A stretch of DNA of 64,000 bases from Bilabrum cf. latius (lineage: Eukaryota), in the NCBI GenBank assembly GCA_965178125.1, contig OZ237746.1, positions 310,001-374,000 of the forward strand, written 5' to 3'. Below the pieces are notes generated by a model that was given only the letters and a program-made list of their open reading frames with translations, was not told where the DNA came from and did no database searches. Positions within the stretch are counted from its first letter, which is position 1. The number at the start of each line of letters is the position of its first letter. Both the position numbers and the translations under genes were made by a program. Positions 1-64,000 of this stretch are shown here, one piece after another.

Positions 1-656
1 TTGTAATGCCCATTTGTTAATGAAACAGTTAGAAGACGGTCAAAATGAGTTTTTCCAGATGTGTATTCAAAGTCGCCTACAACATGAATGCGTACTTGAA
101 GTTCGTCTTCTATCTCTGGTATTCTTCTGTAATCAACGGGGTCATCACGTCCAATTTTCAAGAGTTCTTTGAGGTCGGACTTCGACAATCTTTTAATAGT
201 AGTTTTCCATTTGCCTTTTGCGCTCTTTACATTTACCTTACGACCAACTGAAAAAGGAAAAGCCTGTTTTATAGCGTTATATAAACAATCGTTATGTTCG
301 TCAGCACCGCCTTCTGGTTCTGGCTTTCTAATAAGCAGTAGTTCAAAAGAATTCAATTTTCTATATTCGTCGTCATCGTCGTCTTCGTAGCCCGCCCATA
401 AACTATCTTGATTTTCTAAATCATCTGTAGTAATCCAAGTGCTTCGTGTTCGCCAACCTGTATCTTGGTAATTGATATTCACCTTAAATTTAAAGTCATC
501 AAACGGATTTTCACCACCATCGTCGTAATCACGAATAAATTCCAAGACATTTTTTACGGTGATAAGGTCCTCGCTCTCAAATCGCATACTCCATATTGGT
601 TTCCCATTAAGACGCAATTTGGTTCTTTGGGGTTCCGTAAAATCGATTTCGGGCAT
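1..656 (-). CDS. Probable protein-primed family B DNA polymerase, N-terminal region with vOTU-like Cys/His motifs (runs off window)
   Basis: ATG at 656, open to position 1: MPEIDFTEPQ...GGADEHNDCLYNAIK...LTVSLTNGHY. Position next to helicase and integrase matches the mavirus replication module. Polymerase motifs lie outside the window. Confidence 0.55.
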   Translation of the reverse strand, partial: MPEIDFTEPQRTKLRLNGKPIWSMRFESEDLITVKNVLEFIRDYDDGGENPFDDFKFKVNINYQDTGWRTRSTWITTDDLENQDSLWAGYEDDDDDEYRKLNSFELLLIRKPEPEGGADEHNDCLYNAIKQAFPFSVGRKVNVKSAKGKWKTTIKRLSKSDLKELLKIGRDDPVDYRRIPEIEDELQVRIHVVGDFEYTSGKTHFDRLLTVSLTNGHY

Positions 657-675
657 TCTATAGTATCTATTATAT

Positions 676-707
676 TATAGAATACGATAATTATTCTTAA
701 GGTACGA
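676..707 (-). promoter_or_regulatory. Putative promoter motif upstream of pPolB-like gene
   Basis: 32-bp motif, 29/32 identical to 2390-2421; minus strand TCGTACCTTAAG...TCGTATTCTATA, 19 nt before the ATG; contains TCTA. Confidence 0.6.
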
Positions 708-713
708 ACTCAC

Positions 714-2375
714 TCACTTCTCAATTTTACAGAGGAATTTGGAAAGTTTTCCTTTTTTGTTCTTTGGTGGGTTCTCTTTTATCCATTTTTGAATAGCGAT
801 GCTATTCTCAACACTCAGCTGTTTCTGGATTTTCTTATGGACTTGTTCCGTCGGTGTAATCTCCTTTTCTAATTCCAACTATTCAATCGTTTCCTACTGC
901 TATGCGACTTGTTTCTGTAGTTCTCTAATCTACTCTCGAAGAACATCTACCTCGGATTTTGCTTTTTCCATCTCAGCAGAATGACGAAGTGCCTAAAATT
1001 TAGATTGGAAGCCTTTTAGTAAGTCTGCGTGTTTCACATTAAATTCTTGTTTTCTCTATTTGTTCATCGTTGAATGAACACCTACCTCTGACAATAGTGT
1101 TTTAATCATAGGTGTACCAAGGTTCTTCACTCTACCGTTCAGTTCCTGCTTTAGATAATTGCGGAATTCCAAGACTGTCATTTTAAAATCTCTGCCTTCG
1201 TCCAGCCACTCTTCTTTTAGAATTTTTAAAACCGGATGTGCGCCATCAAGAATTCCTTTGTAAAAATTCTTTGATTTTGGTGCGAATTGTCCTGTAAAGT
1301 CTGGTGATTTATCATAGATTTCAACCAATAACATATAAAATGCCTTAGCCACTTCTGGATTTTCTGTAAAACGTTTTAGTGTTGTAAAGTATTCTTTGTC
1401 TCCTTTCTTTGATGTATTCACATCCAAAACACAATATCTACGGATTTCCTCGGTGATTTTGATTGGACTATCATTCGTATCAATAATTAGATTGAATGTA
1501 TTCGGACGACTTTCGGATTTGACAAACTTCTCATTACAGGAAAAGTGTTTTTCCGTAATAAGATTTCTTAGTGTTGCCTACATGGCGTCCCAAATAGTTG
1601 GCGAGGCTTTTGGAATTTCATTAAAATTGACTAATAGTTTCCCGTCCAGAATTGAGTTGAAGGCGTCGGGTTGAAGCATCTTGTGTGTAAGCGTCTATAG
1701 TGTAAGGGTATATCCGAGTAGTTTTCTCATAAGGAAGGTAATAATCATCGATTTACCAGTTCCTTGTGGAGATTTCAAATATAGTGCTGTTCCCAACTTC
1801 TTTCCGCCCACAATAACGTGAGCCAACCATTTCATCACAAAATCACACTATTCTTTGTCTTCTGAAGTCCACACCTTCTGGATATGTTCATAAATCATAG
1901 TCGCGCCTGCTTTTGCGTCTTCGGATAAATCCTCTATGTTTCCACAGTTTTCCCGTGTAAGTATAGGTGAACCCATAACGTTAATTGTTTGATTGTCGTA
2001 ATCCACGGTAGGTGAATTAAATTTTCTTACAATCGTAAATACGTCGGTATTCTCATTTAAGAACCAGTCTCGTGCTGACCAAGTCTTTACTCTTTTGTTG
2101 CCCACAATCGCGTAAATACAGTGTCCCCCAATCAGGTAATTTTCAGTAATATTTTTATTCGTAAGGAACTACCAGACTGGTTTCTGGGGTTCGTCATCAC
2201 TTATGTTATTCCGATTTAATTCAGATGCTATTAGAAAATACACCCCGCCACCTTGCTCGTGGGTGCGGTAGAAGTATTGTCTAAGGTATTGAATACATTC
2301 CTCTTGTTTTCCGGCATTACATAGGTCCATAAGGCTTTTTGACGAATACGCTTTAGTCGGCAGAGTGAATGACAT
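714..2375 (-). CDS. Superfamily 3 (D5-like) helicase, 553 aa with TAG=Gln
   Basis: One frame joins ORFs 2169-2375, 1848-2105 and 1056-1427 through TAG codons only. Walker A KSPQGTGKS, Walker B LVNFNE, motif C IIDTN, C-terminal coiled coil, TGA stop. Confidence 0.88.
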
Positions 2376-2389
2376 TTTTGTTGTTGTAC

Positions 2390-2421
2390 TATAGAATACG
2401 AAAATAATCCTTAAGGTACGA
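2390..2421 (-). promoter_or_regulatory. Putative promoter motif upstream of helicase gene
   Basis: Second copy of the 32-bp motif, 14 nt before the ATG at 2375. Confidence 0.6.
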
Positions 2422-2432
2422 TACGGGGCATC

Positions 2433-3488
2433 TCAATTTTCTATATCCCACTCCAAAATTAAATTAGGAGCAATTTCTTGGATTTTATTCTTTGGTTCCC
2501 ACGTCCAATGTTCTGGTTCTGGAAAATCTTTCCATTCTATTTGATATTCTGTTTCGTTCTCGGATTTTATTTTTTTTGGCAGAAAGATTGTCTGAGCATC
2601 TCGGTTATTGTCCTCATTATCAAAGTCGATAATCTGTAATTCCTCTTTTGGATAAGCCACTAAATCATCCTAATCCACAACATATAAGGGTGGTTGTCTC
2701 GGTCTTAGTAATACTTTAGTTATCGTTTTGATTTCTGGATTATAGCGTAAATCTGAAGCACGAAAATTTCCGGATAATTTTTGCTGTAAATTTGTAGCCT
2801 TTCTGGGTTCTTCTAATGGTATACGAACTCTTGTACCCTCTTCCAATATATTACAAGCGTCTCCTTTACACTACGTAAAGTCGAAGTGTTCTGGGGGTAA
2901 AGGTGGTTCTTCTATATACTTTTCTAGTTGATATTCATTATAGTTTTCAATGATGTTTGGAAGCATATCCACCCATTCTACGCTTTCATTACCTGTATTT
3001 AACTCATTAACGTTCTATAGGGTAAATATGGCTTTTCCCAACGTTTTATTTAGGTTTTCCACTAATGCTTGTTGTCGGTGGCGACCTGCTTTATTTCTTC
3101 GTACAAATACATCGCTCTCTTCTAAATATCTTTGTAAAGCGTTAAATTCTTTTCCATTATCTATTTCCAAACGGTGCTGCGGTTTCTGGACATTACCACG
3201 ATTGAAAATCTTTTTTGATGCCTTTAATACTTCGTTCTAACGCTTGGTTTTGAGCGGTTCAGCATCGGCCTACTTTGTATGTAAATCAATAGCAGTTAAT
3301 GCGTATTTATAATTATTGTCGTGGGGTAATGATAATAAATCCATTTGTACCACTTGGTGAGGTTCTGGTACATTTACGTGGGGTCGATTTACTCCTTTGG
3401 GTCGTTTTGGTCGTTTCATTAAATTTACAATACGACTGTTGGGATAAATGTTTAGGGATTGTAATATTCTTTCAAAGGCGCTACTCAT
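2433..3488 (-). CDS. Retroviral-type (rve) integrase with C-terminal chromodomain, 351 aa
   Basis: QMDLL...IDNGKEF...QALVENLNKTL DDE motifs; YQIEWKDFPEPEHWTWEP chromodomain; in-frame TAGs; TGA stop. Confidence 0.9.
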
Positions 3489-3673
3489 TTGCTATATAGT
3501 TCTTTAATAGAGGTATGCTTTTCCTTGCTTAATTTTAATATTTCTTTGTATCCTATATTGTCAAAATTTTTCAATCAATTTTTGTGTTTTTAATTGGAAA
3601 ACAATTATAATTTGTTTTTTATTTTCCTTTTAATTTTTATGGTGGCATCATAGGAATTACAACATTTAATTTT

Positions 3674-4010
3674 AATCTTTGAAAAAGATATCAAAAGAGC
3701 GGAGGGCAAAGCCCGAGCATCTTGGGAACTTAATTTATTTTTTCTAAGTCTCTTATAATTGACCTGTAAAATCTCTCAATTTTAATCTTTGAAAAAGATA
3801 TCAAAAGAGCGGAGGGCAAAGCCCGAGCATCTTGGGGGACTTTTCCAAAGGGACTTAAAATACGTTTTCGTTTTCCTTATAATGTATCATCTCTTGGGTA
3901 ATCGGTTTGGTTGCTTCGGAGAACAATTTAGTCGCTTGGGAAATCCTTGGGAAATCCAATCTTTGAAAAAGATATCAAAAGAGCGGAGGGCAAAGCCCGA
4001 GCATCTTGGG
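3674..4010. repeat. Three identical 53-bp direct repeats in the terminal region of element A
   Basis: aatctttgaaaaagatatcaaaagagcggagggcaaagcccgagcatcttggg at 3674, 3784 and 3958; internal gggc-aaa-gccc hairpin; followed by a ~3x 12-bp repeat near 4020-4058. Confidence 0.9.
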
Positions 4011-4500
4011 AAATCCTTGGTCGGTTCATCGGTCGGTTCATCGGTCGGTTTATCGGTTTGTCGCTTGGGAACATACCTCGGTCTCTTGATAAAATACCTT
4101 GTTCTCTTGGGGAAATCCTCGGTTGGTCTCTTGGTCTCTTGGGAATTCATCCTTCCGTTCCTACAGCAAACACAGAGATATTTTGGACACTTGGTTAATT
4201 TCTTCATTTTTTCCTACTTTACTAAAACATCTCTGTCTTTGCTGTTAGAGTTTATAAGGGGGTTAAATATTAGAATTCTTCAATTTACCCCTACTTCGTA
4301 GGAGTAAATTTTATATCTGAAAATGGGTACATAGAGGGGTTCTATAGGGGTTCTTGGGGAACCCCCTGTGAAATCATTTAGGTTTATAGGGGAAACACTT
4401 GAGTTGCTAAATATGCCTTTAAAGGAGGGGCGAGCGTAGCGTAGCCCTCGTCCTAAACGCTTGGTGTACCTACCACCACCTGTTGTCCCCCCCGGTTTCT

Positions 4501-4940
4501 TCACTGTTCATAACTTCAGTAGGTTCAGCCCATTCATAAACTTTTACTGTAAAAGGCTATCCATTAATTGTTAAAACACCACCTTGAAGCATTTTAAAGG
4601 TAGGTAATGAATTAGTTCCAAACCTAGATTTAAGATAAGATTGAGCGGTAATAGCATCACCTCCAGCAGTTTGAGCTGGCACTGCTTGCTCTAGTTGTAG
4701 CCTAACTGTCATACGATGACGAAGACGAATAAACCTTGATACGGTTTTACTAGTAGGATTAACGGGGAAAGAAAGGGGAAGAAGAGAATTAGATTGATTA
4801 GATGATGGTCTAATTTCTCGGCGGGTATATTTTTGAACACCTAGTTCTGTTCCTAAACTAGCATCTTCAGGGGTTATCATTTGAAGGCTTTTAGGAGCCT
4901 TAATGCTTACTGGTAAATTCTGAACCATTTGTTGAGCCAT
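4501..4940 (-). pseudogene. Major capsid protein, 5' ~146 codons, interrupted by element A
   Basis: Fourth gene of the morphogenesis cassette. Beta-strand-like N-terminus (TVSRFIRLRHRMTVRL...VLTINGQPFTV) reads through TAG 4557 and runs into element A terminal DNA at ~4500. Confidence 0.7.
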
Positions 4941-5011
4941 TTTTTTATATATACACTATAGATATAAATTTTTTAATATCTAAACATATTTTATAATCTT
5001 CTATAATTTAT

Positions 5012-5965
5012 TTAAAAATCTAAACTTAAATTATCGGTTTGTTTTTTAAATACTTGTTTAATGTGAGCTTCACCCCCGTTAAAATTCATTACGGGATACT
5101 TTTCATTTTGTTTATCAACCCAGTAGAACGCCATTGACACGCTCTTAAAGCTTCTATCCTTCATCATTGAATACCAGCGGTAAGGATTAGAAACATATAA
5201 TATATTTTCTATTGGTGAGCTGTCATTAGGATTATACGGGTAGCTGGTTAATATAGGGGATTTATTGACGGCTATAGAGCCACCAGTAGATGATTTTGTG
5301 GTCACCAATTCTTTATTCACTGGAATATCACTTTCTACGATAATAGATTTAACAGGGCACCAAGAATTTAAATTCGTCTATCTAGCCATAAAAACATAAT
5401 CACCACTAGCAGGGGAATTATTATATGAAAGTTTAGCAAATAAATCACTCGGTGTGGTTGTTATTCCTTCATATTCAAATTTATCAAATAAAGCAAAAGC
5501 TTCAAAATTAACAAATAAATAATAATTATCTCTAAAATCTTCAGTTGTTGATAAACTCCATTTATTATTTTCAAATTTAAAGACTGGTTTATCACCACTT
5601 GGAAGGCTTACCAAATCACAAATTCGGCTTAACTCTTCATTAAATTCATTTACAATATCCTAATATGAATAATAAAATTTAGCTTTTTTACCTAGAACTA
5701 TATAATCGCCTGCTCTGGCTCCTGATGTTTTATTCTCAAGAGTAAATTTTAAATAGGTTTTACCGCTGTCATCCTAATATTCAGGTTTAAACACCGGTAG
5801 CATAAATTTATTTAAATCCATCTCTTCAACAGCCGTTAAATAATTTTCACTTTGTTTTAATATTAAGCCTTCACGGGTTTCATTCACTACCGCCTATCTC
5901 GTCTAATTGTGGGGGACAGATGAACTAACTAAATTCAATCTTACAAATTCATCGCTATAACTCAT
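5012..5965 (-). CDS. Minor capsid (penton) protein, 317 aa
   Basis: ATG 5965 to TAA 5012 with TAG read as Gln; WCPVKSII-SDIPV, PYRW and FYWVDK-YP motifs; lies between protease and MCP. Confidence 0.82.
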
Positions 5966-6108
5966 TTTATTTATATATTAAAGCTATACAAATAAATATT
6001 TATTAATAAACCTTATCTAATATTTCATCTTGATTTTTACCCTTCACTTTTACCAATATATTTAAAAGTTTGATTGAATTTAGATGGATGAAAAATTGCC
6101 CTTCTAAA

Positions 6109-6240
6109 ACGATGGAACTTTTCTAAATAAAAGGGCTTATATCTTCATTTCACCTTCACAAGAGGCCCTACATCCACGTTTTGCTAGAAAACACTATAAT
6201 ATATACGCAATTTGTGGATATAGCCATCGTATGGATTTTA
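6109..6240 (-). ncRNA. Candidate structured RNA, copy 1
   Basis: Intergenic; homologous to 26654-26783; stems ACGATGG/CCATCGT, CTATATCCAC/GTGGATGTAG and AGGGC/GCCCT on minus strand. Confidence 0.45.
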
Positions 6241-6301
6241 TTTTAGAGATAATCATATTTTATTATTTTATTCTAGCCCTTTTATTAGATGGTCGGAGTA
6301 T

Positions 6302-6877
6302 TCAATGTAGAAGCAACGCCACTAACTAATCAGGACTAAGAGCCATAATTTTGGATATTCTAAACATTTCATTTACAAACTAATCATTTGATAAGAAAGA
6401 AAAAGCGTTTCTTAATAGAGCCCATCTTCCACACGTAGCGCTGTTGTTAGCATAACTCTAAATCGGTTTATGATTATAATCAATTTTCCAACCTTCCATT
6501 TTCTAATCAATTAAATACTTTACCAGCGTATTTTCTTCTCCTTCTCCTTGATACAATTGGTCTCTATTAATAAATGGTTTCTATTGGTCGGGTTTTTCTC
6601 CATAGCTATCAAAGAAGTATATTATTTTGCTTGATGGTTTTCTGGTCAATGAAATGAAATGACCGTATGTGCTATTTAGTCCCGTCTTTTTATTAGGATA
6701 ATAAATAATTACGCCGTCATAACCATCAAAAATATGTTCAATAGATGAGGTCTATTTAATAATATCATCGTAAATAACTATTCTAGGTTTGTAATTCAAA
6801 TGTGCTACACCTAATTTTTGAATTTCTAAAGGAGATAACGGTGTTTGGACTAGTCTATTTAAGTCGTTTATGTTCAT
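6302..6877 (-). CDS. Adenain/Ulp1-like virion maturation cysteine protease, 191 aa
   Basis: His (YGHF), Asp (FFDSYG), oxyanion Gln encoded by TAG at 6458-6460 and Cys (SATCGRW); absent from the standard-code ORF track; TGA stop. Confidence 0.9.
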
Positions 6878-6885
6878 TTATATAT

Positions 6886-7956
6886 TCAATAGAGAAATAT
6901 TTTTTTTGTGCTAACTACATAATTATTATCAACATTAATAGCAACATAACCAAAGAGAGGGAGAGAATGAAGGGTTTTTTTAATTCGTTTTCTAGTAGGA
7001 GCGTCAAAACTTAAGACTGTTTCTAAAATATATTTTAAACTTTTAGCTGTAATTGTTTTATAAATGATATGGGTTGTAATTTCGTTCATAATGGTTCGTG
7101 TCTTCATACCGTCGCTTATTTTGTGGGTGATGTCTAAAACGCTACTTGCTGTGTGCCTTCCTGTAGTTGCTAGGATTTCCAATAAAAAATAAGCCTTTGC
7201 TTTCTGGTTCCTTTTTTTAAAGCCTTCGTAATCATCCAGAATAAATAAATTAGGTTCAGCGGTCAATTTTTTAAAAAACTCAACATTTAATTTAAAACCT
7301 TTTTCTATTAAATCTTTCTCAGGTTTCAAATCCTCTATCTTTCTTTCAGCTTCAATAACAACATCTAAAGGTTTAGATTTCATCAAAGAAGATTTTTTAT
7401 ATTTAAATTCTAATTTCATTTTTTTATAATAAGCCATTTTTTCCTTATATAAAGTGTTTTCATTCTCTTTAACCAAATCATCTATATCAATGAAGGTCGC
7501 GCCTTCTCTTTTATATTTAGGGTCTTGAATTGGTGATATAACATACATATTTTTATATTTTAATCCTCTATACATCCTTATATAATGTAAAGCTAAATGA
7601 CTTTTCCCGCTTCCACTCTTACCAAATAATCGCACATATTCACGCCCCTATGGAAAGAGCATAGGAAAAGGTAAATATTGACTATTATCTTTAATCGCAA
7701 ATTCCTAAACTGACCGTATATATTCATCTTGTAATAGTTTATGTAATTGTTCCCTTTTCTTGTCCTTATCAACGTTATATCTTACTCGGCTTTCTCCGTA
7801 ATAAGATTTTAAAACATCATCTGTTATCTCTTCCGCTTTGACGTGTTGAATATCTTTAGCGTTCGGGTCGTAATAAATAAACCGGTTCTATTGTGTTTTT
7901 TTATATTTTTGAATAGCTACAATATGGCTATTTTCCGTATATTGTAAAGATAGCAT
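6886..7956 (-). CDS. FtsK/HerA-family (A32-like) DNA packaging ATPase, 356 aa
   Basis: Walker A GKSGSGKS, Walker B LFILDD, TGRH motif; N-terminus extends to ATG 7956 across two TAGs. Confidence 0.9.
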
Positions 7957-8048
7957 TATATATAATAATAAAATAAAATAAACCATTTATTCACACGGGT
8001 TTAAAATATTAAGTTGGTTCCTTCTTCTATCCTTCCTCACAAAAAAAG

Positions 8049-8864
8049 TTATAGAGACATAATTATATTTTTAATTTCCGCCCGTGTTTTCCTATTTATG
8101 TATTGGTCAATCCACGATATTATCTTATTAATATTTGCTTTAGAATACTTTGAAAATTGTTTTATTATTTCCACATTTCCTAATGCTTTTCTCATTAGTC
8201 CTTTTAGGCTTTGAAATGATTTTGACTTCTCGCTTTGATGTCCTTTTATTCTTAGCATACTTTCTAATCGCATTCTTATGGAATATAAATATCCTAATGC
8301 TTCCCTATCAATTAAATCATTGACTCTTTTTTCATTCCTCTTCTCACCTCTTAATTTAAATAAATCCTTCAATCGTTTTAATACTTTAAAATTATTAGAA
8401 CCAAAGTATTTATCTACATCTCTTATTAATCCATCTTTTACCTCGTCCTAATCTATTTCATAATCACTTATATGATAAATTATGCTTATTTCATCTATAA
8501 ATTTTCCATCAAAAGCCCAAAAATCAATTTTTAAGTATGGTTTATCTCCGCTAAATATCTATTTATAAATGGTTTTAACGGGTGTAGATATGAATGCTTT
8601 TATGGTCTTGTATTTTTTATTACCAGCTTTAACCTCAATAAAATTAACCTAACTTATAAAAACCTTTACAAATCTTATTAAACTATTTATAAATTCAGGC
8701 TCTACCCTCTAATATAAATCTATATCACTAGCAAACAAGGAATAATAAGGAATAGCATACGAACCATTTAAAAATAAATTAGCCCCCTTCTTAAAATTCA
8801 CCTCATCAAATATATCGTTCTCGTATTCATTAAAATAAGCTTGTGTCAATTCATTAATTTTCAT
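8049..8864 (-). CDS. Pol-beta-superfamily nucleotidyltransferase-like protein, 271 aa
   Basis: LNGSYAIPYYSLFASDIDL fits the hGS-x(n)-DhDh signature; later LKIDF; several in-frame TAGs; TAA stop. Confidence 0.6.
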
Positions 8865-8921
8865 TATATATTATAAGTATGGATAAATAACAAATTATAT
8901 ATACCCAATATATACAATAAT

Positions 8922-9311
8922 ATGAGCGTTAAATAGAGCATAAATGATATGACAAATAAAAGCCTTCATCATCTTGGAATAAACAGAAATGATTATAAAA
9001 AAGAAATTGATAAAATGGTTGAAGATACCGCAAACCAAATATTAAACGCAACCACAAAAGGAAAGACAAAAGGGGGAGCTGTAAACTTTCTTGGTGGATA
9101 GCCGAACGTTCTCGCTGGAGGTCCCAATTATCTCGCTGGAGGAAAAAAGAAGGGTTCAAAGAAAGCCCCTAAAGCTAAAAAGCCCCGTAGTGCTAAATAG
9201 TTAAAGAGGGATAAATTAATGAAATGGTGCCGTCAAAAGGGAATGACAATGAAAGCCAGCAATGCTTTTATAAAGAAACACGACCTTATGAATAAGGATA
9301 TTTCATTTTAA
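8922..9311 (+). CDS. Small basic protein with repeated diglycine motifs (putative virion core protein), 129 aa
   Basis: ATG 8922 to TAA 9311 with three TAGs; TKGGA, FLGGQ, LAGGP, LAGGK followed by KKKGSKKAPKAKKPR. Confidence 0.7.
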
Positions 9312-9388
9312 AAGACAGCCTACCAATTGACAAATTATCTCTTAAGTTTATAAATTATTAATTATATCATTAATAATATATATATACA

Positions 9389-11467
9389 ATGTCAAACAAT
9401 ACAATTAATGATTTACTGAAGGGTATTATGTAGAAACGGTCTAATCAACTTAGGATACAAAATGACCCACAAGTTAGATTAATGATATAGCAAGAAGAAG
9501 ATGAAGCAGAAGCCAGAAGAAAAACCCTAAAAGATGATGCTTTTCTTCGTGCTAATTATGTTCCTATTGATGTTAGAATTGAAAGACAACAACAACAACA
9601 AGGAATTGAAAATATTATTAAAAATATTAAGACTATGAACGCTAAAAAAGAATTACCAATTTATCAAATAGAAAATTTACAATCATTTATAAATAGAAAT
9701 CCAGATTTACCGGATAAATTAAAAAGATAGGTTGTAGATACCATTAATAATATTAATGTAAGGTAGGTAGTAGGACCAGCAAGCGATAAGAAAAAGGTAT
9801 TTGATGGAATTAAAAATATTAATATGAGATTATTTACAACCACTAAAGCACAACGGGACGCAGTATTAGAACAATTACCAAGCGATATGAGAGGATTAAA
9901 AGCAGTTCAAATACGAAACGCTTTACGACAAGCTGGAATCACGAAAACCCCCCAAGGGTAGAATGTTTCACAATTAACTAAAGTTGATGACGCTGTTAAT
10001 GCTTTATAGGATGTGTTAAATCCTCCTGAAGCCGTTCAACAATAGCAAAGAGATGACCCGCAACCTGATAGACCTGAACCAGATAACCCGCAACCGCCAC
10101 CAGAACCAAGACCAAAACCCCCTCCAACACCACAAGAAGCATTAAGCCCAGAACTACAAGAACAAATTGAAGCACTTGAAAGAGTAGCAAACGCCAATCC
10201 TTCAAGTAGTAGAAAAGCACCAAAGAAAACCGAACTAGCATCAATACTCAGATAGTCAAATGTTAAAGGTGTAAAAGGACGGTCTAAAGTTGATTTTATA
10301 AAAAGTGCTTAGAAGAAATTATCAGAACTTAAACAAAAAGCACAAGAACAAGAGGCATCACAATCATCAGGACAAGAAGAAGAAGGGGAGAACGCCAGTA
10401 GAAATTTATCAGGCTAGTTTTCAAAAGTATCACCCGCACCAGTTCCACCTAGTGGATTCTTACAAGCATCACCAGAACCACAAGGACAATCACCAGAACA
10501 AGAACAAGGACAATCACCAGAACAACAACAAAGCACATTTGGTTCTTTAGGACAATCGGTTATGGATGGTATCAGTTATTTAACAGGAAAAACAGGCTCA
10601 CAACCACAAGCACCCCCCGCAGGTCAAGACAGAGGAAAAGGTGAAGCGATGGCAGTAGATGAAGATGGAGAACCTATTACAGATGAATTTGGAAGACAAC
10701 TTACAGAAGTTCAATTCAGACAAAGACAAGCACAGGCAGAACGAGATGAAGCACAAAGACAACAAGAAGAAAAAGAAAGACAAGCTAGAGAACGGAGGGG
10801 AGCCCCAGATGAAGAACCAAGAGATGGAGAAGCCGTAGAACCAGCACAACAAGCACAACCAGCAGAACCAGCACAAGAACCAGCAGAACCACAAGAACCA
10901 CAGAAAACAGATGATGAAATAGCCAAATCAATAGGACAATCAATAAATGCTAAAGGCAATAAAAATGAAATATTATCATAGTTAAAAGCAAGAGGAATAA
11001 ATCCAACAGACGCCAGCCCAACAATTAACACTTTAAAATATATTATACGAAGGCTTAAAGCCGGAGTCTTACAACCTAATTTATCAACTGATGCTGTTAG
11101 GTCTTTAGTAGCTAGAGCAAATACAGAAGGAAGAGCAACCAGAAGTGATAGAACATTAGCAAAATCAAGACTAAACGATACGGGATATGAATTAAGCGGG
11201 AAGCCTCAATGGACATATTCACCACCAGCTCAAGGTTTCGGAAATAAAGACCCTTATAATATGTTAATGAAAGCTATTAATTTAATTATTGATTAGAAAA
11301 TAAAAACATAGAACAGGGGCGGTAGTTGTGGATGTGGCAAGCATAAAGGAGGACAAATTGAACAAGAATATTTTAATATAGCCGGTGGTAAAGGTAATCA
11401 TAATGTGAAGGACAAGGTAAAACAAATCTTATATCAACACTTTGAAAAACTAAGATTATTAAAATAA
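9389..11467 (+). CDS. Large Gln/Glu/Pro-rich hypothetical viral protein, 692 aa
   Basis: Single frame open except for many TAGs, often within Gln-rich runs (VQQ*QRDD); includes ORF 10562-10981; TAA stop. Confidence 0.78.
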
Positions 11468-11731
11468 TTAGTCTATAGGATAATAATATTTTGTTTTGTA
11501 TAGATATATATAATGGCAGAGTTAGTAGCAACAGCAAGCACGGTTGGTGGGGTGTTGGTTCCTCTAGGATATGCGGGATGCTTCCTTTGGAACTTATGTT
11601 CCTCACTTGCGAATCGTAAAAAATTGTGTTTAGTCCTTCCACGAAAAGGAGGTAAAAGTTCACTTAACAAAAGTTTAACGTCTATAGACCCGAATATTCT
11701 ATTAGTTGATTTAGATGAAGTCCTTAAAGTT

Positions 11732-12592
11732 TGAACTCTGCTGCGAATCAATGAGTGCTCCTTCTACATGCCCAATGGCCAAATCACGGACCCGCTCCCA
11801 CAGTTGGGGCAGTTCCATAAAAAAAAACAAACAGGACGTCCCTGCGCCCGTCCCGCGCCCTCTCCCCCCCACGAGGGACAGTCCGCCCCGAATCGACTGG
11901 TTCTCCTCAGTCGCGTCTCGCGCATGCTATACCACACTCGCCACAAATGTACACGCTACCCCAATCCTTGCATCGTCTGCGCCTCCAGGCTCGCTCCGAT
12001 GCCTCCCCTTCTAGTCCTGCCCCATTCTGATCTGCTGTCTCCCTACGCACCCGTACGTCTCAGCCTTCGCCAGAAATCCTACTGCCTTGTGGTCTGGCCC
12101 CACTCGGCTGCCTCCGCTGCCCCTCCCTCCCCATGGGCCTCCACGCTCCCGAGCCCTACTGGCTTGCTCGGGCCTGTCCGTGCCCCTTCGTCGTCCCCGC
12201 CACGCGTCTGGTTAACCGCGCTCGGGGCATCCCGATCCTCCCCTTTCCTCCGTTCATCTTGGAATCCCCCTCTCCGTCGCCTCCCCCGGTGCCACCCGAC
12301 CCCTTGGTGGGCCGCCGCCCGTCCACCCTGTCACCTCCGCCAAGCTCCCCCGTCTGCTCCTGTCCCCCTCTCACCTGGCCCCCTCGCTGTCACCTCCCGC
12401 CGTTGTTGTCCTCCACCTGCACGTGCGCTGCTGCTGTACCCTCCCCGTCGGAGCCCCCATCGCTGTCTCACAGCCCTCAATCCCAATGTCTGATGACACA
12501 GATAATGAACTCTGCTGCGAATCAATGAGTGCTCCTTCTACATGCCCAATGGCCAAATCACGGACCCGCTCCCACAGTTGGGGCAGTTCCAT
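11732..12592. repeat. Ngaro terminal block B2-A2-B1 (87-bp B repeats flanking ~687-bp A repeat)
   Basis: 11732-11818 equals 12506-12592; 11819-12505 matches 19837-20521 apart from poly-A length. Confidence 0.95.
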
Positions 12593-13755
12593 TACTTTCC
12601 AATACTTGCAGCAGTTGCAGCGTGGTCCAGCGCTGCCGTCCACACCCGTGTCGGCTGAGTGAGGTCAACCGAGGAGGGGAGTGGCAGGGGCCGAAGCGCG
12701 AAGATGTTCTCGTTCCGGTAGCGGCGGGCTGCCACCAGAGTCTTCCAGGCACCCGCGCGCATGATGGTGTCGTCCGAGCAGCCCTGCCTACTCAGTGTGG
12801 TGATGGCCGTCACGCGCAGGGAGTGGCCCGACAGGTGCAACTGGGGCCGACCGCAGCACCGGCGAAACTCCGCGATCACTGTAGCCGCCCCGCATCGGGC
12901 TGGTGCGAACAGGTACGCTGGTCCAGTCGATGGGCGGTGCTCGAGGAATCGGCGTAGAGCCGCCACCGATGCGATGCCATGTGCGGCGCGCAGGTACTCC
13001 AGCAAGATGCGGACACCGCAAAAGCGGGCGCCGTGGGGCTGGCCACCGACGTACCGCACCGGACGGACGCTGCTCAGCATCAGGGAGCGCGTGTCCCGCG
13101 ACTTGTTGGGTCCCAGCAGGATCTCGATGGAGCTGACGGCACCGTCCGAGTCCACGCCCACCACCAGGTGGCCCCGTGCCATCCCGCGCTGCTCGTCACC
13201 CACAGTCGCCTGGGCGATTTCGCCCAGACGTGCGGCGCTGAAGAAGGCTACAGCCGCTGCCGTGCGAGCCGCGTGCTCCTAGGGTCCCCGTGGCCGTGCG
13301 GTGAACCACACAGCGAGCCGATGCAGGTCAGCCGGGTGCTTGCGCCCAGAGGCGGCCTTGGAGGCCACCGGGCCGCCCGGTGCCGCTGCCCTGGCCATGT
13401 GGGTGGCGAAGTACGACAGCAACGAGCGCAGACGCTTGGACTGGCCACCCGGCAGGCCGTGCAAGATCACGAACGCCCTGAACACGGTGCTGACGTATGA
13501 GCGCAGAGTCGGTCCACCGATCGTGCCCGTGCGGTCCTCGCCGCGCCACACCGCGTACCTGCAGCACGCGATGTCGAGCGCCCGTTGCGCCCTCAGTGGG
13601 TCCTCGTAGCCTGCACACGGGTCCTCGGCTTCCCCGCGGTCCCGACGGAATTGTTCGAATCCACGGAGGGCTGTAGCCCCTGAAGCCAGACCTTTAGCGC
13701 CACCGCCCGAGAGCGCCCGAACCGTTGCATACACGTCCAGATCCACGGCGGACAC
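12592..13755 (-). CDS. Tyrosine recombinase of Ngaro element (start uncertain)
   Basis: ORFs 13279-13755 and 12592-13203 joined by TAG; AARLGE (R), NKSR (K), GHSLR (H-x-x-R), GAW, RRY (Y); TAA stop. Confidence 0.9.
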
Positions 13756-16700
13756 CGCGCCCGCTCCACCGTCTCGCCCCAGCGGAGGTAATGGCGAGGC
13801 GAGAAGTTCCGAGAGAGAGCGTCCGCCACGAAGTTGGCCTTGCTGCTCACGTGCTGCGAGAAGAGCTGGAAGTCATGGCGTGTTACGGTAGTGAACAACG
13901 GCCCCAACAGTCTGTTGAGGCACAGGCGGCGTGCAGAGCCCTTGCGAAGAGAAGTACACACAGGCAGATTGTCCCCGTACACGGTCACGTTCCTGCCCGC
14001 GAGCTCCGGTGCCCACCGCTGCACGAGGAGCACCACGGCCGCCAACTCGGCTTGCGGCATCTGACTGGGGCCCACAGTGCGTGGCCAGAATCCCTGGACG
14101 AGGCGCCGGCCGCGATGACTATCGCCCGGAGTGCCGTACAGCTGCAGTGTCCCCCCGAACCCTTCCTTGCTGGCGTCCACGTACATCACTGCCCGAGGTC
14201 CCCGATGTGGGGACGTGGGGAACCGGCGTGAGCGGTTGGCCTGCACGCTGGCACGCAGGGTCCTGAGTGTGTCGAGGATCGGCCGGTCCAGCTGGTGAGG
14301 GCCCCCCCGCAGCGGCATGCGGTGCTGGGCACACTGCAGGAGCCCGAGCTGGGGCTTCAGGCACACCAATGCCCCCGCTGCAAACCCCAACTCTCCGATG
14401 ACGGACTTGAACTCCAACGACGTGGACACCGCCCCGGCCTCGATGATGGATGTCAAGCGCTTCACCAGAGCCTCCTACTTGGCCTGCGGCAGGGCGATCC
14501 GCAGTGCGGCGAGGTCCAGCTCGTACCCGAGGTAGGTGAGCACGGAGCGGGGATGTTCCCCACGCGCCTTGGACCGTGAGATGGGGAAGCCCAGGTACTC
14601 AGCCTCGGACATGAGCTGAGCCGTCATCCATGGGGCCCGGGGTGCGGCAGCGAGAAGCAGCTGGTCGTCGCTGAAGACGGTGGTTGCACACGGCGCGCGC
14701 GGGAGGGCGAAGCTGCAACGCTCACGGAATCTGCGGTTGAAGGCGGTGCTGGTTAGACAGGCCCACCCCGGCGAGGACGCCGAGCCCATGCTGAGGACAG
14801 CGTAGAGAGCTGCCCGGTCCCCCGTCTTGGACCACATGTGACACGCGTCCGCCAGCCGAAGCTTGAGCGAGAAGAACCACTTGGAGAAGTCAATGGCGGC
14901 ACCATGCATCGCCACCCCTGCTGGAAGCTAGCGGTGGAACTTCACGGCCTCCTTCATGACCACGGTGATGTCGTCGAGCAAGCACGGCGTGTACTGCCGG
15001 TAGTCCACAAAGCCATTCACGCCCTTCCCCGTGGTGGAGCTCTCGCGGGCGGACGCGTCCACGATGGCGCGATACTGCCCTGCGGCCTTCTTGGCGATGT
15101 AGCTGGTGAACGAGATGCGAGATGGCGGCACCTCGTGCTCGGCCAGTGGCACGATCCAGCCGGCACGGACAGCGGCACCGTGCGCCAGCTCAGCATGAGT
15201 GCGCGTGGCAGCGTCTGAGTAGCGTGTCTGCTCCACCGCCGCGTCCCGTGGACTGCCCGCGCCGGGGTCAGTGCAGAGTGGGAAGCCGTAGCGGATGCCG
15301 GCCACGGCCGCCTCATACAGAGACAGCGCCTGCCAAGCCGCCGGTCCCCGAGGTTCCGTCGGGGGACAGCGCACGCCGAAGAAGGACTCCAACCGGCGCA
15401 GACGAGCGCCCGTGCAGCGGTGGCCCCGGACAGAGCCGCGGGCGATGGCCACGTCAGCCATCGGGTCGAGGAGCAGTCGGTGTCTGGCGAACTCAGCAGC
15501 CGGAGCTGAGGACACGCGGCGCAGCGGCGCGGAGGTGAAGTCGGCCAAGCGGGTGGAGGGGATGTCCTCGGCCGTCCTGGCTGTGGGAAGCGGCGGCTCC
15601 GCAGCAGCGGCGGCAGCCATGCGGTGCAGCACTCGAGGCAGCGTGGAGCGTTGCCACGTTGCCCGGTCGCGACGTGCACGGTCCTGCACAGCAGGGTCCA
15701 GCAGAGAGGGCACCGGCTTCAAGCGGCGGGAGGAGCTAGCGATCGTCGCGGAGAGGCCGGCTGCCGTCAGGTGTGCCTGGGATGAGGCAGGACCCGTCCT
15801 GGTGATGGCTAAGTCCGAGGCGAGATCCGACCGTGCTGTCTGCCCGACCGCGCGTCCCTGCCGGGGCGCCACGCGAGCCCCACCAGCATGGCTGACACCG
15901 CCCGCCATGATCTCCTGCCTGCTCTCGACTCCTCCACCACGGCTGACACCGTCCTCCACGATCTCCTGCCTGCTCTCGACTCCTCCACCACGGCTGACAC
16001 CGCCCTCCACGATCTCCTGCCTGCTCTCGACTCCTCCACCACGGCTGACCCCGCTCTCCACGATCTCCTGCCTGCTCTCGACTCCTCCACCACGGCTGAC
16101 CCCGCTCTCCACGATCTCCTGCCTGCTCTCGACTCCTCCACCACGGCTGACACCGCCCTCCACGATCTCCTGCCTGCTCTCGACTCCTCCACCACGGCTG
16201 ACCCCGCTCTCCACGATCTCCTGCCTGCTCTCGACTCCTCCACCACGGCTGACCCCGCTCTCCACGATCTCCTGCCTGCTCTCGACTCCTCCACCACGGC
16301 TGACACCGCCCTCCACGATCTCCTGCCTGCTCTCGACTCCTCCACCACGGCTGACACCGTCCTCCACGATCTCCTGCCTGCTCTCGACACCTCCACCACG
16401 GCTGACACCGTCCTCCACGATCTCCTGCCTGCTCTCGACTCCTCCACCACGGCTGACACCGCTCGCCACGATCGCCTGCCTGCTCTCGACTCCTCCACCA
16501 CGGCTGACCCCGCCCTCCACGATCTCCTGCCTGCTCTCGACTCCTCCACCACGGCTGACACCGTCCTCCACGATCCCCTGCCTGCTCTCGACTCCTCCAC
16601 CACGGCTGACACCGTCCTCCACGATCTCCTGCCTGCTCTCGACTCCTCCACCACGGCTGACACCGTCCTCCACGATCTCCTGCCTGCTCTCGACTCCTCC

Positions 16701-17828
16701 ACCACGGCTGACACCGCCCTCCACGATCGCCGGCCTGCTCGCGACTCCTCCACCACGGCTGACACCGTCCTCCACGATCGCCTGCCTGCTCTCGACGCCG
16801 CCAGTGCCGCTGATATGGTCCGCCCCGACCGCATCACGTGCACCCCTGCGGTTCGCCGCGGAGTTGGTGGCGGCAAGTGCACGATGGCCGGCCCGGTGGC
16901 CCCGTGACCATAACGTCGGCAATTTCCAAGATGACCAGAAGCGCCCCCTGGCTTGGGGCGCCGTTGCATTGCGTGGCGGTCTGTACGACCGCCCCCGCAC
17001 CTCAGCCCCTCCGTGCCGAGGTCTACAGATCTGCCCGGTGGGCAGACTGGGTCCCTCCTTCCCTCCCGCCCCATCCTCCGTTGGGGCACGAGTGAGCTTC
17101 GCCTCTCCAGTGAGGCTAGCTGCCGCAAATTGCAACGAGGCACCCGAGGGCACCTGCTGCGCGGGAGTCGATCCTGTCACTCCCCAAGCCGCGTCCTGCA
17201 GTGCAGCATCCTCCCCGTGCTGCCCGCCGAGCCCCCAGCCCCCCGCTGTGGCCCTCCCATTCCACGTGACCGGTGCTGCCGGCCACCACGTCGATCCAAA
17301 TGTCAAACTGCCCCCCCAGCCCCAGGTCTGTCCCCACGGACCCTGCCCAGGCCATCCCCCCCATCGCCAGCACCCACCGGCGCCATCCCCCGCAGGGGCT
17401 GCACCCCCCCACGGTGCACCCCACGGAGATGGCCAGCCGCGACCCCACCGGCGCGCGGCTGCACCCAGGACGGGGAGACGGCCACATGGCCGCCACCCCG
17501 CCGCCCGTGCATCCCGCGTGCGCCCTGCCACCCGCTCCACCGGCGCCCCGTCAGCGCACCCCATCATCTCGCCGTCCGCCGCCCCCCCGGCGGCCCTCCG
17601 CACCTCGCTGCCCGCCCGCACCACCACCGCTGCCGCCGGTCCCGCCGCCACCCCGGCGTCCATCCCCCCCGCCCCTGCCGCCCGCGACGCCCGCGCCCTC
17701 ACCGCCACCTCCCCGGCCGCCGCCGCCACCCGGCGGATGCCAGCGCCCGTCCTACGCCGGCATCGCCTCTGGTGGCGACGGCGGAGGCCGTGCCGAGCGT
17801 GAACACCCAGCGCGGCCCCCTTGGCTAG
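13593..17828 (-). CDS. Pol: reverse transcriptase-RNase H with long repetitive N-terminal region
   Basis: One frame across TAGs at 14928 and 14475; AIDFSKWFF, LSMGSASSPG, FSDD, YLGY (RT); YVDAS, AELAAV, YGDN, NFVADALSR (RNase H); frame open up to the gag TGA. Confidence 0.9.
15887..16804. repeat. 51-bp coding tandem repeat, ~18 copies (GGGVESRQEIVEDGVSR)
   Basis: Visible directly in DNA and in the translation of ORF 14928-17729. Confidence 0.95.
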
Positions 17829-17831
17829 TCA
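17783..17831 (-). promoter_or_regulatory. Putative stop-codon readthrough signal: UGA-CUAG, 8-nt spacer, 38-nt stem-loop
   Basis: Minus strand TGA CTAGCCAA GGGGGCCGCGCTGGGTG-TTCA-CGCTCGGCACGGCCTCC; gag and pol are in the same frame. Confidence 0.7.
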
Positions 17832-19811
17832 GTCACCGAAGATGGACCGCCAGTCGCGATCCACATTGGGGGTGCCGTCGGCGCGGCGCCGCGACGTGTC
17901 CGGTTCCGCATCGATGTCGGCCACTCGCTGCATGCACTCGACCAGCAGTCCAGGGACACCGTTCACGGTGTCGAAGGGGGCCAGGAGCCGGGTCAGATCG
18001 GCGTGAGGCGGCGGAGAGGTGGCCGGGTCACGCCACCAGCGGCTGCCCGCTGCCCACGCCGCGCAGCTGCGGAGGCGATCACCCGCGCGCAGCACGTTCT
18101 AGCCGGGGGTGAGCTCGGAGCCCGCCGCGGTGTCATACACCCAGCACATCACCTGCTCCGGGACCGAGGTGGCCTGCCGGAGGGGAGTGGTGGTCCCCAC
18201 CGTCGCGACCATCCTTGCCATGGAGCTCGAGCGGGCCCACAGGTCACCCACCGTGCCCAGCTCCGGCGTGGCCAGGTCACGGCTGCGAGGGGCGCCTGGC
18301 TGCGAGGCGTGCCCGATGAGCGTGCGCCGCATGGCCAGGGCTTGGCACGACCGATGCACCCAGATGCCCTGCACGACTGCTGCCAGCTTGCCCGAGCCGC
18401 TGCCTGCCCCCGCCCGGAGCAGCCCGATGGTGGCGTACGGTTCACGCCGCTGCAGGGCGGACCCCAGGGCTGTCACCGCGGTGACGAAGGAGGCCAGGGC
18501 TGCCTTGCCCGCAGATGGGGCCTTCAGGGCGCGCTCGCCGGCCTTGCCACCACACACCGCGTCCACCATGGCAGCCAGGACGTCAGCGAACTAGGCAGGG
18601 CAGCGCAGGGGCTCCAGCGTGAGCAGCCTGAGGTCGTGCTCCAGAGCCGCACGAAGGAAAGTGCGGACCCCCTCGCGCACGAGGCGGCTGTCTGGGGGCG
18701 GCGCGGCCCCCGTGGCGTCGATCAGTGCGGCCGTCGTGTGAGCCAGCGAGGTGCCTGTGGGGGAGCTAGAGGGTTCAGGGACGGAGCCAGCCGTGACCGT
18801 GTACGTGGGGGGACAAGCGTCGGTTGCAACCGTCTCACCGGGGGGTTGGGCCGCCGTGGGCCGGGGGAACGCCGCCGCCTCGCCCATAGCGACGAGGAGC
18901 GGTAAGACGGAGCCGCCCTCCAGCGGGCGCTTGCGGTACAGGTCAGTGGCCTGCTGAGCCAGCTCCTGGATGGCGTCGCGTGGGGCCATAGCTGCCAGCA
19001 TGTGGAACAGACCGAGCGGGGCTGCGGGGCCGGCGGAGTACTTCAAGCCGCGCAGAATGACCTCAGCCCAGAGTGCCGGGACTCCGGTCTACAGGCGAGT
19101 CTGGAGCCGGCGGGCCGCCTCGGCGAACTCGGCACGATGGACGTCAGGTAGCGGCGGCAGGGGCCCACTCAGGGCGGGCAGCGAGCCCACATCAATGACC
19201 AGCAGGAAATCACCCATCAGCGCCGCGGCGTTGGCCAGCACGGAACGAGCGGGCCCGCGCCCAAGTGCATGCCCCGCCGACTTGCCCAGAGCCACAGCCT
19301 CATCGTCATCCGCTTGGCCCAGCGGGATCCCATCCAAAGAGCCGGCGTCCGCGTCCGGCACGGCGTCCGCCTTGGGCAGCTGAATGTCCTCACAGATAGA
19401 GTCGAGGCGCGTGGACAGCAGCGGAAAATTTGCATGCGTCACGGTCAGGAATGAAGTAACGTAGTCCCGAATCTCCGTCTGCAGGGCTTCGAATTCCGCG
19501 GACCCCAGGCTTTCGGGATCGATGGAGGCCAGCGCGATGGTCATGTCGCCAAGTCGGCGCGTCGCCCAGCGGTCATCCCAGAGGCAACGAGGCTCCGCGT
19601 CCCCAGACGATTTACTCGAGCGAGCAGCAGTCGAATCAGCTGGAGCAGCTGCGTCTGGCACTGCGGTTTGCAGCCACTTCACTGTCAACGGACCGGACAA
19701 GTCTTGCAACGGGGCCAGGATTAGCCGAAATGCCTCACCAGCCCGCCCTGTGCGGAGTGCAACCTGTACAGGGGCAACATATTCAGCCATTCCCGTAGCT
19801 GCAGAAGACAT
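17829..19811 (-). CDS. ORF1 (gag-like) of Ngaro element, 660 aa
   Basis: ATG 19811 just inside repeat A1; ORFs joined across TAGs at 19089, 18591 and 18099; TGA stop. The gag call is positional. Confidence 0.75.
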
Positions 19812-20956
19812 AGCTGCGGACAGTCCGCCCCGAATCAAAAAAACAAACAGGACGTCCCTGCGCCCGTCCCGCGCCCTCTCCCCCCCACGAGGGACAGTCC
19901 GCCCCGAATCGACTGGTTCTCCTCAGTCGCGTCTCGCGCATGCTATACCACACTCGCCACAAATGTACACGCTACCCCAATCCTTGCATCGTCTGCGCCT
20001 CCAGGCTCGCTCCGATGCCTCCCCTTCTAGTCCTGCCCCATTCTGATCTGCTGTCTCCCTACGCACCCGTACGTCTCAGCCTTCGCCAGAAATCCTACTG
20101 CCTTGTGGTCTGGCCCCACTCGGCTGCCTCCGCTGCCCCTCCCTCCCCATGGGCCTCCACGCTCCCGAGCCCTACTGGCTTGCTCGGGCCTGTCCGTGCC
20201 CCTTCGTCGTCCCCGCCACGCGTCTGGTTAACCGCGCTCGGGGCATCCCGATCCTCCCCTTTCCTCCGTTCATCTTGGAATCCCCCTCTCCGTCGCCTCC
20301 CCCGGTGCCACCCGACCCCTTGGTGGGCCGCCGCCCGTCCACCCTGTCACCTCCGCCAAGCTCCCCCGTCTGCTCCTGTCCCCCTCTCACCTGGCCCCCT
20401 CGCTGTCACCTCCCGCCGTTGTTGTCCTCCACCTGCACGTGCGCTGCTGCTGTACCCTCCCCGTCGGAGCCCCCATCGCTGTCTCACAGCCCTCAATCCC
20501 AATGTCTGATGACACAGATAAAATGCTGACACCAAACAGGTTTTATACCTAAACGAAGCAGAACGAAGAGGGGACTTATCAACGGCTAAATTATTAAAAT
20601 TTGAACTTATGAAAAAAAGTATTGAGTCTGTAAAGAAAAATTGGTTATAGAAAGCAGAACATAGAGCAGTCTTTTTAACAAGTGATTTTGAACTAGCACA
20701 AGAAATATTCAAAAAATCCAGCATATGCGTAGCTATACCCAGCGATAAACTGTATAGCAAAATCCATAAAGATTTAGATAATGAAGATAAGGATGTAGCA
20801 AGACATTCACGAGCTGAATTTTTGAAAAGTTTTAACCCTAATGAGTATAGCGTGTATAATACGTTTGAAGGGCTTTCATAGATGGTTATGTCAGTCTATA
20901 ATATGACCTACAGAGTGTAATTATTTGAATATTATTAAAATATAAATTAATAATAT

Positions 20957-22114
20957 TTATTTAGTCTTATTATTAAAATTATCCTTTAGAGTTTTTGATA
21001 TATTTTTAGCCGGCTCCGTTGTTATCTTCCATTGAATTAAATATTCATCTTGTCCCTCTTGATTCTTTCTTCTCTTTATTATTTTACCTATATCATTCTA
21101 ATATTTTCTTTTAGTAGCCTCATCAACATATGAATCTTTCCATTTAACCCTGTATGTATTATTTTTATTCTTTCTTATCAATTTTTCAATTATAAATATA
21201 TCTTGTGCTTTATTCTCGTATGGTTTAGATGCTAATAACAACTAATCTCTATTAAAGTATGTATAGGGTATGCCCTCAATTTTATATAATGGGGGGTTAT
21301 CTGGTTTTATTATTACTCTTTCAATTTTATAAGGCTTTACGCTATATTTAATATCTCCCGCCCTAAATGCTCCGGTTTCCTTTATCCCTTCTATACTTCT
21401 AGGATAATCTAATCCTATTCTTACCATTTCACCCTCATTTAATACATCACATACTTCACCCTAACATCTAGGCGGTATATATGGTAGATTCTCCCTTTTC
21501 TTATTCAACATTTCCTATCTTGTTTTATAACGCTCGTTTAATATCTCCCTCAATTTTGGTATTAAATGTCTCCAGTTCGTGATAGTTGTCCCCGTTCTTA
21601 TCTCCTATGAATTCAAATAATAAAATATAGCTCTCCCTATTTCCTCATTCAATCTCTCCACTAAAGCCATCTACGATTTACGCTTCACTCTTGAAAATAT
21701 ATGCTCTATCTTATTCTTCTTTAGATATTCTTTAAATAATTCATTATCAAATTCTCCCCCTTTATCTGTTCGTATCATTTTAGGTTTCATTAAATAATTT
21801 CTTTTATAGATTTTTTGAAAAGCTTTTATCACATCCTCCGCCCCTCTATCCTTTAACTCTTCAAAATCTAACGCTAACCCGCTCGTATCTATCACAACTA
21901 ATAAATATTTTGAATCGTTCTTGGTAGCGTAAGGGAGATACAATAAATCAGCCTATTGGATAAGCCCCTCTTTAGTAGGTTTATAATATTTAACATAATT
22001 CAATCCTTTCGGTTTCTTTATCGGCTTCATTAAATCGTTCGTGATAGACTTCGTATTAAATCCAAAACTTGACTCATTAATATCATTATCTTTTTTCTTT
22101 CCTCTCTTACTCAT
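20957..22114 (-). CDS. Second rve integrase with chromodomain-like C-terminus, 385 aa
   Basis: Q*ADLLYLP, RTDKGGEF, *MALVERLN; co-linear with the 2433-3488 integrase; TAA stop. Confidence 0.9.
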
Positions 22115-22154
22115 TATATATATTAATTGATTTTAATATTTATAAATTAATTAT

Positions 22155-22526
22155 TCACGAATTAAAAAGCCTATTAATAGCTTCATTTACTTTAATCTAT
22201 TCTTTAATTTTCCTTATCTCTTGATGAACGTCAATCAGCTTGTCCTTGTCTTTCTTTGTCAATCCAGTCATCCTTCCTTTTAATGCTTTTAAAGTTTTCA
22301 TATAAGGGGCTATAGCTTCTGCTTTCTTTTTGCTCACCTCTTTATATTCCACATTAAGAGCGGTTAATTTACTATTCACTTTATTTTTTAATTCTGTCTC
22401 TTTTATTTTTAGTTGCTTTAACTTTTGTTCTAATTCACGATTGGTCTTCTTAAAGTCTTCTACAATATCAAGAAATTCATTCTTTAACTTTGAGCGGGTA
22501 TTAATCACTTTTTGTAATTTATCCAT
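22155..22526 (-). CDS. Basic coiled-coil hypothetical protein, 123 aa
   Basis: ORF 22197-22526 extended through TAG to TGA 22155. Confidence 0.65.
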
Positions 22527-22596
22527 TTATATATAATTACTAGATATTTTTTTTATTTTTTTTAAACTATAGAATTTTATAAAACGGGTTTAATAA

Positions 22597-23700
22597 ATGA
22601 TGCCAGAGTGTACGCGCAACCTAGTCTCGTTAACAATCAGACATGGCAAGACCTGACAAAGCTGTGCCTGTGCGCGACCCTTGACCGGACTGACCGGGGC
22701 TGGGAAGAGCACGTGCACTACTCCGCCGAGGAGGAGGGGGTTGGGAGGGTGGGCAAAAATTACCCAATCTCCGCCCCTCTCCTGAACACAGAGAGGGTAT
22801 GCGCGTCATCGCAAGCAATCCGTTGGCTTGGTCGCACCTTCCCGGTCGCAACCGCCATCGGAACCCAACGAGACGTTCACGCGCTCCCACTCTGGCATCA
22901 ACACCGAACCCCATCCGGCGTTAGGATCATGATGCCAGAGTGTACGCGCAACCTAGTCTCGTTAACAATCAGACATGGCAAGACCTGACAAAGCTGTGCC
23001 TGTGCGCGACCCTTGACCGGACTGACCGGGGCTGGGAAGAGCACGTGCACTACTCCGCCAAATCTTACCGCCATGTCTTGTACGCTGCGGCTGTGTGGCT
23101 CACTCCAAGTTCAGCCGCAGCGCGCTGGCCAGCACCCACACTGGCCTGTTCAAATCGAGGCTCCTGCCGCCGAGCTCCAGAGGAGGCAAACCTTCCCTGA
23201 CGCTCCGCAAGTACACCTCGCATGCAGATGCCGACTTCCATCTGCCAAATCGCCTAATGACCTCGAAGGCGACCCCAGCACGGTCCAAACACATCACTGC
23301 CGCGATGCGGATGGAATGTCCGTGCACCGCTCCTGCAACTTCTCGTGAGCAGAAGCTGCGGAGCGCCCGTACTACCTGCGCCTTGACGATCGGCTTCGTG
23401 TTCGCCACGAAGACTGGCCCTGACGTGGGGCAGCTGAGCGCCAGCTACCGGGCGTAGTCTTCGTCTGCGCCTGCAGTTGGGGCGTGGCTCGCTGCTGCCC
23501 ACGCCACGAAGGCTCGCACGCCGCAAAAATTACCCAATCTCCGCCCCTCTCCTGAACACAGAGAGGGTATGCGCGTCATCGCAAGCAATCCGTTGGCTTG
23601 GTCGCACCTTCCCGGTCGCAACCGCCATCGGAACCCAACGAGACGTTCACGCGCTCCCACTCTGGCATCAACACCGAACCCCATCCGGCGTTAGGATCAT
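22597..23700 (-). mobile_element. Internally deleted, non-autonomous Ngaro-type element (different family from 11732-20521)
   Basis: Split direct repeats: 178 bp at 23523-23700 and 22753-22930; 131 bp at 22929-23059 and 22597-22727; encloses a YR 3' fragment; GC-rich. Confidence 0.88.
23100..23522 (-). pseudogene. Tyrosine recombinase C-terminal fragment
   Basis: GHSIRIAA...RRFGRWKS...VYLR motifs; N-terminal part missing. Confidence 0.85.
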
Positions 23701-23729
23701 TAAAATAAAATATTGGGCTACATTATAAT

Positions 23730-24146
23730 ATGTTCGTTAAGTTCCTGTTATCAAGTGTCAACGTTAAAAAGGTATTCCAGAATAAAAGCATCTCCACTTT
23801 TATGTCAATCGTATATATTTATGTTGAGAAGCACAAACCATCAATGTTAAAGCATTTTCAACTTGATGACCTTCGTGTCCCTCCAGATTGTAATGAACGA
23901 CTTAAAAAAAGAGTATTAAGTGAATTTGAAGAAATTGATTATATATCATATTTCGTTCAACCATTTAGAATAATACACAAGCTAAATGAAGAAAATGTTG
24001 AATGCCTAAGTGAAGACTTAAATGATACCGTAGCCATAGATTTATTGGTTAAAAAAGAGAAGGAAGCCATTGAGAAATCAATAAAGAAATAGAAGGATGA
24101 CATCATCAAAAAGGCTATAGATGACTTTATCTTACCCAAGGATTAA
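23730..24146 (+). CDS. Hypothetical viral protein, 138 aa
   Basis: ORF 23730-24092 extended through TAG to TAA 24146. Confidence 0.6.
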
Positions 24147-24193
24147 ACTATATATTAATAATAATAATAATAGTATTATTAAAATTCAAAAAT

Positions 24194-24541
24194 TTATTCT
24201 AAAAACTCAATATCAAACCATTCATTTGAATCATCATATTCTTCAGCATACATCAACGATAATTCTATATACTCTTCTAATTCACTATTAGTAAGGTTAT
24301 CAATTTCTTCTTCTTTCAATAGTTTGAAATCGGTTCCGTTGTCATCATTAAAACTTTCAACTTGACCTTCTGCTTCCTTTTTATATTCTTCTTTCCAATT
24401 ATCACTCCATACAACTCTCTTCGCTTGGTCTTTTAAAGTGTCAGTATAAAGCTTTTGTGCTTCTTCCTTATTATTAAACTTTTTAACCCAGTGTGTATGA
24501 TAACATTCACTACCCCACGCTAATGATACAATATAAACCAT
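24194..24541 (-). CDS. Acidic hypothetical viral protein, 115 aa
   Basis: Clean ATG-TAA ORF in AT-rich DNA. Confidence 0.65.
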   Translation of the reverse strand: MVYIVSLAWGSECYHTHWVKKFNNKEEAQKLYTDTLKDQAKRVVWSDNWKEEYKKEAEGQVESFNDDNGTDFKLLKEEEIDNLTNSELEEYIELSLMYAEEYDDSNEWFDIEFLE

Positions 24542-24582
24542 ATCTATAATAATTAAAAATAAAATAATTATTATAATAAAAC

Positions 24583-25380
24583 TTAATTAAAATTATCCTC
24601 TATCTCGTCTCGCTCCTCGTTATCCAATACCCAATCTAATCTTGAAGGGTGCCACGCTCTAGAAATTAATTCTTCTTTGATTTTTTTAGTTTGTTCAATT
24701 GTTTCATCTTTCCGCTCTTCTAATGATGGGATTAATGTCGTGGAATAATCAATTCGTTCATCCTTAATTCCATTCTCCAAATGATTAAAACTAAAACAAT
24801 TAGAAAACATACATTCCATATCTACAACATTTGAAACATCCCAGTTATTTAAAGGTTGATTTAGTGAATGGCAATCATAAAACATTCCGCACATATCTTT
24901 AACATTTGAAACGTTCCAATTATTCAATGGTTGGTTAAATGAATGGCAATCATTAAACATTTCACTCATATCTTCAACATTTGAAACATTCCAATTATTC
25001 AATGGTTGGTTAAACGAATGACACTCATTAAACATACCGCCCATATCTTCAACATTTGAAACATCCCAGTTATTTAAAGGTTGATTAAACGAATGACACC
25101 CATAAAACATATCGGTCATATCTTTAACATTTGAAACATCCCATGAATTTATTGGTGATTCAATTATCATATTATCAAATAGGTTTAACATATTCGTAAT
25201 AAATGTTGTTACTAATAATTCAGGTTTCAAAAACTACAATGCGTGAAGAAGAAAATCTGTATCTTTAGCTACGTAATATGTTTTACCTTCAAATTTCACA
25301 ATATAATTATCTTTTCTAAAATAATATTCTTTTGGTTTTGTAGCTTTCAAGGTTCCATTTTCCCATTTTAAAACTTCCAT
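24583..25380 (-). CDS. DUF285/BspA-like 25-residue repeat protein, 265 aa
   Basis: Repeats FNQPLNNWDVSNVxDMxxMF; N-terminus MEVLKWENGTLKAT paralogous to the neighbouring gene. Confidence 0.85.
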
Positions 25381-25469
25381 TCTGTATATACCTATAATAA
25401 ATATATTATTTAAGCCTTTTTAAACTCACACTATAATATTAAATAATCATTAATATTATTAAAATTCTA

Positions 25470-26492
25470 TTAATTAAAATTATCCTCTATCTCGTCTCGC
25501 TCCTCGTTATCCAATACCCAATCTAATCTTGAAGGGTGCCACGCTTTAGCAATTAATTCCTCTCTATATTTCTTTGTTTTTTTAATGGTTTTATGTTTTC
25601 GTCTTTCTAACAACGGTATCAATGTTGTAGAATAATCAATTCTTATACCCTTAATACCGTTCTCTAAATGATTGAAACTTTCACAATCTTTTAACATCTA
25701 AAACTTACTCTAGACATTGGAAACATCCCAATTATCCAATGGTTGATTGAAGTTCTAACATCCATTAAACATAGAGGATATATATTCAACGTTAGAAACA
25801 TCCCAATTACCCAATGGTTGATTGAATCTTGAACAAGAACCAAACATACCACTCATATCCCTAACATTACTAACATTCCAATCGTTCAATGATTGATTGA
25901 ATTTAGAACAAAAATGGAACATAGAGGACATATTTTCAACGTTAGAAACATCCCAATTATCCAATGGTTGATTGAAGTTCCAACATCCATTAAACATAGA
26001 GGACATATTTTCAACCTTAGAAACATCCCAATTATCCAATGGTTGATTGAATCTTGAACAAGAACCAAACATACCACTCATATCCCTAACATTACTAACA
26101 TTCCAATCGTTCAATGATTGATTGAATTTAGAACAAAAATAGAACATAGACGACATTTTTTCAACCTTAGAAACATCCCAATTGCTCAATGGTTGATTAA
26201 AGCTTCTACAACTTTGAAACATTAAACTCATATCCTTAACATTTGAAACATCCCAAGTATTCAAAGGTTCATTAAATTTATCCTATCCATTGAATACTTC
26301 ACTCATATCTGTTATGAATGTTGTTATTATTTCATAAGGTTTATAGTCCTTCAAAAACCATCTTATATAATCTTTATCCATTGCTATATGATAGGTTTTC
26401 CCTTCAAAATTAACCTAAAATCCATTTCGTTCATAATATTCTTTTGGTTGTGTAGCTTTCAAGGTTCCATTTTCCCATTTTAATAATTCCAT
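25470..26492 (-). CDS. DUF285/BspA-like repeat protein, tandem paralog, 340 aa
   Basis: ORFs 25755-26264 and 25470-25697 joined by TAGs; same N- and C-termini (AWHPSRLDWVLDNEERDEIEDNFN) as 24583-25380. Confidence 0.85.
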
Positions 26493-26653
26493 TCTGTATA
26501 TACCTATAATAAATATATTTTTTAAGTCAATTTAAACGCTCTATAACAATTTAAAAATAAAAGCGCGTTTGTTCCATTTGTGAAGGTATAAGCGAGGATA
26601 AGGGGGTATAATGAAGGTAGTTTAGAAGGTTGAATAATGGAGTCCCATAAAGT

Positions 26654-26783
26654 GATGGAACTTTTGGCTAGAAAATGGCTAGAGTCCCATAACACCTTCA
26701 CAAGAGGGCTACATCCACGTTTTGATTAGAACTTACATATACTAATACGCATTTTATGGATATGGTCATCGTATAGAGTTTTA
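26654..26783 (-). ncRNA. Candidate structured RNA, copy 2
   Basis: Shares GATGGAACTTTT, CACCTTCACAAGAGG, CTACATCCACGTTTTG and TGGATAT blocks (plus strand) with 6109-6240; stems kept with changed sequence. Confidence 0.45.
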
Positions 26784-27390
26784 TATTAAATTGATTTTAT
26801 ATAATTAGAAGGATAAAGCAGTTATATGAAGTAGCAGTATGAAGAGTATCACCTTGACTTTTGGAGCGACTAGCTCCAAAAGGAGTGGAACGGACTGAAG
26901 AGCTTTAGCTCTGACGGACTGGAACTATTGATGATGTTAATCATCCTTAACCGAAGGGAATAAATTTATTTATTACCGTAGCGGGGGGGATTACGGATTC
27001 GCGGTTTCCTACAGGTATCTTCTCGACAAAATTGTTCAATGACAGAATATATAATTAAAGGTTATAAAGGTATGTGCAGACATCTGTTGGCGATGATTTC
27101 AGTGACCGGACCTGTAGATTTTACAACTGGGCCACGGGTGAACTGCCAGGCCGGCAGGGCCAAGCACTTCGCGGAAGCTGCTATTTGGTGGGCATACTAT
27201 CGTTTCATGTGTAACATTGCATTCAAGCAAAAGTGGTAGCAACACCGTGCAAAGACAATGTCAGAACTTGACCAATGCACTCCAGTGCCGGCTGCCCAGG
27301 GTCACTGGCGGCTGCGCGCCGCAGTGACGGCCTTGAGTACCTGAGTAAAACCCCAGCTGTCAGGTCACTGCGTCCCACCGACTCGGCGAA

Positions 27391-30300
27391 TCACCCGAAC
27401 ATAGCAAATTCCACACCAATGGTAATTTCGTCAGTAGTTGAGTTCCCCGATCCGTACAACCCGATGATATGCTTGATGAGTGCGGCATCCATCACCGGAT
27501 CAGGTGCCGATGGGCTTCCCAGCACCTTCAGCATGTCGGGCAAGACACCGGTCTGCGCCATTGCTCTTTGCACGGGCTCTGGCCCCAGCAGGATGTGCTT
27601 CAGTGTCCCAGCAGCGATCATTTTCACGTGATCGCTTCTTGTGCGCATCAAGCGAGCAAGGGGCGGAATGGCAGCGGCAGCCGCTACCTGACACACATCA
27701 TGGGCCCCGCGAGTGATGTCGTACAGAGCGCAAAGCGCTTGCTCCAGCTTGAACGTATCAGGAGAGCCCAGGTGGGGCATGAGTTGTTTGACTGTGCGCG
27801 CCCTGACAACGGACATCTTGCACGTCAGGCTGCCTGCAGCCAGGTTCCGAATGGTTGCGATGGCGCCCATGTCCCTGCCTTCATCTGGTACGCCGAGACA
27901 CTGCACGATCGCAGGGAGTACGCCAGAACGAGCGATTTCCTCTTTGACGCTGTTGTCGCCGTGCTGCGTCGCGTTCATCAAGATGAAAATGTGGTTGCGG
28001 AGCGCACTCGTCCCCTAGGCCCTGAGCTGATCGACGACGACTGGAAGCACGCCTGCTGCCATGATGGCACGGAAGCACCGAATACCGCCTGCCGACAAAT
28101 TGGACATCGCCTTGAACGCATTAACATACGCTGCTGGCTGCACCGTCGGCTTGCTCATGCGTTCCAGAAGCATTGGAAGGGCACCGGCCTCCACGATGGC
28201 CATCTTGAGCTGGTTGCCCTCCGGGCCCGGCAGCATGTGGCCAGCCACATTCATCAGGGCACTGGCAGCGTACTCCGCAGTGCGGCCATGCTTCGAAGGC
28301 AGCAGCGATGCCAGGCCGGGAATCGCACCAGAGCGCATCACCGCCAGCTTGCTCTCTAGAGACGCATGCGCTATGTTGGCGATGGCCCAAGCAGCCGGCT
28401 CTGCCTGCTCGATCTCTTCGTGGCACACCATGCGGGTCAGCTCGGGGACGGCACCGGACTCGATGACTGCATGCGTCAGGGGAATGCTCCCAAGGCAGCC
28501 GTCTGCCAACACGCGAGCGGCGTTCATGGCAGCATGGCCGTGGTTGGACTTGAGCAGCCTCACAATGCAAGGCAGCAGGCCCCCTTTCATGATGATCGGT
28601 TGGTGTTCCCTGGAATTCACCAGCATGTGGTGCAGGGTGCTCGCAGCTTCGAATGCCTCCGATTCGCTGGGCGAGTCCAGCAGCGTGATGATGCCGGGCA
28701 GCGCCCCGCAATCCAGGGCTGGTCCAACCCTGTTCGGCTTGTTTGCGGACAGCGCCTGGATGGCAATGAGGGCGTTCTCCGATACAGCCGTGTTGCACGG
28801 GGTCAGCAGTTTGACCAGCGCCGGCAGTGCGCCTGCATCCACGACAGCCTGCCGGTGCGCTGCACTGTCTGGCTTGACACACAAGTTCCTGATAGCCCCA
28901 CAGGCTCTCTGTTGCATCATTGGTTCAGTGGAACTCAGTAGTTTGATCAGCTCTGGTACTGCGCCAGTCTCCACCACGGAATCACGCATTCGTGTGCTTG
29001 CTGCTGTGTACAGCAGCAGAATGAACAGCGCCATCTGCTGCACGGCCTTCGAGTCCTCATCGGTGGCGGGTGCCCTCACTACCGCGAGAAGAGCAGGAGC
29101 GGTGGTTCCCTTGGCAAGCACTCCCAAGAGGTGCGCTGAGGGGCTCTTCCTGATTGTGTCCAGCACCCGCACTCCGTGCCTGCCTTCCTCTTGCACTGCC
29201 TCACCCGGCATTCCAGCGAGGGCAGGGAGAACGTCAGAGTCGTTGATTGCTCGCTTCGCTTCATCAGGCCCGGCAGGGACGCAAGACAGGCAGGACAGAC
29301 CTGAGCAGCGAAGCTCGACGCTCTTAGAGCGCAGCATGGCCATGAGCGCCGGCATACCCCCCGCCTCGAGCGTTGGCATCACTGCTTCCTCATGCTCAAG
29401 CAGCCCACGCAGCGCAGTTCCAGCACTCGCGGCGCGTGACTCGTGCTTGGACTGGATCTGGTGGACCAGAGTTGGGATGGCACCTGCGTCGATCAGCTGC
29501 AGTGCGAATGCTTGAGATCGAATGGAAATTGATGAGCAGGCGTTGAATGCAGCACTGGCCAGGCTCTCGTCCTTGGATCCAAGCGTCCGTGCCATCCATG
29601 GGGCCAGGTCGCCTGCCTCGATGGGTGGCATTGCGTGCTCGCTCTCAACCTCTGCGATGAGTGCCAGTGACTCCATGGCCCAGGCAGCAAGAGCCGCGCT
29701 CTCAGAGAGAAGGACAGCTGTGAGCTCTTTCACGGTTCCAGGGAGAACCGCAGGAATGTCAGACTCCGTTGCTGGTTCAGTTGGTGTCCGAATTACGGGC
29801 CGCAGCAGCGCGCAAGCACGACGGACACTTATGGGAGGGTCTGGGCCTTCAGCCAGTAGTGCCGCAACGAGAGCGCGGTACCGAATCAGGTTGCCAGTTG
29901 TCTCATCTGAATCCAGTGCGATGGCTTTGCCAAGTGACTGGGCTTGCCCGTTGAGAGGATCGTCAGACCCAGCCGCACCCTGCACGCTGCTTGCCCTAGT
30001 TGAAGCACGATGCGCTGAGCTGGCGGGCTGCACTGCCATTTGCTCATCTCCATAAGCGCGGCATGAATCTGCAGCTTGGTCCGCGACATCCCCCGCGCCG
30101 CTGCTCTCGTGGGCCCCCAGGAGCTGACCGAGCACTCTGGCGAGAGCGAGCCGAGCAGCAGCTTCAAGCGAGAGCTTTGCAGGACCCGTTCTGGGCGGTA
30201 CAAGCTTTGGATGGGTTGTCGTTTGAAGAAGGGTGGTACTGCACTTAGGCGTTAACAGTACAGCCCTCCCGGCTCCGCCCTCGCCACTGCCTTCGTTCTC

Positions 30301-30948
30301 CTCCGTCTTCCACATGACGTGGTCCAGGCTCAGCCCGCTGAGATCCACCCCGTGCTGCATCAGGTGGTGCGCGCCCTCCGCGATGTCGCTGGCGATCTGC
30401 ACCAATTGGATGGTCGGAACGCGGTCAAGAGCTTGCTTGATGTTCTCCAGATGCTGCCTCAGGGTGCACTCGATCCGCTCGGTCACGACCACCCTGGCCC
30501 TCGCAGGGATCGAGGCCTCGTCCTGTGCTGCACCGGATGCGGCTCCCTTGGAGCTAGTGGACAAATTGAGGTACTTGATCATTGCCACTGGCAGGTAAGA
30601 CTGCGCCCACTCAGGGATTCCTGTCACCTGGTCGAACAGAACGCCGGCCACGTTTGGGTGCTCGGGAACTTGCCTTGAATCACCGCTAGACTCGGCTACT
30701 GCTTTGGCCTCCGCTGCGTCAGATTTCTCTCGATTGATTGTATAAATTCCAATCATGACTGGCCGAATGATCGTCTTTGGTGGTCCAGTCGAGCTGCTCG
30801 CTGGACTGTCGATGCCCACATTGCAATTCAGCAGCACAGCTCCATCGGCTGTGGATAGCACTGTGCACAACGGGTGCGCCCGCTCTGGCTTCTGCAATGA
30901 TGTAGTGCGGTCCATAAATACCTAAAATTCAGCTCTGGATTGCACCAT
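27391..30948 (-). CDS. Pseudokinase-Armadillo repeat protein, paralog 1 (~1185 aa)
   Basis: ORFs 28015-30915 and 27391-27981 joined by TAG; degenerate kinase subdomains (HPNV, VVTERIECTL, QIASDIAEGAHHL) then many ARM repeats (GALPALVKLL...A..AI.NL). Confidence 0.82.
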
Positions 30949-31510
30949 CTGCGACAGGATGAGTGGTAAAGCAACTGAACTTGGCCCTACGGTGACCACA
31001 GTCGGCGATTCGCAGAACTCAACCAATATTGGAGATATTCTCAACGCTGACGGCGAAGTAGTTAACAGTGCATATGATATATAAATAAGTCAAAGTCATT
31101 GCGAGTAACTCACCTTTGGACGAGCTGTAGAAGTGACGAGACGCCCGATCCGTCTGGGCACCGGATTGTTGGGTACATTTTCGAAATATTTCAGAATCGC
31201 GGTTTCCTGCAGGTACTTTCTCATGTATAGTAATCACAGATTTCACGCGGCCTTTTGGCGTGTGCTTGCAAAGCACGAACAGAATGCTGAATGATTATAC
31301 TTTAAAAAGGAAAGGAAGTGGTACACGCCATGCGTGACCGTCGGGGGCACTGCAGACCAAACGTTGGACCCTCGAACGGCTTCCAGTGGGGCACATATTA
31401 GCCAAAGCGGGCGTATCTGACTGTTATGCAGCTTGATTGAATGGAAGCTTTCAGCGGGTTGGTGGATCATAAATATAAACCCCTCTTAAGCAATCCGCTG
31501 TCTCTTACTA

Positions 31511-34500
31511 TTACTGCTGCAAACCGCGCATTGGATTCACCGCGTCCAGCTCTCCCGTCTTGACCGGCTGCCCCGTCCTGCAGTCCGTCGGCGCCTCTGA
31601 TTGTGCCACGCGCATATCCCTCGCTTGCCGTGGGCACATCTCCACCAGGCTGAACTGCACGGCCAGGAAAGTGACGACCGCGAAGAGAGCGAAGCACCCC
31701 ACAACCACACCTACTACTGCACCTGCGCCTAGGCCCCCGCTGCCCGCCGAGTCGCCATCATCCCCACCACCTGCAGGGTTCTCTGCCCCAGGTGCCCGCC
31801 CCTCTAGATCCGGAGTCATCGTCTCCTCGCGCAGCACCTCGGATGCCATGCCCATCTCCGACGCGTCCACGGAAACCCTCCCAGCGATCGAGGGAACAGC
31901 CGCACCGAGGTCAGCCGCGAGGCCACTGTCCCCGTTCGCCCCTCCCTCGATGTAGGATGCCGCCGCGGCCGTTGCATCGAACACGCGAGTGCTTGCTTCG
32001 TACTGCATGTCAACGTCGACGACTACTCCGGTTTCGCTATTCGACTGCATCGAACGCCATCTGTCACCGCCGAGTACTCCAGCCGAGTTCAGTCGTCTGG
32101 TAGTCTCATCGTCCTCATCGTCCTCCGCCTCATTCGTTCCCTGCACTCTCGCCACGACCACCGACACCGCACCAGATGCGTCCCGCAGCAGCTCTTCCAG
32201 CGCGGATGCGACACCTCGGACGAACTGCGTCTTGCTGACGCTCTGCAGCCTCAACCCAGTCAGCTCAACGTAGGTTCCTGCCGGCCGGGCGGCGGGGGCG
32301 CAAACACCCGCAGCCGAGCACACGAGGCTATCCTCGCAGTCGCCTGTGGACCTACACCTCATGCCCGATCCGCAGAGATCGCACCCCCCTGCAGCATCCA
32401 GGCCGCAGTCCGTGTCTGACTCCTCCCCGTTCATGATACCATCCGAGCACGATGGTGCGGCCCCTGGATCAGCTTGCTCGCATGTACCCTGTGCACCGGG
32501 ACTGTACCCAGGGTCGCACACACACGTGAATGCCCGAGTCGTCGCTCCGCTCGCACCCGATGGAGCGTCCAGGCAAACACCAGACCCGCACTGCACCCTG
32601 TCGCACGCGCTGGCCCGTGACTCCTGCCCGCAGGTTGGACCAAAGAATCTCCGGATGCAAGAGCAGGTGAAGTCGCGACTGCGGCTCAAAGACGGCCGGC
32701 AGGTGCCACCGTTCTGGCAGGGGTTAACCCTGCATGGGTCCGGCGGCGGAACTGCGCTTGTAGATGCCTGTGCCGCTGGTGTTGAGCTCGCTGCTGCGGC
32801 AGTTGTTGTGTCTGGGCTTGCGGTGTTGCTGGCTTCCGGAGATACTTCGGCGTTTCGCGAAGGTTGCACAGTCGCTGAGGCCGGTGTCGAAGAGGGCCTG
32901 GCTGAAGTCGACGATGGCGTTGCTTCAGCGGGTGAAGAAGCTCCTGCTGAAACAGCAGCAGAGGCGGTTGGCTGGCTGACGGTTGTGGACGTCTGCGGGC
33001 TGGTGGTCGGGGTCGGGGCTGGGCTTGACGTTGCGGTCCCAGACGGCGACGGCGAAGTGCTCGGGCTGGGTGTCGGGGAAGGCGAGCTGGAAGGAGCCGG
33101 GCGATCAAGATTCAGGCCAAGGAGGTATACACCGCCCCATCGTTGTGTGGAGCTGGAACCGACTCTGTCCATGCCCACGGCCATGGTCAGGTTGCTGCCG
33201 TCCATCTCACCGTAGCCCATCATTGCGAGAGAGGTGCCGGTGAATCCTGCGCGGATATTCGGTGCAGTCGTGGTGAAGCCCTCTTCCCCCTCTCGGATCA
33301 CTCTCTCCGCCAGCACCGTGCCATTGGCGCGCAGGTGCAGAATGTGCACGGCAGAGCTGGCACCCACTGCAATGCTGGTGACGGAACCAGGGTAGACGTA
33401 CCCCAGGGATGCCACTGACTGCCCGAAATCGGCGCCGTTTTCAAGAGTGGTGTTTAGTCCGCCAAATGAGTTGGAGATGCGCTGCTGTCCCATCACAGTT
33501 CCATTCGCGCGGAGATGCACGATCCACACAGCACCGTGCCCATACCCACCTCCAGCGCTGCTGTCGACGACCTGATCCGCCCCGACGGCGAGCGACACTG
33601 CGCTCCCGGGCATGATCTGCCCGAGGGACGCAATTGATGACCCAAACCGGCCTTGAAACTGCATGGCGTCGGTAAAGCCGCCCATGTTCTCGCTGATGCG
33701 CTGGTACCAGCTGACGGTGCAGTTGTCGTGAAGATGCAGCAGGTACACGGACCCTTTGCCCCTAAACGAGCTCCTCTCGGCTGAGCCCACCGCAAGCGTC
33801 ACTGCAGAGGCGGGGTCCATCTAACCAAGCGAGGCCACGGCGCTCCCGAACATAGCATCTTTCATCAGATTGACGGACAGGTTGCCGCTCGCGCTGGATA
33901 TCTTGACGTGCCTAGCCACGGTCCCGTTGGAATGCAGGTCCAGGATCCACACAGCTCCATACTCGCTGGAGGACGATGAACTTTCGCCGTAGATGTTGTC
34001 CCTGTCCCTCTCTGCGCCAACGGCAACAGTCACAGCAGTGTCTTCATGCATTTGACCGAGGGACGCCACCGAGCACCCGAACAAGGACGAGGTCGCAAGC
34101 TCGCCCTCCATACCCCCAGCCGCATTGGAAATCAGCTGGTGCCCCGAAACGGTGCCATTGTGCTGCAAGAACAGGATCCACAGAGCCTCTACGGCACCAA
34201 CAGCCATGGCTGCGTGATGGCCACTACCCAGCGGGCCGAGGCTAGCCACAGCTCGCCCAAAGTCGCCCCGCAAACTGAGCGTGCCTTCAAATCCTCCCAG
34301 ATCGTTAGTGATCAGCATCTTCTGCCCCACCAGTTCCGCGGGGGAGACCTGCGGTTCGATGGTGACCTGCCAGAAGGCGCCCATGTTCAGGATGGCCCTG
34401 CCGATCGAGTCGCCTGGGGTGCCCACCATGAAGGTTACGTTGGCAGGGGAAGTTGATCGGCCGTGAGTACTGTGCGAGAACCGCAGGGCGAGCGCGCCTC

Positions 34501-35869
34501 CGAACAGAAAAGGGGTGCCTGCAGTGCCCGTGGTGCTGCTCAGCGGCGGGCCCATCTTGGTGCTCGACTGGACGGTCCAGTCGTGCCTCAGGTTGATGAC
34601 CCACACCACGCCCTCAACGGTCGAGGACCTGTCCTAGGGGTACGCCCCTACCGCGATGGTTGTCATTGAGTGCGGGTCCACGTGCCCCAGGTCTAGCACG
34701 GACCTTCCGAAGCCGTCGTCTGTCTCGAGCATGCCGTCGAAATTGCCTTCCTGGCGGTTGATCTGGCTGTACTTGATGACCGTATTGTCGCTCCGCAGGT
34801 GCAGTATCCAGATGCCGCCGGCACCGTAGCGATTGGCTGGAGCTCCCACGACAAGCGAGGCGACCGCATTGTTGTCTGGTTCCTTCCCAAGCACGTTATC
34901 GGCAGGCGAAGCGATGCCGATGGGAGACAGGGAGGAACCGAAGAACTGGCTGTGACTTATCCCGATGTCTATCCCACCCTCCCGCGCCCCGATCTTCTGC
35001 GAACGGATCACAGTGCCGCTGGATCGCAGATCAAGCACCCAGATGGCCCCGGCCTCGCCCCTGGAGAACCGGTCAGCATGGGTCCCTGGAGCCCCCACCA
35101 CGATGGTCACCGGGGCGTCTGGCTTGATCCGGCCCAGCGATGCCACGGAGGAGCCGAATAGGTCCCCTACAGCGACCGTCCCCTCAAAGTCCCCGTCCCA
35201 GTCGGAGATGACCTGGTACCATCGGATGTCCCCGTTCGGTGCCAGGCTGATGACGGTCACGGAGCCGGTCGGCAGGTGATTCGAGTTGATTGAGCGCCGG
35301 TCACCGGGCGCTCCCACGGCCATGGTTGCCGCTCCTTCGGGATCTAGCTGTCCAAGGGACGCCACTGCCATACCGAAGTGCATATCTTCATACATCAGTC
35401 CGACAGTCCCCTCGATCGTGTTTGTTGGGATCTTCCGATGGCCGTGCACCATGCCACTCGGGTCAACCTGAACCAGCCAGGTCGCGCCTCCACCTATTTC
35501 CTTTTCGTCATCATATGGCGCTCCGATGGCAAATGTGTCGTGTGCACCGGCGCTGAGGTTGCCCAGGAGAGCGATCGAGGTTCCGAAGCCGTCCTCGGCG
35601 TCCAGGTCGCCGTTGAAGCCCGCGTCGGTACCTGGAGCGATCTTAGTGGCAGAAAGCAGCTGCATTGGGGATTCATCGTGCCATTCAGACTGAGTGAGCC
35701 GGCGCGAACGAGGCTTGGTGGAAGTGGCGGCGCGCACCGACGCCTGATCGTTGAAGTGATGGCCCCTTGCGATCGAGTCGGTGGCCAAAACGGAAGCTGA
35801 ACCGGCCAACAGCTGGCTAGCCACAAGCTGGACCGCGACCAAAAAGAAAAATGTTGGCTTGAGTACCAT
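31511..35869 (-). CDS. Integrin-alpha-like FG-GAP repeat membrane protein with S/T/P stalk, EGF-like domains and C-terminal TM (~1452 aa)
   Basis: Three ORFs in one frame joined by TAGs at 34634 and 33821; signal-peptide-like start; many FG.S.ASLG...AVGAP repeats; CRVNPCQNGGTC...CSC...FFGPTC; hydrophobic AVVGVVVGCFALFAVVTFLAV; TAA stop. Confidence 0.85.
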
Positions 35870-37083
35870 GCAACCAGATATATGCCTGCGCAAAGGAGCT
35901 ACCAGGCGCAATGGAGCGGTGCATGTGAGTGTTCGCGTTAGTGTAGGGTAGGCGGCGCCATACTCTCAAGCACCGAGGGACAGGATGCAATCTTCGCCGT
36001 GATTCATAATTGCATACTAAAGTTTAAACAATTTGGCGCTTCTATCGTCCAAGACAGCTGAATCTCGGACAGAGAGCAAGAAGGTACTGTACTGTTGCAA
36101 TGCAGGCGCAGCTACCCCTGCTCATCAGTGCTACAGACCACTTAAGGTCTGCCAGGGACTCACATAATCGACACAGTAGTAATTCAATGAGTCTGGTAGC
36201 TTTCAACCGGTGGCGAGTCTGTGCCGCAAGGAGAAACTGGAAGCCTGGCGTAGCTGAGGAGCTGCTGATGGATCTGACTAGGCTCAACCGGAACCAGCAC
36301 GCAACTACTGACTGCCGTGAATGGTGGGCAGGATTCAGGATATAATGAAGGCACTCCAGAGAAACTTAAGACGTACGCATTATGCGAAAACGCGCATGCT
36401 CAGAACACTGGGAACCCCTCGCCGAGCTTGTCGGCCTCATAAGACGGCCTCATAGAACGCATGGATAATACTCAATGGTTGATGCGTGAGCTATACTGTA
36501 AGATAGATGGGATTGGGTGAGTGCATAGCTTGGAGCAATCGTTGCGCAAGCCTAGAACTACTAGTAGGGCGGGGTCGCACCGGCAGGTTGCGAAGCCGAC
36601 CTGCTGGTCGCATCCAAATGCCTACTAGATGTCAAAGGACGACAATACAATTAAAATGGCTGAAGTTTTACCGAGATAATAGCTTCTCTAGTAACCGTGT
36701 ATGCTTTTGACTGGGCAACAGAAGGCAGGCCGACGGGGGGACGCACGGGTTGCTGTGCGACTACTAGCGCACACTGGTAGGGCGTGCACTAGTGCAGAGG
36801 AGCTTCTGATGCAGACCAAAGTACCGGATGAAATCAAGGCAGTGGAAGCAAGGGGCAATTGCCAATGGAGGTATCGACACGGGAGAGGTTTACGCTTGGG
36901 ACAGGTTGGACTGGAAGTAATCTAGCAATAGGGCTACCCTGACCTTCGGTGCAAGTAGATGTTATGTTCTTGGACGTATAGTAGCGAAATACTCCACTTT
37001 TTGTCCCAGACCTCCATCCGGGACCGCCGACCAAGAGCCGACCGAAGGTCACCCGGGTCCAATACCTGAAGCCTCCAACCAGG

Positions 37084-39957
37084 TCAGTTCGGAAGCCCCT
37101 CCGTGTTCCCCAAGGTCCCATGCCTAGGCCCAGCGTCGCTCACGTCTAGCTAGGCTACTCCCAGCCGCAGGGCCAGCGACCCCGGCAGCAGCGTGAAGTT
37201 GCGAGCCCTCCAGTCGGCCATGCCGGGGTCACCCTCCACGGACCCTCGCTCGTGTCCCTGCTCCTGCCAGGACCGCAGCGAGCCGGAATTCGGGAACGTG
37301 GCGCTGAGCCGCCCCGAGGTGGCATTAAAGTACACGTTACTCCCCGAAATCACGTCCCGGAAGTTGTCCGCGTAGTTCATGGTGCAGTTGGGCCCCGCCA
37401 CCTTTGGGTCTTCCTCCCTGGCGCAGGGAAAGCTGTCGAAGACCATGCCGTTGGCTTGTGGCTGGTCGGCTGTATCTGCCAGGATGATGTTGCGGGAGAA
37501 GGTCGCGCTCGTGTAGGCGTACCAGTGGAGAGCTGGTTCGGACCTGGTCTCGCCATAGGCGTTTGGTGCGCCAGCGATGAAGAAGTTGTCCGTGATGGTG
37601 GTCCTCGGTGAGGCCCTGTCCATGGGCACGCCCGGGTTAACGTGCCACTTGAAGGGCGAGTCTGCCACGCCGTAAATCAAGTTGCCGGTCACGTTGTATC
37701 CCGTGGTTGACGTGTCCAGGTAGATGCCCGAGCCCCCGTTCTGGTATGCCGTGATGTTGGCCAGCACGTTGCTCGCGATGCTCATGGTCCTGTTGGCCCC
37801 CGTGGTTGACGTGTCCAGGTAGATGCCCGAGCCCCCGTTCTGGTATGCTGTGATGTTGGCCAGCACGTTGCTCGCGATGCTCATGGTCCTGTTGGCCCCC
37901 GTGGTTGACGTGTCCAGGTAGATGCCCGAGCCCCCGTTCTGGTATGCCGTGATGTTGGCCAGCACGTTGCTCGCGATGCTCATGGTCCTGTTGGCCCCCG
38001 TGGTTGACGTGTCCAGGTAGATGCCCGAGCCCCCGTTCTGGTATGCCGTGATGTTGGCCAGCACGTTGCTCGCGATGCTCATGGTCCTGTTGGCCCCCGT
38101 GCCCCCGATGTGCAAGGCCCCAAAGTCACAGATGCCCGAACTGTCCTCCTTCCCATTGCCGGCCACGACGTTCTTCCTGAAAACAGACCCCGAGGACGCG
38201 CCTCCCTCCATGGAGCTCTGGTACCCGTTAAAGTACCCGTCACGCATGGAGCAGTGCTGCACCAGCATTCCGTGCCCGATGGTAAAGATCCCCGGGGCGG
38301 AAGGCATCACCTGGCCAAACCCGTGCACCGACACGTCTTGCACGATGGACCCGCCCCGATCCTGCTCATCATGCGAGTCAATCGAGACGCCGCCTCCCCC
38401 CAGCTGCTCGAGGGAGCAGTTGGACACGCGCACATCCTGCGCATCCGACAGCTGGACTCCCCATCCTCCCAGGTTCCTGAACGTGCAGCCTTCGATGGTC
38501 CATCCACGCACCCCGGTTGCACGGACAGCAGCCCCGCGAACGCTCGTGCCGGCGTCTCCGTCGCAGGCTGTCCCAGGGGTGCATCGGAAGGCAGTGCCCT
38601 CAAATACCAGGTCCTTCGGGTGCAGCTCGCCGTGAGTTTGGTCCCTTAAAGCGCTGGGAGGGGCCGATCTTCCACTTACCCCGGTGCCGCTGGCCTCCTC
38701 ACGGCGGACCCCTCCGGCAGGCGGCTCTGATGATGACACAAGCAAGGAAGGGGCCACTGCCACCGAGAACTAGCCGTTCGGCGCCGTGGCCAGCTCCTTC
38801 CTCACAAACAGCACGCAACCTCCATGGCTCGGGTCATCGCACGCCGCATCCCCTGGTGCCCCCTCTTTAGCCGGCACGATCAGGAAGTCTCCCTCTGCTG
38901 GGCCGAGGGAGGAGCCCGCGCCCTAGGGCTCATGACCCGGGTCATGAACACCCTGTGCATCTAGCACTCTTCTATCCTGCCCCACACTACGACGCCCCGC
39001 TGCATTCCCCTTGCCCCCAGCAGCAGCAGCAGCTGCCAGTGGGAGGGACAGCAGTTCACGGGCCCCCTCTAAGTACCACCTGCGCTTGGAGCAGTACTCG
39101 TAGCTGCCCAAGGGGAACTTGGTGCGCTCTAGGAACGAGACCATGTCACCCTTGCTTTCTCCTAGGAGGCCCGTGCTGTTGCGATACGCTCCCGTTCCAA
39201 GCAGCGCCGTGGACGCACCTCGGCGGCGGGGACTCGGAGTCGGAGTCACGCTGGCGATCGAGTGCCTCGATTTGGTCCACGAGTGGAACACCCACGCGCG
39301 CCACCCGGCGAGGGCGGCTTCCGAGGCGTCCAGCCCAGCCAAGTCTCCGGGGGCTGCAATGAGGCCCTCGGTGTTGAGGGGGCTGCTTCTGTTGGCTGGA
39401 TCGGGAGGAGCAGCCCAGTACAGCATCCGGGACCGCAGCCGCACCAGCCTTTTGCTCCCCTCCGCGCTAGTTTGATCGGTGAAGTAGACGTCCTAATGAG
39501 TCGCATTGATCGGGAGTGAGGCTAGAGGAGCACTGCACCATGTACTATGTGAGCTACAGTTCCAACTAGGTGCCCCATTTCTCAAAAACGGGGACGAAAT
39601 AGAACCTGACACGATCGCTCGGCGATCTCTGGGAGCCAGCCCCGGCCAAGTCGTCAGTGTGATATTCAGCCAGCTCTTCGCCAAATTTACCGACGGGACT
39701 GCTATAGAATCATTGCTTCTGTGAACGGTCGGAGCCAGAAATACCGAATAGTATGTGCTCTGGCTATTTGATACCAATGCCATCGCAGCATGGACCGTGG
39801 CAAGAGGCCGCTCCGCGGTACCCGGACCCGCGTCACTACCAGTCCTAGGATCAACATAAATGAGAGATTGAGCCCATGTAGCACACGACGAAGTGGCTGC
39901 AACAAGTAGGAGCATCCTCAAAGTCCCTAGATGGCGTGGTGGTTTCAAGCCAATCAT
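37084..39957 (-). CDS. Secreted right-handed parallel beta-helix protein (pectin-lyase-like fold, ~957 aa)
   Basis: Signal-like N-terminus, IYVDPRTGSDAGPGTAERPLAT, GSGIYLD and VEGDPGMAD...NFTLLPGSLAL motifs; frame open except for TAGs; TGA stop. Confidence 0.75.
37700..38101. repeat. 99-bp near-perfect coding tandem repeat, 4 copies
   Basis: GANRTMSIASNVLANITAYQNGGSGIYLDTSTT four times. Confidence 0.95.
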
Positions 39958-40281
39958 GTCTGTCCCGCGGACTTCAGGAACACCGTGAACAGCAAGGCTA
40001 CAGCTGCAAAAACAATTAACTTTCTCCCGACACCAGGTCTGCCAAGCGTGCGTGGTTTGACGGAAAAGGAGGTTGGGTTGTAAAGGGGATCCGGAGCATA
40101 GGATCCAAACACTTCCAAACACTCACAAAGTGCAAGATAGAACTAAATATATCGATACATGTGCTCTAGTGTGTCATGTGCAGACGCGACTGGGGTGATG
40201 AAGCAGGCTTACCTGAATCCGATGAGTGCCAGGTCCTCCATCCCCAAGGATTTCAGGTCAGCGCATCCCACTGGCACTGGT

Positions 40282-43200
40282 TCATGGCACCACATCTAAG
40301 TCCACACCAATGCCAACTTTCCCATCGGTGTCTGATCCCGCACCATACTTGTCCATTGCCTCCGTGATGATCCTCGTGTCATCTTCCGGGTCAGGTGCCG
40401 ATGGGCTTCCCAGCACCTTCAGCATGTCGGGCAAGACGCCGGCCCGCGACATCACTCTTTGCACGGGCTCTGGCCCCAGCAGGATGTGCTTAAGTGTCCC
40501 GGCAGCGATCATTCCCACGTGATCGGTTCTCGTGCGCATCAAGCGAGCAAGGGGCTGAATGGCGCTGGCAGTTGCCATCTGGCACATCTCATGGGCCCCT
40601 TGCGAAAGGTCGTTGAGAGCCCAGACCGCTCGTTCCAGTTTCACCGGATCCGCGGAGTCCAAATGTGGTTTTATTGCTGCAATGGCCCTTGACTCGATGA
40701 TCGCCAGCTTGCACGTCAGGCTACCCTCAGCCAGAGTCCGAATGGCTGCAAGGGCAGCAGCATCCCTGCCTGCCTGTGGCATTCTGAGGCAACGCACGAT
40801 GATGGGAAGGAGTCCTGCGCGCACAACCTGCTCATTCACGCTGTTGTCTGCTTTCAGAGCCAGATTATTGAGTATGGCCATGAGGCTGCGGTGGGCCCTT
40901 GTTCCCTGCGCTTTGAGCTGGTCGAGTGCGACCGGCAGCACGCCGGCTGCCATGATGGCGCGGACACACACGTCACCGCCCAATGACAGATTTTGAATGG
41001 CCACACATGCCTGGGTATAGGCAGCAGGCTATTCGTTTGGCTGTTGCATGAGGGCAGCAAGGGCAGGAACAGCGCCTGCATCCACGATGCCAATGCTGAT
41101 CTCTCGATCGTCCGGTCCTTGCAATCGAGCAGCCATGTTCACCAGGCATTGAGCAGCGAGTTCTGCTGATTGTCCGTGTCTTGAGGAAAGCATAGCTACC
41201 AACCCGGGAGCTGCACCGGACTGAATAAATGCCAAGGGACAGCGGCTCCCAGGCGACATACTGATGATGTTGCAGATCGCCCGCGCCGCAGCCTTGGCCT
41301 GCTCGATGTCCTCGTGGCACACCATGCGGGACAGCTCGGGGATTGCGCCTGCCCCTATGACTGCTTTGGTCAAACCAGTGTTCTCACAGCAGCACCTGGA
41401 CAGAAAGCCCGCAGCCCTCGCGGCTATTTCGCATTGAGGCGCATCATCGCGGTCGGATTTGAGCAGTCCGACGATGGCTGTGACTACGGCACCCGTCTTG
41501 GCAGTGATTTGCTGCTAGTCTGTCAGCGCCAAAAGCTTTCGCACGGTGTGCTCAGCATTGGTCGCTGCAGATCTTGAGGGCGATCCCAGCATGGCGATGA
41601 GGTGTGGAAGTGCTCCGCAGTCTAGCACCTCCTGCACTACGCGTGGCGATGTCGCTGATAGCTGAAGGATGACAAGGCCAGCACCGTAAGACGCGACTGT
41701 ATTGCAAGGAGACAGCGACTCGACCATCGCTTGAATGACGCCCGCTTCAATGATAGCATGCTCGTATGCCCTGCTGTCCAAATTGTGTAGGGTCATGCAG
41801 GAGAAGTACACCACCTTGATATCAGTGGAGCTCAGCATTTTGAGCAGCTCTGGCACAGCACCACCGTCCACCACGGATTCACGCATTCGCTTGCTTGCGG
41901 TAGCGTAAATCATGAGTAGAAGCCCTGCGATCTACTTGATGCATCTTGCGTCCTCATCGATGGCCGGCTCTCTCACGATGGCGAGGAGATGAGGAACCGT
42001 GGTTCCTTTGGCGAGAGCCGGAATAACTTGCGCTGGTTGAAGCACCGCAATCGTGTCCAGCACCCGAATCCCGAGCTTGCCTTCATCTTCTACGGCATGA
42101 CCTGGCATTCCAGCGAGACAAGGGAGCATGTCAGAGTCGTTGATTGCTCGCCTCGCTTCGGGCCATACAGCTAGAGAGGTCAAGCAGTACAAGCTTGCAT
42201 TGCGCAGCATAACACTCCCAGAACGCAGGATTTGCAAGAGTACTGGCAGGACACCGGCTTTGATAGCAGGCATAGCCGCTTCTTTATGCACCAGCATGCC
42301 AATCATCACGCTCCCACCTGCGTCGGTGTATATCTTATCCTTGGACTGCAACAGTTGGACCACCCAAGGGATTGCACCTGCATTGATCAGCTGTAGCGCG
42401 AATGCTTGAGATCGAATGGCAGTATACGAGCAGGTCATGGAGGCAGAACTGGCCAAGTACTCGTCCCTGGATCCAAGCATACGTATAAGCAACGGGGCCA
42501 AGTCAGCTCTCTCAATCACGTGCAGAGTGGCATCCGTGTCGGCCTCTAGGACTAGTGTCAGTGCTTGCAACGCCCAGCCAGCGAGTGTCGCCTTCTCAGA
42601 CTTTATCACGGCCACGAGTTCTTCCACGGTACCTGGATGAACAATGGAACATTCATCCTCGCTGGATGTCCCCTTTGCTGCTGCAGAGTCCTGCCCATGG
42701 ATCCCTTGATGCACTGGCCGCAGGAGCGCGCATGCACGTCGGATGCTCATGGGCGAAGCCGTTCCATTGTTAAGCAGAGCCGTGACGATGCTGCGGTACA
42801 GAATCAGGTTACCATCAATCCGACATCGACCATATTCACCTTTTCCTTCCATCCCAAGGCGTTTCGCCAAGCCGTCCTGCCTCAGCTCAGCGGCTTCCAG
42901 CACGCCATGCGGTGATGTGGCAGTGGCAGGTTGCTATTGGCCGGAATGCGCAAGAGCAAATGCACGAGCTAGATCACGTAAACCTAGCACTTCTGCCTAG
43001 CAACTACGAATACCGCCTGCCCCATTCGATGGGCTGGCACTGCTTTTGTAGACTTTCAGTGCCTGCTAAAGGACCCGACCTACAGCCATGCTCCCAGCGA
43101 CTTCCGAGCGGGCGTGATTCTTCTCTGATACATTGTGGTCAGCAGTGCTAGCGGCAGGCCACGCTTCGATTGAGGCTCGCTTCATCTCCAGTGGAGCACG

Positions 43201-43902
43201 TAGTACGGCCTTTCCCGCCTTGCTCTCGTCATACCCCACATCCTCCGTCGTCCACATGACGTGGTCCAGGCTCAGCCCGCTGAGATCCACCCCGTGATGC
43301 ATCAGGTGGTGCGCGCCCTCCGCGATGTCGCTGGCGATCTGCACCAATTGGATGGTCGGAACGCGGTCAAGAGCTTGCTTGATGTTTTCCAGATGCTGCC
43401 TCAGGGTGCACTCGATCCGCTCGGTCACGACCACCCTGGCCCTCGAAGGGATCGAGGCCTCGTCCTGTGCTCCACCGGAAGCGGCTCCCTTGGAGCTGGT
43501 CGATACACCTGGTGCTCTATCGTGCCTAATGAGGCTGCTTGCCCACTCAGGAATCTCTGTCATCTCATCGAAAAGCACGCCGACCACGTTTGGGTGGTCG
43601 GGGATTTGCGTGGAATCAGCGCTTGACTGGGCTGCTGCTTGAGCCTCCGACGTAAGCAATCTCTTCGCGGCGCCGTATGACTTCTTATTCTTCTAGTATA
43701 TCCAAACCGTACTCTTGAAGTCTCTCATGGTGATACATGCCGCTGAAGTGCCGGGCATGATCATGATCAATGGCGAATCTCGACTATTGAGAGTTACGTG
43801 CCCGTCGCCCCTGAACACGATCGTAAACTGCGCAGCATTGGATCCTGCTGAAAGAGGATTGATTGTAGTATCTACTTCCTGGCTTGCGTGGACACCAGAC
43901 AT
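40282..43902 (-). CDS. Pseudokinase-Armadillo repeat protein, paralog 2 (~1206 aa)
   Basis: Six track ORFs in one frame separated only by TAG; co-linear with paralog 1; TGA stop. Confidence 0.82.
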
Positions 43903-44638
43903 CTGCTGCATGATTAGGAAACCTAAAATGGATAGCAGATACGCGGATCGTCAAGCAGTGGTACAACGAACCAATCTTGCTTAGATTGAGGCTAAATTTC
44001 GATCTTGGATTAGATCATATTTTGTTCTTTGCTGTTTGGTGTAGCATGTTGTCAGATCTTACTTTGAAACTATAGTTTGTGGCAGATTTTGTCACTCGTC
44101 GATCTGGGTATGTTGTGTGACAATATCATGAGATGAATCTCGGATTTTCGGTTTCTCACGGGCATTTGATGTGACAGGCTGAGGATGACTTGATTGCATT
44201 GCAGCCGATGCTTGGTAGTGAATGGGATAGAATGAACAGAACCTGTACAAGAAAATTACGTCATGTTCAATTCAAGCCAGCGTCGCGTTCACGGCGCTGG
44301 TTAATTTTCTAGGCCTGACAGCGCAGTGAGCATCGCCACTGCACTCATCCATTCAATTGGTACCAGCACGGCACGCCTTCGACTCGAGATCGCCAAGGAC
44401 TCGAGATTGCCATGGACTCAAGGTGCCAGGACTGGCATACAAGTCGTCACGTCTGGCCGACATTTCTCGCTAGGAGTCGACTGATATCGCCATATCAGCT
44501 TGCTTGCACGCAGATATTCTTGCCCTGCCTTTCTCTTGAAGCTTGCATGAGAGTTGCTTCTGTTCTTGCAACAATCTCTCATTGATCCCGCTCTACATTG
44601 CTGACCCTCTGGGCAACTCCTCACACCGAGTGACTGTA

Positions 44639-47600
44639 CCGTCAGGGGGCTCATTACCGGAATAAAAATCGCCGATTGGGCCTATTTTCGGGGGCCGCGT
44701 TCAAACCTTTAGTAATCATAACAGAGCTAATTTTTGATTGTTATGTAATATATACTTCAATAATATGCCTGTGGTGAAATATTAGGCCTGAGAAGACAAT
44801 ATTGACGAAGATACAGCGGGTGCAGTTCCAGCCGTCGGCCACCGAGCACGGATTCCACGAAATTTCGCCCGGCAGGCCGCATAAGAGGACTAGCTTTCGT
44901 CCCCACACACGCTGTGAATTTTGAGCCTTCCTTAGCGATTTTTTATCTGCTAGATTATCATGGTATATTTTAATGTTTAGCGGAGTAGCAAATTTCAATA
45001 TCAGCGACACAGGGTTAAACACCTTGGCGAGCGCGCTTGGACGGGCGAGACACCCTCTTGAGACCCCCGCTGCGAGCTCCTGCAGGGATTTTCGCACTTT
45101 TGCGGGTGTCATCGACTTCATATGAGTCCGTATTAGCGTCTGCTTGCCTCATCCGCTTGGATCCGGGGGCGGCTGGGCCGTGGCTAGGCAGGTTCTGCTG
45201 CTCGTGCTGCTGCACTCGAGCAAGCTGCTTCTCAGCTGCACGGCGTTTCCTGCGTTCATCTGCCAGCAGAGCCCGCTAATTCGCCAGCAACTTGCTCTAT
45301 TCCCTCAGTTTCAGCTTGAGGGCATTCTTTTCCTGCACTTCGCTCCGTTTTTCGGCCTGCAGCTTCTTGATTTTGTCCAGCAGACTCTGCTTCTTCGAGA
45401 CCTTGGCCTGTGCTTTCGCCCTGACCTCCTTTCGCTGGTCATGTACAGTCTCAGCTTCATCAAGAAGCTTATAAGCTTTCCCCTCCGCCATGGCAGTCCG
45501 AGTACTGCGACTATTCGACAGCTGCCGGGCGCCTTCCGCCGCTACGAGGCTGATGCCATCCATCGCGATGTGCAGGTCCCCACCCAGCCGCAAGTGTCTC
45601 TTTAAGAAAGCTCCGTTCATGGTTGAACGTAGACTCTCTTCAACACCAGCTGCCCTACCGATAGCACCTGATTCGCCGAGCTTAGCGCCCATGTCGCCGA
45701 GCGTTGGTGCCCGGGAGCTCCCCCTTGGCGTGCTACGTGTCCGGGTCGCAACAGGGGACCCCACTGATGATTTACTGGTAACACACCCCGTCACTACGTC
45801 TGCCTCCATTGCTACGTCATAGCTCGACGTAATGGCGCCGGCCATGCCGCTCACCCGTTGCAGTAGAGGCTTGCTCGCAGCGTCGTCCGTAGGGGCTGGA
45901 GCAGGTGCCCCCGCGCCTGGTTTGCCCTCCACCTCCATGGGAACCCAGGTCATTGCCTACTCTGGGCACAAAGGGTATATACCCGACTTCCGGAAGCCCG
46001 CCTTGATGTTGCTCTCCGTCATCGCAGCGTCCACTGACAGCTTGACGATCAGGGGGATCCACTCGTCACTGATGGCGCGCTCCTTCTCCTCCACCCCATC
46101 CACGAGCTCGTAGATCTTCCGAATGTTGAGCCTACGTACGTCTTCGACAGGCATGTGCACTTCCACAGCGTCCTCATCCTCATCCTCACTGTCGCTATCG
46201 TCCTGCATGGCGGCGTACGCCTTCGATCTCGCATGGCTTGACTGCTGCTCCTCTAGCCACTGCATCGCTCGCTTGACGGCTTGCTTGAACGGGGCGAAAA
46301 CGGCGACGTCCAAAGGCTGAACAATATGTGACAAGTTGGGGGGCAGTCTCATCAGCTTGATGCCGTACTTCTCTGCCACTCGTTTGCCTTGGGCGTTAAA
46401 GTGCGTGTCATGACCATCCACGAACAGGTAGGCTGGTTCCCGAGGCCCAACCTTGCATTGCTTGCGGTACTATTGGAGCCATTGGCCAAAATGCTCCAGC
46501 AGACAGTTCCACGTGAATCCATTGGACCATCCAGATGGGGACGCTCCGTAAATACAGTTGATAGGCGACGCCCTCCGGCCGTGTAGTCCAACTAGGCCTA
46601 CTCGAAGTTGGGAGGTGGTCGCATTCCGAGTCCCCGAGTACAATCGATGCCGAGCGATCTCAGCCATTTCCATTTCCTCCGCCTCCCGAAGAGCCTACCG
46701 GGCCGCCTTCAAGACTTTTTTGTGCTCTTCTACAGCTGCAAGCTCCTTTTTGGAGGGGGTTCTTGCCTACTGCCGGCGCGCCCGCTGGTCCCTGCGAACC
46801 ACCCTCTCTAGCCGCGAGACATTGATAGCAGCTTCTTGACGGCCTCTCAGAGCACTTTGCAGGGCGGCCAAACTTGCTTCGGTCTCCCGTGCTGGAACTC
46901 CACCTATGGAAGTGGCAGCGTCCATCAATCCTTGGTACTTCGTTAGAAGAGTGGCCACTGCTGCTGCAGTGGATGAGGAAGAGCTGGAGGCCGCTTGGGA
47001 GGGGCGTGCCGCTGCCGCAGCTGATGATGAACTCGAGCCCGCGGAAGCGCTGGAAGCCTTCGTTGACACGGAAACTCTAGCACGATGCCCTGACTTCGCG
47101 TACTTGGACTTCACCGCCTCAAACTGAGCCTCGAGCTAGCTCGTCTGCTTCACCGCCGCCTTCCTCTTCTCCTCGGCCTTGACGCCGGCTGCAGCCGCTG
47201 CTGCCTTCTCTTTCTTCGTGACTTCCCCCCCAGCCTAGAAAATAAGCATACATACAGCTAGTTGACCTGCTGCGCTGATGATAGGTAGAAAGGTTGCGGT
47301 TTTCTTGTTCCAGTCTGGCCGGTTGCCGTTCACTCTTGCCATGTCCTTGCCAGATATGATTCTGGACGCACAGCGGTACAACTGCAGCATCGTTTCGTCT
47401 GCGTTGAAAATAAAGCGGGGATCGATCCGCTTCTTGCCAAGTTTGACCTTCCCGGTCTTCTTGTCAATCTTGTAGCCGAATTCTTTTGCTAGCTACACCA
47501 TGAAGTCCTACTGCAAGTGCGCCGCCTCTGCCTGTTTTCTGCTGCACTCCTTGTCTTCGTCCTTCTTTGCTGATAGGCCAAAGTTTGTTAAGAAGGTACG

Positions 47601-48240
47601 ATACGACTTGTAGCCAGGCATCCAATCTTTCGGCTTCAGACCTGCTCGTGTGGCCATTGCTCCAAGGAGGCCGCGTCCCCGAGGGACCGAGACACCGGAC
47701 CCCATCTCAGCCAGCTGCCGGAACATGGTGGCCACGATATGTTGCACCCAATGAGACAAAAAAGGAGGCTGTCCTCTTTTTGCCTATATCGGCGTGCCAT
47801 TCTAAAGACACGTGCGCCAGTGGTACCATCGCTTCGGATCGACCTTCCTTTCAACCCGTTGGCCACTGTCGTCCACCTTCGAGAACGATACACTCGCACA
47901 TGCCTCTGGAATCTTCATCCGCTTGCCATCATCGGAAATTTCAAGTATTCTATTGAACATGAAAGCTCTTTCTGGGGACAGAATCATGTTCTGATACCAT
48001 TTTTCCGTCACCTCAAATGCTTCAATCCCCTCGATCAACAAATTCGCAGCCTCCACGACCTTCTTTAGCGCGCTTTTCTAAGTTTTGACCTTCCCAGATG
48101 AATTCAAGACCTACTAAGTCTGTGTAATCATGACTAGCACTGGCGGTGGCAGTAAATTGGAACTGTAATTTGGCCAAGAAATCTAGTCCGTTTATGCTGC
48201 CTGCTCGCTCGGGATTCCGGTAATGAGCCCCCTGTGATGG
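44639..48240 (-). mobile_element. pogo/Fot1-like (Tc1/mariner superfamily) DNA transposon, 3602 bp
   Basis: Imperfect TIRs ccgtcagggggctcattaccggaat (44639) and attccggtaatgagccccctgtgatgg (ending 48240); TA on both sides (44637-38, 48241-42); encodes DDE_1-type transposase. Confidence 0.9.
45015..48131 (-). CDS. DDE_1-type (pogo-like) transposase (~1038 aa)
   Basis: IFNADET, LFVDGHDTH, SHIVQPLDVAVFAPFK and IKAGFRKSGIYP motifs in one frame with many TAGs; TAA stop. Confidence 0.85.
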
Positions 48241-48354
48241 TACAGAGCACGGTCTGCTCACCAGCACAACCCCCCTGCTTCACGTCGCTAAGATCATCAT
48301 GTGCAAAGACTTGCACCGAACAAGCGACATTCAGATGTCTTGCTGACGTAGCAT

Positions 48355-51300
48355 TCAATGCATTGCGCCGTACTCGAGCATCTTTCCACGAATCGAACGA
48401 GCGCACATGGGCGCGTCCGGATGTGTGCTGCTCCCAAACACCCGCAGCATGATGGGCAGGGCACCGGATGCAATCATCACTCTCTAGAGGGGCTGCGGAC
48501 CAAGGAACATTTTTGTTAGCGCCACAGTAGCGGTCTATTTGAATTGTTCCTTCCTACTACCCATCATGCGGATCAGATGAGGAATCGCTCCAGACGCAGC
48601 GACAACAAGGCACAGCTCGTCGCTCTCAGACACCATATGACTGAATACACCCAATGCGAAGAGCTGCCCCTGTGCATCCGTTGAGTCAAGCAACCGTGCA
48701 AATATTGCCAGAGCACCAGATGCTGCCACCGCCCGCTTGCATCGCTAATTGCCGGCAGCAAGGAATCGAATCGCAGAGATGGCTAACCAATAGCTATTCT
48801 CGGCTTGCTCCGTGAGATAGGCCATAACTACAGGTAATACGCCAGTTTTGATAACGACCTCTTTAATTGAACAGCATTTCTGATGGGCTAAGCTCTCAAC
48901 GATGACCATGTGGCTGCGTGGTGCGCTTGTCCCCTGCGCCTTCAGCTGCTCTGCTACAATGGGAAGCACGCCTGCTGCAACCATTACACTCAAGCTGTCG
49001 CCTCCGCCGGCTGCGAGATTTGCCATTACGTTGCATGCACTGCTATACGTCGATGGCTGCGTATCGGGGTACTTCATTAGTGCGGCCAGTGCCGGAATAG
49101 CACCCGCATTTAGCACAGCTCTCTGCAGCCTCGATTCCGCTGGACCACGCGGCAAATGGCCCGAGAGGTTAAGCAGAGCATTTGCAGCGTTTTCCGCGGC
49201 ATCTCTATGCTTTGAAGATAGAAGAGCCACCAGGCCCGGGATAACGCTTGATTCAAGGGCCGCCAGCTTTGCAAACAGTGAGAAGCTTGTTATGCTGGCT
49301 ATCGCCCGCGCCGCAGCCTTGGCCTGCTCGGTGTCCTCGTGGCACACCATGCGGGACAGCTCGTGGATTGCGTTGGCCTTGATAATAGCTTTTACTATGC
49401 TGGAACCGCCACAGCATCCCTCGGCCAACACCTGCGCCGCGTTTGCAGCCCCCCCACCACGGTTCGTCTTGAGCAGCCGAACGAGGGCTGGCAACGCACG
49501 ATCGTTGATAATGATCGGACAATACTCAACAGAGAAGTTCATCAACGCAGAAAGAACTCCAGCAGCTCCACTCGCTTCAACACCTCTTGTAGAGTCCAGC
49601 ATCTTGGTGAGCGGAAGAAGAACCCCGCACTTGATGCCCCTACTGATCGTGCGAGGCATTTTTCGAAAGATGCAGTGCACAGCCTCAAGCGCGAATGCCG
49701 ACACAGTGGAGCTGCACGGCAACATCAGCTTGATCAGCGCAGGGAGCACTTCAGCGTGTACTGCAGCCTACATGTGTGCGCCATCTCCAGACTTCACGCA
49801 GAGGTTGTGGACCGCAATGCAGGCCGACTGCACCATAGACGCGTTGGAAGAGCGCAGAGTCTTCGCAAGATATGGCACGGCCTTGGCCTGCACAACCGCG
49901 TCTCTCATCCGTTGGCTGGCAGACGTATAGAGCACAACAATGTCCAAGACTTCCTGTGGGGCGATTCCCCGGCGTCCACGCGCAGGACCCTTCAAGATAC
50001 ACAGCATGCCTCGCATAGTGCGTGTCTTGGCAATGGCTCGGACGAGCCCTGCAGAGCCAGCGTAAAGATGCTGCAGCACACGAAATCCGCATTCACCCTC
50101 TGCTTCTTCTTGCGTGCCTTCCTTTACGCCAACAATGACAGCAAGCACGTTGCACTCCTTGATAGCTGATTTTGCAGCATCTGGTCCGGTCGACAGCGAA
50201 GCAAGGCAGTTCAGGCTTGCCTCTCGCGCGTCGACTTGTCCTGAGTGCAGCATTGCGATGAGCGCAGGCAGCACGCCGATCTCAATTGAACGTAGTATGA
50301 TGGCCCCATGCGCCAGCAGTATGGTCAACGATGCTGCTGCAAGGATTGCCTGCTTGTGGTCCGGCGATCCAACCAGCTCGACAATTGCAGGTAGGACACC
50401 GGCATTCAGCAGCTGCTGCACGAAGGTTGGCGATCTATCGTGATGTGATACCTTCGATAAAGCTGCGCTAGCAGTTGATGTGGTTTCAACTTCATCGGAG
50501 CTCGGCAGGCGAGCCAAGCACGGCGCCACATCGGCTACCTCCATGGCGTCTACGGCACCTTCGCTGCAGGCTTTCGACACCAACGCGAGTGCTTGCAATG
50601 CGCGCATCATAGCCTCTCCTCTCCCGGATCGGATCATGCCTACCAGATGGTCTATGACAAGTGTGCTTGCGCCATCGGTAGACGCGACCAAGGGCTGGGC
50701 CTCGAGCCAGCCGGGCAGCAGTGCAGCGCACGCGTCTCGAATACTGATTGGGATCCTGTGGCGTGGAGCAGCATCGGGGCTATCCAATGGTTGGCTATCC
50801 AATGGGTGCAGCCGACTCGCGAGATCCTGCAGGTGTACCATACTGGAGCTCGCAGTGCAAGCCTGTCCAGGCATGGAAGATTCCTAGTACACCTCTAGCA
50901 ATTCGTTCAGCACGGTGCCAAGAGCGCGAGACGCCAGCTCTGGATGTAGGTCGGCTCTGAGCAACTTGCGTTCGGAGTGATGGCCCATAGCAGAGGCGCT
51001 CCCAGCAGAGTGGCCTTCCAAATTGCTGAACTGGGGTACGAAAATGACTGCTCTCCCCGCTCCGCCTTCATTCTCCTCCGTCGTCCTTATGACGTGGTCC
51101 AGGCTCAGCCCGCTGAGATCCACCCCGTGCTGCATCAGGTGGTGCGCGCCCTCCGCGATGTCGCTGGCAATGAGAACCATGCGAACTGCCGACAGTGCAT
51201 CCGCTGATCGTGCCGTGTCTTGGATGTACTGCCGCGCGGTTCTCTTCGCTCCAGTCGTCACGATCACCCTCGCTCGTGGCTCTGTCCCATCGAAGGAGGC

Positions 51301-51717
51301 ATCGTGCGATTCACTTGCACCAGCCCCCTTGGAGCTGGTCGACGAGTGCAGCACTGGGTGTATGTCGAGTAATTCATGCACCCAGCGAGGGGTCTCAATC
51401 ACTTGATCCAATAGCACCGGGGCCACATTTGGGTGTGCTGATGACACGCCGCCAATCGACGATTCAGACGCTTCCGACTGCAGAGTGCAAGATGACCATC
51501 TTCCCATCTTGCAAAAATGTGTAGTATATACTCGGCTCTCGACTTTGTGGGTGCTGCCAGCTGCAATGCCGGCCTCCAAATTAGCCTCAACATTCGAGAT
51601 CTGAACATGCCCGCCACTTGTGAGCATCACAGAATGCTACGCAGACCGCCCCACAGCAGGCAGCAGCTTAGACAGTAAGGGAGGGCTCACCAAGCCTTTG
51701 CCTTTGATTTGAGCCAT
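48355..51717 (-). CDS. Pseudokinase-Armadillo repeat protein, paralog 3 (~1120 aa)
   Basis: ORFs 50884-51630, 49768-50874, 48745-49749 and 48535-48729 in one frame; TGA 48355. Confidence 0.82.
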
Positions 51718-52147
51718 CTGCAACCTGAGAAACGAATGCTAGGATGGTCGATGGACAGCGGTCGGCCCATTTGAATCAATCCTGTATCAGTGCATGTAGA
51801 CTAAGAGAGCGAACTATTCAGCAAAAGCATATTGATATATCTGCAGACAAGTCAAATACTGTTATCTCACGCTTTGTACGGAGGTAGTGGTGATTTTGTC
51901 CACTCGTCGATTGATATATTTGTTGCGTGCATGCTCGGCGAAACTATCGCAGAATTTCGGTTTCGCAGGAGAGCTTGCTCTGCCTCAGCGAATCAGTAGC
52001 AAGACGCAAGGTAGTCCATAGATTTAATCACGTCCATTCACGTCTTAGAAAAAATGACATATTCCATCAGGTGTTGCTCGGCTGTTATCAGATCCAGAAG
52101 CGGCTGGGTGGCCAGTGACTAGAAGCCCTGCATGTCGCAGCCATATG

Positions 52148-52383
52148 TGATCTTAACGCCGTATGGGGTTCGGTGTTGATGCCAGAGTGGGAGCGCGTGA
52201 ACGTCTCGTTGGGTTCCGATGGAGGTTGCGACTGGGAAGGTGCGACCCAGCCAACGGATTGCTTGCGATGACGCGCATACCCTCTCTGTGCTCAGGAGAG
52301 GGGCGGAGATTGGGTAATTTTTGGTTGAAAGTTCCTGCTCCGTTCATTTAACGAGACTAGGTTGCGCGTACACTCTGGCATCA
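52148..52383 (+). mobile_element. Short remnant of the 22597-23700 Ngaro family (repeat A plus last ~36 bp of repeat B)
   Basis: Reverse complement of the 178-bp repeat with a few substitutions, ending ttaacgagactaggttgcgcgtacactctggcatca. Confidence 0.85.
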
Positions 52384-52413
52384 GCCCATAAACACTGGTC
52401 AATAACCAAAGTT

Positions 52414-55400
52414 TCATCCCTGCATCACAGTACGAATGAGGCTGGCATCAAACCCGGGATTGGGTGCCCTTGGACCGCTCAGCACCTGCAGCATCATGGG
52501 GAGCGCGCCCGAAGCTGCAATCACCTTCTGCAATGGCTCTGGCCCGATCATGATATGTTTTAGCGTCACTGCGGCGATCATCCTGCCGTGATCCGTCCTC
52601 GCGTTCATCATGCGGATCAGAGCGGGAATCGCCCCCGCACCTACCAAGGGAGTGCACACCTCCTGGTCTTGGGACAGGTCGTACAGGGCACTGCCAGCCA
52701 GGTCTGCAAGTGACGGGTCTTCATCGGGCCCCAGCATGCGGATGAGCTGCGGCAGTGCAGCAGCAGCAACCACCGCTCTCTTCTAGCGCCGCTGCCCCCG
52801 GCAGAGCAGCCTGACAGCAGTGACCGCAAACCTTGACCTGTGCTCCGCGTGCACCTCGAGCTGGGCCACTATAGCAGGGAGCAGCCCCGCCCGAAGCACC
52901 TATTCTCGCGCAGGTGCTCCTCCGTGCATCAGTATGCCCATCACAATGATAAGATGATTCCGGGGGGCACGTGGCCCAAAAGCCTTGAGCTGCTGTGCAA
53001 TGACAGGCAGCACACCCGCCGACATAATTGCTCCAACACAGCGCTCATCACCGGATGAAATGTTTGATACTGCTTTGCACGCATTGATATACGCTGCTGG
53101 CTATTCTGCTGGCTTGCTCATGCGTTCCAGAAGCATCGGAAGGGCACCAGCCTCCACGATGGCCATCTTGAGCTGGTTGCCCTCCGGGCCCGGCAGCATG
53201 TGGCCAGCCAAGTTCATCAGGGCACTGCCAGCGTACTCTGCCGTGCGGCCATGCTTCGAGGAAATCAATTTCACGATTGGATCAATGGCGCCAGCCTCCG
53301 CGACCGCCTGCTTACCCTTAAGCGTTTGGTGGCCAAAGTTAGCGATGGCCCACGCCGCAGCCTCGACCTGATCCAAGTCCTCGCACTGAATCATGCGGAT
53401 GAGCTCTGGAAGCGCGCCTGCCTTCAAGATGGCCGGTACAAGGCTGTCATGACCCAGGCTCCCGTCCGCAAGGACGCGTGCAGCTGCAATCGCTGATTTG
53501 TTGTGGTCGGATTTGAGCAGCCTGACGACGCCAGGCAGCACGCCCCCGTGGATGATGGCTATGCTTAGCTCTACAGAGCGATTCATCATCTCTTGCAGCA
53601 TGGTTGCAGCGAGCTCCGACTCATCGCAATTGGGAGAACCCAGCATGTTGCATAGATAAGGCAGAGCACCTGCATCAAGAATCTCCTTGCGCCGATCCAT
53701 CATCTACCGTGCGATGCCTCGGAGTGCGAACACCGCCTGCAGTGCCACTTCGTTGCCGCAGGGAGAGAGCCTCTCCACGAGGACCTGGATTGCGCCCGCA
53801 TCCACGACTGTTTGCCTCGACTTTGACTCGGCATTTCCTCCGGAAATGAGATTTCGAATCGCGGTGCACGCCATCTCAGCGATGGTGTCGGTCTTGTGCG
53901 ACTCAAGCAGCCGCACCAGGATAGGAATGATGCCAGCTTCCACAAACGCATTCCGAATTCGGGTACTCGCCGCAGCCAAGATGTACAACAGCTCTAGGGC
54001 GATGCCACAAGCCTTCACGCTCTCTGTATCGCCCTCTTCCAGCGCTAGCACAATCTCCATGAGGCCATCCAGCGCGCCGTGCTCGGCTATCGCGCGACGC
54101 AGTCCGTCGGATCCACGCCTTGACGTGCCCAGAAACGTCGTGGCACACATGCCCTCGTACTCCACAGGGCCACCGCTCATTCGAACCAACCGAGCCAGGA
54201 TATTGGAGTCCATGATTGCCTGCTCCGTTTCACCGGTACCTACAGCGAAGGCTGACAAGCTCTCAATCGCGCGCTTACGCAGCTCGACGGCTTTGGCTGA
54301 GCTTACCAGGTCCACTAGCACGGGGATGGCGCCAGCCTGCATCGCTGGCATCAACGCTGTTTCATCCGGATCGTCCGAAATGCCTGTCATAAGATGGGCT
54401 GCTGCGATGGCGAGCTTTTTGTGGGGGGACTGCAGCAGCCGGACCAGGGCAGGCAGACCGTCTGCATCGATCAGCTGCTGTATGGAAGGCTGCACGGAGG
54501 GTCTAGACATGAGCACCAGGCTTAGCATGGCCGAGCACGCCATACCTGCACTCATGGTGTCGCTCGAACCCAGCATGCGGGCCAGCAGTGCAGCAATGCC
54601 GGCACACTGGACAGCCTTGATCGCGTCTTTAAAGTCAGAAGTTACGATCAGTTTGACCGCCCTCGCTGCATGAAAAGCAAGGGCGGGTCTATCTGACTGG
54701 AGAGCGAGTCCGATGGCATCGAACAGACCAAACCGGGCCAGTGATTCTGCTGCTTCTGGGGATAACGTCACTATGCTTGCAGCCGTGCTAAGCCAGTACT
54801 AGGGCGGCACAGCGGATTCGGAGGCTGAGGAAGATGGCGAGGACGAGGACTCTCGAACGGACTCGACCATGCTTCGGAGCTCGTCCTCGTCCTTGGCGAT
54901 CCGGATGATCTCATCGTTGATCGCCAATTCGAGCGCCGACATAGCTCTGGTGGGGCCTGAAGCACAGACTGCCTATTTTGTCTCGCCCGTGCCACCCCCA
55001 CCCGCAGAAATTTTGTCCGCTAAGTAGTCCATTTCGACATGAATGCAGTGCAGGATGAAGTACCTGCAGGCCACCATGCCACGTGCACGGGCCAGCCGCA
55101 GTGCATCCTGCAAATGTCGCAACGATTCAAGGTGAATCTCATCCGAAGCTGCAGAGTGTGCGCGTCTTACTACTTCTCTGAGGCAGCAGTTGATGCTAGT
55201 CTCTACCAGTGGTGGCACAGCGCTTGGCCCTGGCTAGCATAGCCTCGCACGAGCGTCCTCCACCTCGAACAGCTCCCCACCCGCCGCATCGTCACCCGTG
55301 AGCTTCCTCGCGATCTCTAGCAGGTCGCGTTGAGATGGCGCAATGCAATGGTCTGACTCGGGTTCGGGTGAGCACGCTGCTGGTGCCTCTTCCCCTAACT

Positions 55401-56406
55401 CTTCCCCAGTGCCATCGCTTGCGGCTGAAGGCCCGGGCGCTCTATCCTCAGCCTCTTCCCCAGTGCCATCGCTTGCGGCTGAAGACCCGGGTGCTCTATC
55501 TTCACTCGCTGCCTCCGATGATGAAGAGCCCTTCAATGCACCTTCCGATCGATCCCCCGCGAGTTTCTTAACGAGATTTACCAATGCCTCCAGCGTCCCA
55601 CCGAGGGCCTACGCAGAGGCGGCCTGCAGGTCATGCAGCTCCTCTGGCTCTACCGCAGCACATGCTACTCCTGGGGCTGGGGCATCGCCAGTGGCCGCAG
55701 CTGCGGCCCTCGGCATAGATATTTGGGTACATGGCATATGCTGCATTGGCAGCAGCACCGCTCTCCCGGCATAGCCTTCACTCTCCCCCGTCGTTGTCCA
55801 CATGACGTGGTCCAGGCTCAGCCCGCTGAGATCCACCCCGTGCTGCAGCAGGTGGTGCGCGCCCTCCGCGACGTCACTGGCCAGTAGCAGAAGCTGCAAG
55901 TCGCTCATTGTTCTCTTGCTGGCGCTGCATCCATGGATGTGCTGCCTCAGGGTGCACTACGCCGGTTCTAGCAGCATGATGCGTGCCGTTGTTGGAGCTT
56001 GCATTCCACCGGGGGATACGCCTGTCGACGACCCAATCAAACCAGCAAAGTGCATTGCATCCTCAATCTTTTTCGGAATCTCAGTCGTAGCATCAAAGAG
56101 TATTCGCGCAATGTTCGGATGCTTCGGTACCGTCTCGATCTCCGAAGTCAGCCTTACGTGTCCTTCACGACCTTGATCGCTATCAATTGGGCTCACAACC
56201 ACAACAAATGATTCCATGCAAATCAAGGAATCTTCGCCGGATAAAGCCGTGCCTTCCTCGTCATAAATCTTGGCGACCATAATTCCATAGCTTCCGTTAG
56301 CAGCCAGTGATACGTCACTTGCATCATCCCGCTTCACTATGCTTGCACGAGTCAGCAGACTATTATAGTATGAATTGCGATCCGTGCCACCACTGATTTC
56401 ATCCAT
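52414..56406 (-). CDS. Pseudokinase-Armadillo repeat protein, paralog 4 (~1330 aa)
   Basis: Seven track ORFs in one frame separated only by TAG; HPNIARILFD, LASDVAEGAHHLLQHGVDLSGLSLDHVMW; ARM repeats; TGA stop. Confidence 0.82.
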
Positions 56407-57000
56407 CTGCTATAGAGGAGGCTGAACCTCAATTGATGGTGTCACAGTGCTCTTTGGTACATCGAATGATTTAATTCAATTTCTGGAGAATAATTCAACA
56501 AAGTCATATGTAAGAGATCACTACGCTCAAGTGCCAAACTCACGTCTATAACGGGTGGAATTCTGTGAAACTCTAGGATCCAGCGGCTCAGCCAATTATT
56601 GCGTGCCAAAAACATCACCGTGACGAATACCAGATATGATCCGATCGTAACTCTTACTGGATGTGGGACAATTCGAAGAACTGCAATCCGGATGTTTGGC
56701 TTGGCAGCACTACCGTCCCGTATCCCAGTTTCGGACGTGAGCCTTCGGGCCGGGCGGGGCATTGCCCAATGGGCCAGCCTGAGGCCTCCGGGATGTCTGA
56801 TGTGTGGGCTGCGGTCAATAATATCATCGAGTTTACTCACAAGCAAGCAGTATCAACTCAAAAAATGCGCGTATTCTACCAGTGTAGGCAGGCAAACCCC
56901 CTTTTCAGCGTCTACGCACACGGCGCGGAGTCCGGTGTTGCCTAAGCTACTGCGTACTGTCCGCCCAAGTTCAACAATCCTGTACACTCCAGATATGCAA

Positions 57001-60000
57001 TCATGGGCCTGGGGAACGAGAGCCTGGCTCTGCAGCAGGCACACTAGACTGCTACGCATCGTTTGCCTGCTCTGCAGCAACTCCCCCAGACGGCTAGATC
57101 TGCGCGCCGCTGGCCTCCCCTGAGGCATCTCCTCCAAGGCCACACGACGAAGCTGCAGTAGCGTGCCCTGCATTGCCCGCATCTGGTGCAGCAGCGCCGG
57201 TCTTTTCACCGGCACTTGCACCTGCGTCTTCTTCTTCTTCAGATCTTACGCCTCCACCACCCCGATGCCTCTTCAGGGCGCTCTCTAGAGACCCGCTCAG
57301 GTCATCTGGCAGGTCCACCAGACCGCCGCCGAGCAGCCCGTCGATGGCATGGTAGAGGGTGTCAAGTTGGTCGACTTGCAGCATGCCCTGTAGCAAGCCA
57401 GGGATAGACAGTAGGTCATTGATGACCCATGCGGCCGGCTCGGTGGTCTCGTCAGCATCAGCCAGCATCTGAATCAGATGTGTGACCGTGCCAGCCTCCG
57501 CTACCTGCTAGGCGTGCGATCCGCCGCCCTTGCTCGACATCGACAGCAGCAGGTGCAGCGTAGTGGTCGCTGAGGTCTCCGTGCAGCGACAGCTAGCATC
57601 ACGGCATCTTGCAGCTTCTCCAGATGCAACCGATTGCAGAGTGCGGCACAGAGCAGCGATCCCACCGGACTGGATGATCTCATGCTGCAGAGCGGCAGAA
57701 CCCCTCGACAAGCCACGCAGAATGGCACAGCCGCAGCTTACTTTGTCGGTGCCGAGCATGCCGACTAGATTGGTGATGCCAATCGCCTTGGCAAGAGCAG
57801 GCGCATTGGATGGCACGCCTCCGATGACGTTCTAGATCATGAGAGAAACTACTTGCAGTGCATCTCCTTCCGAGGACGACAAGAGAAACGCCAAGACGCC
57901 GTTCAGACCCGCATCTTTGACGGCCTTTAAGCGCATCGACTGGTCAGCCTCACATCTGTCCTCACCACCGCACATCAAGCTTCGGATGCACTGAAGCAGT
58001 GCGGATAGCATGGTCATGCCAGGCACCTCTCCTTCTGGTACATCGACACCCTCAGCAGCTCGGCTGCACGCCATCGGGATCCAGCGGGTGATGTGAGTTA
58101 GTACGCCGATTCCCATCACGGCGCTTCTGACTTTCGAAGAACCGCACAAGAGAACTGATACGATATCCAGCGCCCCGACAGCTCTGCTAGGGTGACTCGA
58201 CTGCAGTATTTGCGAGAGAGACCGCAACAAGCCACTTTCCAGCAGATCACGCTGCTTTCCTGCCCTCCCTACCATCGTGTGGACGGCACCCAACGCAGCC
58301 AATGCAATGGGTTCTCTGTCAGCCGTCATACTATCCACGAGACAAGGCAGTGCGCGTGCCTCCAGCATCGCAGCTTTGACAGATTCACGCGCATTGCCCG
58401 ACAGGGCAGCCAGCGCTAGCGTGATCGGCCCCGCGGAATCTGTCGTGGCAAATCCAAGCCCACGAACCAATGACTTGACTGCGTCGGGCTCTGCCTCAAG
58501 GGCCTTTCCTGCCACAGCTTCATCGCTACGCAGCACGGCAGCGAGGCAAGAAAGAGCGGCATCTGCCGCCTCGGCATTCGCGGACTGCGTGATCCGGACA
58601 AGATGGGGTAGCGAGCCGCACCGTACCACGCGTTCGGCCAACGCACTGCAGCAGTTAGCGATGTTTGTCAGGGCAGAGCAAGCGGAATACAGGTGCTGGC
58701 CTCTGTGCGACGAAGATCTCTGTGCTTGCGCACTCGCAGAATCCCTGAGGATCTGCACGAGGGGTGGCAGCAGGCCGGCCTCAACAAGTACATGCTCCAT
58801 TTTCTTTGCAGAAAGCCAATCAACCAGCTCCACAGCTTTGCGGGTGCTGCTCTAGTTCTCCAACTGTAGCCAGTCCTACAAGATCGCTGGCAGGCCCTCT
58901 TCGCATAGATCTTGTGCTATCTCTTCGTGGCACCAGGCCAGATTCGAAACGATCCCGTAGGCTTCTGAGATCGCCTGAGGAGAATACAAGCTGTCTTGAT
59001 CCTCCTCGTCTGGATTGCACACTTGATGCAGTATGCGAAGGAGCACCGGGACAACTCCAGCCTCAAGCACTGCACGGTGGATTTGTAGACCTTGCACCTC
59101 GTCACTTCCAGTCACGTTGCATAGGCACTGCAGAGCATCCTCCACTGCGTCATCTTCTGGGTGCTTCAGTATGTCTGCTAGCGACTCGAACCCACCTGAT
59201 TCAGCGATGATTTGGGCTGTATCGTCGCGGCACAGGGTGATCGCTGCCAGAAGCTGACAAGCAGCAACGTAGTTGTTGTACAAGTCTGGATTAGGAGCTA
59301 TTGCAGCGACAGCTGCAAGGACTGCTCCAGCTCTGACGATGCATTCAACCACATCAGGGTCTTCACCAGAGACCATATCTACAAGACACGTCAGCGCTGC
59401 CTCTTGCTCATCGTGATTGCCCTCATGCACCATGTGAACCAGGCGGCCTACGACGCGATCCGTCGCTACCGCCTATTGGATAGCGATAGATCCATCGCAG
59501 AGGGCGGCCAGGGCATGTGTTGCCCTATACGAACCGGTAGTACCAGGCTGGACCGCGCTTGCTAGAGCAGGCAGAGCTCCAGCGGCAACAATGGCAGCCT
59601 TGGCGTCCTCATTATCAGGGCACATTTCTCCTAGGCAGGCGCATGCGTCAACAAATCCATCGTTAGCAATGCTACTAATCATACGAACAAGTGGTTTGAT
59701 CGCTCCTGCCTGTATAAGGTCTGGGATCATGTCAACGGTACCCACGGTACCCCCCACGAGCAAAAATGCCGCCCTCGTCGCTCGTGCCGCTACAGGAAGC
59801 GACTGTGAATCCAACAGGCACACAACAGCAGTGAAGAATCCTCCTTCACCCATCTGTTCATATAGGTCTGCAGAGAGATATCTAGCACAGTTTCCGAGAG
59901 CCACCAGGCAGTGAGCCAGGGCAAGCTCCAGCGTTTCACCCATGTCATGCTCCGGGCCTCCTCGTGACCAGAACAAATCGATCACCGTAGCCAGTAGACC

Positions 60001-62529
60001 TTCGCGCACAAATGTTGTTCGCGCGTTATGGCAGGTGGTCGACAAGTCGGATAGTGTGCGAGCTGCTATTTCCGTCATGTTCGTGTCGGTGGAGCGAATC
60101 AGACTGACGAGAATAGGCACAGCACCTGACTCGACGACAGCACAAGGATCACCTCCCGCAGGATTAGCAAGGTTCCTGATGGTGCACAATATGTACTCGT
60201 GCAGCGCTGAAAACGGGTACTTTTCTACACTATCGGCAGCACGACGCAGATGCGCAACCATCAAAGGCAGCACCCCGGATTCCGCCACGACCGCTTTGAC
60301 TAGGCTAGGGTCACTTGACAAGTTGCTCACGCACTCAACAGCTGCAAACATCTCGTCTTTATTACCGCATTGAATCATTTTGACGAGCCCAGGTAGTGCA
60401 CTTGCATCTACTATTGCGCTGCATGACTCATGTCCGGTCTTTGCTAGGCAAGACAGTGCGTGGACTGCTACACACTTGGAGTGGGCTACGCCAGAGCTGA
60501 TGACCTGTACGAGCGGTCCAACAGCGCACGCGTCAAGCACAGCCTACTTGACAGAAGCCCCGCCCTGCAGGATCGCACCAAGTGCCTCCAACGCGGGAGT
60601 CAAACTGTACGACGGGCCGCCCTCGATAACACTGACGAGCCCGACTACTCCACCTGCAGCAACGATGCGGCTCACACAATGCTCGCTGCCGTAGGCTAGG
60701 CTGGCAAGGAGCCGCAGAGTCGATCGTTTCAATCGACCATCGGCCGAGTACAGTAGCTTCACCAGTGGAAGAAGCGTGCCGGCATCGACAATGCAGTCCT
60801 TGATCGACTCATCGTCGATTCCAATGTCGCTGAGGGCTTGGACAACGTGGAAGACCTCATCATCATCTTCCGAGGCGAGGCGTGCAGCAAGCAACGGGAT
60901 TGCAGGTGTCTCCAATAGAGTCTTTTCGTCGAAGCCCAGATTTCCAATCGCCAGCGCAGCCGCTTTCCGTTCCGTGGCACTGTCCGATTGCAGCATGTCC
61001 ACCAAGGGTCGAAGCACGGCAGGGTTGACCAGCTGGTCGCGCACCTAGCCTTCATTGCATTGGTTGTACAGCCTGGCCATGAACGCGCCAAAGTGGCGAG
61101 CGACTCCAGGGTACTTACCATGCAGTATGGTAAGGATCGTATCGATCGGCGAGTCCTTGTCTCGCTGGTCTCGAAGGATTGCGACAGTCTAATCGGCCCA
61201 GGAGTCGAGCATCTTGCGAACACCGCTCGAATCAGCTGCGCATGTGTCCAAAATGCCGAGCCCTTGCAGGATGCACTAAAGCATGCGAGTTGTCGTTGCC
61301 AGGCTATCCTTCAGCTTCTTGAATACCTCCCGCGCTGCATCGATCGCGCTACTTTCGGGGCACGGCCCGCACAGCAGCGGCAGAACCTGATGAGCAGCCA
61401 AGTCGATCGTGGCATCGCCGCTGGACGGAAATCGCCTAGGTGCCCTATGCATGTACTCACTCATTGCTTGAAGCAGCTCGTGCCTGGAGCGAGCCGACTG
61501 TATCTGCTCTATGAACCCCGAGAGGTGACCCCCTTCCGAGCTAGCAGACTGGCTGCTCGCCATGGCAGCCGAGCCTGCTGCCAGCCTTGCGTCACCACTG
61601 CCGCTTGCTAGATTCTTGATGCTCTCGAGAACCTGCACGAGCGCTGGCACACCCATCACCGGCGTGCTTGAACGGTCCTTGGCTTGGCGCACGGACGTTG
61701 GCCCGCCCTTTTGCAGGCCATGTGAGCCCTTGCCACCAGGGGCTGCCGAGCTTGAGGCCGAGCAGGAGCAGGAGAAGGAGGAGGAGGGCGACGGCTCGGC
61801 GCTCGACTGGCTGTTCTCAGTCATGGGCACAAGTCCTACCGGTAGCAGCACCACCCTCCCCCCATCGCCCTCGTCACACCCCTCCCTGCTCCACGCCACG
61901 TTGTCCATCGTGAGGGCATCTGGGTCGATGCCGTGCTGTAGCAGGAGCTGCATGATCTCAGCGATGTCGCGGGCAATGATCATGGACTCGTACTCTGACA
62001 TCTAGGGGCCGTTCCGCTTCCTATCATCGAGGTAGTGCTGCAGCGTGCACTCGATGCCCTCGATCACCACCACCCTCGCCCTCGGCGGATTCATAGAAGA
62101 GTCCTGTGCTCCACCAGCTGCTGCCCCTTTGGAGCCCGTTGATGCCGCGCTTGATGCATTACTGTCATCACACATAGCATGTAGCCACTCTGGTACATCT
62201 GTGACCTGGTCGAACAGAACTTTGGCGGCAATCGAAGTCCTCTTGCGAAGCAGGTCGATCCTGTCGCTGCCTCCGGCGATCCCACTTGGGCTTGTGGTGC
62301 AGGGTACGTCAGACTAGTGCGTAAAGACAACCATTGCAATGGAACTGGCGGCCGGCTTGGGAATGTCTGCGGACAATCCGGTCAAGCGTTCAGCGTCGGC
62401 ATCGAGGCGCAGCAGAGTGTAGCACTCAGACACGGCTAGCACAATGTCTTGAGACGACGGCACTTCTGGAGACAATACACCAGTATCTATGATTTTGCCT
62501 ATCCTCTAACTGGACTCGCTTTGCTCCAT
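57001..62529 (-). CDS. Pseudokinase-Armadillo repeat protein, paralog 5, longest and most divergent (~1842 aa)
   Basis: Frame open from ATG 62529 to TGA 57001 except for TAGs; RVVVIEGIECTL, IARDIAEIMQLLLQHGIDPDALTMDNVAW; extended ARM array. Confidence 0.8.
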
Positions 62530-63005
62530 CTGCAGAAACACGAGGAGAATACGGTAAATTTAAAATGGCTATTGTCGGCGACAGTATCGAGACCAATATT
62601 GAACATGCATGATGACAAAATCTTCACTTTGATAATTGATACGTACTCATGGTCATATGTGCATCAGTTTATATCATTCTTACCCTTATCAGAGGTTGGA
62701 TATGCTAATTTCAATTCGTCGATCGAACAGGGCTTATGTTGCGGTATGTTACCAAACAATTCGTAGTTTCGGTTTCACGCAGGCATTTGCTTCAATCTTC
62801 GTATTCATAAAGAAGCGTGTGTTTCGTGTCGGAATACAGATGCTGTTGACATTGCGAGAACCCAATAAACGACGCTAACACGGCTTCTTTGGCAGCTCTC
62901 ACGCACAATAGCTAAAAATGCCCAAACTGTCTCGCACCATGTCTTCCAGTGGTTCGGTGAGAGGCCTCTTCACCTGCGCTCGAGCGAAGTTGTGTACCAG
63001 CGGAC

Positions 63006-64000
63006 ATGCTCATTTATCGATTGCAACCCCACGCCTCGCAGGGAAGCCTAGGCTCAGAATCAGACGACTCCTTGGGCAAATTGATTTCTGAGTTATGTTC
63101 CCCCAAGAAACAGACGAAAGGATCAGCAGAGCAAACTAGTCGCAAGAAGCGAGACAGGCTGATGGGCGGCAAGAAGAAAATGAAAAGCGATAAACGCCCG
63201 ACTAAAACAAGACGAACAGCTTCGGGAGTTCGTGCGTCTGGTCGTCCAGAGGATGCGGCTACTGTCGAGAGCCAGGTCGGTAATCCGTCCACATTTGTCG
63301 GTCGAAAGCGCAGCCGGTTTGATGAGGCTGACGATGACGATGCTGCTACTACTAGTGCTGCTGCTGCTGCTGCTGCTGCTGCTCGGGCTGCTGCTGCAGC
63401 TGCTGCTAGTGCTGCTGCTAGTGCTGCGTCTGCCGCGGCTGCTGCTGCTACTGCAGCTACTGCTGCAGCTTCGTACAGGCAAAGCACTCGTCATGGAAGC
63501 AAGGTGGTGCAACAAGTGACCTCTAAGCTCGCCAAAAAGGGGGCAGGCGGTGGCAGGGGCGGCGACAGCGGCCTGAATCGTCGCGGTGCCCGGCGGGTCG
63601 ATGAGCAGGGCACTGCAATGCGTCAAGTTAGCGACCAGCGAGCTGCGATGAATCCTGCCACAAACCACGAGGCGGTTGTCTCCGCGGCGAGTCACGAGGC
63701 GAGGGCTGGGAAGCCTGCAGACTCCCGGCATCCGGTGGCGGAGGCATTGGGTGTCTCCTCTGCGAGTCGAGGGGCGAGGGATGGGAAGCATGGAGACTCC
63801 CGGCATCCGGTGGCGGAGGCATTGGGTGTCTCCTCTGCGAGTCGAGGGGCGAGGGATGGGAAGCATGGAGACTCCCAGCATCCGGTGGCGGAGGCATTGG
63901 GTGTCTCCTCTGCGAGTCGAGGGGCGAGGGCTAGGAAGCATGGAGACTCCCGGCATCCGGTGGCGGAGGCATTGGGTGTCTCCTCTGCGAGTCGAGGGGC
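63006..64000 (+). CDS. Low-complexity hypothetical protein (poly-Ala, 25-aa repeats), runs off window; start uncertain
   Basis: Open frame from ATG 63006 to the window end with basic NLS-like segments. Confidence 0.4.
   Translation, partial: MLIYRLQPHASQGSLGSESDDSLGKLISELCSPKKQTKGSAEQTSRKKRDRLMGGKKKMKSDKRPTKTRRTASGVRASGRPEDAATVESQVGNPSTFVGRKRSRFDEADDDDAATTSAAAAAAAAARAAAAAAASAAASAASAAAAAATAATAAASYRQSTRHGSKVVQQVTSKLAKKGAGGGRGGDSGLNRRGARRVDEQGTAMRQVSDQRAAMNPATNHEAVVSAASHEARAGKPADSRHPVAEALGVSSASRGARDGKHGDSRHPVAEALGVSSASRGARDGKHGDSQHPVAEALGVSSASRGARARKHGDSRHPVAEALGVSSASRG
63705..64000. repeat. 75-bp tandem repeat, about 4 copies, continuing past window end
   Basis: gactcccggcatccggtggcggaggcattgggtgtctcctctgcgagtcgaggggcgaggg... 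at 63720, 63795, 63870 and 63945. Confidence 0.9.

What the first reader, a model, noticed from the sequence alone, without database searches (positions are those of the whole stretch)
714..26492. Two endogenous virophages are recoded to UAG=Gln, including at a catalytic residue
Seen: nearly every gene of both AT-rich viral elements has in-frame TAGs, no internal TAA/TGA and no frameshifts. The oxyanion-hole Gln of the maturation protease (KPI*SYANNSATCGRW) is a TAG at 6458-6460. In the second integrase, TAGs at 21953 and 21671 align with Gln in the first (Q*ADLL vs VQMDLL; KS*MALVE vs HRQQALVE). Established: mavirus-type virophages use host ribosomes and depend on a helper giant virus. Inference: these viruses are adapted to a non-standard nuclear code, would give truncated proteins in standard-code hosts, and imply a code-compatible giant virus. 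Standard gene calling misses the protease and fragments the capsid genes, so such viruses may be under-detected.
Basis: partly seen in the sequence, partly recalled or inferred. Interest (0 to 1): 0.92.

Follow-up and report, generated by a model that had tools for sequence, protein, structure and literature searches.

The report
Integrated virophage written in UAG=glutamine code
A mavirus-like virophage integrated in a protist chromosome uses the stop codon TAG as an ordinary glutamine codon, just as its host does, and related virophages in environmental DNA do the same, so standard gene finders cut these viruses into pieces.

Summary
Read with TAG as sense, 17 ORFs in the AT-rich DNA (1-11731 and 20522-~27000) carry 68 in-frame TAGs (15 of 17 ORFs) and end only in TAA or TGA. 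The gene set is mavirus-like: penton, clan-CE protease, packaging ATPase, rve-chromo integrase, D5-type helicase, pPolB start.

TAG means Gln. The protease TAG at 6458-6460 lies in a column that is Q in 144 of 150 homologues and aligns with adenain's Gln115. Three integrase-2 TAGs lie in columns that are Q in 14-15 of 16 sequences. In four metagenome contigs the orthologous genes also carry in-frame TAGs, which swap with CAA/CAG.

This is the host's own code. Eight long host ORFs (27-62 kb) carry 62 in-frame TAGs, and the Ngaro retrotransposon carries 5. "Adapted to a non-standard nuclear code" is therefore supported.

"Two virophages" is not supported as drawn. The GC-rich block is a Ngaro insertion (11732-20521) that is absent in another strain. 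The capsid gene is truncated and another ORF is split, so this copy is defective.

Endogenous viruses that follow a host's variant code have a precedent (Streblomastix). I found no report of a recoded virophage. I could not identify the host.

The parts
3..656 (-). N-terminal 218 codons of a protein-primed DNA polymerase B; the gene runs off the window start; no TAG
   Evidence: 63-64% identical to the start of 626-627-aa ORFs in L001-L004. The L001 ORF hits Pfam DNA_pol_B_2 at 2.9e-9.
714..2375 (-). D5/VapE-type helicase (DUF5906), 553 aa, 10 in-frame TAG
   Evidence: Pfam DUF5906 3.3e-15. Orthologues in L001-L004 are 55-56% identical, with TAG/CAA/CAG interchange.
2433..3488 (-). rve integrase with C-terminal chromodomain (INT1), 351 aa, 5 TAG
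   Evidence: Pfam rve 3.8e-9 and Chromo 6e-6. The L004 orthologue is 56% identical.
3501..4493 (.). Repeat-rich foreign stretch (three copies of a 53-59-nt unit) that replaces the rest of the capsid gene; a possible junction of two elements
   Evidence: Self-BLAST repeats. Contigs of all four runs break at 3501 and 4494, and word depth there is about 2-5 times that of the flanks. The frames show no capsid continuation.
4419..4940 (-). Probable major capsid protein, N-terminal remnant only (viral part about 4494-4940), 2 TAG
   Evidence: It sits after the penton in the order ATPase-protease-penton-MCP. The match to mavirus MCP 6g43/6g45 is weak and not significant (E 1.4-1.7).
5012..5965 (-). 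Penton (minor capsid) protein, 317 aa, 5 TAG
   Evidence: Mavirus minor capsid protein 6g41 at E 6.5e-24. Pfam V18-19 5.3e-7.
6302..6877 (-). Clan-CE cysteine maturation protease, 191 aa, 6 TAG; TAG at 6458-6460 is codon 140, the conserved Gln before the catalytic Cys149
   Evidence: 1174 homologues at E<=1e-3. Column 140 is Q in 144 of the best 150. AF2 model pLDDT 95.6. Foldseek hits SENP5, OtDUB, adenain, Ulp1 and mpox I7L. The profile-adenain alignment pairs H73/His54, D90/Glu71, Q140/Gln115 and C149/Cys122.
6886..7986 (-). Probable packaging ATPase (Walker A GKSGSGKS), 366 aa, 3 TAG
   Evidence: PHROG 2666 terminase large subunit 1.1e-6. No Pfam hit. Its position is upstream of the protease, as in mavirus (mavirus order recalled).
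8049..11467 (.). Three ORFs of unknown function: 8049-8864 (-), 8922-9311 (+) and 9389-11467 (+, Q/P/E-rich, 13 TAG)
   Evidence: Open only with TAG as sense. No Pfam hit.
11513..11731 (+). First 73 codons of a 205-codon ORF (motif GGKSS) cut by the Ngaro insertion; it continues at 20522-20920
   Evidence: Both pieces are in frame across the empty-site junction. The junction is seen in contigs of X2 and X6.
11732..20521 (-). Ngaro-type tyrosine-recombinase retrotransposon (65-74% GC) with split direct repeats; 5 in-frame TAG in its two large ORFs
   Evidence: Repeats 11732-11818 = 12506-12592 and 11821.. = 19837.., both 100% identical. Tyrosine recombinase 12592-13398, Pfam Phage_integrase 9.1e-7. 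RVT_1 5e-4 and RT_RNaseH 3.2e-3, both weak. The site is empty in X2 and X6.
20522..20920 (+). Second part of the split ORF, 2 TAG
20957..22114 (-). Second rve integrase (INT2), 385 aa, 7 TAG; 33% identical to INT1
   Evidence: Pfam rve 5.8e-11. BLASTP against INT1 gives 1e-43. TAG54, 148 and 291 lie in columns that are Q in 15, 14 and 15 of 16 sequences.
22155..22526 (-). Coiled-coil-like ORF of unknown function, 123 aa, 1 in-frame TAG
22597..23700 (-). Internally deleted Ngaro remnant (same repeat architecture, with a tyrosine-recombinase C-terminal fragment)
   Evidence: Repeats 22597-22727 = 22929-23059 and 22753-22930 = 23523-23700. Weak Phage_integrase hit, 0.0041.
23730..24541 (.). Two small ORFs of unknown function: 23730-24146 (+, 1 in-frame TAG) and 24194-24541 (-, no TAG)
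24583..26492 (-). Two paralogous DUF285 repeat proteins (265 aa and 340 aa; 1 and 5 TAG)
   Evidence: Pfam DUF285 5.8e-101. Repeat layout.
26493..27050 (.). AT-rich right flank up to the GC-rich host DNA; 26621-26788 repeats 6079-6245 (75% identity)
27391..62559 (-). Eight long intronless host ORFs, all on the minus strand, with 62 in-frame TAG: Arm-repeat paralogues, an FG-GAP/EGF protein, a beta-helix protein and a DDE_1 transposase
   Evidence: The ORFs are 1012-1852 aa with TAG as sense and break into pieces of 968 aa or less under the standard code. Pfam hits. Stops are TGA 6 and TAA 2.

Best explanation
The window holds about 17 kb of mavirus-like virophage DNA integrated in the nuclear genome of a GC-rich eukaryote. 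That eukaryote's own translation system reads UAG as a sense codon, most probably glutamine, and keeps UAA and UGA as stops. Virophage mRNAs are translated by host ribosomes, so the virus lineage has come to use TAG as a normal Gln codon. Under its AT-biased composition, TAG makes up 28% of its Gln codons and CAG is nearly gone.

Shown: in-frame TAGs in nearly all viral genes; TAG at conserved Gln positions, including the protease active-site Gln; TAG/CAA/CAG interchange among relatives at the DNA level; in-frame TAG in host genes and host transposons.

Inferred: the host mechanism (a tRNA-Gln with anticodon CUA and an eRF1 that no longer reads UAG), and the need for a helper giant virus that tolerates this code.

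The locus is a decaying composite. A Ngaro retrotransposon that is polymorphic between strains splits it, a second Ngaro remnant sits in it, the capsid gene is truncated, and it carries two different integrases.
For: Virophage identity: penton against mavirus 6g41 at E 6.5e-24; Pfam V18-19, rve+Chromo and DUF5906; clan-CE protease fold; pPolB through relatives.

TAG is sense: 68 TAGs in 4730 codons in 15 of 17 ORFs, with stops only TAA or TGA. Long frames cover 77% of bases against 12% under the standard code, and TAA-sense or TGA-sense controls give 24%.

TAG is Gln: protease column 140 is Q in 144 of 150 homologues and aligns to adenain Gln115. INT2 columns 54, 148 and 291 are Q in 15, 14 and 15 of 16. 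In four JGI metagenome contigs, orthologous helicase, pPolB and integrase genes carry in-frame TAGs and no other internal stop. Of 33 alignment columns with a TAG, 3 are TAG in every sequence. In the other 30, the alternative codons (each distinct codon counted once per column, 38 in all) are CAA 7 and CAG 4, against K 4, E 4, R 3, T 3, W 3 and others. Summed BLOSUM62 over 35 columns gives Q 43.3, E 17.5, K 11.4.

Not decay: 157 CAA and 31 CGA codons but no in-frame TAA or TGA. Of the 35 listed coding differences between strains, 22 are synonymous, where 20% would be expected (P 6e-8).

Host code: eight host ORFs carry 62 TAGs and the Ngaro ORFs carry 5. Opposite TAG in the Arm paralogues, Q is the commonest residue: 19 of 113 non-gap residues, and 4 of 6 where the flanks align well, against a background Q frequency of 3.4%.
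Against: No tRNA of any kind was found in the window or in L001-L004, and there was no Rfam hit, so the decoding mechanism is unseen.

The host's TAG meaning rests on few well-aligned paralogue columns (4 Q and 2 E of 6). Glu is the runner-up everywhere, and several viral TAG columns are E-rich (protease 99, 166, 184).

Many TAGs sit in variable columns that say nothing: INT1 against distant homologues gives A, S, L/M and G, and the pPolB N-terminus is uninformative.

Some database proteins were evidently called with TAG read as Q. The window's own INT2 appears full-length as P0181, so the Q's in the near-identical Logan/ENA proteins P0001, P0002 and P0160 may be circular and are not counted as evidence.

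No RNA or protein data were available. I did not identify the host organism and no whole genome was held.
Confidence: 0.85

Rival explanations
1. The TAGs are decay. The elements are dead pseudogenes in which CAG mutated to TAG (C-to-T) after integration.
For: CAG is rare (18) beside 68 TAG in the viral ORFs. The copy is visibly damaged by transposons.
Against: The same C-to-T process would turn CAA into TAA and CGA into TGA, yet there are 157 CAA, 31 CGA and no in-frame TAA or TGA in 4730 codons. There are no frameshifts and ORF lengths equal those of homologues. Strain differences are mostly synonymous (22 of 35, tested). TAG at helicase column 266 is kept in all five sequences, which are 56% identical at the protein level.
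Confidence: 0.02
2. TAG is sense but not glutamine (for example Glu), or it is ambiguous and context-dependent (sense inside genes, stop at gene ends).
For: Glu is second in every tally: protease columns 99, 166 and 184 are E-rich; host paralogues give Q 19 against E 15; TAG/GAG differences occur at helicase column 499 and at position 10253.
Against: At near-invariant columns the residue is Q, not E: protease 144 Q against 1 E of 150; INT2 15, 14 and 15 of 16. At the DNA level TAG swaps with CAA/CAG (11) more often than with GAA/GAG (4). No ORF in the window ends in TAG: 0 of 16 viral, 0 of 8 host, 0 of 2 Ngaro.
Confidence: 0.07
3. The recoding belongs to the virus, as in TAG=Gln (code 15) phages whose hosts use the standard code, and is not the host's code.
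For: Viral TAG use (28% of Gln codons) is higher than the host's (15%). TAG-reading phages are known (PMC9523058, abstract seen in the listing).
Against: Eight host ORFs of 1012-1852 aa are open only with TAG as sense (62 TAGs), and so is the GC-rich Ngaro. No suppressor tRNA gene lies in the viral DNA or in L001-L004.
Confidence: 0.03
4. A standard-code virophage integrated, and the TAGs arose afterwards by neutral CAR-to-TAG drift inside a host where they are harmless. The free virus lineage never replicated under this code.
For: In this host such changes are synonymous and AT pressure would favour them. The copy is endogenous and no RNA holder was listed (that is no evidence on expression).
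Against: Relatives only 55-56% identical, found on metagenome contigs, also carry in-frame TAGs: 4-5 in each helicase and 8-10 in each pPolB frame. One TAG position is shared by all five. Protease relatives 71-73% identical stop exactly before TAG99. TAG use therefore predates the divergence of these lineages. Those contigs could still be other endogenous copies in related hosts.
Confidence: 0.08

Closest known systems
Mavirus and the endogenous mavirus-like elements (EMALEs) of Cafeteria burkhardae (Hackl et al. 2021, PMC8547959, passages read)
   Same: The penton is clearly homologous to mavirus's. The gene set is the same: rve integrase, helicase, pPolB, ATPase, clan-CE protease, penton and MCP. 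AT-rich elements sit in a GC-rich host. GC-rich Ngaro retrotransposons with the A1-[ORFs]-B1A2B2 layout are inserted into the virophage DNA. A TCTA-containing motif lies upstream of genes.
   Different: The genes here are written with TAG=Gln. For Cafeteria the one passage I read mentions only a mitochondrial code change, and that its nuclear code is standard is my recollection. This copy has two different integrases, a truncated MCP and a split ORF. The terminal inverted repeats could not be checked because the left end lies outside the window.
Endogenous polinton-like virus elements of Streblomastix strix that use the host's TAA/TAG=Gln code (Bellas et al. 2023, PMC10120064, passage read)
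   Same: Integrated small DNA viruses of the polinton/virophage supergroup whose genes follow the host's non-standard stop-codon reassignment.
   Different: There both TAA and TAG are Gln, and the MCPs belong to a metamonad PLV group. Here only TAG is reassigned, the element is mavirus-like, and free-standing metagenome relatives share the code.
UAG=Gln nuclear code with UAA and UGA kept as stops, as in Iotanema spirale (Panek et al. 2017, PMC5304391, abstract read)
   Same: The same code variant: UAG is sense (Gln) while UAA and UGA terminate.
   Different: That organism is an anaerobic fornicate known from a transcriptome, and the abstract mentions no virus. The host here is an unidentified GC-rich eukaryote with intronless same-strand genes and Ngaro elements.
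TAG=Gln (code 15) bacteriophages such as crAss-like phages (PMC9523058, abstract seen in the listing)
   Same: A virus whose genes need TAG read as Gln, and which standard gene callers fragment.
   Different: Those phages differ from their hosts' code. Here virus and host agree, and no viral suppressor tRNA was found.
Giant-virus metagenome genomes better called with alternative codes (PMC13524828, passages read)
   Same: They suggest that nucleocytoviruses of hosts with non-standard codes exist, which is the kind of helper this virophage would need.
   Different: That paper states that all confirmed giant-virus isolates come from standard-code hosts. The word 'virophage' does not occur in it. 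No link to this lineage is shown.

Membership tests
Mavirus-type virophage | Penton (minor capsid) protein homologous to mavirus/Sputnik pentons | tested here: met
   6g41 mavirus minor capsid protein at E 6.5e-24 over residues 22-294. Pfam V18-19 at 29.2 bits, cut-off 27.
Mavirus-type virophage | Double jelly-roll major capsid protein | tested here: inconclusive
   Only about 149 codons remain before the foreign stretch. The match to mavirus MCP has E 1.4-1.7.
Mavirus-type virophage | Clan-CE (adenain/Ulp1-like) cysteine maturation protease | tested here: met
   Model pLDDT 95.6. 34 PDB chains at E<=1e-3, all those listed being clan-CE or related proteases. H73, D90, Q140 and C149 are conserved.
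Mavirus-type virophage | FtsK/HerA-type packaging ATPase | tested here: inconclusive
   Only a PHROG terminase-large-subunit hit at 1.1e-6 and a Walker A motif. No Pfam hit.
Mavirus-type virophage | Replication/integration module: rve integrase, helicase, protein-primed PolB | tested here: met
   rve+Chromo and DUF5906. The pPolB N-terminus is identified through L001-L004. INT-HEL-pPolB synteny is seen whole in L004, and HEL-pPolB in L001-L003.
Mavirus-type virophage | Terminal inverted repeats and dependence on a giant virus | not testable with these tools
   The left end lies outside the window. No long inverted repeats were found inside it. The only hint is a TCTAT motif upstream of 9 of 17 ORFs.
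Ngaro (DIRS-order) retrotransposon | Split direct repeats A1-[ORFs]-B1A2B2 and a tyrosine recombinase in place of an rve integrase | tested here: met
   Repeat layout on the minus strand. Phage_integrase at 29.2 bits, cut-off 27.1. RT and RNase H hits fall below their cut-offs. The definition comes from the Hackl 2021 passage.
Nuclear code with UAG=Gln and UAA/UGA as stops (NCBI table 15 pattern; Iotanema-type) | In-frame UAG in host nuclear genes | tested here: met
   62 TAGs in eight host ORFs of 1012-1852 aa.
Nuclear code with UAG=Gln and UAA/UGA as stops (NCBI table 15 pattern; Iotanema-type) | UAG positions align with Gln | tested here: met
   Strong for the viral genes. Only moderate for host genes.
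Nuclear code with UAG=Gln and UAA/UGA as stops (NCBI table 15 pattern; Iotanema-type) | UAA and UGA still terminate | tested here: met
   All 26 ORF ends are TAA or TGA. Making TAA or TGA sense does not lengthen the longest frames.
Nuclear code with UAG=Gln and UAA/UGA as stops (NCBI table 15 pattern; Iotanema-type) | tRNA-Gln(CUA) and an altered eRF1 | not testable with these tools
   No tRNA in the window. No whole genome was held.

The most novel reading that the evidence does not exclude
This is one member of a whole environmental clade of virophages that live in a UAG=Gln translation system. By implication their giant-virus helpers and a little-known protist lineage do too. The clade is already present in public metagenomes but hidden, because standard gene callers cut its genes at TAG. 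These virophage genes could serve as bait to find the first giant virus of a host with a non-standard code.
Probability: 0.45. Interest if true: 0.8.

Novelty: new variant of a known kind. Interest (0 to 1): 0.68.

Why it matters
A virophage needs both a cell and a giant virus. One written in UAG=Gln therefore points to three partners sharing a rare nuclear code. By the one paper I read on the subject, every isolated giant virus comes from a standard-code host.

It also exposes a practical blind spot. In public protein collections the relatives of these genes appear as stumps that end exactly at TAG. Virophage and polinton-like virus surveys that use standard or bacterial tables will undercount this lineage.

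The UAG-only reassignment is itself rare among eukaryotes. A further host with it, if not already described, would be of interest for how UAG and UAA decoding become uncoupled.

Tried and rejected

I sent that protein to no other tool afterwards, so the host taxon stays open. The window has no tRNA and no Rfam hit.

3. IMG/VR scans found nothing with the penton, helicase alignment A1 or protease homologue P0012. Protease alignments A2 and A3 were too variable to search with. A tblastn of the ATPase against the phage collection gave no match.

4. The protease and the MCP fragment gave no significant hit against PDB by single-sequence search. The single-sequence AF2 model of the protease was useless (pLDDT 44) and was replaced by the alignment-based model.

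5. The DUF285 internal repeats do not show what TAG means, because the TAGs sit in variable positions.

6. No RNA holder was listed among the sequencing runs, so expression could not be addressed.

7. No terminal inverted repeats were found. The left end lies outside the window.

8. Literature searches for recoded virophages (passages checked) found only the Streblomastix EVE precedent. Searches for a stramenopile or a heterotrophic flagellate with UAG=Gln found nothing relevant.

9. I considered Cafeteria and Halocafeteria as hosts and rejected both. The host DNA here is 55-62% GC, and from recollection Cafeteria's genome is more GC-rich and its nuclear code is standard; the one passage I read names only a mitochondrial code change. 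Halocafeteria is said to lack Ngaro.

Full report
**Layout**

The window has AT-rich DNA (26-41% GC) at 1-~11700 and ~20500-27000. A 64-74% GC block lies between them, and 50-63% GC DNA follows to the end.

With TAG read as sense, the AT-rich parts resolve into 17 ORFs:
- On the minus strand: the start of a gene that runs off the window (3-656), a DUF5906 helicase (714-2375), an rve+chromodomain integrase (2433-3488), a 173-codon ORF (4419-4940), a penton protein (5012-5965), a 191-aa protease (6302-6877), a probable packaging ATPase (6886-7986) and an unknown ORF (8049-8864).
- On the plus strand: two ORFs (8922-9311, 9389-11467).
- Beyond the GC-rich block: a second integrase (20957-22114), small ORFs and two DUF285 repeat proteins (24583-26492).

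The annotations come from Pfam. The penton matches the mavirus minor capsid protein 6g41 at E 6.5e-24. This is mavirus-like virophage DNA.

**The observation**

The 17 ORFs hold 4730 codons with 68 in-frame TAGs, in 15 of 17 ORFs. The 16 that end inside the window stop at TAA (11) or TGA (5) and never at TAG.

ORFs were delimited by TAA and TGA, so the absence of internal TAA/TGA is partly by construction. The control that matters is ORF length. In 1-11731, stop-to-stop frames of 200 aa or more cover 12% of the bases under the standard code and 77% with TAG as sense. With TAA or TGA as sense they cover only 24%.

ORF lengths equal those of homologues.

**What TAG encodes**

1. Protease. An exhaustive HMMER search gave 1174 homologues at E<=1e-3. 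In an alignment of the best 150, the TAG at residue 140 falls in a column that is Q in 144. In a 125-sequence alignment, G72, H73, C149 and G150 are invariant, and D90 and Q140 are conserved at 90% or more. An AlphaFold model built on that alignment has pLDDT 95.6. It matches SENP5, OtDUB, adenovirus protease, Ulp1 and mpox I7L, so it is a clan-CE protease. The family profile aligns to adenain (E 0.02, weak) with H73/His54, D90/Glu71, Q140/Gln115 and C149/Cys122. That Gln115 forms adenain's oxyanion hole is my recollection and comes from no call. The other protease TAG columns are mixed: E49/Q30, S63/A26, E58/Q40, E62/D19/Q10, and one falls in a gap.

2. Integrase 2. Against 15 database homologues plus integrase 1, TAG54, TAG148 and TAG291 sit in columns that are Q in 15, 14 and 15 of 16 sequences. 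The four other TAGs sit in variable or gapped columns. Integrase 1's five TAGs lie in variable columns against distant homologues (A, A/S, L/M, gap, G).

3. DNA-level test. A scan of JGI metagenome contigs with a 56%-identical helicase (P0004) returned four contigs, L001-L004. L004 carries integrase, helicase and a 626-aa pPolB in the window's order; L001-L003 carry the helicase and a 627-aa pPolB (L001 Pfam DNA_pol_B_2, 2.9e-9). This identifies window ORF 3-656 as the pPolB N-terminus. Their helicases have 4-5 in-frame TAGs, no TAA or TGA, and end in TGA. Across helicase, pPolB and integrase alignments, 33 columns contain a TAG. Three are TAG in every sequence. In the remaining 30, the distinct alternative codons are CAA 7, CAG 4, then K 4, E 4, R 3, T 3, W 3 and singletons. 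For example, window TAGs at helicase columns 176 and 227 face CAG/CAA in all four contigs. Column 266 is TAG in all five. Column 443 is CAA in the window and TAG in the four contigs.

Summed BLOSUM62 over 35 informative columns gives Q 43.3, E 17.5 and K 11.4. Gln is clearly the best reading and Glu is the only serious alternative.

**A caveat on database proteins**

Near-identical proteins from Logan/ENA (P0001, P0002, P0160) show Q at almost every window TAG. But the collection evidently calls some contigs with TAG as sense. The window's own integrase 2 is stored full-length (P0181), and one 90% cluster holds both a 98-aa and a 191-aa form of a protease. I therefore do not count those Q's.

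The truncated forms are informative, though. P0009 and P0010, 71-73% identical to the protease, end at residue 98, just before the window's TAG99. The 247- and 260-aa forms in the P0004 cluster (P0168-P0170), mostly held by JGI/IMG, end just before column 266 while reading Q at columns 176 and 227. Standard-code calling really does cut this lineage at TAG.

**Decay is excluded**

C-to-T decay that turned most CAG into TAG should also make TAA from CAA and TGA from CGA. There are 157 CAA, 31 CGA and no in-frame TAA or TGA.

Four sequencing runs carrying two coded organism names hold the element at 99% identity or more. Of the 40 differences listed (179 more were not shown), 35 lie in ORFs and 22 of these are synonymous. 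About 20% would be expected for random changes, or 34% for transitions only; P is 6e-8 or 4e-4. One listed difference is TAG to GAG.

**The code is the host's**

From 27 kb to 62 kb there are eight minus-strand ORFs of 1012-1852 aa that are open only with TAG as sense. They carry 62 TAGs and stop at TGA (6) or TAA (2). They include five Arm-repeat paralogues, an FG-GAP/EGF protein, a beta-helix protein and a DDE_1 transposase. The GC-rich retrotransposon ORFs carry 5 TAGs.

Among the Arm paralogues, the residues opposite TAG are most often Q: 19 of 113 non-gap residues, with E at 15. Where the flanks align well, the count is 4 Q and 2 E of 6, against a background Q frequency of 3.4%. TAG is 15% of host Gln codons and 28% of viral ones, with CAG almost lost from the AT-rich viral genes. 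That fits long residence under this code.

UAG=Gln with UAA and UGA kept as stops is a rare nuclear variant, described for Iotanema spirale (abstract). I could not identify the host.

**One element or two**

The GC-rich block is a Ngaro-type retrotransposon on the minus strand.
- Split direct repeats: 11732-11818 = 12506-12592 and 11821.. = 19837.., both 100% identical.
- A tyrosine recombinase (12592-13398; Pfam 9.1e-7).
- Weak RT and RNase H hits.
- This matches the A1-[ORFs]-B1A2B2 layout described for Ngaro elements that invade Cafeteria virophages (Hackl 2021, passage).

In runs X2 and X6, a contig reads through 11731 into 20 letters that occur in the window at 20522-20541. This is the empty site. 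Across it, a 205-codon ORF (11513-11731 + 20522-20920) is in frame.

The AT-rich DNA is therefore one tract split by a recent insertion that is polymorphic between strains. It is not two elements separated by host DNA. A second, internally deleted Ngaro sits at 22597-23700.

The capsid gene is cut after about 149 codons by a repeat-rich stretch (3501-4493), where contigs of all runs break and word depth rises. There are two integrases, only 33% identical, and the order ATPase-protease-penton-MCP | integrase-helicase-pPolB looks like a head-to-tail junction. So two elements may abut at about 3501-4493. The data cannot decide, because the left end is outside the window and no terminal inverted repeats were found. 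Either way, this copy is defective.

**Giant-virus link**

TCTAT occurs within 80 nt upstream of 9 of 17 viral ORFs, and in five of them at -16 to -25. Random 80-nt windows of the same DNA contain it 16.7% of the time (binomial 7e-4). I chose the motif after looking, so this P is generous. It resembles the 'TCTA' CroV late-promoter motif of mavirus-type elements (passage). This is a hint of giant-virus dependence, not a test.

A 2026 catalogue reports giant-virus metagenome genomes that are better called with alternative codes. It also states that all isolates come from standard-code hosts (passages).

**Novelty**

Bellas et al. 2023 noted that endogenous PLV-type elements of Streblomastix strix use that host's TAA/TAG=Gln code (passage). 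The principle that endogenous small DNA viruses follow a variant host code therefore has a precedent.

My searches for a virophage with a non-standard code (with passages checked) found none.

I rate this a new variant of a known kind: a mavirus-like lineage, with environmental relatives, written in a UAG-only reassigned code.

Noticed in passing
window 11732-20521 and 22597-23700: A full-length Ngaro retrotransposon and an internally deleted one, both inserted in the virophage DNA. The full one has 100%-identical repeats and is absent from the same site in runs X2 and X6, so it looks like a very recent insertion. This parallels the Ngaro preference for virophage DNA reported in Cafeteria.
   Followed up: yes
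window 15778-16944: At least 18 tandem copies of a 51-nt unit inside the large Ngaro ORF, encoding the repeat GVSRGGGVESRQEIVE(D/G/S).
   Followed up: no
window 27391-62559: Five tandem paralogues of a large protein with a kinase-like N-terminal region and many Arm repeats, all on the minus strand with short spacers and no obvious introns. This is a lineage-specific gene family expansion next to the virophage.
   Followed up: partly
window 45015-48191: A DDE_1 (pogo/Tigger-like) transposase ORF of 1058 aa with 16 in-frame TAGs, the highest TAG density among the non-viral ORFs. It lies next to a lower-GC (46%) stretch at 44-45 kb.
   Followed up: no
window 6079-6245 and 26621-26788: A roughly 170-nt sequence between the penton and protease genes recurs at 75% identity in the right flank of the AT-rich tract. 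Word depth doubles over the first copy in all runs, so it may be a small mobile or regulatory repeat.
   Followed up: partly
window 3501-4493: A repeat-rich stretch with three copies of a 53-59-nt unit, present at higher depth than the virophage in all four runs. To the left of 4494, contigs of X2 and X5 continue into a different, GC-rich sequence.
   Followed up: partly
upstream of viral ORFs, e.g. window 657-680, 2376-2400, 3489-3515, 4941-4965, 6878-6895: A TCTAT(A) motif 16-25 nt upstream of the start codons of pPolB, helicase, integrase 1, MCP and protease, and further upstream of four more ORFs. It resembles the CroV/mavirus late promoter.
   Followed up: partly
L001 4035-5411; L003 4057-5433 and 5437-6813: In the metagenome relatives, the pPolB gene is followed by a very AT-rich (14-29% GC) region that encodes an Eco57I-like N6-adenine DNA methyltransferase, duplicated in tandem in L003.
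   Followed up: no
window 37084-40122 and 62961-63998: A beta-helix protein with four exact copies of a 33-aa repeat, and a partial ORF with the repeated unit GDSRHPVAEALGVSSASRGARDGKH. Both may be assembly-sensitive tandem repeats.
   Followed up: no
runs X2, X5, X6 on window 8924-11488: A low-depth contig (23-43, against about 400-700 for the main element) matches window 9337-9891 at about 83% identity and further pieces of 8924-11488. This is a second, diverged virophage copy in the same samples.
   Followed up: no

What the first reader, a model, noticed from the sequence alone, without database searches (positions are those of the whole stretch)
17783..17831. Ngaro gag-pol joined by a UGA-CUAG readthrough signal with a 3' stem-loop
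Seen: with TAG=Gln, 19811 to 13593 is one frame broken only by the TGA at 17829-17831. It is followed by CTAG, and 8 nt after the stop a 38-nt hairpin starts (16 of 17 pairs including G-U, TTCA loop). Established: UGA-CUA(G) is a leaky stop context, and 3' structures after a short spacer stimulate readthrough in alphaviruses and gammaretroviruses. YR retrotransposons are usually described with overlapping ORFs. Inference: programmed UGA readthrough makes a ~2070-aa Gag-Pol in a host where UAG cannot serve as the leaky stop.
Basis: partly seen in the sequence, partly recalled or inferred. Interest (0 to 1): 0.8.

Follow-up and report, generated by a model that had tools for sequence, protein, structure and literature searches.

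The report
Leaky stop joins retrotransposon genes
A jumping gene of a single-celled eukaryote keeps its first gene and its copying enzyme in one reading frame, split by a single stop signal followed by two RNA hairpins, so ribosomes most likely read through that stop now and then, a trick known from viruses but not found described for this class of element, and still untested at the bench.

Summary
Observation confirmed. The element is a complete Ngaro-type tyrosine-recombinase retrotransposon inside a virophage-like stretch of a protist that reads TAG as Gln. ORF1 (660 aa) ends at TGA 17829-17831; pol continues in frame (2072 aa if read through). The in-frame TGA is kept in 12 of 12 copies with the junction, from four groups (A, A', B, C; RT 27-93% alike); group D has one unbroken ORF. 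Best evidence: a 15-codon Arg-rich peptide right after the stop, before any in-frame AUG, is conserved between A' and B by synonymous changes (11 of 15 residues). Two tandem hairpins follow the stop (z -2.6 to -6.4); covariation is modest (p 0.03-0.07). Added here: a second hairpin, and a probable 4985-nt intron joining Gag to the start-less recombinase. Readthrough is inferred (about 75%), not shown; reinitiation and alternative splicing remain, mainly for C; Tca2 is a cautionary precedent. That UGA was chosen because of the host code is untested. The scan earlier noted the same junction and splice in other genomes (unchecked AI notes).

The parts
19837..20521 (-). terminal repeat A1
   Evidence: 685 nt, 100% identical to A2
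17829..19811 (-). ORF1, Gag by position, 660 aa with three TAG=Gln codons, ending at TGA
   Evidence: no Pfam family; 71% identical to A', 29% to B
18834..18838 (-). probable splice donor G|GTGAG, phase 1, after codon 324 of ORF1
   Evidence: in a 30-nt run identical in A and A'; same motif and phase at -989 in B and C; matches predicted host donors; not shown in RNA
17829..17831 (-). in-frame UGA between ORF1 and pol
17821..17828 (-). CUAG context and 8-nt spacer
   Evidence: part of a 29-nt run identical in A and A'
17783..17820 (-). stem-loop 1 (16 of 17 pairs, 4-nt loop)
17722..17781 (-). stem-loop 2 (core about 17732-17769)
   Evidence: z -3.6 in A, -3.9 in A'; 13 of 15 core pairs kept in A'
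17763..17807 (-). Arg-rich peptide, codons 8-22 after the stop, conserved in frame 0 before any in-frame AUG
   Evidence: A' vs B 11 of 15 residues identical, 9 through synonymous changes
17661..17663 (-). first in-frame AUG after the stop (codon 56), start site of the reinitiation rival
16941..17279 (-). block conserved at nucleotide level between A and A' with no favoured frame (unexplained)
   Evidence: 11 synonymous vs 26 non-synonymous codon changes; no better frame
15880..16803 (-). 51-nt tandem repeat (17-codon unit) in the linker
13593..17828 (-). pol frame, 1411 codons: linker, RT (about 14915-14517), RNase H (about 14189-13935)
   Evidence: Pfam RVT_1 E 5e-4 and RT_RNaseH E 3e-3, both under the curated cut-off
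13854..13861 (-). probable splice acceptor TCTCGCAG| just inside the YR frame, phase 1
   Evidence: 38-nt run identical in A and A'; equals the commonest predicted host acceptor; coordinates
12592..13872 (-). tyrosine recombinase ORF, -1 to pol, first AUG at codon 159
   Evidence: Pfam Phage_integrase E 9e-7, over cut-off
12506..12592 (-). repeat B1
   Evidence: 87 nt identical to B2
11821..12505 (-). repeat A2
11732..11818 (-). repeat B2
714..11467 (.). AT-rich virophage-like element that hosts the insertion (helicase, rve integrase, minor capsid protein, ATPase)
   Evidence: GC about 30-37%; Pfam DUF5906, rve, Sputnik V18-19

Best explanation
One transcript starting in A1 gives three products. 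Shown in the DNA: the layout, the conserved in-frame UGA, two hairpins, open linker, splice-like signals. Inferred: (1) most ribosomes stop at the UGA and make ORF1/Gag (660 aa); (2) a minority decode the UGA with a near-cognate tRNA, helped by the C/CUAG context and by the stem-loops that begin 7-8 nt downstream, and make Gag-(Arg-rich peptide)-linker-RT-RNase H (2072 aa); (3) independently of the stop, a spliced RNA (donor 18838, acceptor 13854, 4985-nt intron) joins Gag codons 1-324 in frame to the start-less recombinase (744 aa). Confidence given is for step 2 in groups A/A'/B; step 3 about 0.7.
For: In-frame TGA in 3 of 3 A, 2 of 2 A', 2 of 2 B copies with ORF1 and 5 of 5 C copies with the ORF1 end, while RT identity between groups is 93, 49 and 30%. 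A' vs B, 15 codons after the stop: 11 identical residues despite 20 of 45 bases changed, 9 synonymous vs 4 non-synonymous in frame 0, 0-1 synonymous in the other sense frames, 0 of 100000 position shuffles as conserved. First in-frame AUG is at codon 56 (A), 67 (A'), 25 (B), 307 (C), all after that peptide; B has no phase-1 YAG until +133. No stop in frame 0 between the UGA and RT in A, A', C (807, 851, 424 codons) against 5-10 in the other frames; C's 306 AUG-free open codons occur in 0.4% of shuffles. 29-nt identical run across the stop, 0 of 8 sense codons changed against 41% background. Folding z of the first 110 nt: -5.05, -4.33, -2.61, -6.36. Host UGA is a real stop. UGA-CUA plus 8-nt spacer plus stem matches the type II readthrough class (PMC3159437, passages).
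Against: No RNA, ribosome or peptide data; the runs laid were contigs only. Covariation is modest: 28 of 31 pairs kept vs 25.4 expected (p 0.068), energy p 0.027; the three-sequence pair count does not beat its shuffles (106 of 500) and B's helix is shifted in register and weaker (z -1.9, rank 13 of 96). The 15-codon window was picked by eye with a one-codon offset, so its p is optimistic. C has UGA-AGG, not a leaky context, an AUG overlapping the stop, and no frame preference among its copies (8/8 vs 7/11). B copies are decayed; one of three A copies has a frameshift in the linker. Group D has no stop (7 of 7). In Tca2 a UGA with 8-nt spacer and predicted pseudoknot did not direct readthrough in a reporter (PMC2194720, abstract and Background).
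Confidence: 0.75

Rival explanations
1. Pol is started on its own: reinitiation or internal initiation at the first in-frame AUG (codon 56 in A, 67 in A', 307 in C), or from an internal promoter, and the hairpins serve that or packaging.
For: The A and A' AUGs lie within a few bases of each other in a loose alignment and have purine at -3 and G at +4; an unexplained nucleotide-conserved block lies at 16941-17279; C has AUG overlapping the stop; Tca2's junction held a minor promoter.
Against: Does not explain selection on the peptide upstream of every in-frame AUG, nor why the stop stays in frame in four groups; out-of-frame AUGs come first in A, A' and C.
Confidence: 0.1
2. Pol is made by alternative splicing: the mid-ORF1 donor joins a phase-1 acceptor after the stop, skipping it.
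For: The CTAG after the stop is itself a phase-1 acceptor in A and A'; C has phase-1 CAG at +10 and a host-like TTCGCAG at +622; A/A' share phase-1 sites in the conserved block.
Against: B has no phase-1 YAG before +133 yet keeps the peptide; 0 of 16 best predicted host acceptors end in TAG, 12 of 16 end in GCAG; codons upstream of the stop show no extra constraint (6 of 18 synonymous changes); no partial, spliced-type copy among 5 genome matches to the donor region.
Confidence: 0.08
3. Ribosomal frameshifting at or near the stop rather than readthrough.
For: A stop followed by a structure also marks +1 shift sites (recalled, antizyme); C has a 103-codon -1 frame there.
Against: pol is in frame 0, so a shift would lead away from it; in A the -1 frame has a stop one codon before the site and the +1 frame closes after about 43 codons; selection after the stop is in frame 0 for A, A', B.
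Confidence: 0.04
4. The UGA is decoded as selenocysteine.
For: The genome has a tRNA-Sec match on C29 (67.7 bits).
Against: No Rfam match in 11000-21000, none relevant in four other loci, no SECIS-like pattern in A, A', C or D by my own loose scan; divergent SECIS could be missed.
Confidence: 0.02
5. The TGA is a nonsense mutation or assembly error in a dead copy, or UGA is a sense codon in this host.
For: Group D shows that one unbroken ORF can exist.
Against: Kept in 12 of 12 copies of four groups; a contig of another study spans it with only 2 other letters, neither at the stop; a public protein ends at the same residue; eight dynein frames of 956-974 codons hold 138 TGG and run free of TGA; the only UCA tRNA seen by ARAGORN is on the mitochondrion-like contig C111.
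Confidence: 0.01

Closest known systems
Ngaro retrotransposons of Cafeteria burkhardae inserted in endogenous virophages (PMC8547959; passages and section 11)
   Same: A1-[ORFs]-B1 A2 B2 ends, ORF1/RT-RNase H/YR order, GC-rich element inside an AT-rich virophage-like element, several unrelated types per genome, ORF1-deleted copies.
   Different: That text describes three ORFs with no mention of readthrough or frameshift (0 occurrences); its supplements were not read. Here the host reads TAG as Gln, ORF1 and pol are in frame across one UGA, and one group has them fused.
Type II readthrough signals of alphaviruses, tobraviruses and furoviruses (PMC3159437; abstract and passages)
   Same: UGA-CUA, 8-nt spacer, stem-loop, reduced synonymous change 3' of the stop.
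   Different: Two compact tandem hairpins with short loops instead of one stem around a long loop; in a retrotransposon; untested.
Gammaretrovirus (MuLV) gag-UAG-pol readthrough (as described)
   Same: Structural gene and RT in one frame, 8-nt spacer, 3' structure, probable setting of the Gag to Pol ratio.
   Different: UGA not UAG, hairpins not a pseudoknot, no protease or DDE integrase.
Candida albicans Tca2 gag-UGA-pol (PMC2194720; abstract and Background)
   Same: Retrotransposon with in-frame UGA, 8-nt spacer and predicted structure.
   Different: LTR element; its flanks did not direct readthrough in a yeast reporter. Here there is comparative evidence that the codons right after the stop are translated.

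Membership tests
Ngaro (DIRS order) | split direct repeats A1 ... B1 A2 B2 | tested here: met
Ngaro (DIRS order) | RT followed by RNase H | tested here: met
   weak Pfam hits under cut-off, motifs visible
Ngaro (DIRS order) | tyrosine recombinase with H-x-x-R and Tyr, 3' of and overlapping pol | tested here: met
   PF00589 over cut-off; motifs in the translation
Ngaro (DIRS order) | no methyltransferase, protease or DDE integrase | tested here: met
   no such Pfam hit to E 0.05; a diverged domain could be missed
Ngaro (DIRS order) | ORF1 is a Gag/capsid protein | tested here: inconclusive
   no family, no distant relative, model pLDDT 38
Ngaro (DIRS order) | RT groups with Ngaro in a tree of reference elements | not tested
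   no reference sequences were at hand
Type II stop-codon readthrough signal | UGA followed by CUA or CGG | tested here: met
   met in A and A'; B has CUG, C has AGG
Type II stop-codon readthrough signal | 3' stem after a 7-12-nt spacer | tested here: met
Type II stop-codon readthrough signal | stem supported by compensatory changes | tested here: inconclusive
   1 double and 6 single pair-keeping changes, 3 breaks in 31 pairs; p 0.068 and 0.027; not significant
Type II stop-codon readthrough signal | reduced synonymous change 3' of the stop | tested here: met
   0 of 8 sense codons around the stop vs 185 of 452 in ORF1; over codons 1-24 the rate (6 of 20) is near background
Type II stop-codon readthrough signal | measured readthrough product | not testable with these tools
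   needs reporter, ribosome profiling or mass spectrometry
Selenocysteine recoding | SECIS element in the mRNA | tested here: not met

The most novel reading that the evidence does not exclude
Ngaro elements express their three ORFs from one promoter by a three-way scheme not found described for tyrosine-recombinase retrotransposons: termination gives Gag, structure-assisted stop readthrough gives Gag-Pol, and one intron gives a Gag-recombinase fusion. The signals are kept across groups only 27-50% alike in RT within one genome, one lineage has dropped the stop altogether, and in this TAG=Gln host the leaky stop is confined to UGA.
Probability: 0.5. Interest if true: 0.75.

Novelty: new variant of a known kind. 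Interest (0 to 1): 0.62.

Why it matters
How DIRS-order elements translate their downstream ORFs is not addressed in the papers I read, and seven searches listed no paper on readthrough in them; the library lacks most subscription papers, including the main reviews of this order. If true, this gives a compact, testable 110-nt recoding signal, extends type II readthrough to a new order of retroelements, explains the start-less recombinase, and offers a natural case of programmed leakiness in a host whose release factor no longer reads UAG. The parts themselves (readthrough between gag and pol, UGA-CUA plus stem) are known.

Tried and rejected
Outside relatives: none confirmed in viral contigs (66 and 55 pattern hits) or metagenome contigs (601 and 200); no protein hit for ORF1; the profile search gave 2 proteins, one a near-identical fragment and one low-complexity match. 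So no test of the ancestral stop codon was possible. Sequencing runs: no RNA holder listed; four runs laid were contigs, covered only 16950-19950 and listed no intron-like joint, which says nothing on expression or on the proposed 4985-nt intron. ORF1 fold: pLDDT 38, not searched against fold libraries. ORF1 of C and of D show no detectable likeness to A/A'/B, so the donor is matched by position, not alignment, in those groups. T-loop pattern search was at background. The CUA tRNA is not close to the one Gln(UUG) tRNA compared; its Gln identity rests on codon alignments and recalled likeness. Bacterial promoter scan irrelevant and empty. Group E has no copy with ORF1 among three seen. A language-model look-alike search of ORF1 was not obtained, so distant look-alikes remain open.

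Full report
Observation. On the minus strand the frame from ATG 19811 to TGA 13595-13593 holds five TAG and one TGA (17831-17829), followed by CTAG. The hairpin lies at 17820-17783, 8 nt after the stop, z -3.15. ORF1 is 660 aa and the read-through product 2072 aa.

Host code. TAG is sense: 6 TAG and no TGA or TAA inside 21 dynein domain matches; 5 of 7 TAG positions align with CAG or CAA between two element groups; a tRNA with anticodon CUA is present. UGA is a true stop: eight dynein frames of 956-974 codons hold 138 TGG and run free of TGA, and the only UCA tRNA that ARAGORN found in 24 loci is on C111, whose genes read under the mitochondrial table 4. A tRNA-Sec match exists, but no SECIS was found.

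What the element is. Ends A1 (20521-19837) and B1-A2-B2 (12592-11732) are split direct repeats; pol has weak RT and RNase H hits and ORF3 a tyrosine recombinase hit. It sits in AT-rich DNA with helicase, rve integrase, ATPase and a Sputnik-type minor capsid gene. This is the arrangement described for Ngaro elements in endogenous virophages of Cafeteria burkhardae (PMC8547959, section 11). ORF1 is Gag by position only.

Copy survey. RT searches of the own genome gave 62 and 65 matches; I fetched 34 stretches. Group A (window; 3 copies) and A' (2 copies, RT 93%) have TGA-CTAG; B (RT 49%; 2 copies with ORF1, both decayed, a third lacks the junction) has TGA-CTG; C (RT 30%; 5 copies with the ORF1 end) has TGA-AGG; in all 12 the frame continues after the stop. 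One A copy has a later frameshift. Group D (RT 27%), the most numerous, has one unbroken ORF of up to 1928 codons; 7 of 7 copies holding both sides are open (5 by motif; 2 by ORF lists). Group E showed no ORF1. A contig from another study spans the junction with 2 other letters elsewhere.

Are the codons after the stop translated? Between A' and B, 15 codons after the stop keep 11 residues although 20 of 45 bases differ; 9 changes are synonymous in frame 0, 0-1 in the other sense frames; 0 of 100000 position shuffles did as well; A vs B gives 9 of 15, p 0.0009. I chose this window by eye with a one-codon offset, so the p values are optimistic. The peptide precedes the first in-frame AUG in all three (codons 56, 67, 25), and B has no phase-1 YAG before +133. 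From stop to RT there is no stop in frame 0 in A, A' and C against 5-10 in the other frames; in C the 306 AUG-free open codons occur in 0.4% of shuffles. The simplest way for a ribosome to reach that peptide in frame 0 is through the UGA (inference).

The RNA signal. A and A' share a 29-nt identical run from -3 to +25, 0 of 8 sense codons changed against 185 of 452 in ORF1. All four groups fold into two tandem stem-loops within 110 nt (z -5.05, -4.33, -2.61, -6.36). Between A and A', 28 of 31 pairs are kept (21 unchanged, 6 single, 1 double change, 3 broken) against 25.4 expected, p 0.068; energy p 0.027. The three-sequence count does not beat its shuffles; B's stem is shifted in register and weaker. 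So the structure is real as a prediction and moderately supported by evolution. UGA-CUA, an 8-nt spacer and a stem are the type II pattern (PMC3159437).

A third product. Following a lead from an earlier AI note, I looked for splice signals. A phase-1 GTGAG donor lies 1007 nt before the stop in A and A' (inside a 30-nt identical run) and 989 nt before it in B and C, where it is the only phase-1 GTRAG in ORF1; D has one at a similar distance from its presumed Gag end. A phase-1 acceptor lies just inside the recombinase frame in A, A', C, D and E (any pol-frame Gln codon gives that phase, so phase alone is weak evidence). The A acceptor equals the commonest predicted host acceptor: of 16 Ras exon pairs, 12 best calls end in GCAG, 7 in TCGCAG, none in TAG, and 9 donors are GTGAG or GTAAG (predicted, not seen in RNA). 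Joining 18838 to 13854 removes 4985 nt and gives an in-frame 744-aa Gag-recombinase, which explains why the recombinase ORF has no conserved start (first AUG at codon 159 in A, 47 in A'). The donor is upstream of the UGA, so this product does not need readthrough.

Against and open. No RNA or protein evidence. C does not have a leaky context, its first stem covers the stop, an AUG overlaps the stop and opens a 103-codon -1 frame, a host-like acceptor lies at +622, and its copies do not favour a frame. The CTAG itself is a phase-1 acceptor in A and A'. The first AUGs of A and A' may be equivalent. A block at 16941-17279 is conserved in bases without regard to frame and is unexplained. In Tca2 a similar-looking junction failed in a reporter (PMC2194720). 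No outside relative was found, so whether UGA replaced UAG cannot be told.

Literature seen. PMC8547959 passages and section 11; PMC3159437 abstract and passages; PMC2194720 abstract and Background; PMC3783388, PMC7192593, PMC8226300, PMC13517186 and bioRxiv 10.64898/2026.07.28.741278 passages only; the genetic-code papers as listing only. PMC3783388 says the YR ORF may be shifted or overlap and has no occurrence of readthrough or stop codon. No supplements were read; those of PMC8547959 may show how ORF1 and ORF2 are joined in Cafeteria. Searches listed no paper on readthrough in DIRS-order elements; subscription reviews are outside the library. Earlier notes of this scan report gag-UAG-pol, gag-UGA-C-pol and a Gag-recombinase splice in Ngaro-type elements of other genomes; they are unchecked leads, not support.

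Verdict. Real feature; Ngaro member by ends and domains; works like type II readthrough with probability about 0.75; new variant of a known kind; interest 0.62.

Noticed in passing
genome-wide; L027:1500-1574: The host, a probably Cafeteria-like protist by its virophage-plus-Ngaro content (inference), reads TAG as Gln while TAA and TGA stop, and has a CUA-anticodon tRNA; such split codes are rare, and the search listed no paper naming a bicosoecid among its top 20.
   Followed up: partly
window 714-11467 and 20957-26500: The virophage-like element also uses TAG as sense in its genes (up to 13 per ORF), carries two rve integrases and DUF285 repeat genes, and its likely major capsid ORF (4419-4940, label by position) looks cut short.
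   Followed up: partly
L024, L107 (group D): Most numerous group has a single 1928-codon gag-pol ORF without a stop, with a 300-codon +1 overlapping frame across the presumed Gag end; how it sets the Gag to Pol ratio is open.
   Followed up: partly
window 16941-17279: Block 85% identical between A and A' with no coding-frame signature, holding the longest identical run (49 nt) and small hairpins; possible packaging, promoter or splice element, or a recombination tract.
   Followed up: partly
L014, L015, L018, L020 (group C): 5'-deleted copies in which the end of the A repeat is joined to internal sequence, like the ORF1-less types described in Cafeteria.
   Followed up: no
window 15880-16803; L009 linker: A and A' carry different tandem repeats at the same place in the linker (17-codon and about 15-codon units), both in frame.
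   Followed up: no
window 27391-62559: Tandem family of long intron-free armadillo-repeat/kinase-like genes, an FG-GAP/EGF surface protein, a beta-helix protein and a DDE_1 transposase, all on the minus strand.
   Followed up: no
window 22753-23700 and 52148-52323: A 176-178-nt repeat occurs twice directly and once inverted 29 kb away.
   Followed up: no
L108 (G000:C29): A tRNA-Sec gene is present, so the host probably has selenoproteins.
   Followed up: no

What the first reader, a model, noticed from the sequence alone, without database searches (positions are those of the whole stretch)
27391..62529. Host nuclear code reassigns UAG to Gln while UAA remains a stop
Seen: internal paralogs act as controls. 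LRA*GT (28015) vs LKAQGT; GPQPL*RV (48484) vs GPEPVQRV; KPAE*PAAY (53101) and PNE*PAAY (41029) vs KPTVQPAAY; ASLG*MDP (33821) vs ASLGQMHE/ASLGQLDP. Reconstructed genes end in TAA (31511, 45015) or TGA, and TAA is never internal. Established: UAA and UAG are usually reassigned together in nuclear codes; uncoupled cases such as the fornicate Iotanema spirale are rare. Inference: a further, possibly independent, uncoupled reassignment in a GC-rich protist.
Basis: partly seen in the sequence, partly recalled or inferred. Interest (0 to 1): 0.88.

Follow-up and report, generated by a model that had tools for sequence, protein, structure and literature searches.

The report
Protist reads UAG as glutamine
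A GC-rich, intron-poor eukaryote, together with the virophage and the retrotransposon inserted in its genome, reads the stop codon TAG as glutamine while keeping TAA and TGA as stops, a rare split of two codons that usually change meaning together.

Summary
With TAG read as sense, eight minus-strand genes of 957-1,842 codons appear at 27.4-62.5 kb. They hold 59 in-frame TAG, 0 TAA and 0 TGA in 10,133 codons, and end at TGA (6) or TAA (2). Making TAA or TGA sense does not produce these genes.

The AT-rich virophage-like DNA at 1-11.5 and 20.5-27 kb gives the decisive test for TAA. It has 64 in-frame TAG and 0 TAA in 4,250 codons, although A-ending codons are preferred there (CAA 147, CAG 17). 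Its gene ends are 8 TAA and 4 TGA.

A Ngaro-type retrotransposon also needs TAG read through, once inside its reverse transcriptase.

TAG means glutamine. Three TAG columns of an integrase are Gln in 133/150, 129/150 and 115/147 homologues, relatives carry CAA/CAG at those places, and the host paralogues favour Gln.

Related virophages in metagenomes use the same code.

Not obtainable: tRNA-Gln(CUA), eRF1, RNA evidence and the organism's identity. This is a new member of a known code type (Iotanema, some ciliates).

The parts
27391..30948 (-). Kinase-like + armadillo-repeat protein, paralogue 1 (1,185 codons from the first ATG; 2 in-frame TAG at 30924 and 28017; stop TGA)
   Evidence: Arm E=1.6e-55; N-terminal part resembles kinase+ARM/HEAT clusters
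31511..35869 (-). Secreted/membrane FG-GAP repeat + EGF + Ser/Thr/Pro-rich stalk + transmembrane protein (1,452 codons; TAG at 34636 and 33823; stop TAA)
37084..39957 (-). Right-handed beta-helix protein with a signal-peptide-like start and four exact 33-residue repeats (957 codons; TAG at 39495, 38925, 38772, 37152; stop TGA)
   Evidence: Beta_helix E=4e-15; 99-nt x 4.1 array at 37700-38101
40282..43911 (-). Kinase-like + armadillo-repeat paralogue 2 (1,209 codons; 7 TAG; stop TGA)
45015..48131 (-). DDE_1 (pogo-like) transposase gene (1,038 codons; 15 TAG; stop TAA); about twice the neighbouring depth in run X1
   Evidence: (DDE_1 E=3.2e-11)
48355..51717 (-). Kinase-like + armadillo-repeat paralogue 3 (1,120 codons; 6 TAG; stop TGA)
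52414..56406 (-). Kinase-like + armadillo-repeat paralogue 4 (1,330 codons; 9 TAG; stop TGA)
57001..62529 (-). Long armadillo-repeat paralogue 5 (1,842 codons; 14 TAG; stop TGA)
1..11731 (.). AT-rich virophage-like element, left part; it runs off the window. Genes: start of a protein-primed PolB 3-656(-), DUF5906 primase-helicase 714-2375(-), rve+chromo integrase 2433-3488(-), Sputnik V18/19-like penton 5012-5965(-), ORFs 6302-6877(-), 6886-7986(-, P-loop motif), 8049-8864(-), 8922-9311(+), 9389-11467(+). Every complete gene carries 2-13 in-frame TAG and ends at TAA or TGA.
11732..20521 (-). 68% GC Ngaro/DIRS-type tyrosine-recombinase retrotransposon inserted in the viral DNA. Split direct repeats: A 11732-11818 and 12506-12592; B 11821-12505 and 19837-20521. 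ORF1 17829-19838 (3 TAG), RT-RNaseH ORF 13593-17729 (2 TAG), YR ORF 12592-13755 (1 TAG).
20522..27390 (.). AT-rich viral DNA, right part. Second rve+chromo integrase 20957-22114(-) with 7 TAG; GC-rich island at about 22.6-23.7 kb holding a tyrosine-recombinase fragment; two DUF285-repeat proteins 24583-25380(-) and 25470-26492(-).

Best explanation
The organism's cytoplasmic translation reads UAG as glutamine and ends proteins only at UAA and UGA. This is a table-15 / Iotanema-type nuclear code.

Shown here: every class of gene in the window depends on it. These classes are cell-type genes, a DNA transposon, a tyrosine-recombinase retrotransposon and an integrated virophage-like element. UAG sits at conserved Gln positions. 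UAA is absent from coding frames even where A-ending codons dominate.

Inferred from established knowledge of such codes (Panek et al. 2017, PMC5304391, sections read): a tRNA-Gln with anticodon CUA, one base away from tRNA-Gln(CUG), reads UAG but cannot pair with UAA. An eRF1 with a changed N-terminal domain no longer releases at UAG but still does at UAA and UGA.

The mobile elements have adapted to the host code. The AT-rich virophage uses TAG (64) far more than CAG (17) as its G-ending Gln codon, so it could not be expressed in a standard-code host.
For: 1. TAG is sense. Host genes hold 59 TAG, 0 TAA and 0 TGA in 10,133 codons counted from the first ATG. Eight ORFs of at least 1,012 codons appear only under TAG-sense, not under TAA-sense or TGA-sense. 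The same holds for the AT-rich blocks and the Ngaro element.

2. These are not pseudogenes. There are no frameshifts. dN/dS is 0.27-0.33 between environmental virophage relatives and 0.37-0.47 between Arm paralogues. A RIP-like C-to-T decay would also give TAA from the far commoner CAA, and none is seen.

3. TAG is Gln. Integrase 20957-22114 was searched with X at each TAG. Its TAG columns 54, 148 and 291 are Gln in 133/150, 129/150 and 115/147 homologues. The summed BLOSUM62 score is Q 14.05, E 6.62, K 4.63. Checked on DNA, the window's other integrase and locus L001 have CAA at two of those columns, and L001 has CAG or CAA opposite three TAGs of integrase 2433-3488. In the primase-helicase, TAG in TL[TAG]TL and KE[TAG]C stands opposite true Gln codons in L001-L005. 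In the host Arm paralogues Gln is opposite TAG in 20 of 113 aligned residues against a 3.4% background, and the BLOSUM sum is Q 13.2 against E 3.2 over 31 columns.

4. TAA is a stop. The viral genes hold 64 TAG and 0 TAA in 4,250 codons, with CAA:CAG 147:17 and AAA:AAG 313:96. About 200-550 TAA would be expected if TAA were Gln. The other two frames hold 171 and 262 TAA. Eight of 12 complete viral genes end at TAA. For the host genes about 28 TAA would be expected and 0 are seen.

5. The code is host-wide rather than virus-only. The retrotransposon's RT-RNaseH ORF (1,378 codons) needs two TAGs read, one of them inside the RT domain. Its YR ORF needs one and ORF1 three. The pogo-like transposase has 15.

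6. These are not assembly errors. Contigs of runs from four studies carry the stretch. Run X6 covers 38072-43296, with nine TAGs, and shows 0 other letters.
Against: No tRNA gene of any kind lies in the window or in L001-L006. No eRF1 and no genome were available.

No housekeeping gene is in the window, so 'nuclear, genome-wide' rests on about 30 genes, many of them repeated or mobile.

Some TAG columns stand opposite E or K in relatives. Examples are IE[TAG]LE opposite E in 3 of 3 relatives, PA[TAG]CTLRQH opposite E, E, K, E, and the cross-locus tally of Q 51, K 21, E 20 (which is noisy and not independent).

Proteins in the public libraries were partly predicted with TAG translated as Q; P0004 has Q where L001 has TAG. 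A minority of the 'Q' may therefore be circular.

That UAG never terminates a gene cannot be shown from ORFs that were defined with TAG as sense.
Confidence: 0.85

Rival explanations
1. Context-dependent (ambiguous) code. UAG is Gln inside genes but still ends some genes near the 3' end of the mRNA, as known for other codons in Condylostoma and Blastocrithidia.
For: Nothing in the window excludes it, because gene ends were found with TAG treated as sense. Such dual-meaning codes are summarised in the Background of PMC5304391.
Against: None of the 20 complete gene models needs a TAG end. Paralogue and homologue C-termini coincide with TGA or TAA: the primase-helicase ends ...LCKIEK then TGA, as in its relatives. 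TAGs lie 44 and 61 codons before a stop inside conserved sequence.
Confidence: 0.07
2. Virus-driven recoding. Only mobile or viral DNA uses TAG as sense, read by a suppressor tRNA supplied by a giant virus, as in phages with code 15, while the host keeps the standard code. The 27-62 kb block would then be part of a large viral insertion.
For: The genes are intronless, all on one strand, tightly packed and partly an expanded repeat-protein family. The block's 53-62% GC differs from the 68% GC retrotransposon. Giant-virus genomes from metagenomes that annotate better under alternative codes have been reported (PMC13524828, passages read).
Against: No viral hallmark gene lies in 27-62 kb. The proteins there are cell-type: signal peptide, FG-GAP/EGF/transmembrane, and kinase-like+ARM with eukaryotic look-alikes only. 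A retrotransposon and a pogo-like transposase, which are expressed without any helper virus, also need TAG read. No tRNA gene lies in the viral DNA or in L001-L006.
Confidence: 0.05
3. UAG is sense but codes for another residue, glutamate being the runner-up (as in peritrich ciliates).
For: E is the second-best candidate in every tally. A few conserved columns have E opposite TAG.
Against: The three hyperconserved columns are 78-89% Gln and at most 16% Glu. The BLOSUM sums favour Q by 2- to 4-fold in viral and in host genes. Q/E exchange is common at ordinary Gln columns too: columns of the integrase's own CAA/CAG Gln are only 13% Q in the homologues.
Confidence: 0.03

Closest known systems
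Iotanema spirale (Fornicata) nuclear code: UAG = Gln, UAA and UGA = stop (Panek et al. 2017, PMC5304391; abstract and sections 3, 7, 9 read)
   Same: Only UAG is reassigned, to glutamine, and UAA is kept as a terminator. The argument has the same logic: in-frame UAG at hyperconserved Gln columns (22 of 28 there; 3 of 7 integrase columns here at 78-89% Gln).
   Different: Iotanema ends genes mostly at UAA (104 UAA to 15 UGA) and is known from a transcriptome only. Here the host genes end 6 TGA to 2 TAA at 53-62% GC, and genomic DNA with mobile elements is available. Whether the two are related is untested.
Ciliates with a UAG-only reassignment to Gln: two phyllopharyngean lineages and Protocruzia tuzeti (McGowan et al. 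2024, PMC11687900; discussion passages read)
   Same: The same code variant. It shows that this variant arises repeatedly.
   Different: Nothing here looks ciliate-like. The DNA is GC-rich, has long intron-free genes, and carries integrated virophage and retrotransposon DNA. This is an impression, not a test.
UAR = Gln codes (NCBI table 6: many ciliates, hexamitin diplomonads, some ulvophytes, oxymonads, Amoeboaphelidium)
   Same: Stop-to-Gln reassignment, presumably through tRNA-Gln with a changed anticodon and an altered eRF1.
   Different: In those codes TAA is also Gln. Here there are 0 in-frame TAA against 64 TAG in AT-rich genes, where TAA would dominate.
Endogenous viral elements of Streblomastix strix that use the host's non-standard code (Bellas et al. 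2023, PMC10120064; passages read)
   Same: Integrated virophage or polinton-like DNA written in the host's variant code, taken as a sign of long association.
   Different: There the code is UAR = Gln in a metamonad. Here it is UAG only, and free-standing metagenomic relatives (L001-L006) share it.
Cafeteria burkhardae EMALEs interrupted by Ngaro retrotransposons (Hackl et al. 2021, PMC8547959; passages read)
   Same: AT-rich virophage DNA with an rve integrase sits in a GC-rich host and is interrupted by a GC-rich Ngaro element with A1-[ORFs]-B1A2B2 split repeats.
   Different: A term search of that paper found no use of 'genetic code' or 'amber', and its one mention of premature stop codons attributes them to assembly errors. 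That the Cafeteria genome is about 70% GC is my recollection, not from a call. No close EMALE homologue of the primase-helicase was found.
Phage code 15 (TAG = Gln in crAss-like and Lak phages)
   Same: The same codon and the same amino acid.
   Different: In phages the recoding belongs to the virus and differs from the host's code. Here the cellular genes use it too.

Membership tests
Nuclear code with UAG = Gln and UAA/UGA = stop (Iotanema type, NCBI table 15 pattern) | In-frame UAG inside otherwise intact, conserved coding sequences | tested here: met
   59 TAG in 8 host genes, 64 in 12 complete viral genes, 6 in 3 retrotransposon ORFs. ORF-length controls. dN/dS 0.27-0.47.
Nuclear code with UAG = Gln and UAA/UGA = stop (Iotanema type, NCBI table 15 pattern) | UAG corresponds to conserved glutamine | tested here: met
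   Three hyperconserved Gln columns (133/150, 129/150, 115/147), CAA/CAG in relatives checked on DNA, and Q the best candidate in host paralogues.
Nuclear code with UAG = Gln and UAA/UGA = stop (Iotanema type, NCBI table 15 pattern) | UAA is not a sense codon and ends genes | tested here: met
   0 in-frame TAA against 64 TAG in genes with CAA:CAG 147:17. 8 of 12 viral and 2 of 8 host genes end at TAA. TAA-sense decoding does not lengthen ORFs. This holds within this window and L001-L006 only.
Nuclear code with UAG = Gln and UAA/UGA = stop (Iotanema type, NCBI table 15 pattern) | UGA remains a stop | tested here: met
   0 in-frame TGA against 235-244 in the other frames of the host genes. 6 of 8 host and 4 of 12 viral genes end at TGA.
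Nuclear code with UAG = Gln and UAA/UGA = stop (Iotanema type, NCBI table 15 pattern) | UAG is never used as a terminator | tested here: inconclusive
   No gene model needs a TAG end, but ORFs were defined with TAG as sense. Transcript 3' ends or orthologue C-termini genome-wide are needed.
Nuclear code with UAG = Gln and UAA/UGA = stop (Iotanema type, NCBI table 15 pattern) | A tRNA-Gln with anticodon CUA | not testable with these tools
   0 tRNA genes in the window and in L001-L006. No genome is held.
Nuclear code with UAG = Gln and UAA/UGA = stop (Iotanema type, NCBI table 15 pattern) | eRF1 N-domain changed at stop-recognition motifs (GTS, NIKS, YxCxxxF) | not testable with these tools
   No eRF1 gene in the window and no genome held. 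The motif list is taken from PMC5304391, section 9.
Nuclear code with UAG = Gln and UAA/UGA = stop (Iotanema type, NCBI table 15 pattern) | UAG present in mature mRNA, and Gln at that place in the protein | not testable with these tools
   No run on record as RNA holds the stretch. All four laid runs are contigs and probably DNA.
Integrated virophage (mavirus/EMALE-like) | Morphogenesis genes: major capsid protein, penton, packaging ATPase, cysteine protease | tested here: inconclusive
   The penton is found (V18-19, E=5.3e-7). An ATPase-like ORF has a P-loop motif but no Pfam hit. No full-length capsid gene is present: only a 173-residue ORF beside 59-nt repeats at 3668-4010. The relative L001 has MCP, penton, ATPase, pPolB, primase-helicase and integrase.
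Integrated virophage (mavirus/EMALE-like) | rve-type integrase and replication genes | tested here: met
   Two rve+chromo integrases and a DUF5906 primase-helicase. The start of pPolB is assigned through 62% identity to the L001 gene that carries DNA_pol_B_2.
Integrated virophage (mavirus/EMALE-like) | Terminal inverted repeats and a target-site duplication | not testable with these tools
   The element runs off the window's left end. No terminal inverted pair was found within 1-28 kb.
Ngaro (DIRS-order) tyrosine-recombinase retrotransposon | RT, RNase H and tyrosine recombinase, with A1-[ORFs]-B1A2B2 split direct repeats | tested here: met
   YR E=8.6e-7. RT E=7e-4 and RNase H E=3e-3 are both below Pfam's cut-off. 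Repeats: A 87 nt x2 and B 685 nt x2, all exact.

The most novel reading that the evidence does not exclude
This is an independent origin of the UAG-only Gln code in a free-living, GC-rich, non-ciliate and non-metamonad protist. A whole parasite stack runs on that code: nuclear transposons, an integrated virophage, a lineage of recoded virophages seen in metagenomes, and by implication the still unseen giant virus that they exploit. The AT-rich virophages have made TAG their main G-ending Gln codon. The code would then act as a host-range lock and as a marker that ties environmental virophages, and code-15 giant-virus genomes, to this host lineage.
Probability: 0.45. Interest if true: 0.82.

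Novelty: new member of a known kind. Interest (0 to 1): 0.68.

Why it matters
UAA and UAG almost always change meaning together. The papers read name Iotanema, an uncultured rhizarian, the green alga Scotinosphaera and a few ciliates as exceptions (PMC5304391, PMC11687900).

A further case with genomic DNA in hand would let the two predicted components be read directly: a CUA-anticodon tRNA-Gln, and an eRF1 that has lost UAG recognition but kept UAA. The 2017 paper could not do that for Iotanema, for which it had only a transcriptome.

It also matters for annotation. Under the standard code every long gene here breaks into fragments. The largest ORF is 968 codons where genes reach 1,842, and the mobile elements look like pseudogenes.

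The shared code of host, retrotransposon, integrated virophage and metagenomic virophages gives a concrete way to link uncultured viruses to a host lineage. It predicts a giant virus that is compatible with UAG = Gln. [quoted passage not shown]

Tried and rejected
Tools that gave nothing:
- Whole-genome search: no genome is held for this window.
- No tRNA and no Rfam family in the window. No tRNA in L001-L006.
- No RNA holder was listed for 27391-36000. The four runs laid are contigs, probably DNA, so nothing can be said on expression, editing or splicing.

Attempts to place the organism:
- The FG-GAP protein search returned 30 repeat proteins; the only ones named by organism are bacterial.
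- The Ngaro RT-RNaseH search scored nothing.
- The protein atlas gave only broad eukaryotic kinase+ARM/HEAT clusters.
- The organism therefore remains unplaced.

Other searches:
- Three scans of viral contigs (primase-helicase alignment, penton, integrase) found no relative.
- The PDB comparison of the integrase was weak (E 0.002-0.008). It put one TAG opposite Ser, between two Gln, of the PFV integrase PQSQG motif, which is uninformative.

Readings rejected:
- Pseudogenes or RIP-like decay: only TAG appears, never TAA or TGA; there are no frameshifts; dN/dS is below 0.5.
- Tiny in-frame introns: TAGs sit inside conserved motifs that align without gaps to paralogues and homologues.
- Sequencing error: contigs of other studies are identical.
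- Halocafeteria as host: it has 47% GC and no Ngaro elements according to the preprint 10.64898/2026.07.28.741278 (passages read).

Literature: searches found no paper describing UAG = Gln in a GC-rich flagellate or in virophages. The library lacks most subscription journals, and supplements were not seen.

Full report
LAYOUT OF THE WINDOW

The window is a mosaic.
- 1-11.7 kb has 29-41% GC.
- 11.7-20.5 kb has 66-71% GC.
- 20.5-27.4 kb is again AT-rich, with a GC-rich island.
- 27.4-64 kb has 53-62% GC.

No genome is held for the window. It contains no tRNA gene and no Rfam family.

THE OBSERVATION

Under the standard code the minus strand of 27-64 kb has ORFs of at most 968 codons. With TAG read as sense, eight ORFs of 1,012-1,852 codons appear, all on the minus strand. 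Making TAA alone or TGA alone sense does not do this.

Counted from the first ATG, the eight genes have 10,133 codons with 59 TAG, 0 TAA and 0 TGA. Six end at TGA and two at TAA. Counted over the full ORFs (10,256 codons, 60 TAG), the two other frames of the same DNA hold 37/47 TAA and 244/235 TGA. The eight ORFs cover 88% of 27391-62541.

Contigs of runs from four studies carry the stretch. Run X6 spans 38072-43296, which holds nine TAGs, without a single differing letter. The TAGs are therefore not assembly errors. The best holder, X1, may be the source sample and is not independent.

WHAT THE GENES ARE

Five genes are paralogues with a kinase-like N-terminal part and many armadillo repeats.
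- One gene is a secreted FG-GAP/EGF protein with a Ser/Thr/Pro-rich stalk and a membrane anchor.
- One is a beta-helix protein.
- One is a DDE_1 (pogo-like) transposase with 15 TAGs.

These are eukaryotic, cell-type genes without introns. No viral hallmark gene lies among them.

THE FLANKING DNA GIVES THE STRONGER TEST

The AT-rich DNA is virophage-like. It holds:
- a DUF5906 primase-helicase;
- two rve integrases with chromodomains;
- a Sputnik V18/19-like penton;
- the start of a protein-primed polymerase;
- DUF285-repeat proteins.

Its 12 complete genes and one partial gene have 4,250 codons with 64 in-frame TAG, 0 TAA and 0 TGA. The complete genes end at TAA (8) or TGA (4).

In these genes A-ending codons are strongly preferred: CAA 147 to CAG 17, AAA 313 to AAG 96, GAA 235 to GAG 73. 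The other two frames hold 171 and 262 TAA. If TAA were a Gln codon, roughly 200-550 would be expected in frame. None is there.

This is far better evidence for the split between UAG and UAA than the GC-rich genes alone, where about 28 TAA would be expected. ORFs in both AT-rich blocks lengthen only under TAG-sense.

A NUCLEAR RETROTRANSPOSON USES THE SAME CODE

Positions 11732-20521 are a Ngaro-type element. It has exact split direct repeats: A of 87 nt twice and B of 685 nt twice, in the order B-[ORFs]-A-B-A on its own strand. It has three ORFs that are whole only with TAG read through:
- ORF1: 669 codons, 3 TAG.
- RT-RNaseH: 1,378 codons, 2 TAG. One falls between the N-terminal part of the RT and the Pfam RVT_1 match; the other lies between RT and RNase H.
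- Tyrosine recombinase: 387 codons, 1 TAG.

A retrotransposon and a pogo-like transposon are expressed by the cell itself. This argues that the code belongs to the host and not to a helper virus.

WHICH AMINO ACID

I searched integrase 20957-22114, with X at its seven TAGs, against 1.84 billion representative proteins and aligned the best 150.
- Three TAG columns are hyperconserved Gln: 133/150, 129/150 and 115/147.
- The other four columns are variable.
- Summed BLOSUM62 scores are Q 14.05, E 6.62 and K 4.63.

Some library proteins were themselves predicted with TAG translated as Q (compare), so I checked DNA where I had it. At two of those columns the window's other integrase and metagenome locus L001 have CAA. 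L001 has CAG or CAA opposite three TAGs of integrase 2433-3488. A TAG of L001 lies opposite CAA in the window.

In the primase-helicase, TAG in the invariant stretch TL[TAG]TL and in KE[TAG]C stands opposite true Gln codons in L001-L005.

In the host's own Arm paralogues, residues opposite TAG are Gln in 20 of 113 cases against a background of 3.4%. Gln is the best candidate: 13.2 against E 3.2 over 31 columns, and 15.9 against 8.4 over the 8 columns in conserved context.

Results pointing the other way:
- Several single columns have E or K opposite TAG.
- The crude cross-locus tally is Q 51, K 21, E 20.
- The PDB alignment was uninformative.

Such scatter is usual at Gln columns. The integrase's own CAA/CAG columns are only 13% Q in the homologues.

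NOT DECAY

- There are no frameshifts.
- dN/dS is 0.27-0.33 between TAG-bearing genes of environmental relatives and 0.37-0.47 between Arm paralogues.
- C-to-T decay of repeats would make TAA from CAA at least as often as TAG from CAG, and TGA as well. Neither occurs in frame.

ENVIRONMENTAL RELATIVES

Six metagenome loci encode primase-helicases 54-56% identical to the window's.
- They carry 4-6 in-frame TAGs in that gene, except the short fragment L006, which has none.
- Their ORFs lengthen only under TAG-sense.
- L001 is a complete-looking virophage, with integrase, primase-helicase, pPolB, ATPase, penton and Sputnik-type capsid protein. It has 2-9 TAGs per gene and TAA or TGA ends.

So a virophage lineage outside this genome is written in the same code.

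MECHANISM

Shown: the decoding pattern.

Inferred from what is established for such codes (PMC5304391, section 9):
- A tRNA-Gln with anticodon CUA pairs with UAG but not with UAA. It is one mutation away from tRNA-Gln(CUG).
- An eRF1 is altered where it contacts the third stop base.

Neither could be looked for.

COMPARISON AND NOVELTY

UAG-only reassignment to Gln is known from Iotanema spirale, two phyllopharyngean ciliate lineages and Protocruzia tuzeti. The code type is therefore known.

The present organism has 53-62% GC and long intron-free genes, and its genes end mostly at TGA. It carries virophage DNA interrupted by a Ngaro element, an arrangement otherwise described for Cafeteria burkhardae. 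A term search of that paper turned up no mention of a variant code.

Endogenous viral elements that follow a host's variant code have one precedent, Streblomastix strix.

Eight literature searches found no description of this case. The library is incomplete and supplements were closed.

I could not place the organism, so independence from the known cases is open.

VERDICT

It is a new member of a known kind. The added value is a recoded host, transposon and virophage system with genomic DNA available.

Noticed in passing
window 1-11731 and 20522-27390: AT-rich virophage-like DNA with two different rve+chromodomain integrases (about 30% identical) and no full-length capsid gene. It looks like two elements, or a rearranged one, lying next to the 3' end of a host gene.
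   Followed up: partly
window 3668-4010: Three copies of a 59-nt unit (two identical, one 95%) lie where a capsid gene would be expected. Beside them is only a 173-residue ORF (4419-4940) with no family match.
   Followed up: no
window 15883-16803: An 18-copy, 51-nt tandem array (95% matches) inside the retrotransposon's RT-RNaseH ORF encodes a 17-residue repeat upstream of the RT domain.
   Followed up: no
window 22597-23700: A GC-rich island inside the AT-rich DNA has exact direct repeats (22597/22929 and 22753/23523) and a tyrosine-recombinase fragment (23100-23684). It is probably the remnant of a second Ngaro-type insertion.
   Followed up: no
window 24583-26492: Two paralogous DUF285-repeat proteins (25-residue repeats, SFNQPLxNWDVSNV) lie in the viral DNA. 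dN/dS between them is 0.30.
   Followed up: partly
window 37700-38101: Four nearly exact 99-nt repeats (99% matches) in the beta-helix gene give four identical 33-residue units, which points to a recent expansion.
   Followed up: no
window 44669-47390: The DDE_1 transposase region has about twice the depth of its neighbours in run X1 (190-300 against about 100) and is the part most often found in the other runs. It is probably a multi-copy transposon. A 6-nt deletion at 46592 is seen in three runs.
   Followed up: no
window 63677-64000: A 75-nt tandem repeat (4.3 copies) runs to the window's end inside a low-complexity plus-strand ORF (63006-63998).
   Followed up: no
window 714-26492 (viral genes): TAG (64) is used nearly four times as often as CAG (17) for Gln in the viral genes. 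In the host genes TAG (59) is a quarter of CAG (231). The AT-rich elements appear to have taken TAG up as the cheaper G-ending Gln codon.
   Followed up: partly
L001 1-12997: The metagenome contig looks like a complete virophage at 40-51% GC: integrase, primase-helicase, pPolB, ATPase, penton and Sputnik-type MCP. It has 2-9 in-frame TAGs per gene. The first three genes are in the same order as in the window.
   Followed up: partly
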